Below, in pieces: positions 1-64,000 of a stretch of 64,000 nt of DNA; positions within the stretch are counted from its first letter, which is position 1; the number at the start of each line of letters is the position of its first letter. The position numbers and the translations under genes are program-made. The notes under the pieces were generated by a model. That model was not told the DNA's origin. It searched no databases and worked only from the letters and a program-made list of their open reading frames with translations. The stretch is from Truepera sp. (GTDB lineage: Bacteria > Deinococcota > Deinococci > Deinococcales > Trueperaceae). The stretch is from assembly GCA_965218435.1 (NCBI GenBank), contig CBDCKW010000009.1:1824001-1888000 (forward strand). Direction: 5' to 3'.

Positions 1-2
1 CA

Positions 3-422
3 GGCAATCCGCTCGGTAGGGGGCTTGGGAGTACCGGCGTAGCGAGCAGCCTTAGCGCCCAAAAAGCAACGTTACAAAATCTGGACAGCGGGATTATCGC
101 CGTGCTCTACTCGTTTGGTATTTTAGGAACGTTTTACTTTGTCGGCGGGGCCACAGCGATCTTTGGCGCGGTGCTCCGCCGGGGGTTTCGTACAGCTAAC
201 GTGGGAGACGCGAGTTACGTCGGTATCACGGTGGCGGCAATCTCGCAGCTGGCGTTCGGTAACGCGTGGGGCGGCGTTTCGGGGATGATCTTATGGGTGT
301 TTCCGTGTTTGTACCTAGCCTCGAGCTATCAGAGCAGCTTGGCACAAAACAGTTCAGTGCAGAGCAGCGCCAGCAGAGTGACCCCGGAACCCTTTGGGGG
401 CAGCACAGCCCATGACTTATAA
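3..422 (+). CDS. O-antigen polymerase/ligase-like membrane protein (5'-truncated by window edge)
   Basis: Frame is open from position 3: GNPLGRGLG...NLDSGIIAVLYSFGILG followed by hydrophobic helices, typical of the Wzy_C region; lies in a polysaccharide locus. Confidence 0.65.
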   Translation, partial: GNPLGRGLGSTGVASSLSAQKATLQNLDSGIIAVLYSFGILGTFYFVGGATAIFGAVLRRGFRTANVGDASYVGITVAAISQLAFGNAWGGVSGMILWVFPCLYLASSYQSSLAQNSSVQSSASRVTPEPFGGSTAHDL

Positions 423-1635
423 CGGTGCCAGCACACCCTCCGAGCAAGTCCTGAGCGAAGAAGTTCAGGTCATCGAACTAGGTACGGGCTGGTTTGCTGA
501 AAAACCGGGGGGTCTCGAGCGCGTCTTTTACGGGCTCCTTAAGTATCTCGGGGGGTTCAGGATTGAGGCTCGAGGCTTGGTCGTGGGTTCAGCTGAGATT
601 CAAACTCTCTCAGGGGGCCAGGTATACAGCTTCGCTCCCGCCAACGCGCCGCTGCCCGTCCGCTGGTTCCGCGTGCGGCGGGCGCTGCGCGACCTGCTTA
701 CGGAAAAATCTGCCGACCTCATCTCAGCGCATTTTGCGCTCTACGCGTTTCCAGTATTGGACATCATCGGCAAGCTGCCACTCGTCGTTCATTTTCACGG
801 GTCGTGGGCACTGGAAAGCGAAGTCGAGGCGTCATCTGGCTTCGTCTCGAGGCTTAGTGCGCGGCTCAAATGGCTGGTTGAGAAGCTCGTCTACCGCCGC
901 GCCGCACGGTTTATCGTCTTGTCGCAGGCGTTTAAGACGGTGTTACACGAAACCTACGGCGTCCCTAAAGAGCGTATTGACGTCATCCCCGGGGGGATTG
1001 ATACGGCGGCTTACGACACCGGCCTCAGTGTGAGGGAAGCCAGGGCCGCGCTCGAGTGGCCCGCAGAGCGCCGGATTCTTTTGACAGTTAGGCGACTCGT
1101 CAAACGGCAGGGACTGGAAAACCTTCTTACCGCTGTGGCCGAGCTGCGCACCAGACACCCGGACGTGCTCCTTTTTATCGGCGGAACCGGCCCCTTGACC
1201 GAGGCGTTAACAGCGCAGATCGAAATGCTGGGACTAGCCGAGCACGTCAAGTTGTTAGGGTTTATCCCTGATGATAAGCTTGCCCTGACCTACGCCGCCG
1301 CCGACCTTTCAGTCGTACCGACGGTGGCGCACGAGGGCTTTGGACTCATTACCGTTGAGTCACTCGCAGCAGGTACGCCGGTGCTTGTCACACCGGTCGG
1401 CGGCTTGCCCGAAGTCGTGGCAGGTCTAGCCCCTGAACTCATCCTCGGGGGCAGTGAGGTGCCTGATCTGGTCTCGGGGCTTGACGGCGCACTCTCCGGC
1501 ACCATGACACTGCCGAGCCGTGAGGAGTGTCAGCAGTACGCGCGAGTGGGGTTTGACTACCGTACGGTTGCCGAACGGACGGCGGCGGTCTACCGAGAGG
1601 TGCAGAAGGCTGCGCACCGTAAACGGCCGCGCTAG
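412..1635 (+). CDS. GT4 family glycosyltransferase
   Basis: GGLER N-terminal motif, VRRLVKRQG, EGFGLITVESLAAG (EX7E), PVGGLPEV; ATG at 412 preferred over the ORF start at 394. Confidence 0.9.
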   Translation: MTYNGASTPSEQVLSEEVQVIELGTGWFAEKPGGLERVFYGLLKYLGGFRIEARGLVVGSAEIQTLSGGQVYSFAPANAPLPVRWFRVRRALRDLLTEKSADLISAHFALYAFPVLDIIGKLPLVVHFHGSWALESEVEASSGFVSRLSARLKWLVEKLVYRRAARFIVLSQAFKTVLHETYGVPKERIDVIPGGIDTAAYDTGLSVREARAALEWPAERRILLTVRRLVKRQGLENLLTAVAELRTRHPDVLLFIGGTGPLTEALTAQIEMLGLAEHVKLLGFIPDDKLALTYAAADLSVVPTVAHEGFGLITVESLAAGTPVLVTPVGGLPEVVAGLAPELILGGSEVPDLVSGLDGALSGTMTLPSREECQQYARVGFDYRTVAERTAAVYREVQKAAHRKRPR

Positions 1636-1642
1636 TTGAGTT

Positions 1643-2743
1643 TTACGATTTTTTGAGATTAGCTTCCGCTACCAGCTCTGCCCTTAGAGAGTCTCGAGTG
1701 TCAGACGCGCCGAGTTCTGCCAGGGTTAAAATCCTTACTCTTCCGCCTACTCCGCTGCGGAAGTGCTCGTAGACGTCCTCGACAAAATCGTGGTACCGAA
1801 GCAAATGTTGGGGTTCTAGATAAACCGAGGCGAATTGCAACGTGTCGCCAAACATCGTGACGCAGTTTTGTATCGCCGAGGTGATAAACGAGACGATTTC
1901 CTGGGGCCGCTCCGCCGCTGCACTGAGGACAATCTCGACAGGCAGGCCATAATGCCGCACCTCAAAGCCGAGTGCCTGCTCGAGTTCACGCACATCCTCT
2001 TCCCGCTCACGGCTATGCGGTAAGTACACGAGCGGCTGATCCCCGTAAAAATGTTTGACTTGCTTTAGGTACGCAAAATACGTCTCGTTGGTAACGTAAC
2101 CGTCAAACGTCAAAGGCTGGCCTAAAAACCATACCTCATTTCCTCTAGACGCGTCGGCGATACGTGAGCGGAAATTTTGATAGCGGTTAAGAATCAGCCG
2201 GTCTCCCTCCCAAACGGCAATATCGTAGGCGGAGAAAAAGGTCACGCGCTCGGATATCCGATACCTGATACCTAGTAGAAACATAGATGCTTTTTCTTTT
2301 GCTGACAAAGGGCGAAGCGTGACGAGTCCATTACGCACTTTATTGACGAACAGCGTGTCGGTTCCGTCGTCGAGCAAGTAGAGCGTCCCATGCGGGAGCG
2401 TGTTGGCGATATGGCGCTGAATAGGCTCTTGATAGTGGCCCATAAACAGCCCTTCAGCGTGACCGAAAGACGCCAGCAGATTATCTACCTTTCGCCGCAG
2501 CAACCAGCGCAGGTAAAACCACTGCAGCTTGCCAAACTCTTTAACATCGCCGTTGTTGTTGGCCGAAAGACGATAAACGGCGCTCCACTCGTTTTCTTTA
2601 ATCAGAGGTTCGTAGACAGACATTGGCCAAAAAAGGCTGTTTACACGAACTATGACAAGTACATTGTCAGCTGTGCGCAAAAACTCTTTGGCTTCTACGG
2701 CGTTGATGAGCTGCAGGGGTGAAAACACGAAGAAGACGTTCAT
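1643..2743 (-). CDS. Putative nonulosonic acid (sialyl-like) transferase, polysialyltransferase/GT52-like
   Basis: SPLQLIN N-terminus, DDG motif, FLGQPL, PHSRE (HP-like motif) and TSA, resembling bacterial sialyltransferase motifs; divergent from neuA/neuB-like genes. Confidence 0.6.
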   Translation of the reverse strand: MNVFFVFSPLQLINAVEAKEFLRTADNVLVIVRVNSLFWPMSVYEPLIKENEWSAVYRLSANNNGDVKEFGKLQWFYLRWLLRRKVDNLLASFGHAEGLFMGHYQEPIQRHIANTLPHGTLYLLDDGTDTLFVNKVRNGLVTLRPLSAKEKASMFLLGIRYRISERVTFFSAYDIAVWEGDRLILNRYQNFRSRIADASRGNEVWFLGQPLTFDGYVTNETYFAYLKQVKHFYGDQPLVYLPHSREREEDVRELEQALGFEVRHYGLPVEIVLSAAAERPQEIVSFITSAIQNCVTMFGDTLQFASVYLEPQHLLRYHDFVEDVYEHFRSGVGGRVRILTLAELGASDTRDSLRAELVAEANLKKS

Positions 2744-3124
2744 GTATACCGTCTAAACGTAGTTTGGCGGCTTGTGACGCTAGGCGCTAGGGCGTAAAAA
2801 AGTTTCCAAAACCCCGGCAATAGGGCTCGAGTCCCTAAATCCGCCGAGCATATCAGCGTCAGTTGCCTAAACATAGCTAAGCGTATCCCTTTTTTACCAA
2901 GCATAACAGCGAAATACCTCACCGGATTCTAACTTTTAGAGGCGCAGCGAAAGTGTTCCGAAACGCTCTACCCCGTTCTGCGCTCGCCTTAAATCGGCAC
3001 TCTGAACCGCCGCGTAGTGAAACTCTACCTAAACGTTTTTGTGTAGATAGAGTAGATTGACCTATGACCCGGCCCATAAAGGCCAACGAACTTGATTTGA
3101 GTCGAGGAGGCTACCGCCAAGCTG

Positions 3125-3886
3125 ATGAATGGCCCTTTTACAACGTCTAAATCAACGTCTATCCCTGAGTCTACAAAGTCAAAGCCGTCCGGCCCAGCCC
3201 CCGGAGCCGTCGCCGTGATTCCTGCTCGGGGCGGGTCTAAACGTATCCCGCGCAAAAATATCCGCGAGTTGGGGAGTCGTCCGCTACTCGCCTATACGGT
3301 TAGCGCCGCGTTGGACAGCAGGCTTTTTGAACGTGTCATCGTCAGTACGGACGACGACGCTATCGCTACGGTGGCCCAGGAACAGGGCGCAGAAGTCTTG
3401 ACACGCGCCGCTGAGCTGAGTGATGACCACACGCCCACGTCGCTGGTCACGCTGGAGGTCGTTGAACAGCTTGAGCTAGAGGACGCGCAGCACGTCGCGC
3501 AGCTGCTACCCAACTGTCCACTACGAACCGACGCCGACGTGCGCTCGAGCTACGCCCAATTTGTGCAAGGCGAATGTGAAGCGCAGCTTTCGGTAACCCG
3601 TTACGGCTGGCTCAACCCGTGGTGGGCGCTGACGATGGACACGCAGGGGCCGACGCACCACCTGAAACCGGTTTTTGAAGCGCAGCTTCGGGCGCGGAGT
3701 CAAGACCTGCCGACGCTCTACTGCCCCACCGGGGCGATCTGGTGGACGACAGCGGCGTCTTTACGGCGTGAAAAGACTTTTTATACCGCGCGGCGTACCG
3801 GCTGGGAACTACCGTGGCAACGCGCGGTAGATATTGACGACGAAGACGACTGGCAGCTCGCCGAGCTCTTGCTGGCACGCTCATGA
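3125..3886 (+). CDS. neuA: Acylneuraminate (nonulosonate) cytidylyltransferase, NeuA/LegF family
   Basis: IPARGGSKRIPRKNI, VSTDD, CPLR, DIDDEDDW motifs. Confidence 0.9.
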   Translation: MNGPFTTSKSTSIPESTKSKPSGPAPGAVAVIPARGGSKRIPRKNIRELGSRPLLAYTVSAALDSRLFERVIVSTDDDAIATVAQEQGAEVLTRAAELSDDHTPTSLVTLEVVEQLELEDAQHVAQLLPNCPLRTDADVRSSYAQFVQGECEAQLSVTRYGWLNPWWALTMDTQGPTHHLKPVFEAQLRARSQDLPTLYCPTGAIWWTTAASLRREKTFYTARRTGWELPWQRAVDIDDEDDWQLAELLLARS

Positions 3887-3896
3887 AGACGATCCC

Positions 3897-4781
3897 ATGA
3901 AAACCGCGCTTTATACAACTGTTCATCCGGCCTCGAGGCCCTACTTGAACACTTTTCTCTCGAGCGTTACGGCACAGACGGACACCGATTTTGATCTTTG
4001 GCTTGGGATTGACGTAGCGCCTGAGGCGTTAGGAAGCGCCTCAGGTTTATTGGAAAACGCAACCTTCGTCGTCGCCGAACCGGGCGACACCCCCGCGAGC
4101 CTGAGAGGGCGGGCGTGGGCGCAGCTTGTCAACCTTTACGACGCCGTGATCTTCGTAGACAGTGACGACGTGTTGTATCCGGAGCGCGTGGCGGCGGCGA
4201 AAAAACAGCTCGAGGTGAGTGACATGGGCGGCTGTGCGCTGGACTTGATAGCCGAGAACGGTGCACCCCTTGGCGTAACGTTGCAAGCGCCACCAGAGCA
4301 CGACTGGGCCGAGCTGTTGCCACGATGTAACGTGTTCGGCCTGTCAAATACGGCCTACCGCTGTGAAGCGTTGGCCAAAACGCTGCCGCTACCTAAAGAG
4401 GTCGCGGTAGTTGACTGGCTCGTCGTCACACGGGCCTACCTCGCGGGTGCCCGGTTGGGATTTGACACAGCGCCCAGAATGGCCTACCGGCAGTATGAGA
4501 GCAACACCGCCCAGGTTCTCCCGCCGTTTACGCCGGAGGGCATTATGCGGGCGACGGCGCACGTGCTTACGCACCTACAGTACGTGTTGCAAGAGCCCAT
4601 AAGTAAAGAGAGCTTCAAAACAAGCCTCGAGCAACGTTTTGCCGAGGTGCGGAAATTTTCTGAGCGGATACGAGGAGACTTACTTACGACCTACACGCGA
4701 GAACTAAACGCTCGCACGCAGCCCGTTTACCTCTGGTGGGCGTGCGTGGCGCATAAGGAGCTGGCTTATCTATGGAGCTAA
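3897..4781 (+). CDS. GT-A fold (GT2-like) protein
   Basis: AQTDTDFDL, IFVDSDD (DxD), FGLSNT, VDWL, YRQY; ATG at 3897. Confidence 0.6.
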   Translation: MKTALYTTVHPASRPYLNTFLSSVTAQTDTDFDLWLGIDVAPEALGSASGLLENATFVVAEPGDTPASLRGRAWAQLVNLYDAVIFVDSDDVLYPERVAAAKKQLEVSDMGGCALDLIAENGAPLGVTLQAPPEHDWAELLPRCNVFGLSNTAYRCEALAKTLPLPKEVAVVDWLVVTRAYLAGARLGFDTAPRMAYRQYESNTAQVLPPFTPEGIMRATAHVLTHLQYVLQEPISKESFKTSLEQRFAEVRKFSERIRGDLLTTYTRELNARTQPVYLWWACVAHKELAYLWS

Positions 4782-4782
4782 T

Positions 4783-5835
4783 ATGAACCTACTTAACCTT
4801 TCAGGCCGCCCGGTCGGGCCGGGGCACTCACCTTACATCATCGCTGAAATCGGCGCGAACCATAACGGCGATATGGCGCTCTGCAAGAAGATGATTGACG
4901 AGGCGCAGCGGTGCGGCGCGGACGCCGTCAAGTTTCAGTCGTGGTCGGCAACCTCGCTGATCTCTAAGGCTGAATACGAACGCAACGCCAGCTACAGCGA
5001 CCCGGAACGGCACTTCGGCTCGCTTAAAGAGATGGTCGAACGCTATCAGCTAACGGCGGCGCAGCACCGTGAGGTTGCAGCTTACTGTCAAACCAAAAAG
5101 ATTGACTTCATGTCAACGCCTTTTTCGCCCGAAGAGGTTGACCTGCTGGTTGAACTGGGCGTCCCGGCGCTCAAGGTCGCTTCGATGGACGTGAACCATA
5201 CGGTGCTGCTCGAGCATATCGCCAAAACCGGCAAACCGGTCATCTTGTCAACCGGGATGGCGAGCTTGGCCGAGGTTGCCGAAGCCGTAGGCACCTTAAA
5301 AACCTATAACGCCGGACCGCTGGCGCTGCTGCACTGCATCTCGATTTATCCACCCGACTACGAAGATATCCATCTGCGCAATATCCCCATGTTGCAGGCC
5401 GCGTTTGACGTCCCGGTGGGGTTTAGCGACCACAGCTTCGGCGTGGCGATTCCGCTCGCGGCAGTGGCGCTCGGCGCGTGTATTATCGAAAAGCACTTTA
5501 CGCTAGACAAACAGATGCAGGGTTGGGATCACCTCATCTCGGCTGACCCGCCTGAACTGACGACGATCTGCCGTGAGGCCAAACACATCTTTACGGCGCT
5601 CGGTCACCCTCACCGCACCGTCAGCCCCGACGAGCTGGAAAAACGCAAAAAGTTTCGCCGCTGCATCGTGCTGGCGCGTGATGTAGACGCCGGTCACGTC
5701 CTGAGCGAAGCCGACCTCGACTACAAACGTCCGGGTACCGGTATCTCTCCGAACGCGTATCCTTACGTCGTCGGGCGCAGCGTCGTCAGAGCGCTGGGGA
5801 GCGACCATGAACTCCGCTGGACCGACCTCGCTTAA
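4783..5835 (+). CDS. neuB: Nonulosonate synthase, NeuB/LegI family with C-terminal SAF domain
   Basis: IIAEIGANHNG, DAVKFQ, STPF, KVAS, LSTGM, LHC, GFSDHS, IEKHFTLD, KRPGTG. Confidence 0.95.
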   Translation: MNLLNLSGRPVGPGHSPYIIAEIGANHNGDMALCKKMIDEAQRCGADAVKFQSWSATSLISKAEYERNASYSDPERHFGSLKEMVERYQLTAAQHREVAAYCQTKKIDFMSTPFSPEEVDLLVELGVPALKVASMDVNHTVLLEHIAKTGKPVILSTGMASLAEVAEAVGTLKTYNAGPLALLHCISIYPPDYEDIHLRNIPMLQAAFDVPVGFSDHSFGVAIPLAAVALGACIIEKHFTLDKQMQGWDHLISADPPELTTICREAKHIFTALGHPHRTVSPDELEKRKKFRRCIVLARDVDAGHVLSEADLDYKRPGTGISPNAYPYVVGRSVVRALGSDHELRWTDLA

Positions 5836-5838
5836 GCA

Positions 5839-6492
5839 GTGGGAAAGACCGGCACACCCCTTATCGTGCTGGGCGCAGGCGGACACGCCCGCGTACTGAT
5901 TGACGCACTGCGGTTACAGCAACGCGAACCCATCGGGGTGACCGACCCCGACGCGTCACTTTGGGGCAGCACCGTTTTAGGTGTGCCGGTACTCGGTGAC
6001 GACGACCGGATACAAGGCTTCGCCCCGAACGAGGTCATGTTGGTCAATGCGCTTGGGAGCACCAGGGGCACCGCCTTACGGCAGGCCGTCTGGGAGCGGT
6101 GGTGTGGGCGCGGCTACCGGTTCGTCGGCGTTGTTCATCCTGCCGCCGTCGTCGCGCAGTCTGCGGAGCTCGAGGCCGACGTGCAGGTGTTGGCCGGAAG
6201 CGTCGTCGGGGCCGCAGCTCACATCGGCCACAACAGCATCGTCAACACCGGGGTCATCGTCGAACACGACTGCCGCGTCGGGCAGCACGTCCATCTTGCG
6301 CCCGGCGTCACCTTGTCGGGCAACGTCACGGTTGGGGACGGGAGCCATTTGGGAACGGGGTGCACCGTTATTCAAGACACCAACATCGGTGAGGGATGCG
6401 TCGTGGGCGCGGGCGCGGTGGTGGTGCGCGACTTGGAGCCCTTTACTTTGGCCGTCGGGGTACCTGCGCGGGCCGTTAAGACGTTGAGATAA
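5839..6492 (+). CDS. Sugar acetyltransferase, NeuD/PglD family (hexapeptide repeat)
   Basis: GAGGHA, VHPAA, IVEHDC, VGAGAVV, GVPAR. Confidence 0.9.
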   Translation: MGKTGTPLIVLGAGGHARVLIDALRLQQREPIGVTDPDASLWGSTVLGVPVLGDDDRIQGFAPNEVMLVNALGSTRGTALRQAVWERWCGRGYRFVGVVHPAAVVAQSAELEADVQVLAGSVVGAAAHIGHNSIVNTGVIVEHDCRVGQHVHLAPGVTLSGNVTVGDGSHLGTGCTVIQDTNIGEGCVVGAGAVVVRDLEPFTLAVGVPARAVKTLR

Positions 6493-6537
6493 CACCTTAG
6501 ATCGTCATACTTTTAGACATAACTCAGGAGAACCTAC

Positions 6538-7887
6538 GTGTCCAAGAATCTTTACATCGTCCACGCCATAGATACCGAAGGGCCACTTTACGAATCGCTG
6601 CCGGCAACTTTTGAACGCTTGGAGAAGATCACCGGGGTGAGGCTCGAGCCAACCCAGGAAAACCTCGAGCGGGTGCGTCACCGTCAGCTCGACTTAGGCG
6701 GACGCGAAGAGGTGGCGAGTCTGGCGGCCTCTAAAGAGCTGCTCACCTACAACGACACTTGGGACAAAGTTGACGCGATGCTCAAAGAGATGCTGAGCCC
6801 CGAGTACCGGCAGCGTTACGCCGACCCGCAGGGCGGCGGCTGGGTGTACAGCTGGTTTTTGATGGACCACGTAGGCTACACCGTCAACCCCCGGCGGCGC
6901 GACCTGGGCTACCATAATATCTTCGACCACTACCGGACGCTCCTGCACGAGACCGGTTCGCCCGACGATGTGCAGTGGCACTTTCACCCGATGTCGCGGT
7001 ATAGGGAGGCGCACATCGTCGCCACCTCGTACCTGGGTTCGCCGCACCTGCTCGAGTCGCTCGCACGGCGGATCATTGACCGCACCTGGTTTCCGAGCGC
7101 CTTTCGCCCCGGCTTTCACGCTGAGCGGCCCGACGCACACTGGTTTTTAGAACAGTGGCTGCCCTTCGACTTTGCCAATCAGTCGTTGCCGGGAGAGGAC
7201 CGGCTCGAGCAGCAAGCGGACGTGGCCGGGGGCAGACTCGGCGACTGGCGGCGAGCCCCCTCGGACTGGTCGCCGTACCGTCCGGCGCACGACGACTATC
7301 AAGTGCCGGGAGCGTGCCGCCGGACGATCTTTCGCTGCCTCAACGTCGGGACACGGTTTCGGCTGTTGGACCAGCTCGAGGTCAGACGCGCCTTTGCTCG
7401 CGCTAACGAGGGTTTACCGACGATTTTAGCCTTTACCAACCACGACTTTCGGGATATGCGCCGCGACGTGGCGCAGGTTTACGCTGACGTAACCGAGGTC
7501 AGCCGGGAGTTTCCCGAGGTCACCTGGCAGCACAGTCGGGCGCAAGACGCAGCGCGGGCCGTCCTCGGTTTGGAAGAGCTGACGCCCCTGCGCTTAGACG
7601 TTACGCTGTCGCCGCGGGGCGACAGCCTTCACCTCGAGGTCAATGCCAACGTAGACACCTTCGGCCCGCAACCTTTTTTAGCGGTTAAAACGTGGGATAA
7701 ACGCTACCTCACCGACAACTTCGACCTGCAAATTCCTAAACGGCGGTGGACTTACGTTTTTGACCAAGACACCATCTTACCCGCTTCGGTTGAAGCTATC
7801 GGGGTCGCGTCAAACGGCATGGACGGCAGACCGCACACGGTAGTGATCAAACCGAGCGGTGAAAAGATCGCGGAGACCGGTGGCTGA
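6538..7887 (+). CDS. Hypothetical protein, possible polysaccharide-deacetylase-like (NodB/WalW-like) fold
   Basis: 449-aa ORF with RBS AGGAG; IDTEGP, WHFHP and FRPG motifs resemble CE4-like metal and Arg motifs. Confidence 0.5.
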   Translation: MSKNLYIVHAIDTEGPLYESLPATFERLEKITGVRLEPTQENLERVRHRQLDLGGREEVASLAASKELLTYNDTWDKVDAMLKEMLSPEYRQRYADPQGGGWVYSWFLMDHVGYTVNPRRRDLGYHNIFDHYRTLLHETGSPDDVQWHFHPMSRYREAHIVATSYLGSPHLLESLARRIIDRTWFPSAFRPGFHAERPDAHWFLEQWLPFDFANQSLPGEDRLEQQADVAGGRLGDWRRAPSDWSPYRPAHDDYQVPGACRRTIFRCLNVGTRFRLLDQLEVRRAFARANEGLPTILAFTNHDFRDMRRDVAQVYADVTEVSREFPEVTWQHSRAQDAARAVLGLEELTPLRLDVTLSPRGDSLHLEVNANVDTFGPQPFLAVKTWDKRYLTDNFDLQIPKRRWTYVFDQDTILPASVEAIGVASNGMDGRPHTVVIKPSGEKIAETGG

Positions 7888-9175
7888 GTTGCCTGAAGCT
7901 CGAGCTGAAACTGACGAGATGGCGCACTACTTCGACCGGCTCTGGCCGATTATGCGCAGCATCACCGGGGTGGGCGTCCGGCTTACTCACGATATTTTAG
8001 GCGAAGTGGTCCCCTTAGAACGGCTGGAAATCCCCAGCGGAACCGAGGTCTTTGACTGGACGGTGCCGCAAGAATGGGTTGTGCGGGAAGCTTACGTCAT
8101 CACGCCGGACGGACGGCGTATCTTAGACATACGGGACAACACCCTGCATCTGCTGAACTACGCCGTCCCGTTTCGCGGTGAACTCTCCCGCGCCGAGCTT
8201 GACGCGCACCTCTACAGCTTGCCCGAGCAACCGGACGCCGTCCCTTACGTGACGAGCTACTACACGCCGCGTTGGGGTTTTTGCTTGTCTCATAATGAAC
8301 GGGTGGCGCTCCCTGACGGGCAGTATCAGGTCATCGTAGACACCGAACACGTGGACGGCTCTCTCACCTTAAGTGAAGCCGTGCTCCCCGGTGAGAGCGA
8401 GCAAGAGGTACTCTTATCCACCTATACGTGTCACCCGGCTATGGCGAACAACGAACTTTCCGGCCCCCTGGTCACTGCTTTTTTGTACCGGCGTCTGGCC
8501 GCTTGGAAACGCCGCCACTATACCTACCGCTTCGTCTTTTTACCCGAGACGATTGGGAGCCTCGCCTATCTACAGCTTCGCGGCGAGCACCTTAAGCGTC
8601 AGTTGGTGGCAGGCTACGTGGTGACCTGCGTGGGTGACGACGCGCCCTTGACCTACAAACGTTCACGCCGAGGCGATACCTTGGCAGACCGGGCCGCGAT
8701 ACATGTTTTAGCGGGTCTCGAGGATGCCAAAATCCGGGCTTTTTTTCCGCAAGGCAGCGACGAACGGCAGTACTGCTCACCTGGGTTTAACCTGCCTGTG
8801 GGCTCACTTATGCGTTCAGTGTACGGGACCTACCCGGAGTATCACACCTCGCTCGACAACCGGGCGTTCATCTCGTTTGCAGCGATGCGCGAATCGGTCG
8901 GTGTGTACGAACGCGTGTTGCGGGCGCTCGAGCTTGGCCGGACCTACCGTAACCTCGCCCCTTTCGGTGAACCCAACCTGGGCAAACGCGGCCTCTATCC
9001 GACGCGCGGCGCAGCGCAACCCGAAGCGCGGGTCGCGGCGACCTTGTGGCTCCTCAACTACGCCGACGGCGACCACGACCTGCTCAAAATTGCCGAGCTG
9101 AGCGGGGTTGACCTCGAGCTCTTAAACGACGTGGCGCAGGCTTGTTTAGAGGCCAATCTCGTTGAAGTCGTATAG
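7880..9175 (+). CDS. DUF4910 (M28 aminopeptidase-like) protein with C-terminal winged helix
   Basis: RSITGxG, VFDWTVPQEW, PYVTSYY, WGFC, CHPAMANNELSGP, PETIGS, GSDERQYCSPG, YPEYHTS, EPNLGKRGLYP. Confidence 0.85.
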   Translation: MAELPEARAETDEMAHYFDRLWPIMRSITGVGVRLTHDILGEVVPLERLEIPSGTEVFDWTVPQEWVVREAYVITPDGRRILDIRDNTLHLLNYAVPFRGELSRAELDAHLYSLPEQPDAVPYVTSYYTPRWGFCLSHNERVALPDGQYQVIVDTEHVDGSLTLSEAVLPGESEQEVLLSTYTCHPAMANNELSGPLVTAFLYRRLAAWKRRHYTYRFVFLPETIGSLAYLQLRGEHLKRQLVAGYVVTCVGDDAPLTYKRSRRGDTLADRAAIHVLAGLEDAKIRAFFPQGSDERQYCSPGFNLPVGSLMRSVYGTYPEYHTSLDNRAFISFAAMRESVGVYERVLRALELGRTYRNLAPFGEPNLGKRGLYPTRGAAQPEARVAATLWLLNYADGDHDLLKIAELSGVDLELLNDVAQACLEANLVEVV

Positions 9176-9400
9176 AAACTTATATCGCAGCGTGGGAATG
9201 ACAACCTGAAAGACGTGCGCTAACCCACGTCCATATGAGATCGCAGCAGCCGTCACCGTAAAGCGTGTACGCTGGTCAGCTGAACTTGTCCGGAGAGCGT
9301 TACTCCTCCAAACTTCGTCTCTTTAGCAACAGCTTTTGGACACGCTACGCAAACCCACAGCACCAACCGACCAGCTTATACCCGGACGTATCAAAAAAAC

Positions 9401-10414
9401 TCAAATCGTATAGACGTCAGCTCGGTAGCTTTCTAAATTTTTGCCGGTGAACCACGCCGCAGTCTCAGCGAGGCCACGCCGAAAGCCCTCAACACCGCCG
9501 TAAGCAGGTTCCCACCCCAGTAACGCCTTGGCCTTACGCATATCGGCCCACAGACGCTGCACCTCACTCCCTTCGGGGCGCAGGCGTTCGGCGTCACAGG
9601 TAATCTCGACGGGCGCGTTCATTACCTCGGCGATCAACTGCGCCGTCTCACCGATACTCACCTCGAAGTTGCTGCCGATATTGATAACCTCACCGACAGC
9701 GGCGTCTGAGCGGGCCACCGCAATAAATCCGGCGACCGTATCAGCGACGAAGTTAAAGTCTCGGGTCGGCGACAACGCGCCAAGCTTGATCACGCGTTTG
9801 CCCGCTGCGATCTGTGTAATCACCGTAGGGATCACCGCCCGCGCCGACTGCCGGGGGCCGTAGGTGTTAAACGGCCGGATCACTGCGACCGGCAGCTCGA
9901 ACGAGCGGTAAAACGACAGCGCAAACTGGTCGGCGGCAATTTTTGAGGCACTGTACGGTGACTGCCCCTGAAGCGGGTGGGCTTCATCAATCGGCACATA
10001 CTGCGCGGTACCGTAAACTTCAGAGGTCGAGGTGTGAACGACCTTGCGAACGCCGAACTCGCGGGCCGCTTGCAAGATGTTAAGCGTACCGCGCACATTC
10101 GTCTCTAAATAAGAATCCGGCGCATGATACGAGTAAGGAATGGCGATCAGCGCGGCCAAATGCAAGACCGTGTCGCATCCTTTGACAGCACTCCGAACCA
10201 TCGCCGCGTCGCGGACGTCGCCGGAGACGACCTCGAGCCCCCCACTTAGCGCAGGGTCCAAACGGTCGAGCCAACCTCTTGAGCCGAGCGCGTTGTAAAA
10301 GGTAAACGCCCGCACCTCTGCGCCTGCCCGTAAGAGCGTTTCGGTTAAGTGCGACCCGATAAACCCGTCCGCTCCTGTAACCAAGACGCGCCCTAAAGCT
10401 CGAGCTGTGCTCAC
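9401..10414 (-). CDS. legB: NAD-dependent nucleotide-sugar 4,6-dehydratase, LegB-like
   Basis: VTGADGFIGSHL, LAALIAIPYSY, STSEVYGTA, SPYSASK, RPFNTYGPRQSARAVIP; GTG start at 10414 is a guess (ORF extends to 10465). Confidence 0.85.
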   Translation of the reverse strand: MSTARALGRVLVTGADGFIGSHLTETLLRAGAEVRAFTFYNALGSRGWLDRLDPALSGGLEVVSGDVRDAAMVRSAVKGCDTVLHLAALIAIPYSYHAPDSYLETNVRGTLNILQAAREFGVRKVVHTSTSEVYGTAQYVPIDEAHPLQGQSPYSASKIAADQFALSFYRSFELPVAVIRPFNTYGPRQSARAVIPTVITQIAAGKRVIKLGALSPTRDFNFVADTVAGFIAVARSDAAVGEVINIGSNFEVSIGETAQLIAEVMNAPVEITCDAERLRPEGSEVQRLWADMRKAKALLGWEPAYGGVEGFRRGLAETAAWFTGKNLESYRADVYTI

Positions 10415-10424
10415 CCTAAAACCT

Positions 10425-11492
10425 TCATCCAAAGACCTCGGCGTAGGTGAGGTTGGCAGTTTCAAAATCGTCTAACCGACCCACATCAAGCCAGTATTCA
10501 TGCACCGGAAAGCTGCCGATGCTCCAGTTTTGGGCGAGCACCTTGCTCAGCAGGTCGGGCATATCAAAAGGTTGATTGGGCGGAATCAGAGGCAAACACT
10601 CCGGATTGAGCAGATAAATCCCTGCGTTGACGAAGTAGTTGTATTCGGGTTTTTCAACGATATGGGTGAGGTTGTTGCGTTGCAACTCGACGACGCCGAA
10701 GGGCACCCGCACACTGTACTGGCGTACCGCAACCGACGCTTGCTGGCGGTGGGTACGGTGAAACTCGAGCATTTGCCGAAAATTGACCTTGGTCAACAGG
10801 TCGCCGTTCATTACAAACACCGGCGTCGCCTGTGGGTTTAAGAGGCTCAGCGACCCGGCGGTCCCGAGCCGTTTGGTTTCGCGGAGATAGTAAATCTCTG
10901 CGCCCCAGCTCGAGCCGTCACCGAAGTAATCTTCAATCATCTGCGCTTTATAGTTGACCGAGATAAAAAACTTCCCAAACCCCTGCGCGAGAAACCCCTC
11001 CAAGATCGTTTCCAAAATCGGTTTGGTCCCCACCTTAAGGAGCGGTTTGGGCGCGTCTTGGGTCAGTGCGCCGAGGCGCGTGCCTAAGCCACCAGCCATA
11101 ATAACCACCGGGTTCACCACCTGTTGCGGCACGATCTCATTTTCGGGGAGCGCCAACCCGATGACCTTGCGGTCGGGTCCGACAATAGGGATACGCCGCG
11201 CCAAACGCTTGTGCAAAAGCCAACCGTCGTCGTGAAACGACAGGTCGGGCGCAACCGTGATAGGGTCACGGGTCATGACCTCCCGCACCCCGGCGTCTAA
11301 ACTAAGACCCCGCAACAGCCCCCGCCGCACATCGCCGTCGGTGACCGTGCCGAGCAGCTGCCGGTCGGGGGTGACGATCAGCGCGATTTGCAGCTCCGCG
11401 CGGTCAATAACCGCGATCACCTCGCGGAGCGTCGCCGACTCCTGAGCAAAAACGTTAGTAATATCACCTTCAGCTGCTGCTAATGCAATCAC
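10425..11492 (-). CDS. CBS-domain nucleotidyltransferase, PtmE-like
   Basis: N-terminal CBS pair (GTVTDGDVRRGLL), then MAGGLGTRL, PKPLL, LGTAGSL, NGDLLT, YWLDVG. Confidence 0.9.
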   Translation of the reverse strand: MIALAAAEGDITNVFAQESATLREVIAVIDRAELQIALIVTPDRQLLGTVTDGDVRRGLLRGLSLDAGVREVMTRDPITVAPDLSFHDDGWLLHKRLARRIPIVGPDRKVIGLALPENEIVPQQVVNPVVIMAGGLGTRLGALTQDAPKPLLKVGTKPILETILEGFLAQGFGKFFISVNYKAQMIEDYFGDGSSWGAEIYYLRETKRLGTAGSLSLLNPQATPVFVMNGDLLTKVNFRQMLEFHRTHRQQASVAVRQYSVRVPFGVVELQRNNLTHIVEKPEYNYFVNAGIYLLNPECLPLIPPNQPFDMPDLLSKVLAQNWSIGSFPVHEYWLDVGRLDDFETANLTYAEVFG

Positions 11493-11620
11493 GCCAACCT
11501 CACCTCAGCTACATTCGTTTACCTCGACTTTTCCAAGCTTACGCTTTCGATGAGAAGCTGTAAGTGCAAAATCTTTAATCTAATTTTAATGTAAGGGCTT
11601 TTAGAAAAGTTGAAGAACAC

Positions 11621-12498
11621 TAGACCTCTTGCGAAAGTAGGTTCATAGGGTTGAAAGTAGGGCATGAGGTATGAAGCGATAAGAGAACTGAAGCCGGAGG
11701 CGTTCAAACGGTTGACGGGAGTAAAGCCACCCGTATTTGCTGACATGGTAGCGATTTTACGTGAGGCAGAGGGGCGCAAGAAGAAAGCGGGACGCACAAG
11801 CAAGCTCTGCCTAGAAGACAAGTTGCTTTTAGCTATGTCGTATTGGCGGGAGTATCGGACGCAGTTTCACATCGCAGCGAGCTACGGCGTGCATGAGTCA
11901 ACCGCCAACCGGATCATCACTCAGGTAGAAGATGCGCTAATGGCTTCGGGCAAGTTCAGTCTACCCAAGCGGCGTGAGGTTGCTGAGACCGAATGGACGG
12001 TGGTGCTCGTTGACGTCACTGAAACGCCTAGCGAACGCCCCAAAAAAAGCAGCGGCGCTACTACAGCGGCAAGAAAAGATGTCACACGTTAAAAAGCCAG
12101 GTTCTCGTAGACGCGAGCAGCTATAAAATCCTCGCTACGGCTCCTGCCAAAGGGCCAAAGCATGACTACGCTCTATTCAAAGACACCGCACCGAGATGCC
12201 AGCCTGAGGTCTGGTACGTTGCCGATAGCGGCTACCAAGGGCTTACTTCACGGCATCCGCAGAGCTGCCTACCTTTCAAAAAGCCCAGAGGTAAAGAACT
12301 TAGTCCTGGGCAAAAAGCTCATAACCGAGCCCTTGGTCGCTTTCGTATCGCGGTTGAACACGTGATCCGCTCGTTCAAAATCTGGCGCATTCTCAAAGAA
12401 ACTTACCGTAACCGTCGCAAACGCTTCGCCTTACGCTTCAACCTTATCGCCGGTCTTATCAATGCTGGGCTTGATCTGTGACTTTCGCAAGAGGTCTA
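11621..12498 (+). mobile_element. IS5-family (ISL2/IS702-like group) insertion sequence
   Basis: Perfect terminal inverted repeats TAGACCTCTTGCGAAAGT (11621-11638) and ACTTTCGCAAGAGGTCTA (12481-12498); the outer TA is probably the target duplication; encloses a DDE transposase. Confidence 0.9.
11664..12481 (+). CDS. IS5-family transposase encoded in two frames joined by a -1 frameshift at AAAAAAAG (12042-12049)
   Basis: ORF A (FKRLTGV...YWREYRT...DVTETPSERPKK) continues in the -1 frame as KQRRYYSGKKRCHTLKSQ...ADSGYQG...RIAVEHVIR...RFNLIAG to TGA at 12479-12481. Confidence 0.85.
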
Positions 12499-12610
12499 TT
12501 TACCTTATCCGCCATTCAGCAGCTTGACGGCCGCCTAGATGAGCACCTGCTGAGCATTGATGAACCACCGGCAAGCTTATCCGGCAGCCTACACAACCAT
12601 TTACGCACAT

Positions 12611-14110
12611 TTACTCAGTGACGGCGCGGATGTAGCGGCGGTACTCGCGGCTGTCTAAACGCTGCTTGGTGCGCGTTACCGCGACGCCGACAAGCGGAAT
12701 CCCCATAACTTCAAGACGCTCAGCGGCTGAGCTGAGACTGCGCCGGTCGGAGCGTTTAAGGTTGGTGACCAAAACGGTGTGCGTACAGAGCGGCGCAATT
12801 GAAAAGGTGTCGGCCACGGCTAATAGGGGCGCTGAATCAATTACAATCACGTCGTAGTCGCGCTTCCACAGCTCGAGGCAGGCCGGCAAGTTACGGCTTA
12901 ACAGCGGCGTCGCCGAGGGCCTAAACCCCGGCACTACATCGAGGTCACTGCCTGAAACGATCAGCTGAGTCGGGTGATGCTTGTCCGGGTCGGCGAGGTA
13001 GTCGAGCAGCGAATCGTCGTTTTTAGGGATGTTGTAGCGTCTGGCAATCGTGGGTTGCCGCAGGTCCGCGTCAACCAGGAGCGTTTTATACCCGTGACGG
13101 GTCAAGCTCTCGGCGAGGTGCAAAGCGACGGTTGTTTTGCCCTCGTCGCTTTTGGGGCTGCTAAGTAAAATTACCCGTTTACCCGGTGTGGACGACGCCA
13201 GCAGCAGCCGTGCCTGAAAGTAGTCGGCCGCTTCACGTAAGAGGTGTGCGTTCCGGGTATCGGGAAACTCTGCGAGAACCGGCAGATCGGTCACCTGCTT
13301 GACCGCCTCGACGTCTCTTAGACGCGTATCGAGCGCACTTCTCAAGAGCATCACGCCGTAAACGACAAAGACCGTAAACACCGCCGCGAGTGTGGCGTAA
13401 AAGACCGGGCGCGGGGCAACCGGCGTCCGCGGCGCGGCGGCGGGTTCGACGATGCTCAGCAGCCCGGCCGCCGACGCGAGTAGGGCGCGGGCATACGAGA
13501 GTTCTTCTTGCTGCTGTGACCGTAGTGCGATGCGGTTGTCAATCTCGCTCTGGCTGGCCACCTCGCCCATGAGTCGCAACGATTCGATCGAGTTATCGAG
13601 CTGAGCAATTTGCGCCTCGAGCGTATCAATGCCGCGACCGATATTTTGGCTGGCCCGCCGGTAATCCCAATCAACGAGCGCCTGCGCAACTGCGTTGGCG
13701 CGTCTGGCAGCAATCTGCGCGGTACCCGCCTCTACCTGCACGTCAATCAGGTTCGAGAGCGCGTCACGCTCCCCTTGAACATTAACCGAGACCGTATCGC
13801 TGAAGTCGGCGACCTTTAGGCCGCGAACACCAAGGCGTGAGATGGCGTCCTCGAGGACCGGCCGCGTACGCGCAATGTCGCTGTAGGCGGCCGCTTCAAG
13901 GGGCGGCGCACTGAGCGACGCCGAATTCGACGAAAAGGTGTTCGTTGATTTTGTTGCCAAAATTACCGCGGACGCCTCGAAGGTAGGCCCCAGCCGCTGA
14001 CTAAAAAGATAAACGCCCGCTGCAACGAGCGCCGCCAGCGGCAACGCCAACAGGAGGCCACGAAAGAGAAACTTAACGAGTTGTCCAATATCTGCTTGTT
14101 CTTCTCTCAC
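12611..14110 (-). CDS. Polysaccharide co-polymerase / BY-kinase (Wzc/CpsCD-like)
   Basis: Wzz-like N-terminus with two TM segments, Walker A SPKSDEGKTT, VDADLRQP, IIDSAP; RBS GAGGAG. Confidence 0.85.
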   Translation of the reverse strand: MREEQADIGQLVKFLFRGLLLALPLAALVAAGVYLFSQRLGPTFEASAVILATKSTNTFSSNSASLSAPPLEAAAYSDIARTRPVLEDAISRLGVRGLKVADFSDTVSVNVQGERDALSNLIDVQVEAGTAQIAARRANAVAQALVDWDYRRASQNIGRGIDTLEAQIAQLDNSIESLRLMGEVASQSEIDNRIALRSQQQEELSYARALLASAAGLLSIVEPAAAPRTPVAPRPVFYATLAAVFTVFVVYGVMLLRSALDTRLRDVEAVKQVTDLPVLAEFPDTRNAHLLREAADYFQARLLLASSTPGKRVILLSSPKSDEGKTTVALHLAESLTRHGYKTLLVDADLRQPTIARRYNIPKNDDSLLDYLADPDKHHPTQLIVSGSDLDVVPGFRPSATPLLSRNLPACLELWKRDYDVIVIDSAPLLAVADTFSIAPLCTHTVLVTNLKRSDRRSLSSAAERLEVMGIPLVGVAVTRTKQRLDSREYRRYIRAVTE

Positions 14111-14667
14111 CTAAGCTCCTCGCTCTTTACCGGTAGCGGCCGGTCAAGCACCTCGCTACCCAGCTAAAACTCTAGAGCTGCAACGTGCAATACTATTTTA
14201 CGCATTGCAGCGCCGGCTTGCATTAGCGGGCTCTAAAGCTGACCGGTTAAAGAAGAGTCTATAGCTCTTCAAGCGAAAGTGTCGGAAGCTTTAGCTGGAG
14301 CGCGTTATGAACTTGAGCCAATTATGACTGCTGTTATGGCTGCTGAACGTACGTCCCACACAGCAGTTGAAATGTTCAGACGCTTCAGTGCTTCGGACTC
14401 GAGCCTGCCTGTAAGCTCCGAGTACGTCCAAACAATACTCCGGACAGGTTTTGACGCAAAATCCACTTTGTCCGTCTGTGACGCAAATCCTCTAAGTAGA
14501 AGTCGTATTGAGAAATGCCGTCCCTGACGCGCTTTCTATATGAGTGTCCGAAGTGTTGTCCAAAAAGACACTGCCGAAAGTGTAAAAAGCTGGACCGGGA
14601 CCGATCCCGAGTGTTGACTAAACAGTCCGAATGAATCTCCAAGGGTCGTAACACGCTCTAGGGAGTA

Positions 14668-14979
14668 TCACCAGGGTCGCTGATAGACTTGCCCCTCAAC
14701 AGAGACAAACCAAGGATGAATACTAACGCTAAAGATTTTTTGTTTGACCGCAGGGTCGGCGGCAAAAATCAGCCGTGCTCCGGTTAGAGATACGGCTTCA
14801 ATAACAGCTAACGCACCTTCATCGTCTTTGAACGGACCACCCAAGACAAGGACGTGGCTGTCTTGTAACGCTGCCATATAAGCAAAATGGGCCTCGAGCG
14901 GCTGTTCATGAATCGTCTTTCCCGGCAACCAGCTAGACCCCCTAGTGTAAAGTCCGACGAAGTAATTTGACGAAACCAT
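14668..14979 (-). CDS. YciI family protein
   Basis: AHFAYM, GGPF, DPAV motifs; about 100 aa. Confidence 0.8.
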   Translation of the reverse strand: MVSSNYFVGLYTRGSSWLPGKTIHEQPLEAHFAYMAALQDSHVLVLGGPFKDDEGALAVIEAVSLTGARLIFAADPAVKQKIFSVSIHPWFVSVEGQVYQRPW

Positions 14980-15021
14980 AGCCGACTCTAATATAGAAGC
15001 GTTCAGCTCAGCAACTATAGC

Positions 15022-15468
15022 TCAGCCCTTAAACGCTGATTTGGTAAGCGCACGGTAGCAGAGCGCCACCGTCACCCCGTAAAGCACGTGGTTGACAACT
15101 TCGCCAACGACCCAGACTTCGGTTTGCGGCAACTTAAAAGGGCGCGGATGCGCGAGTCTAAAAACGGGCTTTGCCAGGATAATCGCTAAACCGTGGGCGA
15201 CGCCGAAGGTCACCCCGGTGACTAGGTTAGGGTGACCCCACCCGCGCTCCCAAACGAAAGCGTAAGGGAGGGCAAACGCTGAACCCAACGCCAGCGGGAT
15301 AGCGATATTCAAAACTTCAGCAGTCCGCTCGCCGGGTGAAAAAAGTCCGGTAGCAGTGTCTATGAGCTCGAGCTCCAGCCTGTCAAGTTTAGGAAACGTT
15401 CTGACAAACCCTAGAAAGGGAACCGTCCCCAAAAATCCGGCGGTGAGCGCGGCACTAAGGCGGTTCAT
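15022..15468 (-). CDS. Small multi-TM membrane protein (paralogue of 17318-17743)
   Basis: Hydrophobic helices, FGVAHG and GEVVNHVLYG. Confidence 0.7.
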   Translation of the reverse strand: MNRLSAALTAGFLGTVPFLGFVRTFPKLDRLELELIDTATGLFSPGERTAEVLNIAIPLALGSAFALPYAFVWERGWGHPNLVTGVTFGVAHGLAIILAKPVFRLAHPRPFKLPQTEVWVVGEVVNHVLYGVTVALCYRALTKSAFKG

Positions 15469-15519
15469 GTCAAACCCATAGGGTCACTATACACGCCTCG
15501 TCTTATGCATAAATAGCGG

Positions 15520-17281
15520 CTAAGACGACCCCTCGAGCCGCCGCAAATCGAGCACTGCGCTGATAAAGGCGGCGTGCGTGATGGTCTGCGGAAAGTTGCC
15601 GAGCGCCTGAGCAGTTTTATGGTCGGCTTCTTCAGACCAGAGCCCGAGGTCGTTGGCGTACCCTAACACCGCGTCCAAGATGCTCCGCGCCCGCGCAAAG
15701 TCGCGGCGCAACACCCAATAGTGCGCGACCCACAGGGTCGCGGCTAAAAACGCGCCCTCTTTTGCTGAGTCAAAACGCTCCAGATGCCGGTGATAAAGGG
15801 GTCCGCTCGAGAGTTGCTGCTCAATTGCCTTGACAGAAGCGACCATTTCGGGGCTGTCCGCGTCCGTATAACCCCAAACCGGAAAGAGCGCGGCGGACAC
15901 GTCTACCGCCTCCCCGCCGACAACCGCCGCGTACGCACCCTCAGGAGTTAAACAGTGCTGCGCCACGTACGCCCTGATCTCCCGACTCGTTTCGCGCCAG
16001 CGGGCCGCGTCATCTGCCGGAGCAAAGCGGGCCATCGCCTCTAAGCTGCACGCCGTCAGCACCTTGCCCACGGTGTACTGCTTTTTTTCACGTTCTTCCC
16101 AGATGCCGTAATCGGGTTCGCGCCACGCGCCCGCCAAAAAGTCGGCGACGCCGCGCATCTTGTCCCAGTGTGGGAGGTTCTCGCGCTGCCGGTCGTCTTG
16201 GTAGCAGTACTCGTAAACGAGGCAGGCCGCCAGTAACACGTCACCGTAACCGTCGAGCTGAAGCTGTTTGTTGGCACCGTTCCCGATTCTAATCGGTCGG
16301 CTGTTTTTATAGCCGGAGAGCTCGAGCGTAAACTCATCCGGCGCAACGTCGCTCGTGACCGTAAAAAAAAGGCGGCATGGGCTTGTCACTCAGACGCGGC
16401 GCACACGTCGCAATAAAGTTTAGGAAACGCCTACCTTCGGCTCCGTCGCTGCCTTCGTGGAGCAGCGCCCGCACGCCCATTCCGGCGTCGCGCAGCCACA
16501 CGTAGCGGTAGTCGTAGTTGCGCGCCCCGCCCAAGACTTCGGGCAGCGAACTCGTCGCCGCGCCGATGATGCCGCCCCCCGCTTGGCCGTCATCATCAAA
16601 GGTCAAAAGCCGGAGCGCCCGCAGCGAACTTTTGACCTCGCGCTGGTACGGACCCTCGTAGGCGCTATGTGACCCAATCTTGCGCCAGCTTGCCAGCGTG
16701 GTTTCAAGCCACCCGTCAACCTCGCCCTCGCTGGGGGACTCGAGCGGCCCGTCGCTGAGAAACGCCCAACCCGGTTCCCCTGGCGGCAAACTAAAACGCA
16801 CCTCAGCCCCGCGAATACTGAGGGCCGCAGACGCATAAAGGTAGACGTTCTCGGTGATGCGAACGCCCCCCTCAACTTTGTGAGGTCTGGCTACGTTCCG
16901 CGCGTAGTTGGGTGCCGCCTGTAGCGTAACGGTTGTAGGAACAGGCGCGGCCGAAAAACGCCGACAGAGGCCGCGCGGCAGTCCGCTCCCCAGCGGCATA
17001 AAGTCGGTGACTTGCCAAGGCCCTCGCGCCGTCCCCGCTACTGACAAGGTGGTCGTCAGCACCCCGCTCTGCTCGAGGTAGCGCCGCTCTACAAACCTGG
17101 CTGCAGCGGTCTGGTCGGGAGAAATCTTCCACTCGCCACCTTTTTCAGCGTCTAACAGCGAGGCAAACAGCGTCGGTGCGTCAAACTGTCCTGGGCAGTA
17201 CCAGACCACGCTCCCCTGTTTGTCTACGAGCGCCGCCGTGCGCCGGTCGCCGATAATTGCCAGGTCTTCTATGTTGGACAA
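15520..17281 (-). pseudogene. GH15 glucoamylase/trehalase-like hydrolase split by a frameshift in a T8 run (16363-16370)
   Basis: N-terminal part IGDRRTAALV...TSSLPE...RNYDYRYVWLRD; C-terminal part QLQLDGYG...PDYGIWEER...LWSEE...GNFPQTITH; removing one T restores PPFFTV. Confidence 0.8.
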
Positions 17282-17317
17282 AAAGCTCTCCCTGTTAGGT
17301 TTGTGTCGTTTAGCTTT

Positions 17318-17743
17318 TTAGCAAGTACGGCGCAGCGCCCGGTAGGTCGCGCCGAGAACCAGACCGTAAAGCGCGTGGTCCAAAACTTCACCCGTCATCC
17401 AGGTCGCGCGGCGAGGTAAGGCCAGCTTTTTTCCGTTGAGGCGGTCCATCAGCGGCTTTGAGAGGACGACCCCACCGCCGTGAAGCGCCCCGAAGATGAA
17501 GCCGTCACGGGCTCCCGCTTTGCCTATGCCCGCCTCCCAGAGCGCCACGTAAGCGGGCGCAAAAAGCATGCCCAACGCTAGAGAGACGGGCTCCTCGAGC
17601 CTTTCGGGTTCACGCGTGAGCTGCGCTGCAATCAGGTGGTCGAGGTCGTGCTCGAGCCGACCGTAACGCGGAAACAGCCGCACGGCAGCAAGCATCGCCA
17701 GCGACCCGGCAACCCCGGCGAGCAAGGTATCTCTGAGGTGCAT
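17318..17743 (-). CDS. Small multi-TM membrane protein (paralogue of 15022-15468)
   Basis: ATG at 17743 with RBS GGGAG; FGALHG and GEVLDHALYG. Confidence 0.7.
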   Translation of the reverse strand: MHLRDTLLAGVAGSLAMLAAVRLFPRYGRLEHDLDHLIAAQLTREPERLEEPVSLALGMLFAPAYVALWEAGIGKAGARDGFIFGALHGGGVVLSKPLMDRLNGKKLALPRRATWMTGEVLDHALYGLVLGATYRALRRTC

Positions 17744-17754
17744 GTCAACTCCCT

Positions 17755-18753
17755 TCACGCTTCGCGCTCGAGCAAAAACGCTGCGAGCGCAAGTGCGCCC
17801 AAGCCGAGCAGCACCTGCGGGCGGTGCGTGGTGTACCACAGCGCCACACTTTTTTCATGTGCCCGACTGCTAAACGCGCCGCGTGCGCCGTGGTCGCCTG
17901 CGACGGGACTATACAAGTTGCTGGGGCGATCGTGGTCGGCGGGCGCATCCGTTTGCTGCGAGCTGTAGCCCGTCCAGCCCATATAGTAGTCGAGCAGTCC
18001 CGGAATGAACTTCTGTCCCATGATCGCTGCGTAGGTCATCGAGCCCACCCAGACTTCGCGCTGCGGGTGATCGGCAGCGTAGATGATGCCCTCAGCCGCC
18101 ACCTCGGGTTGATAGATCGGCGGTACCGGTTGCGCCTTGTGCGGCAGTTTGCTTTTGACCCAGCCAAACTGCGGGGTGTTTAGGGCGGGCATCTGCACCA
18201 CCGTAATTTTGACGTTGCTCTTGTCGTGGATCAGCTCGGAGCGCAGCGAGTCTAGATAGCCCATAATCCCGCTTTTGGCTCCGCAATAGGCCGACTGGAG
18301 CGGGACGCTCCGCACCGCCAGCGCCGAGCCGACCTGGATGATGTGGCCTCGGTCCCGGGGCAACATGTGTTTCAGCGCCGCCATCGTGCCATAAACCGAC
18401 CCCAGATAGGTCACTTCGGTTGCCCGCTGGTAATCCTTGGGGTCAATCTCTTTAAGCGGCGCAAAGATTGACGCAAAGGCGTCGTTGACCCAGATGTCAA
18501 TGGGGCCAAACGCATCTTCGACGGCTTGCGCCGCCTGCGCGACCGCCTCGGCGTCGGACACGTCGGTTGGGAGCACGAGCGCCTTACCGCCGTACCGCTC
18601 AACTTCGGCGCGGGTGGCCTCGAGCCCCTCCTCTCCCCGTGCTAAAAGTCCGATATACGCCCCCCGCTTGGCAAACGCCCGCACCGTAGCGCGGCCCACT
18701 CCGGCACTCGCCCCGGTAACGACCACAACTTCGGGTTTAGTTGACTTTTTCAT
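17755..18753 (-). CDS. SDR family oxidoreductase with C-terminal hydrophobic anchor
   Basis: TGASAGVG, YCGAK (YxxxK), NTPQF; terminal VLLGLGALALAAFLL. Confidence 0.9.
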   Translation of the reverse strand: MKKSTKPEVVVVTGASAGVGRATVRAFAKRGAYIGLLARGEEGLEATRAEVERYGGKALVLPTDVSDAEAVAQAAQAVEDAFGPIDIWVNDAFASIFAPLKEIDPKDYQRATEVTYLGSVYGTMAALKHMLPRDRGHIIQVGSALAVRSVPLQSAYCGAKSGIMGYLDSLRSELIHDKSNVKITVVQMPALNTPQFGWVKSKLPHKAQPVPPIYQPEVAAEGIIYAADHPQREVWVGSMTYAAIMGQKFIPGLLDYYMGWTGYSSQQTDAPADHDRPSNLYSPVAGDHGARGAFSSRAHEKSVALWYTTHRPQVLLGLGALALAAFLLEREA

Positions 18754-18925
18754 TAGCTACCTCCTAAGTACCTTTGAGACGTGTGTTTCAAAGATAGCCT
18801 TAGCACAGCTGACACCGCTAGGCTCGGCTCAAATAGCAGTAAAGCAAGCCTACACACTGTGCTAGACAAGCTCGACACTGCCCTACAGCACCCGTTTGGT
18901 CTCCCTGCTGCTAGCTTTCCGGTGT

Positions 18926-19381
18926 TCAAGCATCTAGGTCAATCAGCGCCAGACCGAATTCTTTAACCATCCGCCGTTTGAGGTGCGCGGGCGTTTCGCT
19001 TAAGACGACCTCTAAAGTCGGGCGGACATACGCCTCCAAGATGTGCCCACCGTGCGCCGTGCCGTCACGTTTACCGACCACCACGTGCGCGTGAATTTGC
19101 AGCTGACCGTCTTTTTTAGAGGCCCCGCCCTTCAGCGACACGTCGCCTACGAGTGAGAGCACTTCAACTTGTTCAGCTACGGGGATATGAACGTAAGCTT
19201 GCGTATCCAGGTCAAAATAACCGAGCGTCGCCCGCTCGAACGCGCCGAGCGCCGTAAAATGGGCACCGTCAAGCCCAGCTTCCTTGGCGAACTGCGTCAA
19301 TCCGGCAATGACTTCATCGCCCGCGTCGAAGACGATCGCATAGGTTTTTTGGGCTCCTTCAGCCAGCAGTTTAGTTTTCAT
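18926..19381 (-). CDS. PPC/DUF296 domain protein
   Basis: GDEV, ALGAF, EVLSLVGD, HAHVVVG, GGHI, VRPTLEV. Confidence 0.85.
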   Translation of the reverse strand: MKTKLLAEGAQKTYAIVFDAGDEVIAGLTQFAKEAGLDGAHFTALGAFERATLGYFDLDTQAYVHIPVAEQVEVLSLVGDVSLKGGASKKDGQLQIHAHVVVGKRDGTAHGGHILEAYVRPTLEVVLSETPAHLKRRMVKEFGLALIDLDA

Positions 19382-19395
19382 GCTGCCCCTTTTTC

Positions 19396-22300
19396 TCAAG
19401 CTCGTCGGTGTTTGGTGGCTCTGGCCGCGAGGAGGCCGCCCCCCAGGACGAGCAGCCCCAGCCCTACGCCTACCGCCACCGGGCTCGGCCCTGTTTTGAC
19501 CTGGCGGTTATAGTTACGGCGTTCGGGGTAGGGTTCGGGGGCACGGTCCCCTTCGTGGAGCGCCAGCTGCAGAACTTGCGCGAGGTGCATCCCTTGGCGG
19601 TCGGTCGCGCCTTCCGTCTGCTCTTTGCACGAAAAGCCGTCCATGATGATGAGCGTCTCGTCGTTGGCTTCACGAATTTTCGGGAGCAAGATGCGCTCGC
19701 CCGCCCGCATCGAGATATCGTACTTCTCCTGCGAAAAGCCGAACGACCCGGCCATCCCACAACAGCCCGCGTCGAGCACGTCGAGGTCTAAATCCATCTT
19801 TTTTAAGACGGCGATTTCCGCGTCCATCTTCATAATGGCTTTGTGCTGACAGTGCCCGTGCACCACGGCTTTGCGCTTTAGTTTCGGCGGCACGTACTGC
19901 TGCCGCTCCAAGTATTCGCTCAGCATAAAGGTGCTGTGCGACAGGCGTTTGGCGTCTTCGTCGTTAGGGAACAAGTTGACCAACTCGTCGCGAAAAGCTG
20001 CCACGCAACTCGGCTCGAGCCCCACAATCGGCACCCCGTCCCGTAAATACGGGCGCAGCACCCCAATCGTTTGTTGCCACAACTTTTCAGCTTCGTCCAA
20101 CATCCCAAAGTCGTACAAGGGGCGACCACAGCACAAGGGGCGCGGCGGAATCTCGACGGTGTACCCGGCTCGCTCTAAAACCTCAACGGCGGCTTTGGCC
20201 GCTTCGGGTTTGAGGTAGTTGTTAAAAGTGTCAGGCCAGAGCAGCACGCGCTCCGTGGTGAAGGGTTTAAGCCCGGAGATCAAGTTGAGCTTTTTGCCGT
20301 CGCCGTGGTGCGGCATCGACGAGGTCGTATAGGTGTCGTGCCGTGAGCGGGGCAGGTCGCCGTAGTCGAGCGGCTCACTCTCGTCCGTGCGCGGCGCGTC
20401 GGGCTTATAGGTAAAGGTGCGGGCGCGGAACCACTCGGTAAAAGATTGTGGGGCAAAGCTCGGCATGGTGCGTTCTTGGGCAATGCCGCCGAGACTCTTG
20501 ACGACCGAGGCAAACGGCGGGGTTTGAGTAAAAAAGTTGGCTAAGGGCGCAATGGGTTTGGCAATCCGTGCCCACCAGTAGATCAGCCCCATCGTGTACG
20601 CTGTCACCGGGCGCAGTTTGCCTTCGTAGTAGTGCGATAAAAATTCGGCTTTGTAGGTGGCCATATCTACATTCACCGGGCACTCGTTTTTACAGGCTTT
20701 GCAGGCGAGGCAGAGCTCGAGCGCGTCCTTCACGCTGTCGTCGTGCCAGCCGTCGGCGATCACGTCGCTACGGAGCATTTCAAAAAGCAGCCGCGAACGC
20801 CCCCGCGTCGAATCTTCCTCTTCGCGGGTGACCATATACGAAGGGCACATCGTCCCGCTCTCGTCGCTACGGCACTTGCCGACGCCCACGCAGCGGTTGA
20901 CCGCGTTGGCAAACGAAAAGTTATCGTCAGGATACTTGAAGTGCGTTACAACCTGTTTTGGCGTGTAGTCCGGCCCCGTCCGCAGGTTTTGGTCGGGTTG
21001 ATAAGGCGAGACGACCTTGTGCGGGTTCATCTTGTTGTCCGGGTCCCAGATGCGCTTAAACTCACCGAACGCGTGAACGAGGTCGTCGCCGTACATAATC
21101 GGCAACAGGGCGGCCCGCGCCTGCCCGTCGCCGTGCTCACCTGAAAGCGAGCCGCCGTATTTGACCACCAAGTGCGCCGCCCGGTTGAGAAAGTCCAACC
21201 ACTGCCGGACGCCCTCCTCACTGTGGAGGCCGAAGTCAATCCGGCAGTGAATACACCCCTGCCCGAAGTGACCGTAAAGTGAGCAGTCGTAGCCGAATTC
21301 GTCGAGCAAATCGCGGAAGTCGCGCAGGTATTTGCCGACGTTTTCCGGCGCGACCGCTGCGTCCTCCCAACCGGGGAAAAACTCGGGCAAACCGGGAACG
21401 TGCGCCGTCGCCCCTAACCCCGACTCGCGCACCTGCCAGAGCTGATCTTTTTCCCACTCGTCGGTATAGAGCTTCATGCTCGGCGCGTCGTCCTGCTCTT
21501 TCAGCTCGTCCATCAGGTTGCGGGCCTGCGCTTCAGCATCTTCTTTTTTATCCGCGCCGAACTCAACGAACAAAAAACCGCGACCCTCAGGCAGCATCTC
21601 GATATCGTTGGGGTGCATCCCCTTTTTTTGCATATAGCCGATCAGTTTGTGGTCGAGCCCTTCGCAGCCGGTCGGTTTGTGTTTCATCACCAAACTCGCG
21701 TGGTCACCCGCTTCGTACACACTCGGGTAACCGAGTACGACCAAGACGCGCTCGGGGAGGTAGTGCTGCAGTTTGACCTTGGCTGACAAGACGACGACAC
21801 AGGTGCCTTCAGAACCGACCAAAGCTTGCGCGACGTTGAAGTCGTGCTCGGGCAGCAAGTAGTCGAGGTTAAAGCCCGACACGCGGCGCGGGATGTCGGG
21901 ATAGATTTTACGAATCTCGTCGGCGTGGGCGTCGCGCAGCCGTTTGAGGTCGGCGTAAAGCTGTCCTTTGCGGCCCCCGGCGGCGATGATTTTTTCCAGT
22001 TCTTCATCGCTCGTCGCTCCGACGCTCAGGCGTTCACCGTCATAGGTCACGATGTCCAAAGACTCGACTTGGTTGACCGTCAGCGGGCCGTGGCCGTAAA
22101 ACTGCGCCATTACCGAGTGGATACCGCACGAATTGTTCCCGATCATCCCGCCCAGGGTGTTGTAGGCGTGGGTCGCCGGGTCGGGGCCGTAGGTCAGCCC
22201 GTACTTCGCTTGCGCCTTCGTGCGGAGCGTATCCAAGATACACCCCGGCTGCACGGTCGCCGTCTGCGCGTCGGGGTCAATCTCCAAAACCTTATCCATA

Positions 22301-22698
22301 TATTTGGAAAAGTCGAGGATGACTGCGACGTTGGTGGTCTGCCCGGCCAAACTGGTACCGCCGCCACGTGAGGTAATCGGCGCACCGTATTTACGGCAGA
22401 GCCGCACCGTTTCGGTGACGTCGCGCTCGTCTTTAGGTAGCACGACTCCAATCGGCACCTGCCGGTAGTTTGAGGCGTCGGTCGAGTAGGTGCCGCGGCT
22501 ACCTGTATCAAACCGCACCTCACCGCGGACGGCGGCGCTCAGCTCGTCGGCGAGGGCTTGGGCGTAGTCGGGTTGGTCGGCTGTAAAGGTACGCTCCGGT
22601 TTGACGGTCCGCATCCCCGTGTAGTGGGTGTAGCCCTGTTCGTGCGCGACGACCGGCAAGCTAAACCTGTCTTGTGATTTTGACTGAGGTTGATCCAT
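19396..22698 (-). CDS. FAD-binding and (Fe-S)-binding oxidoreductase (YdiJ/GlcD-GlcF-like fusion)
   Basis: RGGGTSLAGQ, GEHGDG, CVGVGKC, CLACKACKNECP, CCG domains, C-terminal TM anchor. Confidence 0.9.
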   Translation of the reverse strand: MDQPQSKSQDRFSLPVVAHEQGYTHYTGMRTVKPERTFTADQPDYAQALADELSAAVRGEVRFDTGSRGTYSTDASNYRQVPIGVVLPKDERDVTETVRLCRKYGAPITSRGGGTSLAGQTTNVAVILDFSKYMDKVLEIDPDAQTATVQPGCILDTLRTKAQAKYGLTYGPDPATHAYNTLGGMIGNNSCGIHSVMAQFYGHGPLTVNQVESLDIVTYDGERLSVGATSDEELEKIIAAGGRKGQLYADLKRLRDAHADEIRKIYPDIPRRVSGFNLDYLLPEHDFNVAQALVGSEGTCVVVLSAKVKLQHYLPERVLVVLGYPSVYEAGDHASLVMKHKPTGCEGLDHKLIGYMQKKGMHPNDIEMLPEGRGFLFVEFGADKKEDAEAQARNLMDELKEQDDAPSMKLYTDEWEKDQLWQVRESGLGATAHVPGLPEFFPGWEDAAVAPENVGKYLRDFRDLLDEFGYDCSLYGHFGQGCIHCRIDFGLHSEEGVRQWLDFLNRAAHLVVKYGGSLSGEHGDGQARAALLPIMYGDDLVHAFGEFKRIWDPDNKMNPHKVVSPYQPDQNLRTGPDYTPKQVVTHFKYPDDNFSFANAVNRCVGVGKCRSDESGTMCPSYMVTREEEDSTRGRSRLLFEMLRSDVIADGWHDDSVKDALELCLACKACKNECPVNVDMATYKAEFLSHYYEGKLRPVTAYTMGLIYWWARIAKPIAPLANFFTQTPPFASVVKSLGGIAQERTMPSFAPQSFTEWFRARTFTYKPDAPRTDESEPLDYGDLPRSRHDTYTTSSMPHHGDGKKLNLISGLKPFTTERVLLWPDTFNNYLKPEAAKAAVEVLERAGYTVEIPPRPLCCGRPLYDFGMLDEAEKLWQQTIGVLRPYLRDGVPIVGLEPSCVAAFRDELVNLFPNDEDAKRLSHSTFMLSEYLERQQYVPPKLKRKAVVHGHCQHKAIMKMDAEIAVLKKMDLDLDVLDAGCCGMAGSFGFSQEKYDISMRAGERILLPKIREANDETLIIMDGFSCKEQTEGATDRQGMHLAQVLQLALHEGDRAPEPYPERRNYNRQVKTGPSPVAVGVGLGLLVLGGGLLAARATKHRRA

Positions 22699-22716
22699 TT
22701 GTGCTCCTTTACACCG

Positions 22717-23802
22717 CTAGACCGCGTAGGGCGCGGCGTCCTGACGTCTAAACTCGAGCCCCAACCCCGGCCGTGACAAGTCGGGGATAAGGTGGCCGTT
22801 TTTTAGTTCGGGCAACCCGCCAAAAAACATCCGCTCAATTCGTGCATGGTCGTGAAAGTATTCCAAGTGCATGGTGACCTTGGCCGAACACCCCGGCTGC
22901 ACGTGCAAGCCGGGCGCACAGTGCGACGAGAGTGACAGCTCGAACGCTTCGGCTAGATGCGCGACTTTGAGCCAGCCCGTGATTCCGGCGCAGCGCGTGC
23001 AATCCGCTTGCAAAATGTCTACCGACTGTTCTTCCAACAGCCGCCGAAAATACGGCAGGTCGTAACCGTACTCGCCCACCGTGATGGCCATCCCTGCCGG
23101 GGCGCGGTCCCGCATCAGCCGCAGGCCCACATGGTCATGGGAAACAACCGGTTCTTCAAACCAGGTGACGTAGTAGTCAGTAAATTTTTCCGCAAACGCG
23201 AGCGCCTCTTTGCGGGTGTACGCGCCGTTGGCGTCCACATAGAGTTCGGTGTCCGGGCCGATGGCGTCTCGAGCCGCTTTGACGCGCTCTAACTCGCGCC
23301 CCCGCCCGATCTTCATCTTGACCTTCGTCATCCCCTCCGTCACCCAACCGCTGAGCTGTTTTTGTAAGGTGTCGTCGTCATACGAGGTAAAGCCGCCGCT
23401 GCCGTAAACCTCTACGCTGTTTCTCGAGCGCCCCAGTAAACTCACCACACTCTGCCCCAACAGCTTGCCTTTAAGATCCCAAAGCGCGTTGTCTACCGCT
23501 GAAATCGCCATGCTGCTGACGCCCCCGCGCCCCTGATTACGGACAGCGTGGACCATCGCGTTCCAAGTCCCGGGAATGTCGAGAGCGTCCCGGCCTTTGA
23601 CAACTCCGGCGAGCAGTTCTTCGATAAACTTGCCGGTGGCGGCGCTCGCGTAGCTGTAGCCGAGGCCGGTCTTACCGCCAGCCGAGACCTCGACCAAAAC
23701 AAGGGTCGTGCTGTCCCACTTGAGGGTGCCGTCCGATTCGGGTCGGTCGGTCGGGATTTTATAAGCGGAGACTTTTAGGTCAGTAACCGTTGTCTCGTCC
23801 AC
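22717..23802 (-). CDS. Enolase superfamily (mandelate racemase/muconate lactonizing-like) enzyme
   Basis: AVDNALWDLKGK, KVKMK, VDANG, FEEP, GEY, SSHC. Confidence 0.9.
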   Translation of the reverse strand: MDETTVTDLKVSAYKIPTDRPESDGTLKWDSTTLVLVEVSAGGKTGLGYSYASAATGKFIEELLAGVVKGRDALDIPGTWNAMVHAVRNQGRGGVSSMAISAVDNALWDLKGKLLGQSVVSLLGRSRNSVEVYGSGGFTSYDDDTLQKQLSGWVTEGMTKVKMKIGRGRELERVKAARDAIGPDTELYVDANGAYTRKEALAFAEKFTDYYVTWFEEPVVSHDHVGLRLMRDRAPAGMAITVGEYGYDLPYFRRLLEEQSVDILQADCTRCAGITGWLKVAHLAEAFELSLSSHCAPGLHVQPGCSAKVTMHLEYFHDHARIERMFFGGLPELKNGHLIPDLSRPGLGLEFRRQDAAPYAV

Positions 23803-23804
23803 CG

Positions 23805-25643
23805 CTACCGCTCGTCGTCCCTCTGCCTTTTGCCACCCCCGATATGTAAGGCGTTTTTAACCTTTTGCACTTCCTCGGCAGTAAGCGATAAAGCCGATTC
23901 TTTAATCACTCCCCACTCGTTAGGGTCCCACTTGAGGAGCGCCTCGGCGGTGTGCAGCGCGTATTCTCTCGAGATGTGTGGCGGCAGCGGCGGGGTGTTT
24001 TTGTCGGTGTAAAAGTCGAGGAGCGTCACACCCTGATGGGCAAACGCTTCATCCCAGGCCGACGCCACGTCTTTAGGATCGGTCACCTTGACGCCCTTAA
24101 AACCCAAGACTTCGGCGTAAGCGGCGTAGTCCATCGTCTCGACCGCTTGCGAACCGGGCCAACGCGGATTGCCGTCTTCGGTGCGCATCTCCCACGAGAC
24201 CTGTGTGAGGTCGTCGTTGTGTAAAACCAGGATGATGAACTGCTTGTTCTCCCAGGTATCCTGATATTTTTTGATGGTGATCAGTTCGTTCATCCCGAGC
24301 ATCTGAAACGCACCGTCGCCGATGGTGCAAACTACGGTGCGTTCCGGATAGGCAAATTTGGCCGCCACCGCGTAGGGCATCGCCGCGAGCATCGTCGCCA
24401 GACGCCCGGACAGGTCGCCCATCATCTCTTTGCGTAAGCGGATATGGTGACCGTACCAGTCGGCGGTCGAGCCCGCGTCACAAGTCACGATGGCATTGTC
24501 GGGCAGCCGTTTGTTGAGTTCTAAAAAGACCAGGCGGGGGTTGACCGGGTTCGCCTCGACCTGCGCGAGGGCGACCATGATGTCTTCCCACTGCTGCATC
24601 TTCGTGCTGATTTTGTGCTGCCAGCTCTTGTCGTCTTTTGGCTCAATATACGGCAAGAGCGCCTGAAGGGTTGGCTTGACGTCACCCCAAAGGTTAAGGT
24701 CCATCGGGTAGCGCAAGCTGAGGTTGGTGGGTCTGAGGTCAAGCTGAATCCCTTTGGCCTGCCCCGTTTCGGGTAAGTACTGGCTGTACGGATAGTTCGA
24801 GCCGAGCATCAGCAGCGTGTCACACTCTTTCATGATGTCGGAACTCGGCAGCGTCCCGAGCAAGCCGAGCTGCTGCGTGTGATAGGGCACGTCCGCCGAG
24901 ACGACCTGCTTACCGCGCAGCGCCGTCACGATACCCGCACCCGTTTTTTCAGCCAGCGCGACGATTTCGTCGCCCGCTCCCTTTGAACCGTGGCCGACGA
25001 GGATGCCCACCTTTTGACCGGCGTTGATGATCTCAGCGGCCTTTTTAAGCTCGTCCTCCGGCGGGATAAACGAGGTCGAGGGTGCGCCGACGCCGCTCCG
25101 CGCCACCCACAGCTGCATCGCCGGTTCTTTCATCTCCAGTGCCTGAATATCGTGCGGGAAGATCACTACGCACGGCTGCAACTGCGTTTTCGCCACGCGA
25201 AAGGCGCGGTCGATCACCGCTTGCGCCTGCATCGGCGTGACGATAGTCTGCACGTAAGCGGCGACGTCGCTAAAGGTTCGCTCGAGGTTGCTCTCTTGCT
25301 GCACCGACGTACCAAACGAGTCAAGCCCCTGCTGACCGACGATGGCCACGACCGGCTGGTTGTCCATCTGTGCGTCGTAAAGCCCGTTGAGCATATGAAA
25401 CGCACCGGGGGAAGAAGTCGCCATACAAACCCCGACTTCGCCCGTAAACTTCGCGTGTGCCGTCGCCATCAGCGCACAGATTTCTTCGTGGGTCGGCCTG
25501 ATATAAGAAATAGGTAGACCTTCACGGTCGGCCCGCCCCAACGCGCCGTCAAGTGCGCCGATACCGTCACCGGGGAAACCGAAGATTCGAGATACCCCCC
25601 AGTCAATCATCCGCCGAATAACAAAATCACTAACTGTAGCCAT
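23805..25643 (-). CDS. Thiamine pyrophosphate-requiring enzyme (pyruvate oxidase/PoxB-like)
   Basis: GFPGDG, HEE, SSPGAFH, GDGAFQM...LHN TPP-binding motif. Confidence 0.9.
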   Translation of the reverse strand: MATVSDFVIRRMIDWGVSRIFGFPGDGIGALDGALGRADREGLPISYIRPTHEEICALMATAHAKFTGEVGVCMATSSPGAFHMLNGLYDAQMDNQPVVAIVGQQGLDSFGTSVQQESNLERTFSDVAAYVQTIVTPMQAQAVIDRAFRVAKTQLQPCVVIFPHDIQALEMKEPAMQLWVARSGVGAPSTSFIPPEDELKKAAEIINAGQKVGILVGHGSKGAGDEIVALAEKTGAGIVTALRGKQVVSADVPYHTQQLGLLGTLPSSDIMKECDTLLMLGSNYPYSQYLPETGQAKGIQLDLRPTNLSLRYPMDLNLWGDVKPTLQALLPYIEPKDDKSWQHKISTKMQQWEDIMVALAQVEANPVNPRLVFLELNKRLPDNAIVTCDAGSTADWYGHHIRLRKEMMGDLSGRLATMLAAMPYAVAAKFAYPERTVVCTIGDGAFQMLGMNELITIKKYQDTWENKQFIILVLHNDDLTQVSWEMRTEDGNPRWPGSQAVETMDYAAYAEVLGFKGVKVTDPKDVASAWDEAFAHQGVTLLDFYTDKNTPPLPPHISREYALHTAEALLKWDPNEWGVIKESALSLTAEEVQKVKNALHIGGGKRQRDDER

Positions 25644-26035
25644 TTGACTCTCCCCTCGAGTGCTGGCGTGCGCTATGTGCCAAAGCGTAGGCCCACCTAA
25701 AACCGGGCAACTGTAGCTTTATTTACGGTTCAAACCGAATGCGGCTGTAGAGAGGTTGCCAGAGGTCTCGTCTCAAAGCCCGGATACTTCTCAGAACCGA
25801 AGTCGTGTTCTGAATACTCGAGCCGCCTCTAAAAAGAGGACTCGAGCCCACCCCGGACACAACAAAACCCCGTACAAACACAGCTTAACGGGACTCTATT
25901 GACCTTTGCTTTTTCACGTTTTGAGCGCGTAAGAGCCGCTGGAGTCTTCGCCGAACTACTAGATTCTGACCTTCTTCCGTAAGCCACCCTGCAGACGCTC
26001 CAGCCGACGACAAATCGACACAACCCGGCTCAAAC

Positions 26036-26701
26036 TCAGCGGTAGTTGTGCAGGTCAACCTTGAAGCTGTACGCTCTGCCGCTGCTGTCGGTAAACTCGA
26101 GCGTTCCTTGCAGGTTTGCGACAGCTACACCCTGAGCCGCCAAAGACGCTAAATCAAAAGTGTAGTCAACATAACCTAACCACAAAAACTCGGTTTGTTT
26201 CCCCTGAACGGTATAGAAGTCTTTCGCCGGGCCGAACGTGTCGGCGTGCGCCGCCGACAAGGTGTTGCCCCCGGTTGTCAGGGTTGCCGGACTGAACTGC
26301 GAGAGAAAGTTCCGGTCTTTCTCTTCACCACTGGGCGCGTGAGCAAACGCGACGAAATGTACGGTGTTATTAAGCGCCTTCGCTTTCTGCTGAGCTTTAG
26401 CCGTCGTCAAACCGGGACCCTGATAGTGAGAAAGGTAACTCGCATACTGTAAACGCTCAAACGGTGTGCCGACGACCACGGCTTCGACCTCCCCTTCGTC
26501 GGGGGTAATGACCAGCGGGTCGGACACGTCGAAGAGTACGTAATCTTTAACCACGTAGCCGTGTTTCGGGCTGAGCATCGCTTTACCGGAACTGACCGCC
26601 GCCTGAACGTCTTTTTGCGACAGCACCGGCGTAAAGGCAACTGTCGCGCCTAAAAGCAACACGAAACTCAGGGTCGCCATACCCTTAACTATTTTCGTCA
26701 T
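26036..26701 (-). CDS. Secreted hypothetical protein
   Basis: N-terminal signal peptide, RBS AGGAGG; directly downstream of the PQQ dehydrogenase. Confidence 0.65.
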   Translation of the reverse strand: MTKIVKGMATLSFVLLLGATVAFTPVLSQKDVQAAVSSGKAMLSPKHGYVVKDYVLFDVSDPLVITPDEGEVEAVVVGTPFERLQYASYLSHYQGPGLTTAKAQQKAKALNNTVHFVAFAHAPSGEEKDRNFLSQFSPATLTTGGNTLSAAHADTFGPAKDFYTVQGKQTEFLWLGYVDYTFDLASLAAQGVAVANLQGTLEFTDSSGRAYSFKVDLHNYR

Positions 26702-26767
26702 AACCCTCCTTTGGGCAACTGAAGGAATCCCCCCAGTTGCCCGTTTGCTCTGGTTTGCTCGGCGGCG

Positions 26768-28819
26768 CTACTGGGGAAGCGCAAATAACAGCAGAGTTGC
26801 GGCGGCTCCTGTGTTGGGCGACCAACTGCGCGAAGCACCGTTCCCCGAGGCGACGGCGAGATACTGCTGACCGTCAAGCTCATAGGTAGAGATGCCCGCG
26901 CCGATAGGCCCGCCGGTATTAAAGCTGTAACGTACCTTGCCCGTCTTAGCGTCGAGTGCCACGAAGTTGCCGTTTAACTCCCCGGTAAAAACCAAACCAC
27001 CCGCCGTCGGCGTCAGCGCAGCAATCAGCGGTTGTTTCGCGTGGTACTGCCACAGCACTTTGCCGCTGGCCGCGTCGTAAGCTTGGAGCCAGCCGCTCGC
27101 TTTGGTGACCGGGTCGGGCGTATAGGTACCGCCGAAAAAGAGTTGACCTTTGGTGTAGCGTATTTCGCCCAATCGGTAGGTGGTACACCAGTCAACGCTG
27201 TTGACAAAGATGGCGTTGCCCTCGGGGTCGTAGGTAGGGCCGTACCACTCGACGCCGCCCGTAATCCCTGGACAAACGCGCGTACCGTCCTGGGTAGGCG
27301 CGACGTCGGCATTCTTAAACGACGTTGTTTTAACCTTGTAGAGCAACTTTTTGGTCTGGTCGTTATAGACGTAGAGGTGTCCGCCCTTGTTGGCAACGGC
27401 CATATAGGTAGTACCCCCTGACTGTCCCGAGGCGCTGCCGGATGACGGTTGCGAAAAAAGGATCGGCGCGGCGGCGGTGTCCCAGTCGTGAGAGTCGTTG
27501 GGAATCTGCTGGTAGTAGTGCTCGAGCTTCCCACTCTTCGCGTTGAGGACGATCACCGAGTTGGTATAGAGGTTTTTGCCCGGCCTGGACTGGGCGGAAA
27601 AGTCAGGCGAGGGGTTGCCGACCGGAACGTAGAGCAAACCGGTTTTCGCATCCAGAGAGTAAGAAGTCCAGTTCGAGCCGCCCCCCGTCGCAGCAGCGTC
27701 GGCGCTCCCGAAGGTTTTAGGGACGATTTCGCCAAACGACCACACCTGCTTACCGGTTTTGACGTCGAAGGCGAACATCTGAGCGTTCGCGCCCCAATCC
27801 GCGCCCGCCGTCCCCGTCAGGACGAGGTTATGCCAGACAATCGGCACTGAACTCAGGAAGTATCCCTGCGTAGAATCAACAGGCCGGATGTTCCAGAGCA
27901 GGTCACCTGTTTTAGCGTCCAGAGCGAGCAGGTGGGCGTCCGGCGTACCGCGAAACACGCGGCCTCCGGCAATCGCCACACCGCGGTTGACGGATATAGG
28001 CACCGGGCCTTGAGGCGTGTATTCGTAGCTCCAGACCTGCTTGCAGTTTTGCGCGTTAACGGCGTAGGTGTTGTTCCCTGTCGTCAGGTAGATGAGCCCG
28101 TCGTAAACGACCGGACTCGTCTGGTAAGAGATGTCCGCTTCCCCTAACTGAAGGATGCACTTGACCTGCAAGTTTTTTACGTTGTCGGTGTTGATCTGTT
28201 TGAGGCTCGAGTAACGCTGCCCGTTATAGCCTTTGTTATACATCAGCCAGCTGTCGGTGCTCTTAGCTGCGTTGGTCAGCTCTTGTTGTGAAGGGGCCTG
28301 CGTAGACGGCTGCGCTGGAGGTTGGTTGGCCTGACTGCTTTGCGTTCCGCCCGCTCCACCCGAAGCAGCGCCGCCCGAGCCCGCCCCACCCGACGCTTGG
28401 CCCTGATTCTGTCCACCCCCGGACGCCGAATTACCACTCCCGGAGTTGCTACCGCCGGAGCCGCTCGAGCCCGACCCGCTTGATCCTGACCCGCTGCGTC
28501 CCTGCGCGACCTGTTGGACGCTGACCTTGCCGAAATCGTTGCCCCAACTGGTACGAATATAGGTCGAGAGCGCAGCGATCTGTTTGTTTGAGAGCTGATC
28601 GAACGCGGGCATCCCGCCGCCACCGTGTAAAATCTGGTCGTAAGCCTTGCTCGCATCCTTGAGATTTTGGTCGCCCGCCAGCGCCGGACCGATTCCGCCC
28701 TTACCGTTGGCCCCGTGGCACCCCGAGCAGCCTTGCTGCGAATAGAGTTGTTCGCCATTTTGGGCAAACGTCAGACAAGTCAGGCTTATAACGACTGCTA
28801 ATGCCAGTGTTTTATACAT
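26768..28819 (-). CDS. Secreted cytochrome c-PQQ-dependent dehydrogenase fusion
   Basis: Signal peptide, CSGCH with GMPAF axial Met, Gly/Ser linker, WLMY...QRYSSLKQI, repeated AxDxxTGxxxW propeller motifs, GNPSP, CPG. Confidence 0.9.
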   Translation of the reverse strand: MYKTLALAVVISLTCLTFAQNGEQLYSQQGCSGCHGANGKGGIGPALAGDQNLKDASKAYDQILHGGGGMPAFDQLSNKQIAALSTYIRTSWGNDFGKVSVQQVAQGRSGSGSSGSGSSGSGGSNSGSGNSASGGGQNQGQASGGAGSGGAASGGAGGTQSSQANQPPAQPSTQAPSQQELTNAAKSTDSWLMYNKGYNGQRYSSLKQINTDNVKNLQVKCILQLGEADISYQTSPVVYDGLIYLTTGNNTYAVNAQNCKQVWSYEYTPQGPVPISVNRGVAIAGGRVFRGTPDAHLLALDAKTGDLLWNIRPVDSTQGYFLSSVPIVWHNLVLTGTAGADWGANAQMFAFDVKTGKQVWSFGEIVPKTFGSADAAATGGGSNWTSYSLDAKTGLLYVPVGNPSPDFSAQSRPGKNLYTNSVIVLNAKSGKLEHYYQQIPNDSHDWDTAAAPILFSQPSSGSASGQSGGTTYMAVANKGGHLYVYNDQTKKLLYKVKTTSFKNADVAPTQDGTRVCPGITGGVEWYGPTYDPEGNAIFVNSVDWCTTYRLGEIRYTKGQLFFGGTYTPDPVTKASGWLQAYDAASGKVLWQYHAKQPLIAALTPTAGGLVFTGELNGNFVALDAKTGKVRYSFNTGGPIGAGISTYELDGQQYLAVASGNGASRSWSPNTGAAATLLLFALPQ

Positions 28820-28992
28820 AGCTTTCCCTCAACCCTTTTCTCTATAACCTCATTTGGCATTTTTGCCAAGTATAAACCGGTTTACCGACTTTCAGACGAT
28901 ACGCACCTGAAAGGGGAAACTATGGCGACCAACCCAACCTCCTTTACATCCAGCATCGTCCTGCTGCAAGGACTAGAACTGTAACTAAAGCT

Positions 28993-30414
28993 TCATTTTG
29001 AGGCTCGAGCCAATCCCTCCAGCCACACTTTTATAGGGCTGTAGCCTGTTTGCACATCTTTTACGGTGACCGGTAGCGAGATGTCCGGCGTTAAGGTGTC
29101 GGCAGGGTCGCGGCTTGGGTCAGGACGGACGAAGTATTTGTAAGATACGCGTAAAGGTAAGTTGAGGTTTGGCGTGATGAACTCAAGGTAATCGCCGTAA
29201 CTCGTCGGCATCCCGCCCGTAGCTTCGCCTACAAAAGTGGCGACGTGGTTATCACTAAACACCGTGGCGGTATCTACAGCCGAACTAAAAGATGCGGAAT
29301 CGATTAAGATATAAACTTTTCCAGTAAAAATTGGAGACTCTTTCGGAATGACTTCATTTTCTGATGCTATTCGATAAACATTTCCACCAAGTGCTACGCC
29401 GCCCACTTGATGATTACGGGCAGCTTCGTCGAATTGCGCTTGTGTAAAACCTAACGCCTGTAACGCCGCAGACGAAAAGCGGTTATCGGCAGAGAAGCTG
29501 CGGAAACTTCTCTTCGGCAAATATGCCATAAGTGTGTACATCAGGCTAGAATCGCCACCACCATTTTGCTGAACGCTGATGACTACATTGCCGACACCCG
29601 TAGCCGATACCTCTTCAAAAAACCGTTGCACTTCTGCACGGTATTCGGGTGTGACTTCAAAATGTCGCAACCAAAAGAAACCATAATTTTTGGGTTTGTC
29701 TAGTCGCCAAGCCAAGGTGTCGTTGATAAGGTGCCAACTACCGCTGAGCCCCCTAGCCTTCTCGAGCAACTCATCCAACGCTTTAGACTGCCCAATGCTG
29801 TAGCTCGTCAGTCCTACTTTTACGGTCTTAACCAAACCGGAAGGCGTGCGGAGCGTCAGAGTTACAGCGTCGTTTTGAACCACGCCCAGCCACCGCAACA
29901 CGCTCTCAGCGGGCAAAATGTAAGCACCCATTTCTTGTACCCAGTAACGATTTTCCGAAACCAGCCGCGACAGTTTGCGTTCTAACGCTTCAGTGTCCAA
30001 ATCGCCGATTTTTAAGACTTCACTGGCAACCGGAATCTCTACTTTGGAGCCTGTGACCGGCGCAACTACAAGCCCGTCTGAGAGCCACGCAAAAGAGAGC
30101 GGTAGGTAACGCGAGCTGCCAAAGGTTAGGTCAGTCGAGGTGTGGGCGTCGTTTACGACCCGTAAAAGCTCCGCAACGGTTACACCCACGCGCCACCGTG
30201 GGACTTCATCCGGCAAAGCTCGAGTCAGAGAGGCGGCTTTGGCCTCGAGCTTTTCTCTTACCCCTTTGTTGACCAGCGCCGGATGCACTTCAGACACGGT
30301 TTTTACGGTGTAGGCAAGGTCTTGCGCCAGCGCCGCTTTAGAAACACTTTGAGCTGAAGTGGAGGCTGCGAAAAGAGCCGTAAAAAGGCAAACGGAAAAC
30401 AAACTGATTTTCAT
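28993..30414 (-). CDS. Secreted S41-family peptidase-like protein
   Basis: Signal peptide, VHP, DAHT, NGGGDS, SFSSA, VGEATGG, TPD. Confidence 0.75.
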   Translation of the reverse strand: MKISLFSVCLFTALFAASTSAQSVSKAALAQDLAYTVKTVSEVHPALVNKGVREKLEAKAASLTRALPDEVPRWRVGVTVAELLRVVNDAHTSTDLTFGSSRYLPLSFAWLSDGLVVAPVTGSKVEIPVASEVLKIGDLDTEALERKLSRLVSENRYWVQEMGAYILPAESVLRWLGVVQNDAVTLTLRTPSGLVKTVKVGLTSYSIGQSKALDELLEKARGLSGSWHLINDTLAWRLDKPKNYGFFWLRHFEVTPEYRAEVQRFFEEVSATGVGNVVISVQQNGGGDSSLMYTLMAYLPKRSFRSFSADNRFSSAALQALGFTQAQFDEAARNHQVGGVALGGNVYRIASENEVIPKESPIFTGKVYILIDSASFSSAVDTATVFSDNHVATFVGEATGGMPTSYGDYLEFITPNLNLPLRVSYKYFVRPDPSRDPADTLTPDISLPVTVKDVQTGYSPIKVWLEGLARASK

Positions 30415-30436
30415 AGTAGAGTCTACTCACGTACAG

Positions 30437-30474
30437 AAAAAAGAGCAATGAGTAGTAAAACCTCATTACTTTTT
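30437..30474 (-). terminator. Possible intrinsic terminator
   Basis: Minus strand GTAATGAG-loop-CTCATTGC followed by TCTTTTTT, just after the stop at 30483. Confidence 0.35.
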
Positions 30475-30482
30475 ACCTATTT

Positions 30483-30812
30483 TTAGAACGTGATCTCATA
30501 TGTCCCGAACCCCTCCGCGCTCGGTCCCCCGAAGGTCACCTCGGCAGCTTGCGGAACCGCGTCTTGCGCGGCAGCGGCATCAAAGGTCGCCGTCACCTCA
30601 CCGGGCAGGTCAGCAAAGCTCCAGTTGTCGTCGGCGCTCGGATTGACCGACCCTTCGGCAGCGAGGTAGCCGATTAACACCTGCCGGTTTTCGTCGGGCG
30701 AGTCGATGACGATGTTTGAGCCGTCCAGACCGGGGAACGCCCCGCCGCCCGAGGCGCGGCAGTTGCTGGTGGCGACTAAAAGAAGCAGTGTCGCGGCTGA
30801 AAAGACCGTCAA
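30483..30812 (-). CDS. Hypothetical exported protein or gene fragment
   Basis: Hydrophobic N-terminus with Cys, then acidic beta-rich sequence; no family recognised. Confidence 0.35.
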   Translation of the reverse strand: MTVFSAATLLLLVATSNCRASGGGAFPGLDGSNIVIDSPDENRQVLIGYLAAEGSVNPSADDNWSFADLPGEVTATFDAAAAQDAVPQAAEVTFGGPSAEGFGTYEITF

Positions 30813-30814
30813 GT

Positions 30815-31078
30815 TTAGAGACCGTTAGCTGTAAGCACCTCGAGCACGTTGCGGGCGGCTCTCGTGACCCCTGGATGCGACGCTTCAAAACGCTCCACGG
30901 TATCCTCGAGCCTTGTCCGGTAATTCGGGTCAGCTGCGACGATAACATGAGGGTCAGGGTGCTCCAACGTCTTTTTAGTATCTTGTTGCAGTGCGGTTAA
31001 GGTCTCATGCGCTTCTTTGGAATTGGCTTGGTCGAGTTCGGTATGGAGGTGCTCGAGGGGTTCACGCAGTTGGCTCAT
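30815..31078 (-). CDS. DUF4404-like small protein
   Basis: LHTEL, ERFEASHP, C-terminal LTANGL; RBS AGGAG. Confidence 0.75.
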   Translation of the reverse strand: MSQLREPLEHLHTELDQANSKEAHETLTALQQDTKKTLEHPDPHVIVAADPNYRTRLEDTVERFEASHPGVTRAARNVLEVLTANGL

Positions 31079-31110
31079 GATAAGGCTCCTTTACATGAAG
31101 TTTTCTGATC

Positions 31111-31635
31111 TTACCGCTCCGAATTCACCTTGTTCGCGCTTAGTTTCAGAATGAACTCTTCGACCTCCTTGCCACGTGCGTTGGAGAACCCCTTGTCCTC
31201 GCTGGAAATCGTGAACCCACATTTTTGCAGAACCCGAATCGATGCAACGTTATCTTTTGCAGCACGGGCATAAAGAGGGCGTACGTTTACGTGACCCAGG
31301 AGCTTTGAGAGTGCTTCTGTAGCGAAGCCCTTGCCCCAGTATTCCCTTCCAAGCCAGTAGCTAACTTCTCGCTCACTGAACTGCTCAAAGCTTGAGATAT
31401 TACCGGCTACCTGCCCACCAACGAGAATCGTCTTATTCACGTTAGCCTCGTCACCCAAAATCTTAGTCCAATGGGCCATAAACACGTTTCTGTCCGCCGG
31501 GTTTTTGGCCGTGAAGGCAGCCATATAGTTGGCATCTACGTCCAACTGCTGCTCGAAGAACACAAAAAGGTCGTCCTTTACAACGTCTCGTAGGAGGAGG
31601 TCGCGCGTCAAGGGGCTCGGTTCATGGTTGTCCAT
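31111..31635 (-). CDS. GNAT acetyltransferase (RimJ/RimL-like)
   Basis: YWLGREYWGKGFAT, DNVASIRVLQKCGF. Confidence 0.85.
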   Translation of the reverse strand: MDNHEPSPLTRDLLLRDVVKDDLFVFFEQQLDVDANYMAAFTAKNPADRNVFMAHWTKILGDEANVNKTILVGGQVAGNISSFEQFSEREVSYWLGREYWGKGFATEALSKLLGHVNVRPLYARAAKDNVASIRVLQKCGFTISSEDKGFSNARGKEVEEFILKLSANKVNSER

Positions 31636-31656
31636 ATCGTCCTCATCTCTGAGCAA

Positions 31657-32859
31657 TCAAGTTTCGGCTTCGCCGAGCACGCCCTTCAACCGCGCAACAA
31701 CTTCATCAACCTCTTCTTTGGTGATAATCAAGGGCGGGACAAAACGAATGACCGTCGCCCCGGCGTTGATGCTCAACACCCCGGCGTCACGAAGCGCACG
31801 GACGATGGGCGCAACTTTGCCCTTAAACTCGACGCCGATCATTAGACCTAGCCCACGAACCGAGCGAATTTGCGGTGCGTCGAGGGCGCGGAGTTGCTCT
31901 TGAAAATACGCCCCGACTTCCGCTGCATTTTGGATGAGATTACGCGCTTCAAACTCTTCTAACACTGCGACTCCAGCCGCCGACGCGAGCGCGTTGCCGC
32001 CGAAGGTCGTGCCGTGGCCCCCGGCGGGCATCTTCGCGGCGACTTCATCAGTCATCAGGAGTGCGCCAATCGGGACGCCGCCGCCCAAACCTTTAGCGAG
32101 CGTGACCATATCGGGTTTGACGTTGTAGTGTTCCGTCGCTAAGAATTTGCCGGTACGCCCGACGCCGGACTGCACCTCGTCCATAATCAGCAGTGCGCCG
32201 CGCTCACGCGTAAGCCGCCGCGCCGCCTCTAAGAACGCCGGGGCAGCTTTGTACATTCCGCCTTCGCCCTGAACGGGCTCGAGAAACACCGCCGCCGTCT
32301 CGTCAGTAATCGCTGCGTCCAACTCGTCTAGCTTGTTAAACCCGATAAAGTGTGTGTCATACGGCAGCGGCCCAAACGGTTCACGGTATTTAGGCTCCCA
32401 AGTTAAGCCCAGCACGCCGAGCGTCCGGCCTGAAAACCCGCGTTTGGCTGCGACAAACCCGCTCCTCCCGGTGGCTACTCTCGCCCATTTCAGCGCCGCC
32501 TCGTTGACCTCACTGCCCGAGTTCGCCATAAAAACCCTTGTCAAACCCAAAGATTCCGGCACCACCGAGAAGAGTTTTTCGTAGAATTTGACCCGCGTGT
32601 CGTTGCCCTGCGCCTGCGAGCAGATGATGAGCTTTTCAGCCTGTTCTGTAATCGCCTTGGCGAGCCGTTTGTTGCCGTGACCGATGCTGGCAACCGCGAT
32701 ACCCGCCATGCAGTCCAAGTATTCGTTACCTTCAGCGTCGTAAATCTTTACGCCGTCGCCGTGCGTCAGTACGATGTCCGGGTGCCATAAGCCGCTGTTG
32801 TGGTCGTCATCTTGCTCGAGCAGTTCTTGCGTTCTCGTTTGTGCCTGCGTTTGTGACAT
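31657..32859 (-). CDS. lysJ: [LysW]-aminoadipate semialdehyde transaminase (class III aminotransferase)
   Basis: NSGSEVNEAALK, RGFSGRT, EPVQGEGG, DEVQSG, LAKGLGGG, HGTTFGGN; in LysW cluster. Confidence 0.9.
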   Translation of the reverse strand: MSQTQAQTRTQELLEQDDDHNSGLWHPDIVLTHGDGVKIYDAEGNEYLDCMAGIAVASIGHGNKRLAKAITEQAEKLIICSQAQGNDTRVKFYEKLFSVVPESLGLTRVFMANSGSEVNEAALKWARVATGRSGFVAAKRGFSGRTLGVLGLTWEPKYREPFGPLPYDTHFIGFNKLDELDAAITDETAAVFLEPVQGEGGMYKAAPAFLEAARRLTRERGALLIMDEVQSGVGRTGKFLATEHYNVKPDMVTLAKGLGGGVPIGALLMTDEVAAKMPAGGHGTTFGGNALASAAGVAVLEEFEARNLIQNAAEVGAYFQEQLRALDAPQIRSVRGLGLMIGVEFKGKVAPIVRALRDAGVLSINAGATVIRFVPPLIITKEEVDEVVARLKGVLGEAET

Positions 32860-32869
32860 AGTTTCTCCT

Positions 32870-33328
32870 CTAGCTATCGTAAAGCACAACATGCTTGAGC
32901 GTTTGCGGAAGGTTCTCGAGTCGGTCTCTCAAAAAGTCAGGTTTCAGGTTGACTTCTTTGGTTTCTGCTGCGTTTACCCATAACAGTTCATCGTCATCAT
33001 CGGCAACCCGTAAAAGCAGCTCCGAGCCAGGTAAAACGACTTCATAGTACAGACAAAGCTCATGCACTCGTTTTCCGTGCAAACTGAAAAAGTTTTCAAC
33101 AAAAAACGCTAGACGCTCGACCTTTGCCACAACCTCGAGTTCTTCTTGCAACTCACGCACAACAGCCTCTAATGAAGATTCGCCGTCTTTTACTCTACCA
33201 CCGGAGAGATAACAAAAATTATCTCTTTTAGAGCGGCACACCAGATAGTCATTTTTACGTCGAACAATCGCCGCCACGCGGTAGTTGAAGAAGTGTTCAC
33301 CAATTTTTACGGTAATGTCTTGTGCCAT
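32870..33328 (-). CDS. NUDIX hydrolase
   Basis: GGRVKDGESSLEAVVRELQEEL Nudix box; ENFF...HELCLYY. Confidence 0.85.
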   Translation of the reverse strand: MAQDITVKIGEHFFNYRVAAIVRRKNDYLVCRSKRDNFCYLSGGRVKDGESSLEAVVRELQEELEVVAKVERLAFFVENFFSLHGKRVHELCLYYEVVLPGSELLLRVADDDDELLWVNAAETKEVNLKPDFLRDRLENLPQTLKHVVLYDS

Positions 33329-34131
33329 CAGTGAACGACTGTACCGCGTCCAGCTAAGGCCGCTGAAACGGGTTCAGAAATCCGTGCATCACCAAACACG
33401 ACCCGCTTAACCCCACCCTGCACCGCTTCGGCTGCACCCAAAACCTTTTTCTTCATCCGGTCATGGGCAAACGCCATAAAACTCTCGACCTCAGCCGCCG
33501 AAATCTCTGCAATCAGTGAAGCCTCGTTGGGAAAATCCCGAAGTAAACCGGGAACGTTCGATAAGAGCAAAAGTGCTTCGGCTTGAAATGCTACGGCTAA
33601 AGCCGCCGCTGCCCGGTCGCCGTCTACGTTGATGGCTACGCCGTCATAGCTCGAGCCCGGTGGCGTTAAAACAGGCAAGTAGCCGTTCTCGAGTAGTAGC
33701 GTTAAAAGCCCAGTATTGACCTGCTCAACCGTGCCGGTATGGTCACCACGCAAAATCTTGACCTTGCCGTTTTCAACGCTCCGCACCTTATCTTTGTGTT
33801 TGCCTTCAAAGATGCGCCCGTCCAGACCTGACAGCCCGACCGCGTTGACACCCAAACGCTGGAACCGCTCGACCAGCCCCTTGTTTTGCTTGCCGCAGTA
33901 GACCATCTCAAAGATTTCTAAAGTTTTACGGTCGGTAAAGCGACTCGAGTACCCCGACGGACTCGTCACAAATCTGGGCGGATGGCCCAGCTGTTCGGCA
34001 ATCCGGTTCGTTTCGGCGCTGCCGCCGTGAACGACGATGAGCTTCTCCCCTGCTCGGTGTAGCGCCGCCACGTCTTCACAGAGTGCGTCATAGTCGATGC
34101 CGAGCGAGCCGCCGACTTTGACGACGATCAC
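33328..34131 (-). CDS. lysZ: [LysW]-aminoadipate kinase
   Basis: VVKVGGS, VHGGS, SPSGYSSRFTD, NVDGDRAAA, MKKK. Confidence 0.92.
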   Translation of the reverse strand: MIVVKVGGSLGIDYDALCEDVAALHRAGEKLIVVHGGSAETNRIAEQLGHPPRFVTSPSGYSSRFTDRKTLEIFEMVYCGKQNKGLVERFQRLGVNAVGLSGLDGRIFEGKHKDKVRSVENGKVKILRGDHTGTVEQVNTGLLTLLLENGYLPVLTPPGSSYDGVAINVDGDRAAAALAVAFQAEALLLLSNVPGLLRDFPNEASLIAEISAAEVESFMAFAHDRMKKKVLGAAEAVQGGVKRVVFGDARISEPVSAALAGRGTVVH

Positions 34132-34535
34132 GGCAAAAGCTCCAGATGCGTCATTCCTTTGGGTTTTAGAAAGGTGAAATGACGACGGTCGAGGGTAAGG
34201 ATGCGGGGTACGCGTAGGCGCTCAGCGAGCGCCATAACTGACGTATCTACAAAACCGAGGTTGGCGTCCCTATACTGTTGCCTCAGCTCGAGCGCCCGCT
34301 TAATGTCCGTAAGTTCAATCTGCGCAAAGTCGTAAGCGCCACTTATGAGGTCTTCCAAAAAGGTTTGTGCAGTTGCAGCGCCCAAACGAGTGGTCGCCAT
34401 ATAATCCACTTCGTAAATGACCGAACTCGGTACGATCACGCTCTCCTGCTCGAGTAACGCACGCGCAGAGGCGTGCAGTGCGTGGTCGGCGTCGAGCAGT
34501 ACCAGTATTCCACTGGTATCAGCGATAAGGCTCAA
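34128..34535 (-). CDS. vapC: VapC PIN-domain toxin
   Basis: IADTSG, YEVD, LGFVD, LTLDRRHF. Confidence 0.9.
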   Translation of the reverse strand: MSLIADTSGILVLLDADHALHASARALLEQESVIVPSSVIYEVDYMATTRLGAATAQTFLEDLISGAYDFAQIELTDIKRALELRQQYRDANLGFVDTSVMALAERLRVPRILTLDRRHFTFLKPKGMTHLELLP

Positions 34536-34804
34536 GACCCTACTTCTGCTGTTCGGGCTTCCATAAGGCGCACATACTTTTCCTCGTAGAGTTTATGCAG
34601 TAGTTCTTCGTCGTGTTCTGCTAAGTCGGGTACACCGCTGCGGCCCATCCCGACCGAACGGGGCAACGGGCGCGGCGCACGCTGCTCTACATAGGTTGTA
34701 AGTGCTTCGCGGATAAGCTCTGCTTTAGAACGCCCCTGCTGCCGCGCCAGCTGAGAAAGATTTAGGTCGGTTTGTTCCTCGAGATAAACCGTCGTCCGTT
34801 TCAT
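34532..34804 (-). CDS. vapB: CopG/ribbon-helix-helix antitoxin
   Basis: MKRTTVYL...GRSKAELIREAL; overlaps the PIN gene by 4 nt. Confidence 0.85.
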   Translation of the reverse strand: MKRTTVYLEEQTDLNLSQLARQQGRSKAELIREALTTYVEQRAPRPLPRSVGMGRSGVPDLAEHDEELLHKLYEEKYVRLMEARTAEVGS

Positions 34805-34805
34805 G

Positions 34806-34822
34806 ACATATATGTTAGCATA
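34806..34822 (-). promoter_or_regulatory. Putative -10 box (TATGCT) plus palindromic operator ACATATATGT for vapBC
   Basis: Perfect 10-bp palindrome at 34806-34815 immediately before the antitoxin ATG; TATGCT at 34817-34822 on the minus strand. Confidence 0.5.
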
Positions 34823-34845
34823 CACAAATCTTAGTAAGGCACCTG

Positions 34846-35265
34846 TTACTCCAAAGAAGACGCCGCTACAGCTTTGCGGCGCATCAGCCGCTCCGGATTT
34901 ACCGAACGTTCAAACCCGAAAGATTCGTAGAGCCCGTGCGCGTCTCTCGTAAAGAGCGTCCAGTTACACGTCCGTAATTCCGGGTGAGTCAAAACAGTCT
35001 CGAGCAGACGTTTTCCGAGTCCGTGACCCCTATGCGCCTCTAAGATAAAGACGTCGGCTAGATAGGCGAACGTCGCGTAATCGGTAATCACCCTAGCAAA
35101 TCCGACCTGCGCGTCACCCTCGTAAACGCCAAAACAGAGCGAGCCTCTAATAGCCGCAGTGACGGCCTTAAACGTCCGCCCTTCAGCCCAATACGAAGTT
35201 GTCAGAAAGGTGTGAATAAGCGGGACGTCCAGCTTAGCTTTGTCCGTACTGATAATGTAGATCAT
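34846..35265 (-). CDS. GNAT acetyltransferase
   Basis: SYWA, QVGFARVITD, YLADVFI, HRGHGLGK, TRDAHGLY. Confidence 0.9.
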   Translation of the reverse strand: MIYIISTDKAKLDVPLIHTFLTTSYWAEGRTFKAVTAAIRGSLCFGVYEGDAQVGFARVITDYATFAYLADVFILEAHRGHGLGKRLLETVLTHPELRTCNWTLFTRDAHGLYESFGFERSVNPERLMRRKAVAASSLE

Positions 35266-36437
35266 TTAGTTCCTGCTTGTAGGGCGGCTCGAGTTGAGCG
35301 GGTAAGTCCGGTAGGCAGTACGAGTTTTTTTGCGCCCAAGTAAGCCATAAACCTTTTTACAGCCTCGGTGAGCGCCGCCAGCATCTCCGCGTCCGGCGTC
35401 ACGTCCGGCTCCCAAAACCAGGCGTAAAGCTCCCAGACGTCACCTTTAACGCGTGAATCGAACCGCGCCACAAAACGGCCTTGGTAAAAGACCGGCAGCA
35501 CGTAGTAGCCCCACGTCCGCAGCGCTTCAGGTTTATAGACCTCCCAAAGATAGTTAAAGCCGAAGATGTGCGAGGCGGCTTTACGGTCCCACAACAGTTG
35601 GTCGAGTGGGGCGACGAAGGTCATGCACTTACTCGGCGCAGCTTCGTCTAGCTTTGTCAGCGTCTCCGGTAACGCGTGAAACCGCACGCCGTCAACGTCA
35701 ACCGGCACGAGTTTACCTTTAGCGACAAGTTGCTCAATCACGGCCCGCCGCGCCGCTGCCGAAATACCCAAGCTCCAAACCTCGGCGCTGGCGTTCGGCC
35801 TCAAGAGTCCAACAGCCTGATGACGCAAAAGGATGAGCCACGTCACCATCTCAGCTTCCGGGAGGGGTGCGGCGTTATAAAGGTCTGGCGGAACGATGCG
35901 CTCGGAGAGGTTATAGATGTGATGCCCGTTTTTACGCCCGGAGGTCATCACTTTGCCGGTATGCCACAGCGCCCGCAACACGTTTTTCGTGAGTTTCGGG
36001 CCGTACCACGAGCCTTCCCATTCGGGTTTATGCAGCTGATACCTAAACGCCGTACTGCTCAGTGGGCCGCGCTCACGCAGTTCACTCAGTACGGCGTCTA
36101 CCGCCTCCGGGAAAACCTGCAAGATACGTTCATCCCACCGGCTTTTATGCCAATGGTGATAGATACGGCGCGTCGGCCAGTCCTTCATCAAGACAAGTGA
36201 CGCTTGTTTATCCCACGCGTCGTAGATAAACCGTTCTCGATAGGCGAGCCGCTCCCAGTCGCCGACGCGGTAGCCGGGAACCCGCGCCTGCAAGACCAAA
36301 TCGTGATTGCGACCCACCGGATTTAAGGGGTCGTACTGGACGCTGCCGAGGCGGGTCAGCACATTTTTAAGACTCCCCGGCGTGAAGTGATGGCGGGCGA
36401 GGAGGAGGCGCACATCCCTTTTGCTAAGTTTGAGCAT
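35262..36437 (-). CDS. HTH_42 family DNA glycosylase (YcaQ/AlkZ-like, crosslink repair)
   Basis: VQYDP (QxD motif), RVPGY, PLDQLLWDR, WEVYKP...WGYYVLP. Confidence 0.85.
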   Translation of the reverse strand: MLKLSKRDVRLLLARHHFTPGSLKNVLTRLGSVQYDPLNPVGRNHDLVLQARVPGYRVGDWERLAYRERFIYDAWDKQASLVLMKDWPTRRIYHHWHKSRWDERILQVFPEAVDAVLSELRERGPLSSTAFRYQLHKPEWEGSWYGPKLTKNVLRALWHTGKVMTSGRKNGHHIYNLSERIVPPDLYNAAPLPEAEMVTWLILLRHQAVGLLRPNASAEVWSLGISAAARRAVIEQLVAKGKLVPVDVDGVRFHALPETLTKLDEAAPSKCMTFVAPLDQLLWDRKAASHIFGFNYLWEVYKPEALRTWGYYVLPVFYQGRFVARFDSRVKGDVWELYAWFWEPDVTPDAEMLAALTEAVKRFMAYLGAKKLVLPTGLTRSTRAALQAGTK

Positions 36438-36897
36438 CTTCAGGCGGTGGACTCCAGCAACCTAAAAGCTGCCGTAAAAGAACGATTTTACCCAGGTGGT
36501 AGGCGCTGTGAACGGCAAGCACTTCGAGTGCGTTCCTCCAGGTGAAGCCGGGGTTATCGTCTGTTTCTTCAGTCTCGAGCCAAGCTTCATCTCGAGCAAG
36601 TTTTACGGCACGCTCCGAGTAAGCGAGAAACGAAGCTACCAGCGCCTGCCAAGCCGCTTCATTTTCGGGTGCAGAACCAGCAGGAAACTGCCCGCCTTGA
36701 TCAAAACGTTCAAAAGCTGCTTCGTCACGGTTTAAAACGATACGCTGCCACTCGGCGGCGTGCCACAGCTCCTCAAAAATGCTGTGCGGCGCTCCGGCAG
36801 GGCGTGTGCTAACTTGCTCGACTGTAAGCTCCTCGAGAATATGCGCACGGGGCGCAAACTCACCGGTTAGAAAAAGATGCTCCCAGACGTTTACCAT
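36424..36897 (-). CDS. DinB family protein
   Basis: PHSIFEELWH, HSAYHLGKIVLLRQ; RBS AGGAGG before ATG at 36897. Confidence 0.85.
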   Translation of the reverse strand: MVNVWEHLFLTGEFAPRAHILEELTVEQVSTRPAGAPHSIFEELWHAAEWQRIVLNRDEAAFERFDQGGQFPAGSAPENEAAWQALVASFLAYSERAVKLARDEAWLETEETDDNPGFTWRNALEVLAVHSAYHLGKIVLLRQLLGCWSPPPEDAQT

Positions 36898-36967
36898 GTC
36901 GCCTCCTTGAAAGTCACACTTTATGCTAGCCGCGAAAGCGGTCAAATCTTGTCCCAAATATAGTGCC

Positions 36968-37132
36968 CTACCACGTATCTCCACCCGACGGCGGCGGCCA
37001 CAGTCTCAGAAGTTGCCGTAAAAAGACCATCCGCCCGAAGTGATAGGCGTTATGGGCGATGAGGGACGCGAGCACGTGCGCGGGCGTAACAGACGCGCCA
37101 TCCGCAATAAGAAGTTTTTGCAGCGGTGTCAT
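36968..37132 (-). pseudogene. Internally deleted DinB paralogue (54 aa, below the ORF-track cutoff)
   Basis: Translates as MTPLQKLLIADGASVTPAHVLASLIAHNAYHFGRMVFLRQLLRLWPPPSGGDTW, matching the N- and C-termini of the adjacent DinB. Confidence 0.7.
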
Positions 37133-37151
37133 CCCCTAGTTTACAGATAGC

Positions 37152-38219
<1,068 letters not shown>

Positions 38220-38259
38220 TCATCACTGACCTCTTTCAGCTCGAGATTTGAGAGTGAGA

Positions 38260-39069
38260 TTAGAAAAATAATGCTATCGTCCTCCATAAACCGAGTAGCA
38301 AAGCAATTATGCCGAGCGCCTTAAATATCCAGTGTTCTCGCACGTACTCAACTAAAGTTGATGGATTAAGGCCGTGTATATCTACCCATTTGGCATCTGT
38401 TTTCAAAGTTCTGTCTGCCACCCGCTGAAAGATTTCCGAAAGCACATGGGATTTACGCAACGTAGATTGATGAAGCTTGACATACTCTCCTTTCTCAAAA
38501 GCTTCTGCTTCTTCAGCTCCTGACAGAAAATCCGTCCGGCTAATACCGTTTTTATCAACAAGGGTTTCCAAACGAGGATGACCTATATATTTCTTTCCAT
38601 ATATCTGACCAAGCGCCCGAGAAAGGTCAAACTTTTTCTCTTCGCTGAACAAAGAGTGCTCCAATTGTTGTCCTAGAACTTTGTAACGGTGTTCGATTGC
38701 TTCAAAACCATAGTTGATGTCTCGCATATTCCAGTGAACCCAGCTGCATGGTTTATTTGAATGAGCAAACTCGAAGAACTCATTCAGCATCTTTCGCTCT
38801 AAAGAATCGTAGTGCGAGTCTATTTCTTGAGTTGGTATATGCTCCTGCTCAGCGATCTTATGGATTGAAAAAGATTTTGTTTGACCAGAAGCTAGGTTGC
38901 TCACCGCAATAGATGTAATTCTAGGTGTGCTACCGTCGGGTCTGTCATAAAAGCTTTCACAAGAATAATGAATCATCAATGTTGTATCGGCTTTTCTGTC
39001 TAACTCTTCAATTTTTGCCAGGAGCTTTTCCCTCTGCTCAAGTCTTTTACGCTCTCTGCCCATTGACAA
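38260..39069 (-). CDS. Low-GC hypothetical protein, possible degenerate RNase H/DnaQ-like domain with C-terminal TM helix
   Basis: AT-rich codons relative to flanks; IHYSCES, RITSIAV, VHWNM, FDL; C-terminal WIFKALGIIALLLGLW. Confidence 0.6.
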   Translation of the reverse strand: MSMGRERKRLEQREKLLAKIEELDRKADTTLMIHYSCESFYDRPDGSTPRITSIAVSNLASGQTKSFSIHKIAEQEHIPTQEIDSHYDSLERKMLNEFFEFAHSNKPCSWVHWNMRDINYGFEAIEHRYKVLGQQLEHSLFSEEKKFDLSRALGQIYGKKYIGHPRLETLVDKNGISRTDFLSGAEEAEAFEKGEYVKLHQSTLRKSHVLSEIFQRVADRTLKTDAKWVDIHGLNPSTLVEYVREHWIFKALGIIALLLGLWRTIALFF

Positions 39070-39147
39070 GAAGTTTACCTAGAAATGACCGTCTGAGTTT
39101 ATGTATTTATGACGGTCATCGCTTTAGTATTCTTTTTGACTGACGGA

Positions 39148-40047
39148 CTAAACGCTCACAAGTTGCGCTGCAGCATATCGCACGACTTTAGCCGGAATAT
39201 CCACCCCCGTCGTAGAAACCGAATTCCGAAACTCCATCGTGTGATTGACTTCAACGACGAGTAAGCCGCGTTCACTCTCGAGCAAATCCACCGCCACCAC
39301 GCCGCCGCCAACCGCCGCTGCTGCTGCGAGCGCCGTATGAACGAGTTCACCGTAGAGCGGGCAGTTCGTAGCGACTGCGCCCCGCGCCGTATTCGTCACC
39401 CAGTGCGCCGACGTGCGGTAGATGGCCGCGACGACCTCACCCCCGACGACGAACGCGCGGATGTCACGTCCCGGCTTGTGGACGAACTCTTGTAGGTAAA
39501 AAACTTTATGCTGTGGCCCGCCCAATGTCTCTTTGTGCTCTAAGACGGCCTCGAGCGCGTCCTGGTCGTTGAGCCTCGAGACCATCCGGCCCCACGAGCC
39601 CACAGTGGGCTTGAGGACCACCGGATAACCAAACCGCTCGGCGAGGGCGACCGCCGACTCGGTACCGAACGCAACACCGGTACGCGGCGTCGGGACGCCT
39701 GCACGGGTAAGCGCGGCGTTTGTGGCCAGTTTGTCGCCGCAGACCTCGATGACTTCGGGTGTATTGAGAACGCGGGCACCGAGCGCCGTAAAAATACGTG
39801 ACACGGCGAGGCCGCGCGTTTGTGAGACGCAGCGTTCAAGTACGACACCGTACTGCGGCAGTTCGGACAGGGCGCTAAAGTCGCACACGAGCTGCGGCGC
39901 GTAGAGCTTGTCGAAAGCGACACCTTGCCGTTCAAACGCCTCGAAGAGCATCTTTTCTTCCGGTCTGAGGCGGTCATAGACGACCGCGATACGGGGCGTC
40001 GTGGCAAACGGACGTTCTAAAACCGGAGGTTCTAAAATTTGGGTCAT
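39148..40047 (-). CDS. lysX: Alpha-aminoadipate-LysW ligase (RimK/ATP-grasp)
   Basis: [56 protein letters not shown]. Confidence 0.95.
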
Positions 40048-40211
40048 TCGCCCCAGTCCTCGTCTTCTTCGGGGGCGGGCTCGAGCCGCAGTGGGTCGAG
40101 GCCGACAACCTCGAGTTCAGTGCCGTCGTCCGAGACGAGGAGTTCGCCGAGTTCAACGGTTTCAGTGTCAACTTCAACGGTGCCGTGCGGGGTTTCGATG
40201 GTTTCTAGCAT
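40044..40211 (-). CDS. lysW: Amino-group carrier protein LysW (55 aa, not in ORF track)
   Basis: [55 protein letters not shown]; hallmark C-terminal EDWGE; overlaps the lysX start (ATGA). Confidence 0.95.
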
Positions 40212-40264
40212 GGTTTCCTCTCAAAATAGGTAAATTGGGTCAGGCGGTGGTTCGGCGCTTCCGG

Positions 40265-40758
40265 CTACTGCTCACCCGGAAAGCGCCCGTGTTTTCGGTA
40301 GTAGGCCAAAATCGAGCCTTCTTTAAGGGCTTCTTGGAGAAATAAAGGGGGGGGCTCGAGGCTGAATACCTCATCGCCTCTCGTCACCGTCCCGGCAGCC
40401 AGATCAAACGACACCGTGTCACCGTCTTGCAGCGCGTCCGGTACGGTGTCCGACGTAAACGCCGGGATGCCCAAATTGAGCAGGTTGCGGTAGTGAATCC
40501 GGGCAAACGATTTGGCAATCACCGCGCTGACACCTAACGTTTTGAGTGCTTGCGGCGCATACTCACGTGATGAGCCGAGACCCCAGTTGCGACCACCGAC
40601 AAGGAGGTCACCGGGTCGGACGTTTTCAGCAAAGTCAGGCCGCAGGTGCGCGAAAGCGTAGCGATGAAACCTGTCCTCGCCGACCATAAACGGGGCGTAC
40701 TTACCGGGCAAGATGTCGTCGGTGTTGAGGCTGTCGCCAAATCTCCAGACTCGGGCCA

Positions 40759-40759
<1 letters not shown>
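40265..40759 (-). CDS. lysU: Homoaconitase small subunit
   Basis: NTDDILPG, NWGLGSSRE, SFARIHYRN; in lysine cluster. Confidence 0.85.
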
Positions 40760-43241
<2,482 letters not shown>

Positions 43242-43259
43242 TCAAGCTCGATACCCGTT

Positions 43260-43289
43260 ATCGTAGAGGGTTTAGAGGTGCTTTGTCAA
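43260..43289 (-). promoter_or_regulatory. Sigma70-like promoter of the lysine operon
   Basis: TTGACA-N18-TACGAT on the minus strand, about 75 bp upstream of hcs. Confidence 0.55.
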
Positions 43290-43560
43290 ATCTGTTTATA
43301 CCGTCCTGAACGGGATTTTCCTGGGTTTCATAAGGTAAAATCAAGACTCGCAGAAGACTCAAAAGGTGGATGTGTCAGCGCGTTGTTTTTATAACTGATC
43401 AATGATTTCAGCCAACGAAACGTAAGTGGTTAACAAAGCCGTCGGCTAGCCGAAGAGCTATGTCCATACGCCGCCTGACTGCTGGCGACACACCAACGGA
43501 CCGCAGCCTGTCTGACCATTTCCGGCTGACAGGCTAGCTAAATCAAAATTTATGCGTGAG

Positions 43561-46500
43561 CTAGTAGTCGGAAAACCTGACGAACCGATCTTCTAAACCC
43601 CACCCTAACTGCGTGGCAAAGGCGCTTAAAACCTCGAGCAGATGTGGGCTCGGCTCGAGGCCCAAATCTTTTATCGCCTGCACGTAGTTGCTGTATTGTC
43701 GCCGCGCCTGTTCGGGGTTGCGGTTGTCCAGATGGTAACGGATCAGTTCCAAGTAGCCCGGTTCGTGGCAGGGATCGAGCTTAAACGCGAGTTTGGCGTA
43801 AGTCGGGATGAGATGGCGCTGGGTGTCACTTAAGCGGGGCAAGAGGTCAGAGAGTAAGACCAGCGCGTGCTCTTGCAGATGCCGGCGGCGCACCTCGACC
43901 CAGTTGGCGTAGTAACCGGGGAGGTAGTCACCCTGATAAATATCGAGTGCTGCCATCAGCGTTTCAATAGGATCACCGGGGCGGAGCCGCTCTAAAGTGC
44001 CCGCGTCTTCTTGAATCAGCAGGTCGGGCGAAAAGGTGTAGAGATTGCCGTCACGAACGATAGACTCACGCCAGCCTAAGGTGCGGCGGGCGCGGGAGAG
44101 CGCCACGCTAAACTGCTGTTCCGGGTCGCGGCCGCTCTCGTCCCAGAGGGCGTCTAAAAAGTCGTCACGCGACGCGCCGACACCCGTCGAAGCCAAAAAG
44201 AGCACGATGTCGCGCGGTTTACGGCCGTTCCAGTCGTTGATAGCGACCGGCGTACCATTTAGAGAGATCTCCACGTGACCGCAAGTAAAGAGCTCTAAAA
44301 CGGCTCTGGGCGCTTTGGGGAGCAGTACCGGCGTGGGCGCGGGCGTCGGCGCGTTACGGATGATGAGCGGGGGCCGCGCCCGGTAGCCGAGGCTGCGTTC
44401 AGCCTCTTGTGCGCGCACCGCGTACCGGGCCGACTGTGCGCCGGGACGCTCGCTGTAGAGCCAAAACACCTGCGTCAGTTCACGAGTTGCGCCGATGGCG
44501 GCGAACACCTTTTCAGCGGCAGAGAGCGCGTCCGCGTCCCCGAGTTGCGCCGCTAAGAGGTAAGCGAGCCCTTCACAAAAACGGAACCCGTGCGTGAGCG
44601 CGAGTTCACGGGCGTGTTCGGCGTAGCGTTCGGCTTTCGCGCGCTGCCCCCCAAGGCTGTAGACCCGCGCCAAACCGAGCAGCGCGTAGGGATGCGTAAA
44701 GGCGTCCGACGGACTCTGACTTACCGCAAAACGGTAGTGTTTTTCAGCGTCCTCGTTACGGCCCAGCGCGAGGTAGAGGTCGCCCAGGGTGCAGTGGAGT
44801 AAGACGGGCGACTCCTCGAGCGACAGGTCGTTCCAGAGCGAGAGCGCCCGCAGGCCGGTGGTGAGACCTTCGTGCAGGTCGCCCAAGTAGTAGTGACAGC
44901 TGGCAACATTGTTGAGCGTTGACGCGATCTGATACGAGTTGGCGCGCGCTTCCCAGTAAGCGAGCGCCTTTTGGTTGAGGAGTAGAGAACGTTGCACGTC
45001 GCCGCTATAGTCGGCGTACGAGGCGAGCCCCCGCGTCGCTAACGCCTCGAAGTAGCCGTCGGACAACTCTTCACCAATTTTTCGGACGAACTCGAACGCG
45101 GTTTGCGCCTCACTGTAGCTGCCTAAACTCATGTGAGCACGCGCCACCGAATTATAAGAAAACGCCAGCTCACGCAGTTGCCGCGTTTCGCGCAGTTCTT
45201 GCAGCACCCGCGGCGCACGTTCTAAGAGTTCTTTGTACCGCCGCAGGTTGTGCTCGGCGCGCAGAAGACCGCTGAGGGCGGCGGCGTGAAGCCGGCGGTC
45301 ACCCACACCGAGCTTTAGCGCCCGTTCGTAAAGCTCTTTGGCGGCGGCGGCGTCGCGCTGCACGAGCGCCTCGCCCATCAAGATCAGCAGTTCCGGATGG
45401 TGTTTAAGCGCGTCTTCGGGCAGCCGGCGGAGCCACATGGCAAAGTGGCTGTAGTCGCCCAATTCGCGCAGGGTGCGTTGCAGCGTCCCCAAGCGTTCGA
45501 CGATAGCAGCGACTGCGCCCGCGTTGACGAGGTTCTCGAGCGCGTCAAGTTTGCCGGCGTCAAAGCGCTGGGCCCCGATCCGGAGGTTGAGTTCGCGCCA
45601 CAGCTCGGGATGGTTACGCTCGAGCGACTCTTTGAGAAAATCCTTGACGAGCGGCTGCAGGTCGTACTCGGGCTCGCCGCGCCCCCCGGTCGCAAAGAGC
45701 AGCGCGTGGCGTTTGCTGAGACGTTCTAAAAGCCCCAGTTCTTCAGGTTGGCAGTAGCGCACCAACTCGCTTTCCGCGAAAGGTGCCAACAGCGCCGTCA
45801 GGTAGGCAAACCGCTGCTCACGTTCGGAAAGTTCACCCAAAACTTCGGAGCCTAAATAGTCGTACACCAGGTTTTCGGCAGCGAACCCTTCCGCAAGCGA
45901 ATCCGCGCCGCCCTCAAGGTGTGCCGCGCCGTGACCGAGCAGCAGGGTAAACCCGGCCGGCCAGCCGCCCAAACGTTCGTGCTCGGCCGCCGCCACACGT
46001 TCGTCCGAACAGCCGAGCGCACGGGCAGCAGCAGCAGCCTCTTCAGCGGAGAACGCCAGCTGTGTCTGGGTGAGCAAGTTGACCTCTTGATTGGCAACCA
46101 GCCGCGCTAAGTTGAGCTGCGTTTGGTTACGCGATAAGATCAGCAGGTGGCACGTCGGCGGCAGATAGGTGATCAGGGTATCGATAAAGCTGGTGATCTC
46201 CGGCGCGTCGGAAACTTTGTGAAAATTACTGAGGATAATAAGTAAAGGTTCGCCCAGCTCGAACAGCGTCGCCGTCAGCAGATTGGCGAGTTCCCAGGGG
46301 GTGGCGTCTTGCGGGGGTTCGGGGAGGCGTTCGGAAAAGTCAGGCACGCGCTGCGAGACAGCTTCACATAGGTAGGCGTAAAAAACCTCTAGGTGGGCGT
46401 CGTGTTCGTCTAACTCGTACCACAGGTCACGGTGCTGAGTCGCGTGCTGCGCGGCGCTGGCAAGCTCCAAGGCCAACACTGTTTTGCCGTAGCCCGCCGG

Positions 46501-46638
46501 GGCGACCAGCAGCGTCAGCTTCCGGTCAAGGTTAGGCAAAATACGTGCCTGTAACCGAGGACGGGCAACGACGCTCGTAGGCGCGTACGGCCGAACTACC
46601 TTTTGTGGCAAAAACCATCTCATCAGACGCGCTCCCAC
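43561..46638 (-). CDS. Large transcriptional regulator: MalT-like NTPase, TPR-like repeats, winged helix and BTAD
   Basis: ARPRL...APAGYGKT, WYELDEHD, GWPAG, YDYL, helical repeats, LWDE...SRARRTLG, YQGDYL...WVE..R, DPCHE. Confidence 0.85.
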   Translation of the reverse strand: MGARLMRWFLPQKVVRPYAPTSVVARPRLQARILPNLDRKLTLLVAPAGYGKTVLALELASAAQHATQHRDLWYELDEHDAHLEVFYAYLCEAVSQRVPDFSERLPEPPQDATPWELANLLTATLFELGEPLLIILSNFHKVSDAPEITSFIDTLITYLPPTCHLLILSRNQTQLNLARLVANQEVNLLTQTQLAFSAEEAAAAARALGCSDERVAAAEHERLGGWPAGFTLLLGHGAAHLEGGADSLAEGFAAENLVYDYLGSEVLGELSEREQRFAYLTALLAPFAESELVRYCQPEELGLLERLSKRHALLFATGGRGEPEYDLQPLVKDFLKESLERNHPELWRELNLRIGAQRFDAGKLDALENLVNAGAVAAIVERLGTLQRTLRELGDYSHFAMWLRRLPEDALKHHPELLILMGEALVQRDAAAAKELYERALKLGVGDRRLHAAALSGLLRAEHNLRRYKELLERAPRVLQELRETRQLRELAFSYNSVARAHMSLGSYSEAQTAFEFVRKIGEELSDGYFEALATRGLASYADYSGDVQRSLLLNQKALAYWEARANSYQIASTLNNVASCHYYLGDLHEGLTTGLRALSLWNDLSLEESPVLLHCTLGDLYLALGRNEDAEKHYRFAVSQSPSDAFTHPYALLGLARVYSLGGQRAKAERYAEHARELALTHGFRFCEGLAYLLAAQLGDADALSAAEKVFAAIGATRELTQVFWLYSERPGAQSARYAVRAQEAERSLGYRARPPLIIRNAPTPAPTPVLLPKAPRAVLELFTCGHVEISLNGTPVAINDWNGRKPRDIVLFLASTGVGASRDDFLDALWDESGRDPEQQFSVALSRARRTLGWRESIVRDGNLYTFSPDLLIQEDAGTLERLRPGDPIETLMAALDIYQGDYLPGYYANWVEVRRRHLQEHALVLLSDLLPRLSDTQRHLIPTYAKLAFKLDPCHEPGYLELIRYHLDNRNPEQARRQYSNYVQAIKDLGLEPSPHLLEVLSAFATQLGWGLEDRFVRFSDY

Positions 46639-46870
46639 CTAAAAAACGAATTGCCCCGGCTTGCCACCCTCAAATGAGGACTCATGAAGCATACCCTAAT
46701 CCGGCCCGGGGGTGTGGCTTTTTACACAAGTCGAGTGAGTTAAAAACTTCACATCACGGTAGTTTATAACTGGTCTATCTTCGCAATTCTTTTGAGAAAC
46801 CCGTCGCCTATCGCAAAAATTGTAAAAATTTGGGCGGAACCGCACGGTCTGTTGAAGTCCACTTTGAAAC

Positions 46871-46913
46871 CACCGCAAGCTTTCACCGCAAGCTTCGCGC
46901 AAGAGAGTCGCAA
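46871..46913 (+). repeat. CGCAA direct-repeat array in the divergent promoter region
   Basis: CACCGCAAGCTT at 46871 and 46884; CGCAA cores at 46874, 46887, 46898 and 46909. Confidence 0.6.
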
Positions 46914-47129
46914 CCTTAGCAGCCCAAACTGCCCCTCATGAAAGCACCTTTATCTCACAGACCGCCGCAGTACGCCAAAGAAGTATCCGCTGATTTTTAC
47001 GGCGTTTTGAAACGCCGTGGTCTGCTGCAAGCCCCCCTGCGTCCGGGGTCGCTCTTACAGCAGCGCGGTACCCGCCTCGTTCATCCTTGCTACCGCCGAG
47101 GCCGTCCCAGCGATACGGGCGGCTGAGCC

Positions 47130-47336
47130 GTGCGCAGTAGAGCCCTTAACCGCGCGTTTAACCGGGCGCTTATCGACCTCGAGTACCGCTTGGCCCTGCT
47201 GCAAAACGTTCGCGGCGTCTTAGGCCCTGAAGGGGTACCCGAAGGTGAAATCCGGCTGCTCGAGTCGTCACAGCCGCACGACATCCGTGAGCTGGCGCAG
47301 GCGCTCGAGACCATGCACAGCTTGTCATTTCATTAG
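47130..47336 (+). CDS. Small hypothetical protein
   Basis: 68-aa helical-looking ORF with typical codon style; upstream of the DUF1080 genes. Confidence 0.4.
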   Translation: MRSRALNRAFNRALIDLEYRLALLQNVRGVLGPEGVPEGEIRLLESSQPHDIRELAQALETMHSLSFH

Positions 47337-47382
47337 CTCGTTTCACTAGGGTTTATCAGCTCATTTCAGCAAGGGGAAAATT

Positions 47383-49122
47383 ATGCGTAAGTCTTATAGG
47401 GCAAATAGGTCAATCTCAGAGTCAGGCTTAGAGAGGGCGAAAGCAGCAAAACCCAGCTGGCAGTGGGCGGCGCTGCTCCCACTCGTTTTGGCGCTCGCCG
47501 CGTGTGCTCAAGAAACGGTGCGACCTGCTCTGGTCGGGCTCGAGGTCACCGCGCCGGGGCAGCGCGAACTTATCTTTTCGGGCGTTACCGGCAGCACCAG
47601 CAAGGCGCAACCGATCACCTTCAAAAATACCGGGGACGCGCCGCTCGTTTTGAGCACGCTCGCTTTGGGCGGCCCTGACGCGGGCACGTTCGGGCTCGAC
47701 GCGCCGAGGTTACCGCTCGAGCTCGAGCCCGGAGAGAGCGCCGAGGCGCTGATTTCGTTTTCGCCGGACGCGGCGGGGCCGCAGCGCGCCACCTTGCAGC
47801 TAGAGAGTAACGACGCCGCACACCGCGACCTCGAGATCGGCTTGTACGGCCTCGGCAGCCGCGGCGACGGGGGCACGGACGAACCTTCACTGCAGCAAGT
47901 TGCCGATACCTTGGGGTACCGCGTCACGACCGGCGACGTGTCGGCTCCAGGCGACGCCCTCACCGGTGACGAGGTCTACGCGCCACTTTTTGAACGGGCG
48001 AACAGCGGTCCGGTGACGTTGAGCGTTGCCGCCCGTTACGGTCCCGGTGATGTTCTCCTCTACGGTATGTTTACGCTGTCTGAGGGCGAACCCGCCGTAA
48101 AGGAAGTGGGCCGCGTTGCTGAAAACGGCGCTCAAGAACTCTTGCCGCCGGTCTCGTCGCCGACGCTTTCGGCCACCGGAACCACTTCGTTTGACCCCGG
48201 CTCGCAAGCTTTCGGCGTATGGGCCGGGAACGATAGCCAGAGCACTAAGTATAGCTTAGACGGACTTAATCCCGGCCATGCCCACGCCGTGCGCGTCTAT
48301 CCGCTGCACGACCGGGCAGGCAATCTCGTCGCCAACAGCTACCTGCTCAGCTTGGAGACCGGCGATAAGGCCCGCGACTTTCAAGACGCGGTGTTTGTCC
48401 TCGGTAATGTCAAGCTCGCCGGAGACGCAGTTGAGCTCAGCAGCGGTTGGGAACCGCTTTTTAACGGCACCGACCTGAGCGGTTGGTACACTTATCTGCC
48501 GTCTAAAGGCAAAAACAACGACCCCGAAGGTGTTTTCCGCGCTGAGGACGGACTGATTCATATCCTGGGCGTTGAGAATAAAGGTACCCGCGAGTTCGGT
48601 TATCTGGCGACTGAAAAGAGCTACCACAACTATCACTTGCGGCTCGAGTACCGCTGGGGCGAAGCGCGTTTCGCACCCCGCAACCGTAGCAAACGCGACA
48701 GCGGCGTGGTCTATCATGTTTCCGGCCCCGATAAAGTGTGGCCGCAGGGCGTCGAGTATCAGATTCAAGAGGGTGATACCGGCGACTTCTGGCTTTTAGG
48801 TGGCCCTACTTTGACGACGACCGTCGCTTCAACTCGTTCCAAAGAACCGCAGTTCGCCGCGAACGGCGTTCCCTACCGAAGTCAGAGTGGCCGCTACGTC
48901 CGTATTGCTAAAGACGAGACGCACGAGCAGGCCGGTTGGAACACCGTTGACATCATTGTGCGGGGCAACACGGCCGTACATATGATTAACGGCGTCGTCA
49001 ATAACCGCGCCTACAGCCTCCATGCTCCGGGCGGCAGTGACCTCGACTCGGGAAAAATACTTTTGCAGGCCGAGGGTGCCGAGGTCTTTTACCGTAACGT
49101 TGAAATTCGGCCGCTCGAGTAG
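47383..49122 (+). CDS. Lipoprotein with Ig-like (ASH/choice-of-anchor D) domain and C-terminal DUF1080 (3-keto-glycoside hydrolase-like) domain
   Basis: LAAC lipobox, KNTGDAPL, LFNGTDLSGW, LEYRWG, RDSGV, EYQI, WNTV, G-x-I-LLQAEG...YRNVEIRPL. Confidence 0.85.
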   Translation: MRKSYRANRSISESGLERAKAAKPSWQWAALLPLVLALAACAQETVRPALVGLEVTAPGQRELIFSGVTGSTSKAQPITFKNTGDAPLVLSTLALGGPDAGTFGLDAPRLPLELEPGESAEALISFSPDAAGPQRATLQLESNDAAHRDLEIGLYGLGSRGDGGTDEPSLQQVADTLGYRVTTGDVSAPGDALTGDEVYAPLFERANSGPVTLSVAARYGPGDVLLYGMFTLSEGEPAVKEVGRVAENGAQELLPPVSSPTLSATGTTSFDPGSQAFGVWAGNDSQSTKYSLDGLNPGHAHAVRVYPLHDRAGNLVANSYLLSLETGDKARDFQDAVFVLGNVKLAGDAVELSSGWEPLFNGTDLSGWYTYLPSKGKNNDPEGVFRAEDGLIHILGVENKGTREFGYLATEKSYHNYHLRLEYRWGEARFAPRNRSKRDSGVVYHVSGPDKVWPQGVEYQIQEGDTGDFWLLGGPTLTTTVASTRSKEPQFAANGVPYRSQSGRYVRIAKDETHEQAGWNTVDIIVRGNTAVHMINGVVNNRAYSLHAPGGSDLDSGKILLQAEGAEVFYRNVEIRPLE

Positions 49123-49129
49123 GCAGCTG

Positions 49130-49450
49130 ATGGCCAAACCCAATCATTCTCAACCGGCGAACCCGGTACCGCCCCCGCGCACACCACCGCCCCGGCCCCG
49201 GGTACGGGTCGGTACCCTACGCGCACAGCCGGTGCAGTCAACCCAGTCAACCCAGCCTAGCCCCAACCTGCTAGAGCACCGTTACGAAGCGCAGCGCCGC
49301 TGGTTCGACCACGAAGTTGGGACGCTCGAGCGGCTGGCGCAGACCGAGCGTCTCGCAGGTGACTATATAGCGGCGCAACGCCTCGAGCGCGAGCTAGACT
49401 CGTTTATTAGAGAAGCTGCCGCGCTGCTGGAACAAGAAAGGTCGAGATGA
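49130..49450 (+). CDS. Small hypothetical protein, Pro-rich N-terminus and coiled C-terminus
   Basis: ATG 7 bp after the upstream stop; overlaps the next start (ATGA). Confidence 0.55.
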   Translation: MAKPNHSQPANPVPPPRTPPPRPRVRVGTLRAQPVQSTQSTQPSPNLLEHRYEAQRRWFDHEVGTLERLAQTERLAGDYIAAQRLERELDSFIREAAALLEQERSR

Positions 49451-50682
49451 ACACCTACACCTTGGTAAGCGAACCGACCAGACGGCAACGATGTAAGACC
49501 CGCTGTAAGAACCGGCAACTGCCGAAACTGATACTGCTGGCCGCCGTTAGTCTCACAGGCTGTCAGCAACTCGTGCCCGCCGCCAGCTTGCAGGCGACGC
49601 CGACTGAGGTGGTCGTCGGCGACCCCGTAACCCTGACGTGGCGCAGCGCCGGTGCCACGGCTTGTAGCCTCACGCCAGAGCGCCAAACCCTCACGCCGGA
49701 AAATTGCACCCAGGGTAGTGTGACTGAACGCTACGACCGACCCGGCACCTTTACTGCAACCTTCGTCTACACGGTCGGAAACGGCTCCGAGCTTCGCCGC
49801 GAAGCGTTGATCAACGTTCGAGCGGCCGGTGCGAGTCAAACTTTTACAACTGAGCAAAACGGCCTCACCGTGACCTTTACGGCGGCTACTCCAGCTGATA
49901 AGGCAGGCTCAACCTGGGACTTTGGTGACGGCGAGACCAGCAGCGGCGCACGTGTAAGCCATACCTACGGCGGTGCCGGAAACTATCTGGTGACACTGAC
50001 GCAAACCCAGGCCGGAGAGCGGACGCAGAGCACACAGACGGTAACAGTTAGAGCAAATACAAAGGCAAAAATCACGCTCTTTTCCGGCGACGGTTTGGCT
50101 GCGTGGGAACGCGTCCGGGGCGGCGCAGCCAACTGGCAGACTCGAGCAGACTATGTTGAGGTCAAACCGGGTAGCAAGGTCAGCGACAACAATTTAAGAA
50201 CGAAAGAAACGTTTGGGGATTTCCGCTTGCACCTCGAGTTCTGGGTACCGAAAACGCCCGCCGGGACACCTGAGCAGGCGCGGGGCAACTCCGGCGTCTA
50301 TTTGCAAGGACGTTACGAAGTGCAGATTTTAGATTCGTACGGCCGCACTTTAAGTGGCAAAAACGACGCCGGGGCCGTGTATGAAGTCAAAGACGCGTCC
50401 AAAAACGCGAGCTTGCCACCGGAAACATGGCAAAGCTACGACCTCGAGTTTCGAGCGGCCCGTTTTGAAAACGGCAAAAAGGTGCAAGACGCACGTGTCA
50501 GCGTCGTCTGGAACGGTCAGCTGGTGCAGGACAAAACAGTGATCCCCGGCCCGACCCGGCTCGGTGACCCGGAGCGCAGCAGCGACGTCGGCAGCGGTGG
50601 AGTTTTATTAGGTCCTATCGTGCTGCAAGACCACGGCTACCGGGTACGGTTTCGTAACGTCTGGCTCGAGCCGCTGGATTAA
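49447..50682 (+). CDS. Lipoprotein with PKD domain and DUF1080 domain
   Basis: LTGC lipobox, WDFGDG...HTY, LHLEF, GNSGVYLQGRYEVQILDS, WQSYD, LQDHG..VRFRNVW. Confidence 0.88.
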   Translation: MNTYTLVSEPTRRQRCKTRCKNRQLPKLILLAAVSLTGCQQLVPAASLQATPTEVVVGDPVTLTWRSAGATACSLTPERQTLTPENCTQGSVTERYDRPGTFTATFVYTVGNGSELRREALINVRAAGASQTFTTEQNGLTVTFTAATPADKAGSTWDFGDGETSSGARVSHTYGGAGNYLVTLTQTQAGERTQSTQTVTVRANTKAKITLFSGDGLAAWERVRGGAANWQTRADYVEVKPGSKVSDNNLRTKETFGDFRLHLEFWVPKTPAGTPEQARGNSGVYLQGRYEVQILDSYGRTLSGKNDAGAVYEVKDASKNASLPPETWQSYDLEFRAARFENGKKVQDARVSVVWNGQLVQDKTVIPGPTRLGDPERSSDVGSGGVLLGPIVLQDHGYRVRFRNVWLEPLD

Positions 50683-50854
50683 AAGGTAGAAATAGAGAGC
50701 AAGAAGCAAGAATAAGGAAAGCGTTCAACCTGCGGTTGCCGCCGTCCCAGCTTAGTTGTTAAAGGTAAAGGTCAACAGCTTTTGCTCTGTCGCTTTTACA
50801 AACCTCGAGCCTTTGCAGTCGCTAAAACCGGTTGAGAGGAGCGCACACGTATGT

Positions 50855-51235
50855 CTAACGCGGGCTCGAGCCTTCGTTATAGCAAAACACCTTGATTCGG
50901 TAACCGCTGGGGTCAAAGACAAAAAATCCATACGGCCCCCGCGCCGCTTTATACAACTCGCGCATGTCCCGGCCCAGCTCTGCGTAAGGGGCAACCTGCT
51001 GATACATTTCGTCCACCGCCGCAAAACTTGGGAGCTCGAGACCCAGATACTGCACGGTCAGCGGGTTTAGGGGTTCGTCTGCGTGGTCAAAAATAAGGGT
51101 AAAACCGTCTGCATTCAGCCAGATACGCCCAACTCCGGTGTCGTAGCGGGCGTCGCCGCAACCCAAAATCTCGGTATAAAAGGCGTAGGTTTGCTTAAGT
51201 GCATCCGTTTTAAGAGCTAGATGCTGAAGCTTCAC
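50855..51235 (-). CDS. VOC/glyoxalase family protein
   Basis: LQHLAL, FYTEILG, FFVFDPSGYRI. Confidence 0.8.
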   Translation of the reverse strand: MKLQHLALKTDALKQTYAFYTEILGCGDARYDTGVGRIWLNADGFTLIFDHADEPLNPLTVQYLGLELPSFAAVDEMYQQVAPYAELGRDMRELYKAARGPYGFFVFDPSGYRIKVFCYNEGSSPR

Positions 51236-51246
51236 CGGCTTGCTCT

Positions 51247-51816
51247 CTAAAAACCTAAGAGCGGCAGGCTCAAACCGACGCGCACACGGGGGCTGAACCG
51301 CCCTTCACCAAAGGCCCCACCCGCAGGCCAGAGGTAGTCTGTTCCAGCCTCGGCAAACACGCTGATAAGCGAAAACCCGATCACCCTGAGGCGAAAGTCC
51401 GCCCCGGCCACGCCCCCGACGCCGTAGTACACGCCGGGTTGGGTGCCGTCTAAAAACAGCGCAGAATTGATAAGGCGGTAGCGCGGTCCGGCTCCGGCGT
51501 AAAGCGCGGCGTCGGCGCTTGCCAGGAAGGTTCCGACGCCGCCCCGCAGCGTATAGGTCACGTCGGCAAAGCCGTCGACGTTGAGTTCGCGGTCTAACAG
51601 CAGCGGCAGCGGATAGAGCGCCGCGCCGACGCGTAATCCGACGCGACGCGCGAAGAGGTTTTCCGGGCCGACCTCGAGGCTTAGCGGAACGTGCGCCGCG
51701 GTGTTCAGAAGCGCAGGTGCGCCGGGTCCCAAAACCTCGGCACGTGCCAGCAAGAAACCGGGAAATAGAAAAAGCGTAGCTAATAAAATGCCGTAACGTT
51801 TCACGCCGTCATTCAC
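51247..51816 (-). CDS. Exported beta-strand-rich protein, possible outer-membrane beta-barrel
   Basis: Signal peptide, YAGAGP, GVAGADF, C-terminal Phe. Confidence 0.55.
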   Translation of the reverse strand: MNDGVKRYGILLATLFLFPGFLLARAEVLGPGAPALLNTAAHVPLSLEVGPENLFARRVGLRVGAALYPLPLLLDRELNVDGFADVTYTLRGGVGTFLASADAALYAGAGPRYRLINSALFLDGTQPGVYYGVGGVAGADFRLRVIGFSLISVFAEAGTDYLWPAGGAFGEGRFSPRVRVGLSLPLLGF

Positions 51817-52040
51817 TCGAAACCTCCACCAGCAGCTAAAGTCTAAGACCGGGTGACGAAGTTAGGCGAAGTTGCGCCCGAAAACGCTGTCGCCCAAGAA
51901 CGCTGTCACCGTGTGAGTTCCGGCAGCTGTACAAGATAGCAGTTGCACAAGATAATAGACGTGAAAGCTGCCGAAACGTCAGCTGCCACATCACAGCTTA
52001 AAAAGGCGAGCTTAACGCCCGCTGAAAAGCCGCGACCAAG

Positions 52041-53546
52041 CTAGTCGGCCCCGAGACTGGGGTCGGCTTCAGGCACCGACCAGATGCTCCCCAACCCTAG
52101 CCCTACCAGTCCCCAAACGAGCGTGTCCACATTCGGGGTTGCAAACCAGACCATACCGTAAATCATGTAGGTCAAGAGCGCGAGGAAGGTCGCCAGAGAG
52201 AGCGGCGTACGGGCTTTAAGGAGCGCCCACCCGGTACTCAGCAAAAAAGCGATAAAAAGCAGCATGACCGGAATTCCGCTGGCAAAGCCGATATCTAAAA
52301 AATAGTTATGTACCCGGTAGGGTTTGACGGGTTGGAGCTCGAGCGTACCCGAACCGGGGGTGCGGTAGAGTGCCAGGTTGCCTAGACGAAAAGCCCGGGC
52401 CGCCGTTTTAGGCGGTAAAAACTCGGTGAGCATCGCCTCGGCTTGTTCGGGCGTGGCAAAAAACCAGGCCGCGTTGCCGAACGCGTCAATGCCGTAACCC
52501 ATTAAAGGGCGGTCTAAAATCGCCTTGACCCCGACCTGCCAAAAGATCAGGCGGTGGCTCGTCGCCGGGTCGGTACCCTGCACGGCGCTGCCGAGTTTGT
52601 CGAGCCGCGCCCGCGCGTGCGGGGAGGTCAGGAGCGGCGCAGCGCCCGCGAGGAGCATCACGCCGCCTAACAGGAGCAGATAACGTGAACGGCCCCGCCG
52701 CCAAAACCATACAGCACCTAAACCTGCCAAGCTCAGCAGGGCGGCCAAGGCTCCTGCCCGCCCGCCACTGGCGACCAAACACGCCGTTAAAAAAGCGATA
52801 ATAAGGCCGTCAAAGAGCCGTAAACGGCGGCTTAACAGTCGCCACGTCACCCAAAAAACCAGCACCACCGCCAGGTAAGCCGCGACGTAGCTCTGATGCC
52901 CCATCGTCGCCTGCACGTTGTTGCCGACCCGGGCGCTCGGGTCAACCAGCCTGAGCGGGTCGAGCCCGTAAGCCTCGAGCAGCGCCCAGGCCCCGGCCAG
53001 ACACGCGCCCAGCGCCAGCAGATGGTAAATCCAGGTAAGCTTGAGCACCCGGCTCGAGCTCAGCACCGCCGCGAGCAGCGTCAGGGCGTACCAAGCATTT
53101 TCCAACAGCCGGAAAAGAATACTTTCGTAGCGGTCAGGAATGAACGGAAGCGACAGGCCGAGCGGGGCCGGATTGAGCAGGCTGGTCGTAAACGACGCCG
53201 CTAAAAAGAGGAGCAGCCACAGCAGCGGCAGGCGCAGCGGTGAGGCGCAGCTTAGGACTTGACCCTTGATCCTCCCGCTACGCAGCAGCAAGTACGCTTG
53301 ACGCGCACCCAAACCCCAGAGCAGAACAAAGACGATGAGCTTGGGCAGTAAAACCTCGGCAAAGCCGTTTTTAGGAAAGGTGATGACGCTTTGAGGGATC
53401 AGCGCCAACACCTCTTTAGGCATGACAGCGAGCGGAAAGGCCAGAAATAACAGCCCCCAAAAGAGCCTATGCAGCAGCCGACGTGTGCGCAGCGCCGACG
53501 CGGGTTGCCTCTGCGTCATCTTTACGCTGCGGCCGAGATGCTCCAC
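52041..53546 (-). CDS. O-antigen ligase family membrane protein
   Basis: ATMGHQSY, SGGRAG, RLIFW, RPLMGYG, HNYFLD; many TM helices; start may be ATG at 53519. Confidence 0.85.
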   Translation of the reverse strand: MEHLGRSVKMTQRQPASALRTRRLLHRLFWGLLFLAFPLAVMPKEVLALIPQSVITFPKNGFAEVLLPKLIVFVLLWGLGARQAYLLLRSGRIKGQVLSCASPLRLPLLWLLLFLAASFTTSLLNPAPLGLSLPFIPDRYESILFRLLENAWYALTLLAAVLSSSRVLKLTWIYHLLALGACLAGAWALLEAYGLDPLRLVDPSARVGNNVQATMGHQSYVAAYLAVVLVFWVTWRLLSRRLRLFDGLIIAFLTACLVASGGRAGALAALLSLAGLGAVWFWRRGRSRYLLLLGGVMLLAGAAPLLTSPHARARLDKLGSAVQGTDPATSHRLIFWQVGVKAILDRPLMGYGIDAFGNAAWFFATPEQAEAMLTEFLPPKTAARAFRLGNLALYRTPGSGTLELQPVKPYRVHNYFLDIGFASGIPVMLLFIAFLLSTGWALLKARTPLSLATFLALLTYMIYGMVWFATPNVDTLVWGLVGLGLGSIWSVPEADPSLGAD

Positions 53547-53582
53547 GCGCTTAATCCTTTGATTCGGCCCGTAAACGCAGGC

Positions 53583-54146
53583 TCAAACACGGGCGGCGTC
53601 GCTTGGTTTAAGTTCAGCCGGTGCAGGTTCAGAGTCGGTTTCAGAACTAGGTTCAGGGTTCGCTTCAGCCGACGACTCGAGTCCGAACGCCCGGTGTACC
53701 GCCCGAAGCGCCTCGACTGCGTGTTCGGCTCCGATTACCACGGTAATACGCACCTCACTCGTCGTAATCATCTCGATATTAGCCCCGGCCCCGGCAACCG
53801 CCGCAAACATCCGGCCCGCCAACCCCGGCGTTGACCCGAGCGCGATACCGACCACTGAAAGCTTGGCGATATTCGGGTCGGCGTGCGCGTCGCCGCCCAA
53901 CCTTTCCAGCACCGGACGAACGGCCGTGAGCGCGTCCTCTACGCTGTCTTTTGTGACCGTAAAGGCCATCTGTTGCCGGTTGCCCCCCGGTACGCCCTGA
54001 ATAATGGTGTCGGCGTTGACGTCCGCTGCGCCCAACGCCCCAAAAACCTGTGCGGCGACGCCGGGTGTATCCGGTACGCCTAAAAGGTCAATGCGGGCGT
54101 AGTTACGGTCTAAAGCAACGCCGGTGACCGGTTTGTCGGTTTTCAC
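53583..54146 (-). CDS. Putative aspartate kinase beta subunit from an internal in-frame start
   Basis: AGGAG at 54153-54157, 6 nt before an in-frame GTG at 54146, giving MKTDKPVTGVALD. Confidence 0.65.
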   Translation of the reverse strand: MKTDKPVTGVALDRNYARIDLLGVPDTPGVAAQVFGALGAADVNADTIIQGVPGGNRQQMAFTVTKDSVEDALTAVRPVLERLGGDAHADPNIAKLSVVGIALGSTPGLAGRMFAAVAGAGANIEMITTSEVRITVVIGAEHAVEALRAVHRAFGLESSAEANPEPSSETDSEPAPAELKPSDAARV

Positions 54147-54953
54147 AACCTTCTCCTCTTGAACTACACCTTGTTTTGTTCCGGCTTGTTCTGCTGTACG
54201 CTTCGCTGACATCTGCGTCCCGGCTTTGGTGCCGACCAGTGTACCAGGCGCGTATGAAAACGATGAGCGGACGTGAATTCTGACCCCGTAGCGGCGCGCG
54301 TACCAAACGCTGCGTGGGTGCAGCACCTTCGCGCCGAGCGAGGCGAGTTCTAACATCTCGTCATAGTCAATATAAGGGAGTTTTGTCGCCGTGGGGATGA
54401 GGTGCGGGTCAGTCGTGTACACGCCCTCGGTGTCGGTGTAGATTTCGCACTCGGGCGCACCCAGAGCTGCGGCCACCGCCACCGCCGTCGTATCCGAACC
54501 GCCGCGCCCGAGCGTCGTAATCATGCCCTCGGCGTCTATCCCTTGGAATCCGGCGATCACAGCCACGTCAACGCTCCTAAACGCGGCTAAGAGCGCACCG
54601 GGGTTGACCTCGATAATACGTGCGCCGCCGCTGACACTATCGGTTAAAAACCCGGCTTGAGACCCGGTAAACGAACGCGCCTTAAGCCCGATACTGTGCA
54701 GCGTCATGGCCAAAAGCGCAACCGACTGCTGTTCTCCGGTCGCCATCAACATATCGAGTTCGCGCCGGTCGGGGCGCACTGTAATCTCTTTGGCAAGCGA
54801 GACGAGCGCGTCGGTGGTGCGGCCCATCGCCGATACCGTGACAGCAACTTTTTGCCCTTTTTCTACTGTGCGGGCGACACGCGCCGCCACTTTGCGGATA
54901 CGCTCGAGGTCGCCGACGCTGGTACCCCCGTACTTTTGCACTACAATCTCCAT
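53583..54953 (-). CDS. ask: Aspartate kinase (alpha subunit)
   Basis: VQKYGGTSV, VSAMG, AGFQG, TLGRGGSDTTA, GAKVLHPR, two ACT domains; ATG at 54953 with RBS GGGAG. Confidence 0.95.
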   Translation of the reverse strand: MEIVVQKYGGTSVGDLERIRKVAARVARTVEKGQKVAVTVSAMGRTTDALVSLAKEITVRPDRRELDMLMATGEQQSVALLAMTLHSIGLKARSFTGSQAGFLTDSVSGGARIIEVNPGALLAAFRSVDVAVIAGFQGIDAEGMITTLGRGGSDTTAVAVAAALGAPECEIYTDTEGVYTTDPHLIPTATKLPYIDYDEMLELASLGAKVLHPRSVWYARRYGVRIHVRSSFSYAPGTLVGTKAGTQMSAKRTAEQAGTKQGVVQEEKVVKTDKPVTGVALDRNYARIDLLGVPDTPGVAAQVFGALGAADVNADTIIQGVPGGNRQQMAFTVTKDSVEDALTAVRPVLERLGGDAHADPNIAKLSVVGIALGSTPGLAGRMFAAVAGAGANIEMITTSEVRITVVIGAEHAVEALRAVHRAFGLESSAEANPEPSSETDSEPAPAELKPSDAARV

Positions 54954-55104
54954 AAAACTCCCTTGTACCCGAACGCGAACGTACAGGCAACGGGCACATT
55001 GTATGACAAGTATGACGAAAACAGGCCGCGGCAGAAATTGAGGAACGAGTATCAGAGCGTCTCTGACGCAGCTATCTATTGTAGGTCGAACGTAACAGTA
55101 CAAC

Positions 55105-55138
55105 TTATTGGGCAGGTCTGGTTATTGGACAGGTCTGG
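55105..55138. repeat. 17-bp tandem duplication
   Basis: TTATTGGGCAGGTCTGG followed by TTATTGGACAGGTCTGG. Confidence 0.8.
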
Positions 55139-55233
55139 CACAGGCTTGCCGAAAACTTCACACGCTCTCTAACCGGCCTATGTGAGTGCATTTTAAGGTT
55201 AGGTTAAGGTTCGTCTCGGTATAGTAAAGCATT

Positions 55234-56568
55234 ATGTCACGACGTTATTTCGGCACCGACGGTATCAGGGGGGTTGCAGGAGCCCCACCGATGACCGCAG
55301 AGTTCGCTTTTTCGGTCGGTGTCGCCGCGGCTGAAGCCCTTAAAGGGGCGGGCCGTGACGCGCCTACGGTCTTGATCGGACGCGATACCCGCCGTTCCGG
55401 GCAGATGCTCATGTCGGCGCTCGTGGCAGGGCTGACCTCGAGGGGTGCCTTTGCTGTTGAACTCGGCGTTTTGCCGACTCCCGGTGTCTCACACCTCTGC
55501 CGCTCGCTCGGCGCAGCTGCGGGTATCGTCATCAGCGCGTCGCACAACCCGTTTGCCGACAACGGCATCAAGTTTTTTAGCGCCGACGGCGAAAAGCTCT
55601 CGGACGCGCTCGAGGCTGAGATCGAAAGCTACCTGGGGCGTGTTGCGACTCTACCTGCTGTCACCGGCGCGGCCATCGGCACGTTTGAACGCTACGACCG
55701 CAGCAGCAGCCACGAATACCGCGACTTTTTGATCGCCAGCGGCCCCGACCTGAGCGGCCTTAAGATCGGTTTAGACTGCGCCAACGGCGCAGCGTACAAA
55801 CTCGCCCCCGAAGTTTTTTCGCTACTCGGGGCCGACGTGCGGGTGATCAACGCCGAACCCGACGGGCTCAATATCAATACCGGCTGCGGCTCAACGCATC
55901 CCGAAGCTATCGCACACTTTGTTCAAACCGAGGGCTTAGACCTCGGCGTCACCTTCGACGGCGACGCCGACCGTGCGCTCCTCGTAGACCGCGCGGGGCG
56001 GCTGATTTCAGGCGACCACATGCTCGCGATCTGTGCGCTCTACCGCCACGAACAAGCCGTCGTCTCGACCATTATGGGGAACTTGGGCCTCGAGCACTAC
56101 CTGACCGCACGCGGTGTGGGCTTTTACCGCGCCGCCGTCGGTGACCGCTACGTTTACGAGATGCTCCGTACCAAAGGCTTGTCTTTAGGCGGTGAACAGT
56201 CCGGACACGTGCTCTTTTTAGACAAAGCGCCGACCGGCGACGGCATTTTGAGCGCCTTACAAACGCTCGCTGCGGTGCAGGGTTCAGGAAAAATGCTCGA
56301 GACTTGGTTTGACGAAATCACCATGTACCCGCAAATCCTGCTTAACGTCCGAGTTGACCCGCTCGTAAAAGCGCGGCTCGCCGAACATCAGCAAGTAGCT
56401 GTAGCTCTGCAAGAAGCCTCAGCGCGCCTCAACGGTGAGGGCCGCGTCAACGTTCGGCCGTCAGGCACCGAGCCGCTCGTCCGGGTGATGGTTGAAGGGC
56501 GCGACCAAAGTACGATCGAGCAGGTTGCTAGAGATATTGCGGCTGTGGTCGAACGGGCGAGACTCTAA
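55234..56568 (+). CDS. glmM: Phosphoglucosamine mutase
   Basis: FGTDGIRG, ISASHNP, DGDADR, GGEQSGH, RPSGTEP. Confidence 0.95.
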   Translation: MSRRYFGTDGIRGVAGAPPMTAEFAFSVGVAAAEALKGAGRDAPTVLIGRDTRRSGQMLMSALVAGLTSRGAFAVELGVLPTPGVSHLCRSLGAAAGIVISASHNPFADNGIKFFSADGEKLSDALEAEIESYLGRVATLPAVTGAAIGTFERYDRSSSHEYRDFLIASGPDLSGLKIGLDCANGAAYKLAPEVFSLLGADVRVINAEPDGLNINTGCGSTHPEAIAHFVQTEGLDLGVTFDGDADRALLVDRAGRLISGDHMLAICALYRHEQAVVSTIMGNLGLEHYLTARGVGFYRAAVGDRYVYEMLRTKGLSLGGEQSGHVLFLDKAPTGDGILSALQTLAAVQGSGKMLETWFDEITMYPQILLNVRVDPLVKARLAEHQQVAVALQEASARLNGEGRVNVRPSGTEPLVRVMVEGRDQSTIEQVARDIAAVVERARL

Positions 56569-56760
56569 GCCGGCTTGTTCAAGCGTTCTGGTAGACGTCC
56601 ACTAAATTTTTAGGTGTCATTCTGAAATGCAGCGGCTTTTGCGGTCACTGAGCCGGGTTCTCGCTTAGACAATTTTGGCTTTGTTAAGGGCAGCATTTCA
56701 AAATGTGCGTATCAAACTATGCTTCATTTACTTGAGCTGGCTCAAACCAAATCATACCTT

Positions 56761-57228
56761 CTATAATTTGGTAAAAGGCAGAGGTTTTAGCTCGAGAACC
56801 ACCTGACCCCCATAGACAAACGCCATGTGGAGCGTGTCACCCGACCAGCGCAGCTCAGGCAGCGGTAAATCCCGAAGAACCGCGTCACTCGTCGGCCAAG
56901 GATCGGTCGTCCTTTCAGCGATCACGTCTTGCACTGTGCTCATGATCTGATAGGCGATATGGGCCAGATCTTCTTTTTCCGTCTCTGAGGCGTAGTGCAG
57001 GTTGATACCCTGCCCCGCTTCAGCTTGACCGTCAAACGACACGCCGACTACCGCACCGTCAAGCTCGAGGCTAAACACAGGGGGCGTAACCAGGTTAAGC
57101 TGTTGTACCAGCCAAGAGGCCAGTTCAACCACTTTGGGGGAAGGTCTACCGGTTCGGGCGAAGGGTAACTGAAGCGTCGGGTAGAGTAGTTCATGATTGA
57201 TATTACCCGCGCCTTGACCTCTGGGCAC
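56761..57228 (-). CDS. Hypothetical protein (start uncertain)
   Basis: 155-codon ORF filling the gap; the full ORF overlaps the kynB start, so the real start is probably downstream. Confidence 0.45.
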   Translation of the reverse strand: MPRGQGAGNINHELLYPTLQLPFARTGRPSPKVVELASWLVQQLNLVTPPVFSLELDGAVVGVSFDGQAEAGQGINLHYASETEKEDLAHIAYQIMSTVQDVIAERTTDPWPTSDAVLRDLPLPELRWSGDTLHMAFVYGGQVVLELKPLPFTKL

Positions 57229-57789
57229 CCCAACTGGCCCGGTGACACCCCTCTAACCGTAAAGCTTACCGCCGACATCACTCAAGGTTCAGCGGTCAAC
57301 ATTATGAAGCTCTCAACCTCGACGCACTGTGGCACCCACCTCGACGCGCCGTTTCATTACAGCCAAGGCGGGGGGCGGTTGGGAAGCGTGGCGCTCGAGC
57401 TGCTGATCGGTCCGGCACGAATCATTGACGCACGCAGCAGTGTGACCCCCGAACTGTTAGCGCCCTTTGACCAGCTACCTGAACGCGTCCTCTTTTATAC
57501 CGGCGAACCCGCTCATTGGGACGTGTTTCCCAACTTCACGCCGCTCACGCCTGAGCTGATTTACGCCCTCGCTGACCGGGGTGTGAAACTCGTCGGCACC
57601 GACGCACCGAGTGTAGATACCCTGACGAGTAAAGATTTGCCCGCGCATAAGGCTTGTTTGGAACGTGGTGTGCTGATCCTCGAGGGTCTCAACTTGGTCA
57701 ATGTTCCCGAGGGCAAGTACGAACTTATCTGCTTACCGCTCAACCTCCCCGACGCCGACGCGTCGCCGGTCAGGGCCATCCTCCGGTGA
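57193..57789 (+). CDS. kynB: Kynurenine formamidase (cyclase family)
   Basis: WPGD, HCGTHLDAPFH, GTDAPSVD, ILEGL, DASPVRA; adjacent to kynU. Confidence 0.88.
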   Translation: MIDITRALTSGHPNWPGDTPLTVKLTADITQGSAVNIMKLSTSTHCGTHLDAPFHYSQGGGRLGSVALELLIGPARIIDARSSVTPELLAPFDQLPERVLFYTGEPAHWDVFPNFTPLTPELIYALADRGVKLVGTDAPSVDTLTSKDLPAHKACLERGVLILEGLNLVNVPEGKYELICLPLNLPDADASPVRAILR

Positions 57790-58967
57790 AACGGGACGCG
57801 TTCTTACTGCCGCGCGGTATCTACTTAGACGGCAACTCGCTCGGCCCGCTCTCTTACGGGGCGCAAGCTGCGACTGAGCGCCGCTTAAAGCAGTGGCAGC
57901 ACTTGGCGGTGAGCGGCTGGGACGAGTGGTTTGAACTTGCGGAGCGCCTCTCCCCGGCGCTTGCTCGGCTCGTCGGGGCGAAACCTACAGAGGTCATCGC
58001 CACGGGCAGCATCACGAGTAACCTGCACGCGCTTTTAGCGACGTTTTACGAGCCCCAAGGCGAACGCCGCAACCTGCTGGCGACCAGCCTCGACTTTCCC
58101 AGCGACCTCTACGCGCTTTCGGCGTGGGCCGAGCGGCAGGGCGGCGAGCTCAAGCTCATCCCCTCGAGAGACGGGCATACCCTTCACGAAAACGATATTC
58201 AGGGTGCGCTGACGACGGACATCGCCGTCGCCGTATTACCAACGGTGCTCTACCGGAGCGGACAACTCTTAGACGTTACAAGTATCACCGCGCAGGCGCA
58301 CGCTGCAGGTGCGCTGATCGGCTGGGACGCGGCGCATAGTATTGGCGCGGTGCCGCACAGCTTTCACGACGCCGGAGTGGACTTTGCCGTGTGGTGTTCG
58401 TATAAATATCTCAACGCGGGACCGGGTGCGCCGGGTGGCTTATTCGTGCATGAGCGGCACTTTGAGCGTACTCCGGGATTGCCGGGGTGGTGGGGCCACG
58501 ACAAAGCGACGCAGTTTGAAATGGCCGCAGCGTTTCGCAAAGCGGTCGGCGCAGGCGCGTATCAGCTTGGCACGCCGAGCATCATCGCGCTCGCGGGGCT
58601 CGAGGGCGCTCTCGGCGTGTTCGAAGAGGTCAGTATCGGGGCGGTGCGCACACGCTCATTAGAGCTGACCGAATACCTTATCGTCCTCGCGGACGCGCAG
58701 CTGCCGGAACTCACGTTGCGGACGCCCCGGAACCCGGAAAAGCGGGGCGGCCACCTCGTTTTAGAACACCCTCACGCGCAGAGCCTGAGCCTTGCGCTCC
58801 GGGAACGTCAGATCGTTCCCGATTACCGCGCTCCCAACTTGCTCCGGCTCGCCCCGGTCGCGCTTTATAACACTGAAGCTGAGCTAGACGAAACGGTGCG
58901 TGTACTGCGAGAGCTGTTAGATAGGAGAAGTTATGTAAAAGAGATTCCGGCAGGCCCTGTTACTTAG
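57786..58967 (+). CDS. kynU: Kynureninase
   Basis: YLDGNSLG, FPSDLY, WDAAHS, WCSYKYLNAGPG, GWWGH; GTG overlaps the kynB stop. Confidence 0.93.
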   Translation: MKRDAFLLPRGIYLDGNSLGPLSYGAQAATERRLKQWQHLAVSGWDEWFELAERLSPALARLVGAKPTEVIATGSITSNLHALLATFYEPQGERRNLLATSLDFPSDLYALSAWAERQGGELKLIPSRDGHTLHENDIQGALTTDIAVAVLPTVLYRSGQLLDVTSITAQAHAAGALIGWDAAHSIGAVPHSFHDAGVDFAVWCSYKYLNAGPGAPGGLFVHERHFERTPGLPGWWGHDKATQFEMAAAFRKAVGAGAYQLGTPSIIALAGLEGALGVFEEVSIGAVRTRSLELTEYLIVLADAQLPELTLRTPRNPEKRGGHLVLEHPHAQSLSLALRERQIVPDYRAPNLLRLAPVALYNTEAELDETVRVLRELLDRRSYVKEIPAGPVT

Positions 58968-59030
58968 GCTCGAGTCGCCTTGTCTACACGCTTGATATTT
59001 GTCTACATACTTGTCTGCACATACGTTTAG

Positions 59031-59453
59031 CTACCGCGCCGGACAGACCACGCTCATCTCGGTGCCCCAGCGGTACGCCTCGCTGCAGGTAACCCAGGCG
59101 CGTTTAATTGAAATGGTACTAAGCACGTTGGCGTCGCCCGGGACCTTTAAGGTAGCGATGACGCCCTGCCCGCGCGGTCCCCAAAGCGTGACAGTTTGCG
59201 GGTAGGTGCCGCGAAACGCCTCAGCGTCTTTGGGCAAGGTAGTCTCGTCCCCCGTAAGCGCCGCGTAGCGCCCCTGAAAGGTGGCTCCGGCAGGCCCGTC
59301 GAAGTGAACGTAGTACGGAATCGGCCCCCCAAACTCGTAGTAAAGGCCCGCAACCACGAGGAGTGTAAACAGCAAGATTAAGATGCGGGTAAGCGGAACT
59401 TCGGGTGCCCGGACGCGTTGACTTTTCCCTTGACCTTGAACTTCTCTAACCAC
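59031..59453 (-). CDS. Membrane-anchored hypothetical protein
   Basis: Single TM segment followed by a soluble domain with two Cys. Confidence 0.5.
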   Translation of the reverse strand: MVREVQGQGKSQRVRAPEVPLTRILILLFTLLVVAGLYYEFGGPIPYYVHFDGPAGATFQGRYAALTGDETTLPKDAEAFRGTYPQTVTLWGPRGQGVIATLKVPGDANVLSTISIKRAWVTCSEAYRWGTEMSVVCPAR

Positions 59454-59596
59454 AGTAGCTCCTAACGGTATCCAGCTGAGCCCGAGAGCGCAGCGTAACG
59501 CTCCAGTTTACGGCGCTCACGCACAAAGATAAAGCGCGGTGAACTACACCGCGCCCTTTTTGCCTGCTGGGTTTAGACACATAGGTCTCGGACGAG

Positions 59597-60229
59597 CTAG
59601 CCGCGCAGGTGCTTAACGCCCGCTGCAACTTTGGCAACGCGGACACCGAGTTTACGGGCCATACTGAGTTCATCTTCTGAAGGTTGCCTCGAGCCGTCGC
59701 CACCGGCGAGCGTCCCAGGGCCGTAAGGCGAGCCGCCATGCACGCTAAGCGCAAAGAGTTCCGGGTTCTGACTGTAGGGCGACCCGACGAAGATCATCCC
59801 TTGGTGCAGCATCGGCACGAGCGCGGTCAGCACGGTTGACTCTTGGCCACCCCCGAGCGTCGCCGTCCCGACAAAGATACCCGTCACCTTATCGGTCAGC
59901 TCACCGTTCGCCCACAGGCCCCCGGTCGTGTCAATAAACGCCTTCATCTGCGCGGCCATGTTGCCGTAACGTGTCGGGGTGCCCCAGATGATGCCGTCGG
60001 CCCAGCGGAGGTCGTCGTGAGTTACCTCGTCGTGCTCAGCCATCGCCTGTTGCGCCTGAACATAGGCGTCTTGGCCTGACATCGCCTGACGCGCCGCCTC
60101 GAGTTCAGGAATACGCACAACTTTGACCTCGGTGTCGTCTACACTTTTGGCACCTTCGGCGACTGAATGCGCCATCTTATGGAGGTGACCATATGAACTG
60201 TAAAACGGAATCAGGATATGGGTAGGCAT
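59597..60229 (-). CDS. wrbA: NAD(P)H:quinone oxidoreductase, WrbA family
   Basis: YSSYGH, GTPTRYGNM, GGQEST, GGSPYG. Confidence 0.93.
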   Translation of the reverse strand: MPTHILIPFYSSYGHLHKMAHSVAEGAKSVDDTEVKVVRIPELEAARQAMSGQDAYVQAQQAMAEHDEVTHDDLRWADGIIWGTPTRYGNMAAQMKAFIDTTGGLWANGELTDKVTGIFVGTATLGGGQESTVLTALVPMLHQGMIFVGSPYSQNPELFALSVHGGSPYGPGTLAGGDGSRQPSEDELSMARKLGVRVAKVAAGVKHLRG

Positions 60230-60326
60230 AGTGTCTCCTTTGGAATACTTGTGTGGGGTTTGCGAGCTTGTAACGTAAACTCAGCACGCGACCTTGCGGG
60301 CAAGGCGTTACCCGGCAACGTGTTAA

Positions 60327-60355
60327 AGCGTATGCGGAGTGCTATATTTTGTCAA
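60327..60355 (-). promoter_or_regulatory. Sigma70-like promoter of wrbA
   Basis: TTGACA-N17-TACGCT on the minus strand. Confidence 0.55.
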
Positions 60356-60450
60356 GTAGTTTGTAATACATAGTTGCAGCTTGGGTAAGCTGTTTATTAT
60401 TTTATAAGTTTTTAGGGATTACAAAGCACGGAGGCCGCAGGGAAGGTTAC

Positions 60451-60792
60451 GTGGAGGTTACGGAGGAGCATACAGTGGAACATAACTTTTGTCCGATCTA
60501 CGAGTCAATCAATCTGCTGCAAGAGAAGTGGACGCTGCATATCGTGCGCTCGCTCTTAGGCGGCCCCAAAGGGTTTAACGAACTCGGCCGCGACATCGGC
60601 GGCTGCAACCCGACCACCTTGGCGCAACGTTTAGAACGGCTCGAGGCTGCCGGAATCATCCATAAAAGTGTGCAGTCCACCATGCCGCCACGGACCCGCT
60701 ACACCCTGACCGAAGCAGGACTCGCGTTAGAAGACGTGATCGGCGCAGTAGACCGTTGGGGGCGGCAGTTTCTGACTCAGACTGTTCCTTAA
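60451..60792 (+). CDS. HxlR/DUF24 family winged-helix regulator
   Basis: N-terminal CP, KWTLHIV, FNEL, TLAQRLERLE, PPRTRYTLT; divergent from wrbA; start may be GTG at 60475. Confidence 0.9.
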   Translation: MEVTEEHTVEHNFCPIYESINLLQEKWTLHIVRSLLGGPKGFNELGRDIGGCNPTTLAQRLERLEAAGIIHKSVQSTMPPRTRYTLTEAGLALEDVIGAVDRWGRQFLTQTVP

Positions 60793-60820
60793 GAGGTCAA
60801 AGTACTAGACATAAAGTGCT

Positions 60821-61069
60821 ATGAAATTTTTCACACCGCTGCTAGACTTACGCTATCTTAGTCGGGCTCCGCCCTGGTTTGGGGAGATAATGCGTCACAA
60901 TACCGTTTGGCTTTTTGTCGTTTTAGCACTTTTACTCACGGCCTTTTGCCTCGGATTACCCCAATTTCACTACGCCGTCGCGCTGATGATCGCCCTTATC
61001 TTACGGTACAAAGACCAACCCTATAACGAACCGCTTTTCAAATTTAGCTTTTCGCCGAGGCGCAGTTAG
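60821..61069 (+). CDS. Small membrane protein
   Basis: Two hydrophobic segments; start uncertain. Confidence 0.4.
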   Translation: MKFFTPLLDLRYLSRAPPWFGEIMRHNTVWLFVVLALLLTAFCLGLPQFHYAVALMIALILRYKDQPYNEPLFKFSFSPRRS

Positions 61070-61424
61070 AAGCTGTTCGGGTGCTGAGTTCCGCTGATCT
61101 TTCGGTTGAGCCGTGACGACTTCTACCGCCTTGCAGGTAAGTAGTCAGGGGTTAGAAGTCAGTAGTCCATCAGCCTTCTGCGCAGGTAACGTCGGTCTCG
61201 CGGTTGCGTGAGGGTCTTAAAAGCAACTGTCAACATGGCCTAGAGCCGACCGAGAGCGTCCACAACATAGCTGATATAAGTTAAGAGTTCAGAATAAAGA
61301 AGTTAGGTGTTTGGGCGTCTCTTACACCTTCAAGACGTGACCACAAGGGTAGACGACAACTGAAACCCCAAAACGCTTCACACGACGGCCACGCCGGTGC
61401 AGGGTGTTTTTACGCTCTGCTTTT

Positions 61425-61700
61425 TTAACGTACCGGGGGTCGTTTGCGTTTGTCGGCGTTGTTGCTTTTGTAAAAAAGCTCGGCGAGCTCGAGGTTGAGC
61501 TTGACCAGTTCCGCGTCCCGCAAACGGTGGTCCAACTGCTCTTTGCACGCGCCGACGCGCTCACTGAGCCCAGCGTTGGGTTTTGCCGGTGACGCTATGA
61601 TGAGGCGGTGCTCGAGACGCTCAATCAACTCCTTAGCCGCGTCTCGGTGTTTTTCACGTTGCAGTTTATTTAGTTTCATAAACGCCAGTTTCATAAGCAC
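61425..61700 (-). CDS. Small hypothetical helical protein
   Basis: 91-codon ORF in an otherwise empty gap; no family recognised. Confidence 0.4.
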   Translation of the reverse strand: MLMKLAFMKLNKLQREKHRDAAKELIERLEHRLIIASPAKPNAGLSERVGACKEQLDHRLRDAELVKLNLELAELFYKSNNADKRKRPPVR

Positions 61701-61835
61701 TCAGTCTCATAGACACCCCCGTAAAGATAGCCCTACGCACTTCGGGTAACGTTTCAGCTGAACAACTTGCGATTAGAAGCTACCCGCTGAAAAGCCTAGC
61801 ACGCTGCATGAGCGTGTAAAGCAGCCCGAACTTCA

Positions 61836-63230
61836 TCAAGTTTTAACCAACGAGGGCTCTGCAACTTGGGCTCTAAGGGCTGCTAACTGTAACCGCCGAA
61901 ACCGCCCGACCAAAAGGAAGGCAGCCGTCATCAAACCGAGGACAAGCCCCAACCACAAACCCCGACCGCCGAGCCCCAGCACAAAAGCAAAGAGAACACC
62001 CGAACTAAGGCCGACGCCCCAATACGAAGTCAGTGAAATCAGCATCGGCGCACGCGTATCTTTAAGACCGCGAAGCGCCCCGGCTGCGCTCACCTGCAGC
62101 CCGTCAAACACCTGAAACACAGCCGCAAACGCTAAAAACTGCGCCGCTCTGCGGACAACTGCCGTGTTCGCCGGGTCGGTAACATCGAGGTAAAGCCCGA
62201 CGACCTGATCGGGTAAAAACCAGAAGGTCAAGGCGCTAACGAGCATGACACAGGCGCTTAACAAGATACCGACCCAGCCCGCACGCTGAACCCCAACAGG
62301 GTCACGCCTGCCGACGGCTTGCCCGACCCGGACAGCAGTCGCCGACGCCAACCCGAGCGGCACCATAAAGGTAAAACTCGCGCTCTGAATGGCAATTTGG
62401 TGCGCCGCGAGTGGCACCGTGCCGAGCGTCCCTATCAAGACCGCCGTCGCGGAAAAAAGACCCGCCTCAAACCCGAGTGTCAGGCCAATCGGCCAGCCGA
62501 TACGGAGGAGGTCGACAAGCATGTTAAGGTCAACACCGCGAAACCGAAAGAGTCCAAATTGGGGCAGGGTGCGGGCACTATGCAGCGCCAGCAACCCGAA
62601 ACTAAGCCCGAACGAAAGGGCGCTGGCGTACCCTGTGCCAACCAAGCCAAGTGCCGGAAAACCCCAGTTGCCAAACATCAGCAAGTAGTTCATCAGCGCG
62701 TTGAAGCCGACCGCCAAAAACGCAATGACCATCACCGGACGCGGGTTTGAAATCCCTTCGAAAAGGCCACGCAAACCGACCGTCAGGAGGGCCGGAACAA
62801 CCCCCCAGGCAATCGCCTGCACGTACCCGGTCGCCAGCCGCACCGTTTCGGGCTCTTGACCCAGGAGCGGCAAGATATGGCCGATCTGCGAAAACAACAC
62901 GAGGGCCGGCACACTGAGGAGCAGCGCCAAGAAAAAACCCTGCTGCGCGGCCCTGCCCGCCGCCGCCGTCTCCCCTGCCCCGAACGCCTGCGAAACGGTC
63001 GGGCCGACCGAAAAAAGCACACCACTGCAAACCAAAACAGTCAAAAAAAAGATGCTGCCGCCGAGTGCGATACCCGCAAGCTGCGTATTACCGAGACGCC
63101 CGACCATCAGCGTGTCCACAAACGACGCCGACATCTGCGCGACTTGCGCCAAAATGAGCGGCAGAGCCAGCGTGAGCGTGCGGCGCACCTCGAGCCTCAG
63201 AGAAGGTTTTAGCACAGGTGCCGCGTCCAT
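61836..63230 (-). CDS. MATE family efflux transporter (NorM-like)
   Basis: VDTLMVGRLG, GWPIG, AAHQIA, RVGQAVG, FQVFDGLQ...GALRGLKDT. Confidence 0.93.
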   Translation of the reverse strand: MDAAPVLKPSLRLEVRRTLTLALPLILAQVAQMSASFVDTLMVGRLGNTQLAGIALGGSIFFLTVLVCSGVLFSVGPTVSQAFGAGETAAAGRAAQQGFFLALLLSVPALVLFSQIGHILPLLGQEPETVRLATGYVQAIAWGVVPALLTVGLRGLFEGISNPRPVMVIAFLAVGFNALMNYLLMFGNWGFPALGLVGTGYASALSFGLSFGLLALHSARTLPQFGLFRFRGVDLNMLVDLLRIGWPIGLTLGFEAGLFSATAVLIGTLGTVPLAAHQIAIQSASFTFMVPLGLASATAVRVGQAVGRRDPVGVQRAGWVGILLSACVMLVSALTFWFLPDQVVGLYLDVTDPANTAVVRRAAQFLAFAAVFQVFDGLQVSAAGALRGLKDTRAPMLISLTSYWGVGLSSGVLFAFVLGLGGRGLWLGLVLGLMTAAFLLVGRFRRLQLAALRAQVAEPSLVKT

Positions 63231-63291
63231 AGAGGGTGACTATACCCGGAGAAGATCAGACTTCAACCCTTTTAGCCAACGCGAAAATGCG

Positions 63292-63594
63292 TCAGCCTAG
63301 TTTTTCTTTAATAGCTGCCAACATGTTCAGGTTAGGCGGAAAAATGGGTTCAGGCAGCGCGTCAAGAGCAAAGTAGCGTAGCTCGAGACCCGTCTCCTCA
63401 AAAACTTCGCGTCGCGCAGCCTCTTCAACCGTTTCGCCCAAGTTCATGATGCCGCCCACGACACCCCAGGTGCCATCGTCTGAACGGCGCTGCAAAAGCA
63501 GACGGCCTGAGCTGTCTCTGATCAGGATGACCGCAGCGACGAAAATGGCCGGTTTGTTGCCGATCATCCCCCGGAGATAACGGATATAGTCCAT
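63292..63594 (-). pseudogene. NUDIX hydrolase with an apparent in-frame internal deletion
   Basis: Intact Nudix box GETVEEAARREVFEETG joined directly to LELRYF; about 49 aa present in the upstream paralogue are missing. Confidence 0.7.
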
Positions 63595-63597
63595 AGC

Positions 63598-63999
63598 TCA
63601 ATCTTGGCGTACAGATCGCTTTTTGATAGCCTCGAGAATAGGCAGATTCGGTTCAAAAAGATTCTCCGGAAAGGCGTTAAGCGGAAAGTAACGGAGCTCG
63701 AGCCCCTCCGCGTCGGGTTGCAGCGTGCCGTTTGTGCTGTCTGTCAAAAACGTGATGGTGATAATTTGGGCTTCATCACCGTTTGGGTAGGTATAGAAAA
63801 GTCCAATATCTTCAAAAACGCCGAACAGCTCCAAGTTACCTACAGTCAAGCCTGTCTCTTCCAAAACTTCACGCCTGGCCGCCGCTTCGAGGCTTTCGCC
63901 TAACTCCATAAAGCCGCCGATCAGACCCCAGCCAGTTCCGTCAGCACGGTGTTGCAAAAGCAGTTCACCGGCTCCGTTAAAGATTACGACGCCCGCTGT
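63598..63999 (-). CDS. NUDIX hydrolase (5' end beyond window edge)
   Basis: LLLQHRAD, GGFMELGESLEAAARREVLEETG, YPNGD. Confidence 0.88.
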   Translation of the reverse strand, partial: TAGVVIFNGAGELLLQHRADGTGWGLIGGFMELGESLEAAARREVLEETGLTVGNLELFGVFEDIGLFYTYPNGDEAQIITITFLTDSTNGTLQPDAEGLELRYFPLNAFPENLFEPNLPILEAIKKRSVRQD

Positions 64000-64000
64000 A

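Follow-up and report, generated by a model that had tools for sequence, protein, structure and literature searches.

CTCGAG is an exact six-base word that is held at high density across most Deinococcota. The analysis started from a stretch of 64,000 nucleotides, the window, in a genome of the Trueperaceae (Deinococcota) designated G000; other G numbers denote related genomes. The word is enriched and conserved, its specificity is all or none, its coverage is even, and at the level of families it occurs together with addAB. We infer a role in repair or recombination. The preferred reading, a tentative one, is that CTCGAG may be a sequence-specific, palindromic, Chi-like mark of 'self' to which AddAB responds in end resection, and that methylases act as its shields. 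A literature search retrieved no published account of CTCGAG enrichment in Deinococcota.

CTCGAG in the window and in the genome

By hand count, the first-pass annotation had arrived at about 140 CTCGAG sites, roughly one per 450 bp, with about 20 expected. The window contains 141, one per 454 bp, with 20.3 +/- 5.0 expected from 100 dinucleotide shuffles, none of which reached 141. Its GC content, put at about 59%, is 57.7%. As claimed, sites occur outside the Leu-Glu frame: according to our own gene calls, 104 specify Leu-Glu, 19 x-Ser-Ser/Arg and 9 x-Arg-x. The other nine lie outside called genes, among them all five named as intergenic. The tandem pair at 47716/47722 is also present, and the two elements described as free of sites contain none. 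The features are as follows; an Rfam search of the window gave no match.

320..63702, no strand: 141 dispersed CTCGAG palindromes, 20.3 expected
25655..25846, no strand: three intergenic CTCGAG (25655, 25817, 25841), from window count and gene calls
38240..38245, no strand: intergenic CTCGAG, from window count and gene calls
58969..58974, no strand: intergenic CTCGAG, from window count and gene calls
47716..47727, no strand: tandem CTCGAGCTCGAG, from window count
11621..12498, plus strand: IS5-family transposase remnant, 0 CTCGAG, too short to inform
38260..39069, minus strand: ORF of 41.6% GC without Pfam/NCBIfam family, 0 CTCGAG, too short to inform
31657..43184, minus strand: LysW-type lysine operon, whose homocitrate synthase assigned G000 to the Trueperaceae (Deinococcota); a lineage marker outside the signal

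In total, G000 contains 9,883 CTCGAG, its commonest hexamer, about 5-8x over-represented. The excess might have vanished in a codon-preserving shuffle or between genes, and it does neither. Coding regions, defined with a home-made dicodon caller, contain 8,550 sites against about 2,459 in 10 genome-wide synonymous-codon shuffles, with an excess of 3.2x in frame 0, 6.1x in frame 1 and 5.3x in frame 2, about two thirds (68%) of the sites being Leu-Glu. Intergenic regions contain 1,332 against 227 in a second-order Markov model, an excess of 8.4x when sites are masked. The nine one-off neighbours of CTCGAG occur at a mean of 0.93 of expectation, which marks the word as exact; TTCGAG and CTTGAG are both at 0.7. 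Flanks are lineage-specific, GCTCGAGC in G000 and CCTCGAGG in Thermus-like genomes. Strand skew is absent from 7- and 8-mer extensions (7-mers 0.485-0.512 on the leading strand), and a longer polar motif around CTCGAG was rejected accordingly.

Distribution, turnover and spacing

Of the five families in the order, four show enrichment of CTCGAG, and the Deinococcus-like family shows depletion (ratio 0.02-0.45). In family f3 the ratio is 1.1-2.1 for 21 of 23 genomes. All 22 Thermus-like genomes contain 1,455-2,537 CTCGAG versus 5-63 CTCGAC; other TCGA words have been purged and (C)CTCGAG(G) kept, mostly within CCTCGAGG (60/71 and 28/29). Since these genomes keep CTCGAG while their M.TaqI-family enzyme would presumably mark every TCGA, the reader of CTCGAG seems to have a specificity of its own. 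The megaplasmid of A. silvanus is 6.8x enriched, although SMRT listed no CTCGAG motif for this species; phage MMP17 is enriched 6x, and two small contigs have 5.2 and 3.2 sites per kb versus 2.1 on the chromosome. These were counted in favour of a Chi-like signal, and three Thermus phages that are not above base composition (7 vs 15.7, 2 vs 5.8 and 4 vs 6.7 expected) against it.

Comparison of G000 with two relatives revealed that CTCGAG is gained faster and lost slower than control words, a turnover resembling selection: the rate of gain is roughly 4-14x, and that of loss roughly 0.07-0.18x, the rate of the controls. Two rate fits were made, of which the first had a poorly converged control and the second converged better; models with gain alone or loss alone fitted less well in both. 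Among conserved CTN-GAR pairs, 643 of 790 read CTCGAG in both genomes, and retention in frame 2 is 0.89 versus 0-0.59 for twelve control words. In repeat copies within G000 of 80-90% identity, 58 CTCGAG are shared versus 17 one-off differences, the corresponding values for controls being 0.3-1.4; copies of 90-100% identity had too few differences to be used.

Sites avoid one another within about 250 bp. Between 15 and 250 bp their pair correlation stays at 0.86-0.94, versus mostly 1.0-1.2 for control words. A Leu-Glu pair with another site at most 30 bp away is written as CTCGAG 41% of the time, and one with a site at 250-500 bp 61% of the time (z=9). The densest 500-bp stretch contains seven sites.

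Methyltransferases, addAB and rival explanations

The first-pass annotation had also suggested a link to methylation, which is borne out as an association for three families and by published SMRT data for three named Deinococcota, and fails for the densest family, f5, and for A. silvanus. Three families of unrelated, mostly solitary adenine methyltransferases were compared: A, the local 560-aa enzyme; B, the M.PaeR7I family; and C, the M.TaqI family. The genes of interest in G000 are:

C9:3672240-3673922: candidate family A methyltransferase, 560 aa, CTCGAG specificity predicted
C9:3363359-3365677: addB
C9:3359875-3362589: addA

One explanation built on these enzymes is a methylation-dependent kin tag: m6A-CTCGAG, made by interchangeable solitary methyltransferases, would be read by an uptake or recombination factor and boost transformation, as HIP1 is reported to do. 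Family A, B or C is present in 49 of the 51 genomes of f1, f3 and f4 with a ratio of at least 2.2, and none of the 37 f1 and f3 genomes lacking all three reaches this value, a cut that was set after the data had been seen, for a ratio that varies with the control word (with CAGCTC as control, G021 and G066 lie above 5). The two enriched genomes of f3 are the only two carrying B or C, and in genus g26 families A and B are complementary (7+3 of 10). Within f1 and f3 the methylase tracks enrichment more tightly than addAB does. Family B shares 69% identity with paeR7IM and in G016 adjoins a frameshifted XhoI gene; a TaqI nuclease adjoins only 6 of 19 M.TaqI-family loci. By SMRT sequencing, M. ruber, M. 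chliarophilus and Marinithermus carry m6A on 94-99.5% of CTCGAG and lack a cognate nuclease (PMC4752239 S3), and HIP1 methylation is reported to lift transformation more than 100-fold (bioRxiv 2024.09.10.611283). Against a kin tag, eight family A genomes are below 2.2, and CTCGAG specificity is only presumed for family A, which is 23% identical to the PaeR7I-type enzyme; its homologues on plasmids, at 35-39%, lie beside unnamed genes, no relative is solved, and cluster names are generic. Furthermore, A. silvanus shows no methylation of CTCGAG, and f5 and genus g32 are enriched without a detected methylase, which was counted in favour of a Chi-like signal. In f5, no shared methylase was found among 19 genomes for A, B and C and 5-14 genomes for Pfam families other than D12 and MT-A70. 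Candidates considered there were Eco57I matches, which proved to be type I, IIG or unshared; N6/N4 and C5 matches, which showed no orthology between the retrieved loci; and an alpha-class m4C family, present in three f5 genomes and not found in five others. PF22837 gave no match in five genomes and is uninformative, the control being silent too. Taken together, a kin tag appears rather unlikely.

Less likely still is a nucleoid or chromosome-organising protein that would bind CTCGAG and need roughly even coverage. Chromosomal density is indeed uniform (191-246 per 100 kb), and together with the short-range repulsion and the sparser sites around EF-Tu clusters (21-22 vs about 34 in 16 kb) this is what such a protein would call for; the same idea has been put forward for HIP1 (PMC5861425). 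It has no candidate, however, retention in small phages is unexplained, and periodicity is marginal, a single peak at 10.6 kb whose power is 10.4 where a maximum of about 6.9 is expected. A neutral ratchet as in Elhai's model, in which methyl-directed mismatch repair fixes site-creating and removes site-destroying mutations of a functionless word, is slightly more improbable again. The model predicts short-range saturation (PMC4390886), it would agree with the low TTCGAG and CTTGAG, and the better-converged fit favours more gain than symmetric selection permits (lnL -887 vs -895). Neighbour words as a class are nevertheless undrained, at 0.93 versus the roughly 0.6 that we estimate for 14-fold conversion, f5 lacks a detected methylase, and, of all the sites of their methylase, Thermus-like genomes retain just CTCGAG. 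Vsr was absent from five of five genomes, and Vsr-type conversion was rejected for this reason. A bias in codon pairs or composition that needs no reader of its own would fit the predominance of Leu-Glu sites, an excess near background in high-GC Trueperaceae and an O/E of merely 1.24 in a fourth-order Markov model, which CTCGAG itself inflates. Such a bias is already contradicted by the intergenic, off-frame and masked-site counts and is very improbable: the excess reaches 56-fold in f5-like loci, and the O/E of the Leu-Glu dipeptide is 1.25 in G000, 1.9 in f5 and 0.89 in Deinococcus.

The Chi-like reading is suggested by addAB. Outside the Deinococcus-like family, 107 of 114 relatives have an AddB homologue; inside it, none of 36 does. 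G121, the sole Trueperaceae genome without addA and addB, is unenriched. Counted against this reading, the joint loss of CTCGAG and addAB comprises just two events, the Deinococcus-like family and G121; addAB is insufficient for enrichment, 22 Trueperaceae with addAB having ratios of 0.7-1.33 and 21 of the 23 f3 genomes having 1.1-2.1; end resection seems to require far fewer sites than one CTCGAG per 150-500 bp; and a spacing scale of 100-250 bp is short for AddAB tracts. With respect to Chi-binding residues, this AddB gave no alignment to the solved AddB. In T. thermophilus, AddAB is reported to destroy incoming DNA, its deletion lifting transformation about 100-fold for plasmid and about 30-fold for linear DNA (PMC9751324).

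In the Chi-like reading, a host protein would read CTCGAG. This reader may be AddAB, which at the site would change from degradation to 3' tail production, and a two-way stop would spare broken or incoming DNA from the helicase-nuclease. Site-richer DNA would have better chances of surviving entry and of recombining, and because of this CTCGAG could spread by drive and selection, plasmids and phages included. The solitary methyltransferases (560-aa enzyme, M.PaeR7I and M.TaqI families) were likely retained as shields, because thousands of sites expose the genome to XhoI/TaqI-type restriction. Its fullest form, which we regard as doubtful, is that CTCGAG would serve as Chi for the AddAB of Deinococcota. 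It would then be the first Chi with a palindromic sequence, would date back to the ancestor of the phylum and would have gone from Deinococcus together with addAB; it would also have outlasted the genus-wide purging of TaqI sites in Thermus and driven the domestication of three unrelated restriction methylases as shields.

Comparison with known systems

What highly iterated palindromes do has been a puzzle for thirty years, and in the literature cited here they are confined to cyanobacteria; CTCGAG is a second, independent case. As the signal reaches Thermus thermophilus, where addAB mutants exist, the puzzle becomes testable by transformation. Should CTCGAG turn out to act as Chi or in uptake, a missing component of DNA repair and gene exchange would be named in a phylum that is well known for both, and genetic tools for Thermus, Meiothermus and Truepera could gain from added sites.

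The Chi sites that have been characterised are not palindromes and show strand skew. Like Chi, CTCGAG is short, exact, over-represented in AddAB-encoding genomes and absent where addAB was lost; unlike the Chi of RecBCD/AddAB, it is palindromic, denser and without strand skew. DNA uptake sequences of Neisseriaceae and Pasteurellaceae occur at about 1-6 per kb, bend protein sequence and could spread by drive. CTCGAG resembles them in these respects and differs in being a six-base palindrome whose near-matches are not in excess (0.93). In the available text of two Thermus papers, Chi is mentioned only generically (PMC9751324, PMC11143384).

An active XhoI-type restriction-modification site was rejected for G000, in which no match to the cognate nuclease (PF04555, present in 6 of 151 genomes) was found. 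At the Nocardia origin, a CTCGAG cluster lies beside dnaA, with a solitary methylase, m5C and a Vsr partner (PMC4752239). In G000, sites are genome-wide, there is no Vsr, and no cluster was found at the GC-skew minimum, which excludes an origin cluster of this type. The closest parallel is provided by HIP1 (GCGATCGC) and the alternate HIPs of cyanobacteria. Like CTCGAG, they are palindromes scattered over the whole genome, inside genes as well as between them, and are more conserved than coding requires. They are accompanied by solitary methyltransferases, for which G000 has a candidate, with methylase-less exceptions (PMC4390886, PMC5861425). CTCGAG is not HIP1 proper: the word differs, the HIP1 core CGATCG is depleted in G000 (O/E 0.21), and the host belongs to the Deinococcota. 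It also differs in its lineage-specific flanks, its adenine methylases of three unrelated families, its unenriched one-off words, a kilobase periodicity that is no more than marginal and an O/E of about 8 in G000 versus the 15-300 given for HIP1. The description of CTCGAG as behaving like a highly iterated palindrome nevertheless holds: it is genome-wide, present in any frame, conserved and lineage-wide.

The CTCGAG excess and its arrangement

CTCGAG occurs 141 times in the window, compared with 20.3 ± 5.0 copies expected from dinucleotide shuffles. The intergenic sites and the tandem pair (47716/47722) named in the first-pass annotation are present, and the IS and the low-GC ORF described as free of sites indeed contain none. 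In the whole genome, G000 (4.81 Mb in 9 contigs), CTCGAG is the most frequent hexamer with 9,883 copies, 6.1-fold over a first-order and 5.2-fold over a second-order Markov model, and other six-base palindromes are mostly depleted. Genes were called with a purpose-built dicodon caller (4,904 genes, 83% coding). The suggestion that Leu-Glu codon usage does not explain the excess was borne out: shuffling synonymous codons within genes yielded about 2,459 coding sites, whereas 8,550 are present (frames 0/1/2: 6,677/521/1,352 observed versus 2,119/85/255 shuffled). Intergenic frequency also proved to be above background, with 1,332 sites versus 227 expected. The enrichment is real.

With CTCGAG sites masked, nine words differing at one position occur on average at 0.93 times the expected frequency (0.69-1.43), and recognition therefore looks all-or-none. 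Density varies little over the chromosome, between 191 and 246 per 100 kb, and the coefficient of variation of gaps is 0.95 versus 1.03-1.19 for control words. Neither a strand skew in any extension examined nor a cluster at the GC-skew minimum was found in G000. The sites repel each other weakly: the fraction of Leu-Glu pairs written as CTCGAG rises from 41% where a neighbouring site lies within 30 bp to 61% where one lies 250-500 bp away (n=9,363, z=9), and pair correlation is 0.86-0.94 over 15-250 bp versus mostly 1.0-1.2 for control words. Nine control dicodons lacked a steady spacing trend, and no repulsion was seen in a sample of genus g26. Periodicity is marginal. One 16S and one 23S stretch were found, containing no site and one site, respectively.

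Several further observations were made. Exact 21-bp gaps between sites (53 in G000:C9) are about twice as frequent as other multiples of three, probably reflecting heptad Leu-Glu repeats. The small contigs C6 and C8 carry 5.2 and 3.2 CTCGAG per kb. Both include direct duplications, of 7.9 kb and about 10 kb, and are probably over-assembled circular plasmids. GGGGAGA, likely a KOPS-like motif, is skewed 311:109 toward the leading strand of G000:C9. The window also contains a legionaminic/neuraminic acid-type sugar biosynthesis cluster (NeuB, NeuD, LegB, cytidylyltransferase; 3125-11492) interrupted by an IS5 remnant (11621-12498), and a trehalase-like GH15 gene in two overlapping ORFs of 315 and 289 aa (15520-17281).

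Distribution in the order and associated methyltransferases

The window harbors a LysW-type lysine operon, whose homocitrate synthase has its nearest named relatives among Trueperaceae and Truepera MAGs (84-89%). In a set of 80 named loci, CTCGAG ranks first among palindromes in most Trueperaceae and in uncultured Deinococcales (4-10 per kb) and is rare in Deinococcus. We infer that family f1 corresponds to Trueperaceae, f2 is Deinococcus-like, genus g23 is Thermus-like, and f5 is an uncultured, site-dense family. For each of 151 genomes of the order, a ratio was formed by dividing the whole-genome CTCGAG count by the average of the CTCGAC and GTCGAG counts; since these genomes are kin and not independent samples, the distribution data are patterns, not tests. 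The ratio is 9-54 in f5 (19/19 genomes), 4.4-11.5 in f4 outside g23, but 159 in G126, and 0.02-0.45 in f2 (36/36). For f1, 14 of 37 genomes reach 1.8-19 and the other 23 show 0.7-1.33; for f3, values are 1.1-2.1 in 21 of 23 genomes and 3.1 and 6.3 in the remaining two. GAGCTC is almost missing from f5 (e.g. L335-L354; 0-25 copies in 16/19 genomes), as are GGCGCC, GTCGAC, ATCGAC, CTGCAG, CAGCTG, and GAGCCC in a sample of its member G030.

A candidate CTCGAG methylase is encoded in G000:

C9:3672240-3673922, solitary 560-aa gamma-class adenine methylase (family A) among housekeeping genes

Its CTCGAG specificity is putative, based on an end-to-end alignment at 23% to a PaeR7I-type enzyme. Among f1 relatives, family A is present in 17 of 36, and in g26 it is present in 7 of 10 genomes. 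It often adjoins dnaG, and no nuclease neighbour common to its loci was found. Family B, 69% identical to paeR7IM, occurs in the remaining three g26 genomes, four f1 genomes, G064, and G043, and lies upstream of a frameshifted XhoI gene in G016. Family C, that of M.TaqI, is found in all 22 g23 genomes, G126, and G008; in the 19 f4 loci fetched it occupies a single fixed locus, with the TaqI nuclease in six. In five f3 genomes, an XhoI-family nuclease is accompanied by a beta-class methylase. Outside f5 and f2, one of the three families is carried by 49 of 51 genomes with a ratio of at least 2.2, a cut chosen after data inspection, and none of 37 f1/f3 genomes without them reaches it; eight family A genomes fall below. 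No shared methylase was detected in f5 or the enriched genus g32 among families other than D12 and MT-A70. According to the portions consulted of Blow et al. 2016 (PMC4752239), m6A CTCGAG methylases are active without a cognate nuclease in M. ruber, M. chliarophilus, and Marinithermus hydrothermalis, and none of five M. silvanus motifs is CTCGAG.

Two other methylase genes of G000 were noted. A type III-like gene is broken into two frames (546 and 490 aa; C9:3165815-3168971), by frameshift or phase variation, with a 1,078-aa gene downstream, and a 737-aa type I HsdM is apparently fused with an HsdS-like C-terminal part (C9:990832-993045).

CTCGAC is nearly lost from each of the 22 Thermus-like genomes (5-63 copies), which maintain CTCGAG at 1,455-2,537 copies; relative to a second control, CAGCTC, the excess is just 1.3-2.9. 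In 40 kb of G094, 29 of 36 TCGA words are CTCGAG, 28 of those within CCTCGAGG. Of all octamers, this one ranks first in Thermus-like genomes (8.9x; g23, e.g. L378-L382), from which other TCGA words are purged. It accounts for 4/4 TCGA words in phage IN93 and 2/3 in P23-77, whose counts equal or fall under base-composition expectation; the tally for phage P23-45 is 7/23. CTCGAG is enriched sixfold in Meiothermus phage MMP17 and 6.8- and 2.8-fold in A. silvanus plasmids. Flanks vary by lineage, with GCTCGAGC in G000 and g22 and CCTCGAGG in g23.

Turnover, a candidate reader and comparison with HIP1

Orthologues of G000 genes were aligned from 800 kb of G154 (493) and 246 kb of G153 (144), four-fold sites being 55% identical. 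Both genomes have CTCGAG at 643 of the 790 conserved CTN-GAR pairs, and at only four pairs do they share a one-off state. In an eight-state rate model, CTCGAG gain was x6.7 and loss x0.07 in a first fit, whose control converged poorly, and x14 (about 5-50) and x0.18 in a second with a better-converged control. Gain-only and loss-only models fitted worse in both; symmetric selection equalled the free model in the first fit and fell 8 lnL short of it in the second. Retention is 0.89 in frame 2 versus 0-0.59 for twelve controls, and 0.38 in frame 1 versus 0-0.19 for same-codon controls. Leu-Glu use in proteins is 1.25 in G000, 1.9 in f5, and 0.89 in Deinococcus loci.

Two observations suggest that specificity resides in a reader rather than in the methylase: CTCGAG is the only subset of TaqI sites that Thermus-like genomes retain, and flanks differ between lineages. 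CTCGAG could tentatively be a Chi-like signal read by AddAB. Both addB and addA are encoded in G000, with a 258-aa metallophosphoesterase-like ORF between them (C9:3362586-3363362). AddB homologues were detected in 35/36 f1, 21/23 f3, 35/36 f4, 16/19 f5, and 0/36 f2 genomes; AddA is distributed similarly, plus six weak f2 matches. The only f1 genome without both genes, G121 (96% complete), has 9 CTCGAG versus 6.8 in 30 kb. However, many genomes with addAB are barely enriched, co-loss of word and genes amounts to two events only, and CTCGAG is palindromic, whereas known Chi sites are polar. That CTCGAG is instead a methylation-dependent tag is a somewhat weaker possibility. A nucleoid site is unlikely, a repair ratchet slightly more so, and plain bias is highly improbable. 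In the sections consulted of PMC9751324 and PMC11143384, addAB is absent from Deinococcus, and T. thermophilus AddAB strongly targets incoming DNA.

A full-text literature search covering sources other than subscription journals and REBASE found no published CTCGAG enrichment in Deinococcota, nor is it mentioned in the portions consulted of Elhai 2015 (PMC4390886), Xu et al. 2018 (PMC5861425), Kamoku and Nielsen 2024 (bioRxiv), Rodriguez-Cruz et al. 2026 (PMC13756078), and PMC7448439. The present analysis contributes the pattern seen in Thermus-like genomes, the recognition of three methylase families that are interchangeable, estimates of how fast sites are gained and lost, and the distribution of addAB. 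The CTCGAG signal, with its candidate reader, behaves HIP-like yet differs from HIP1.
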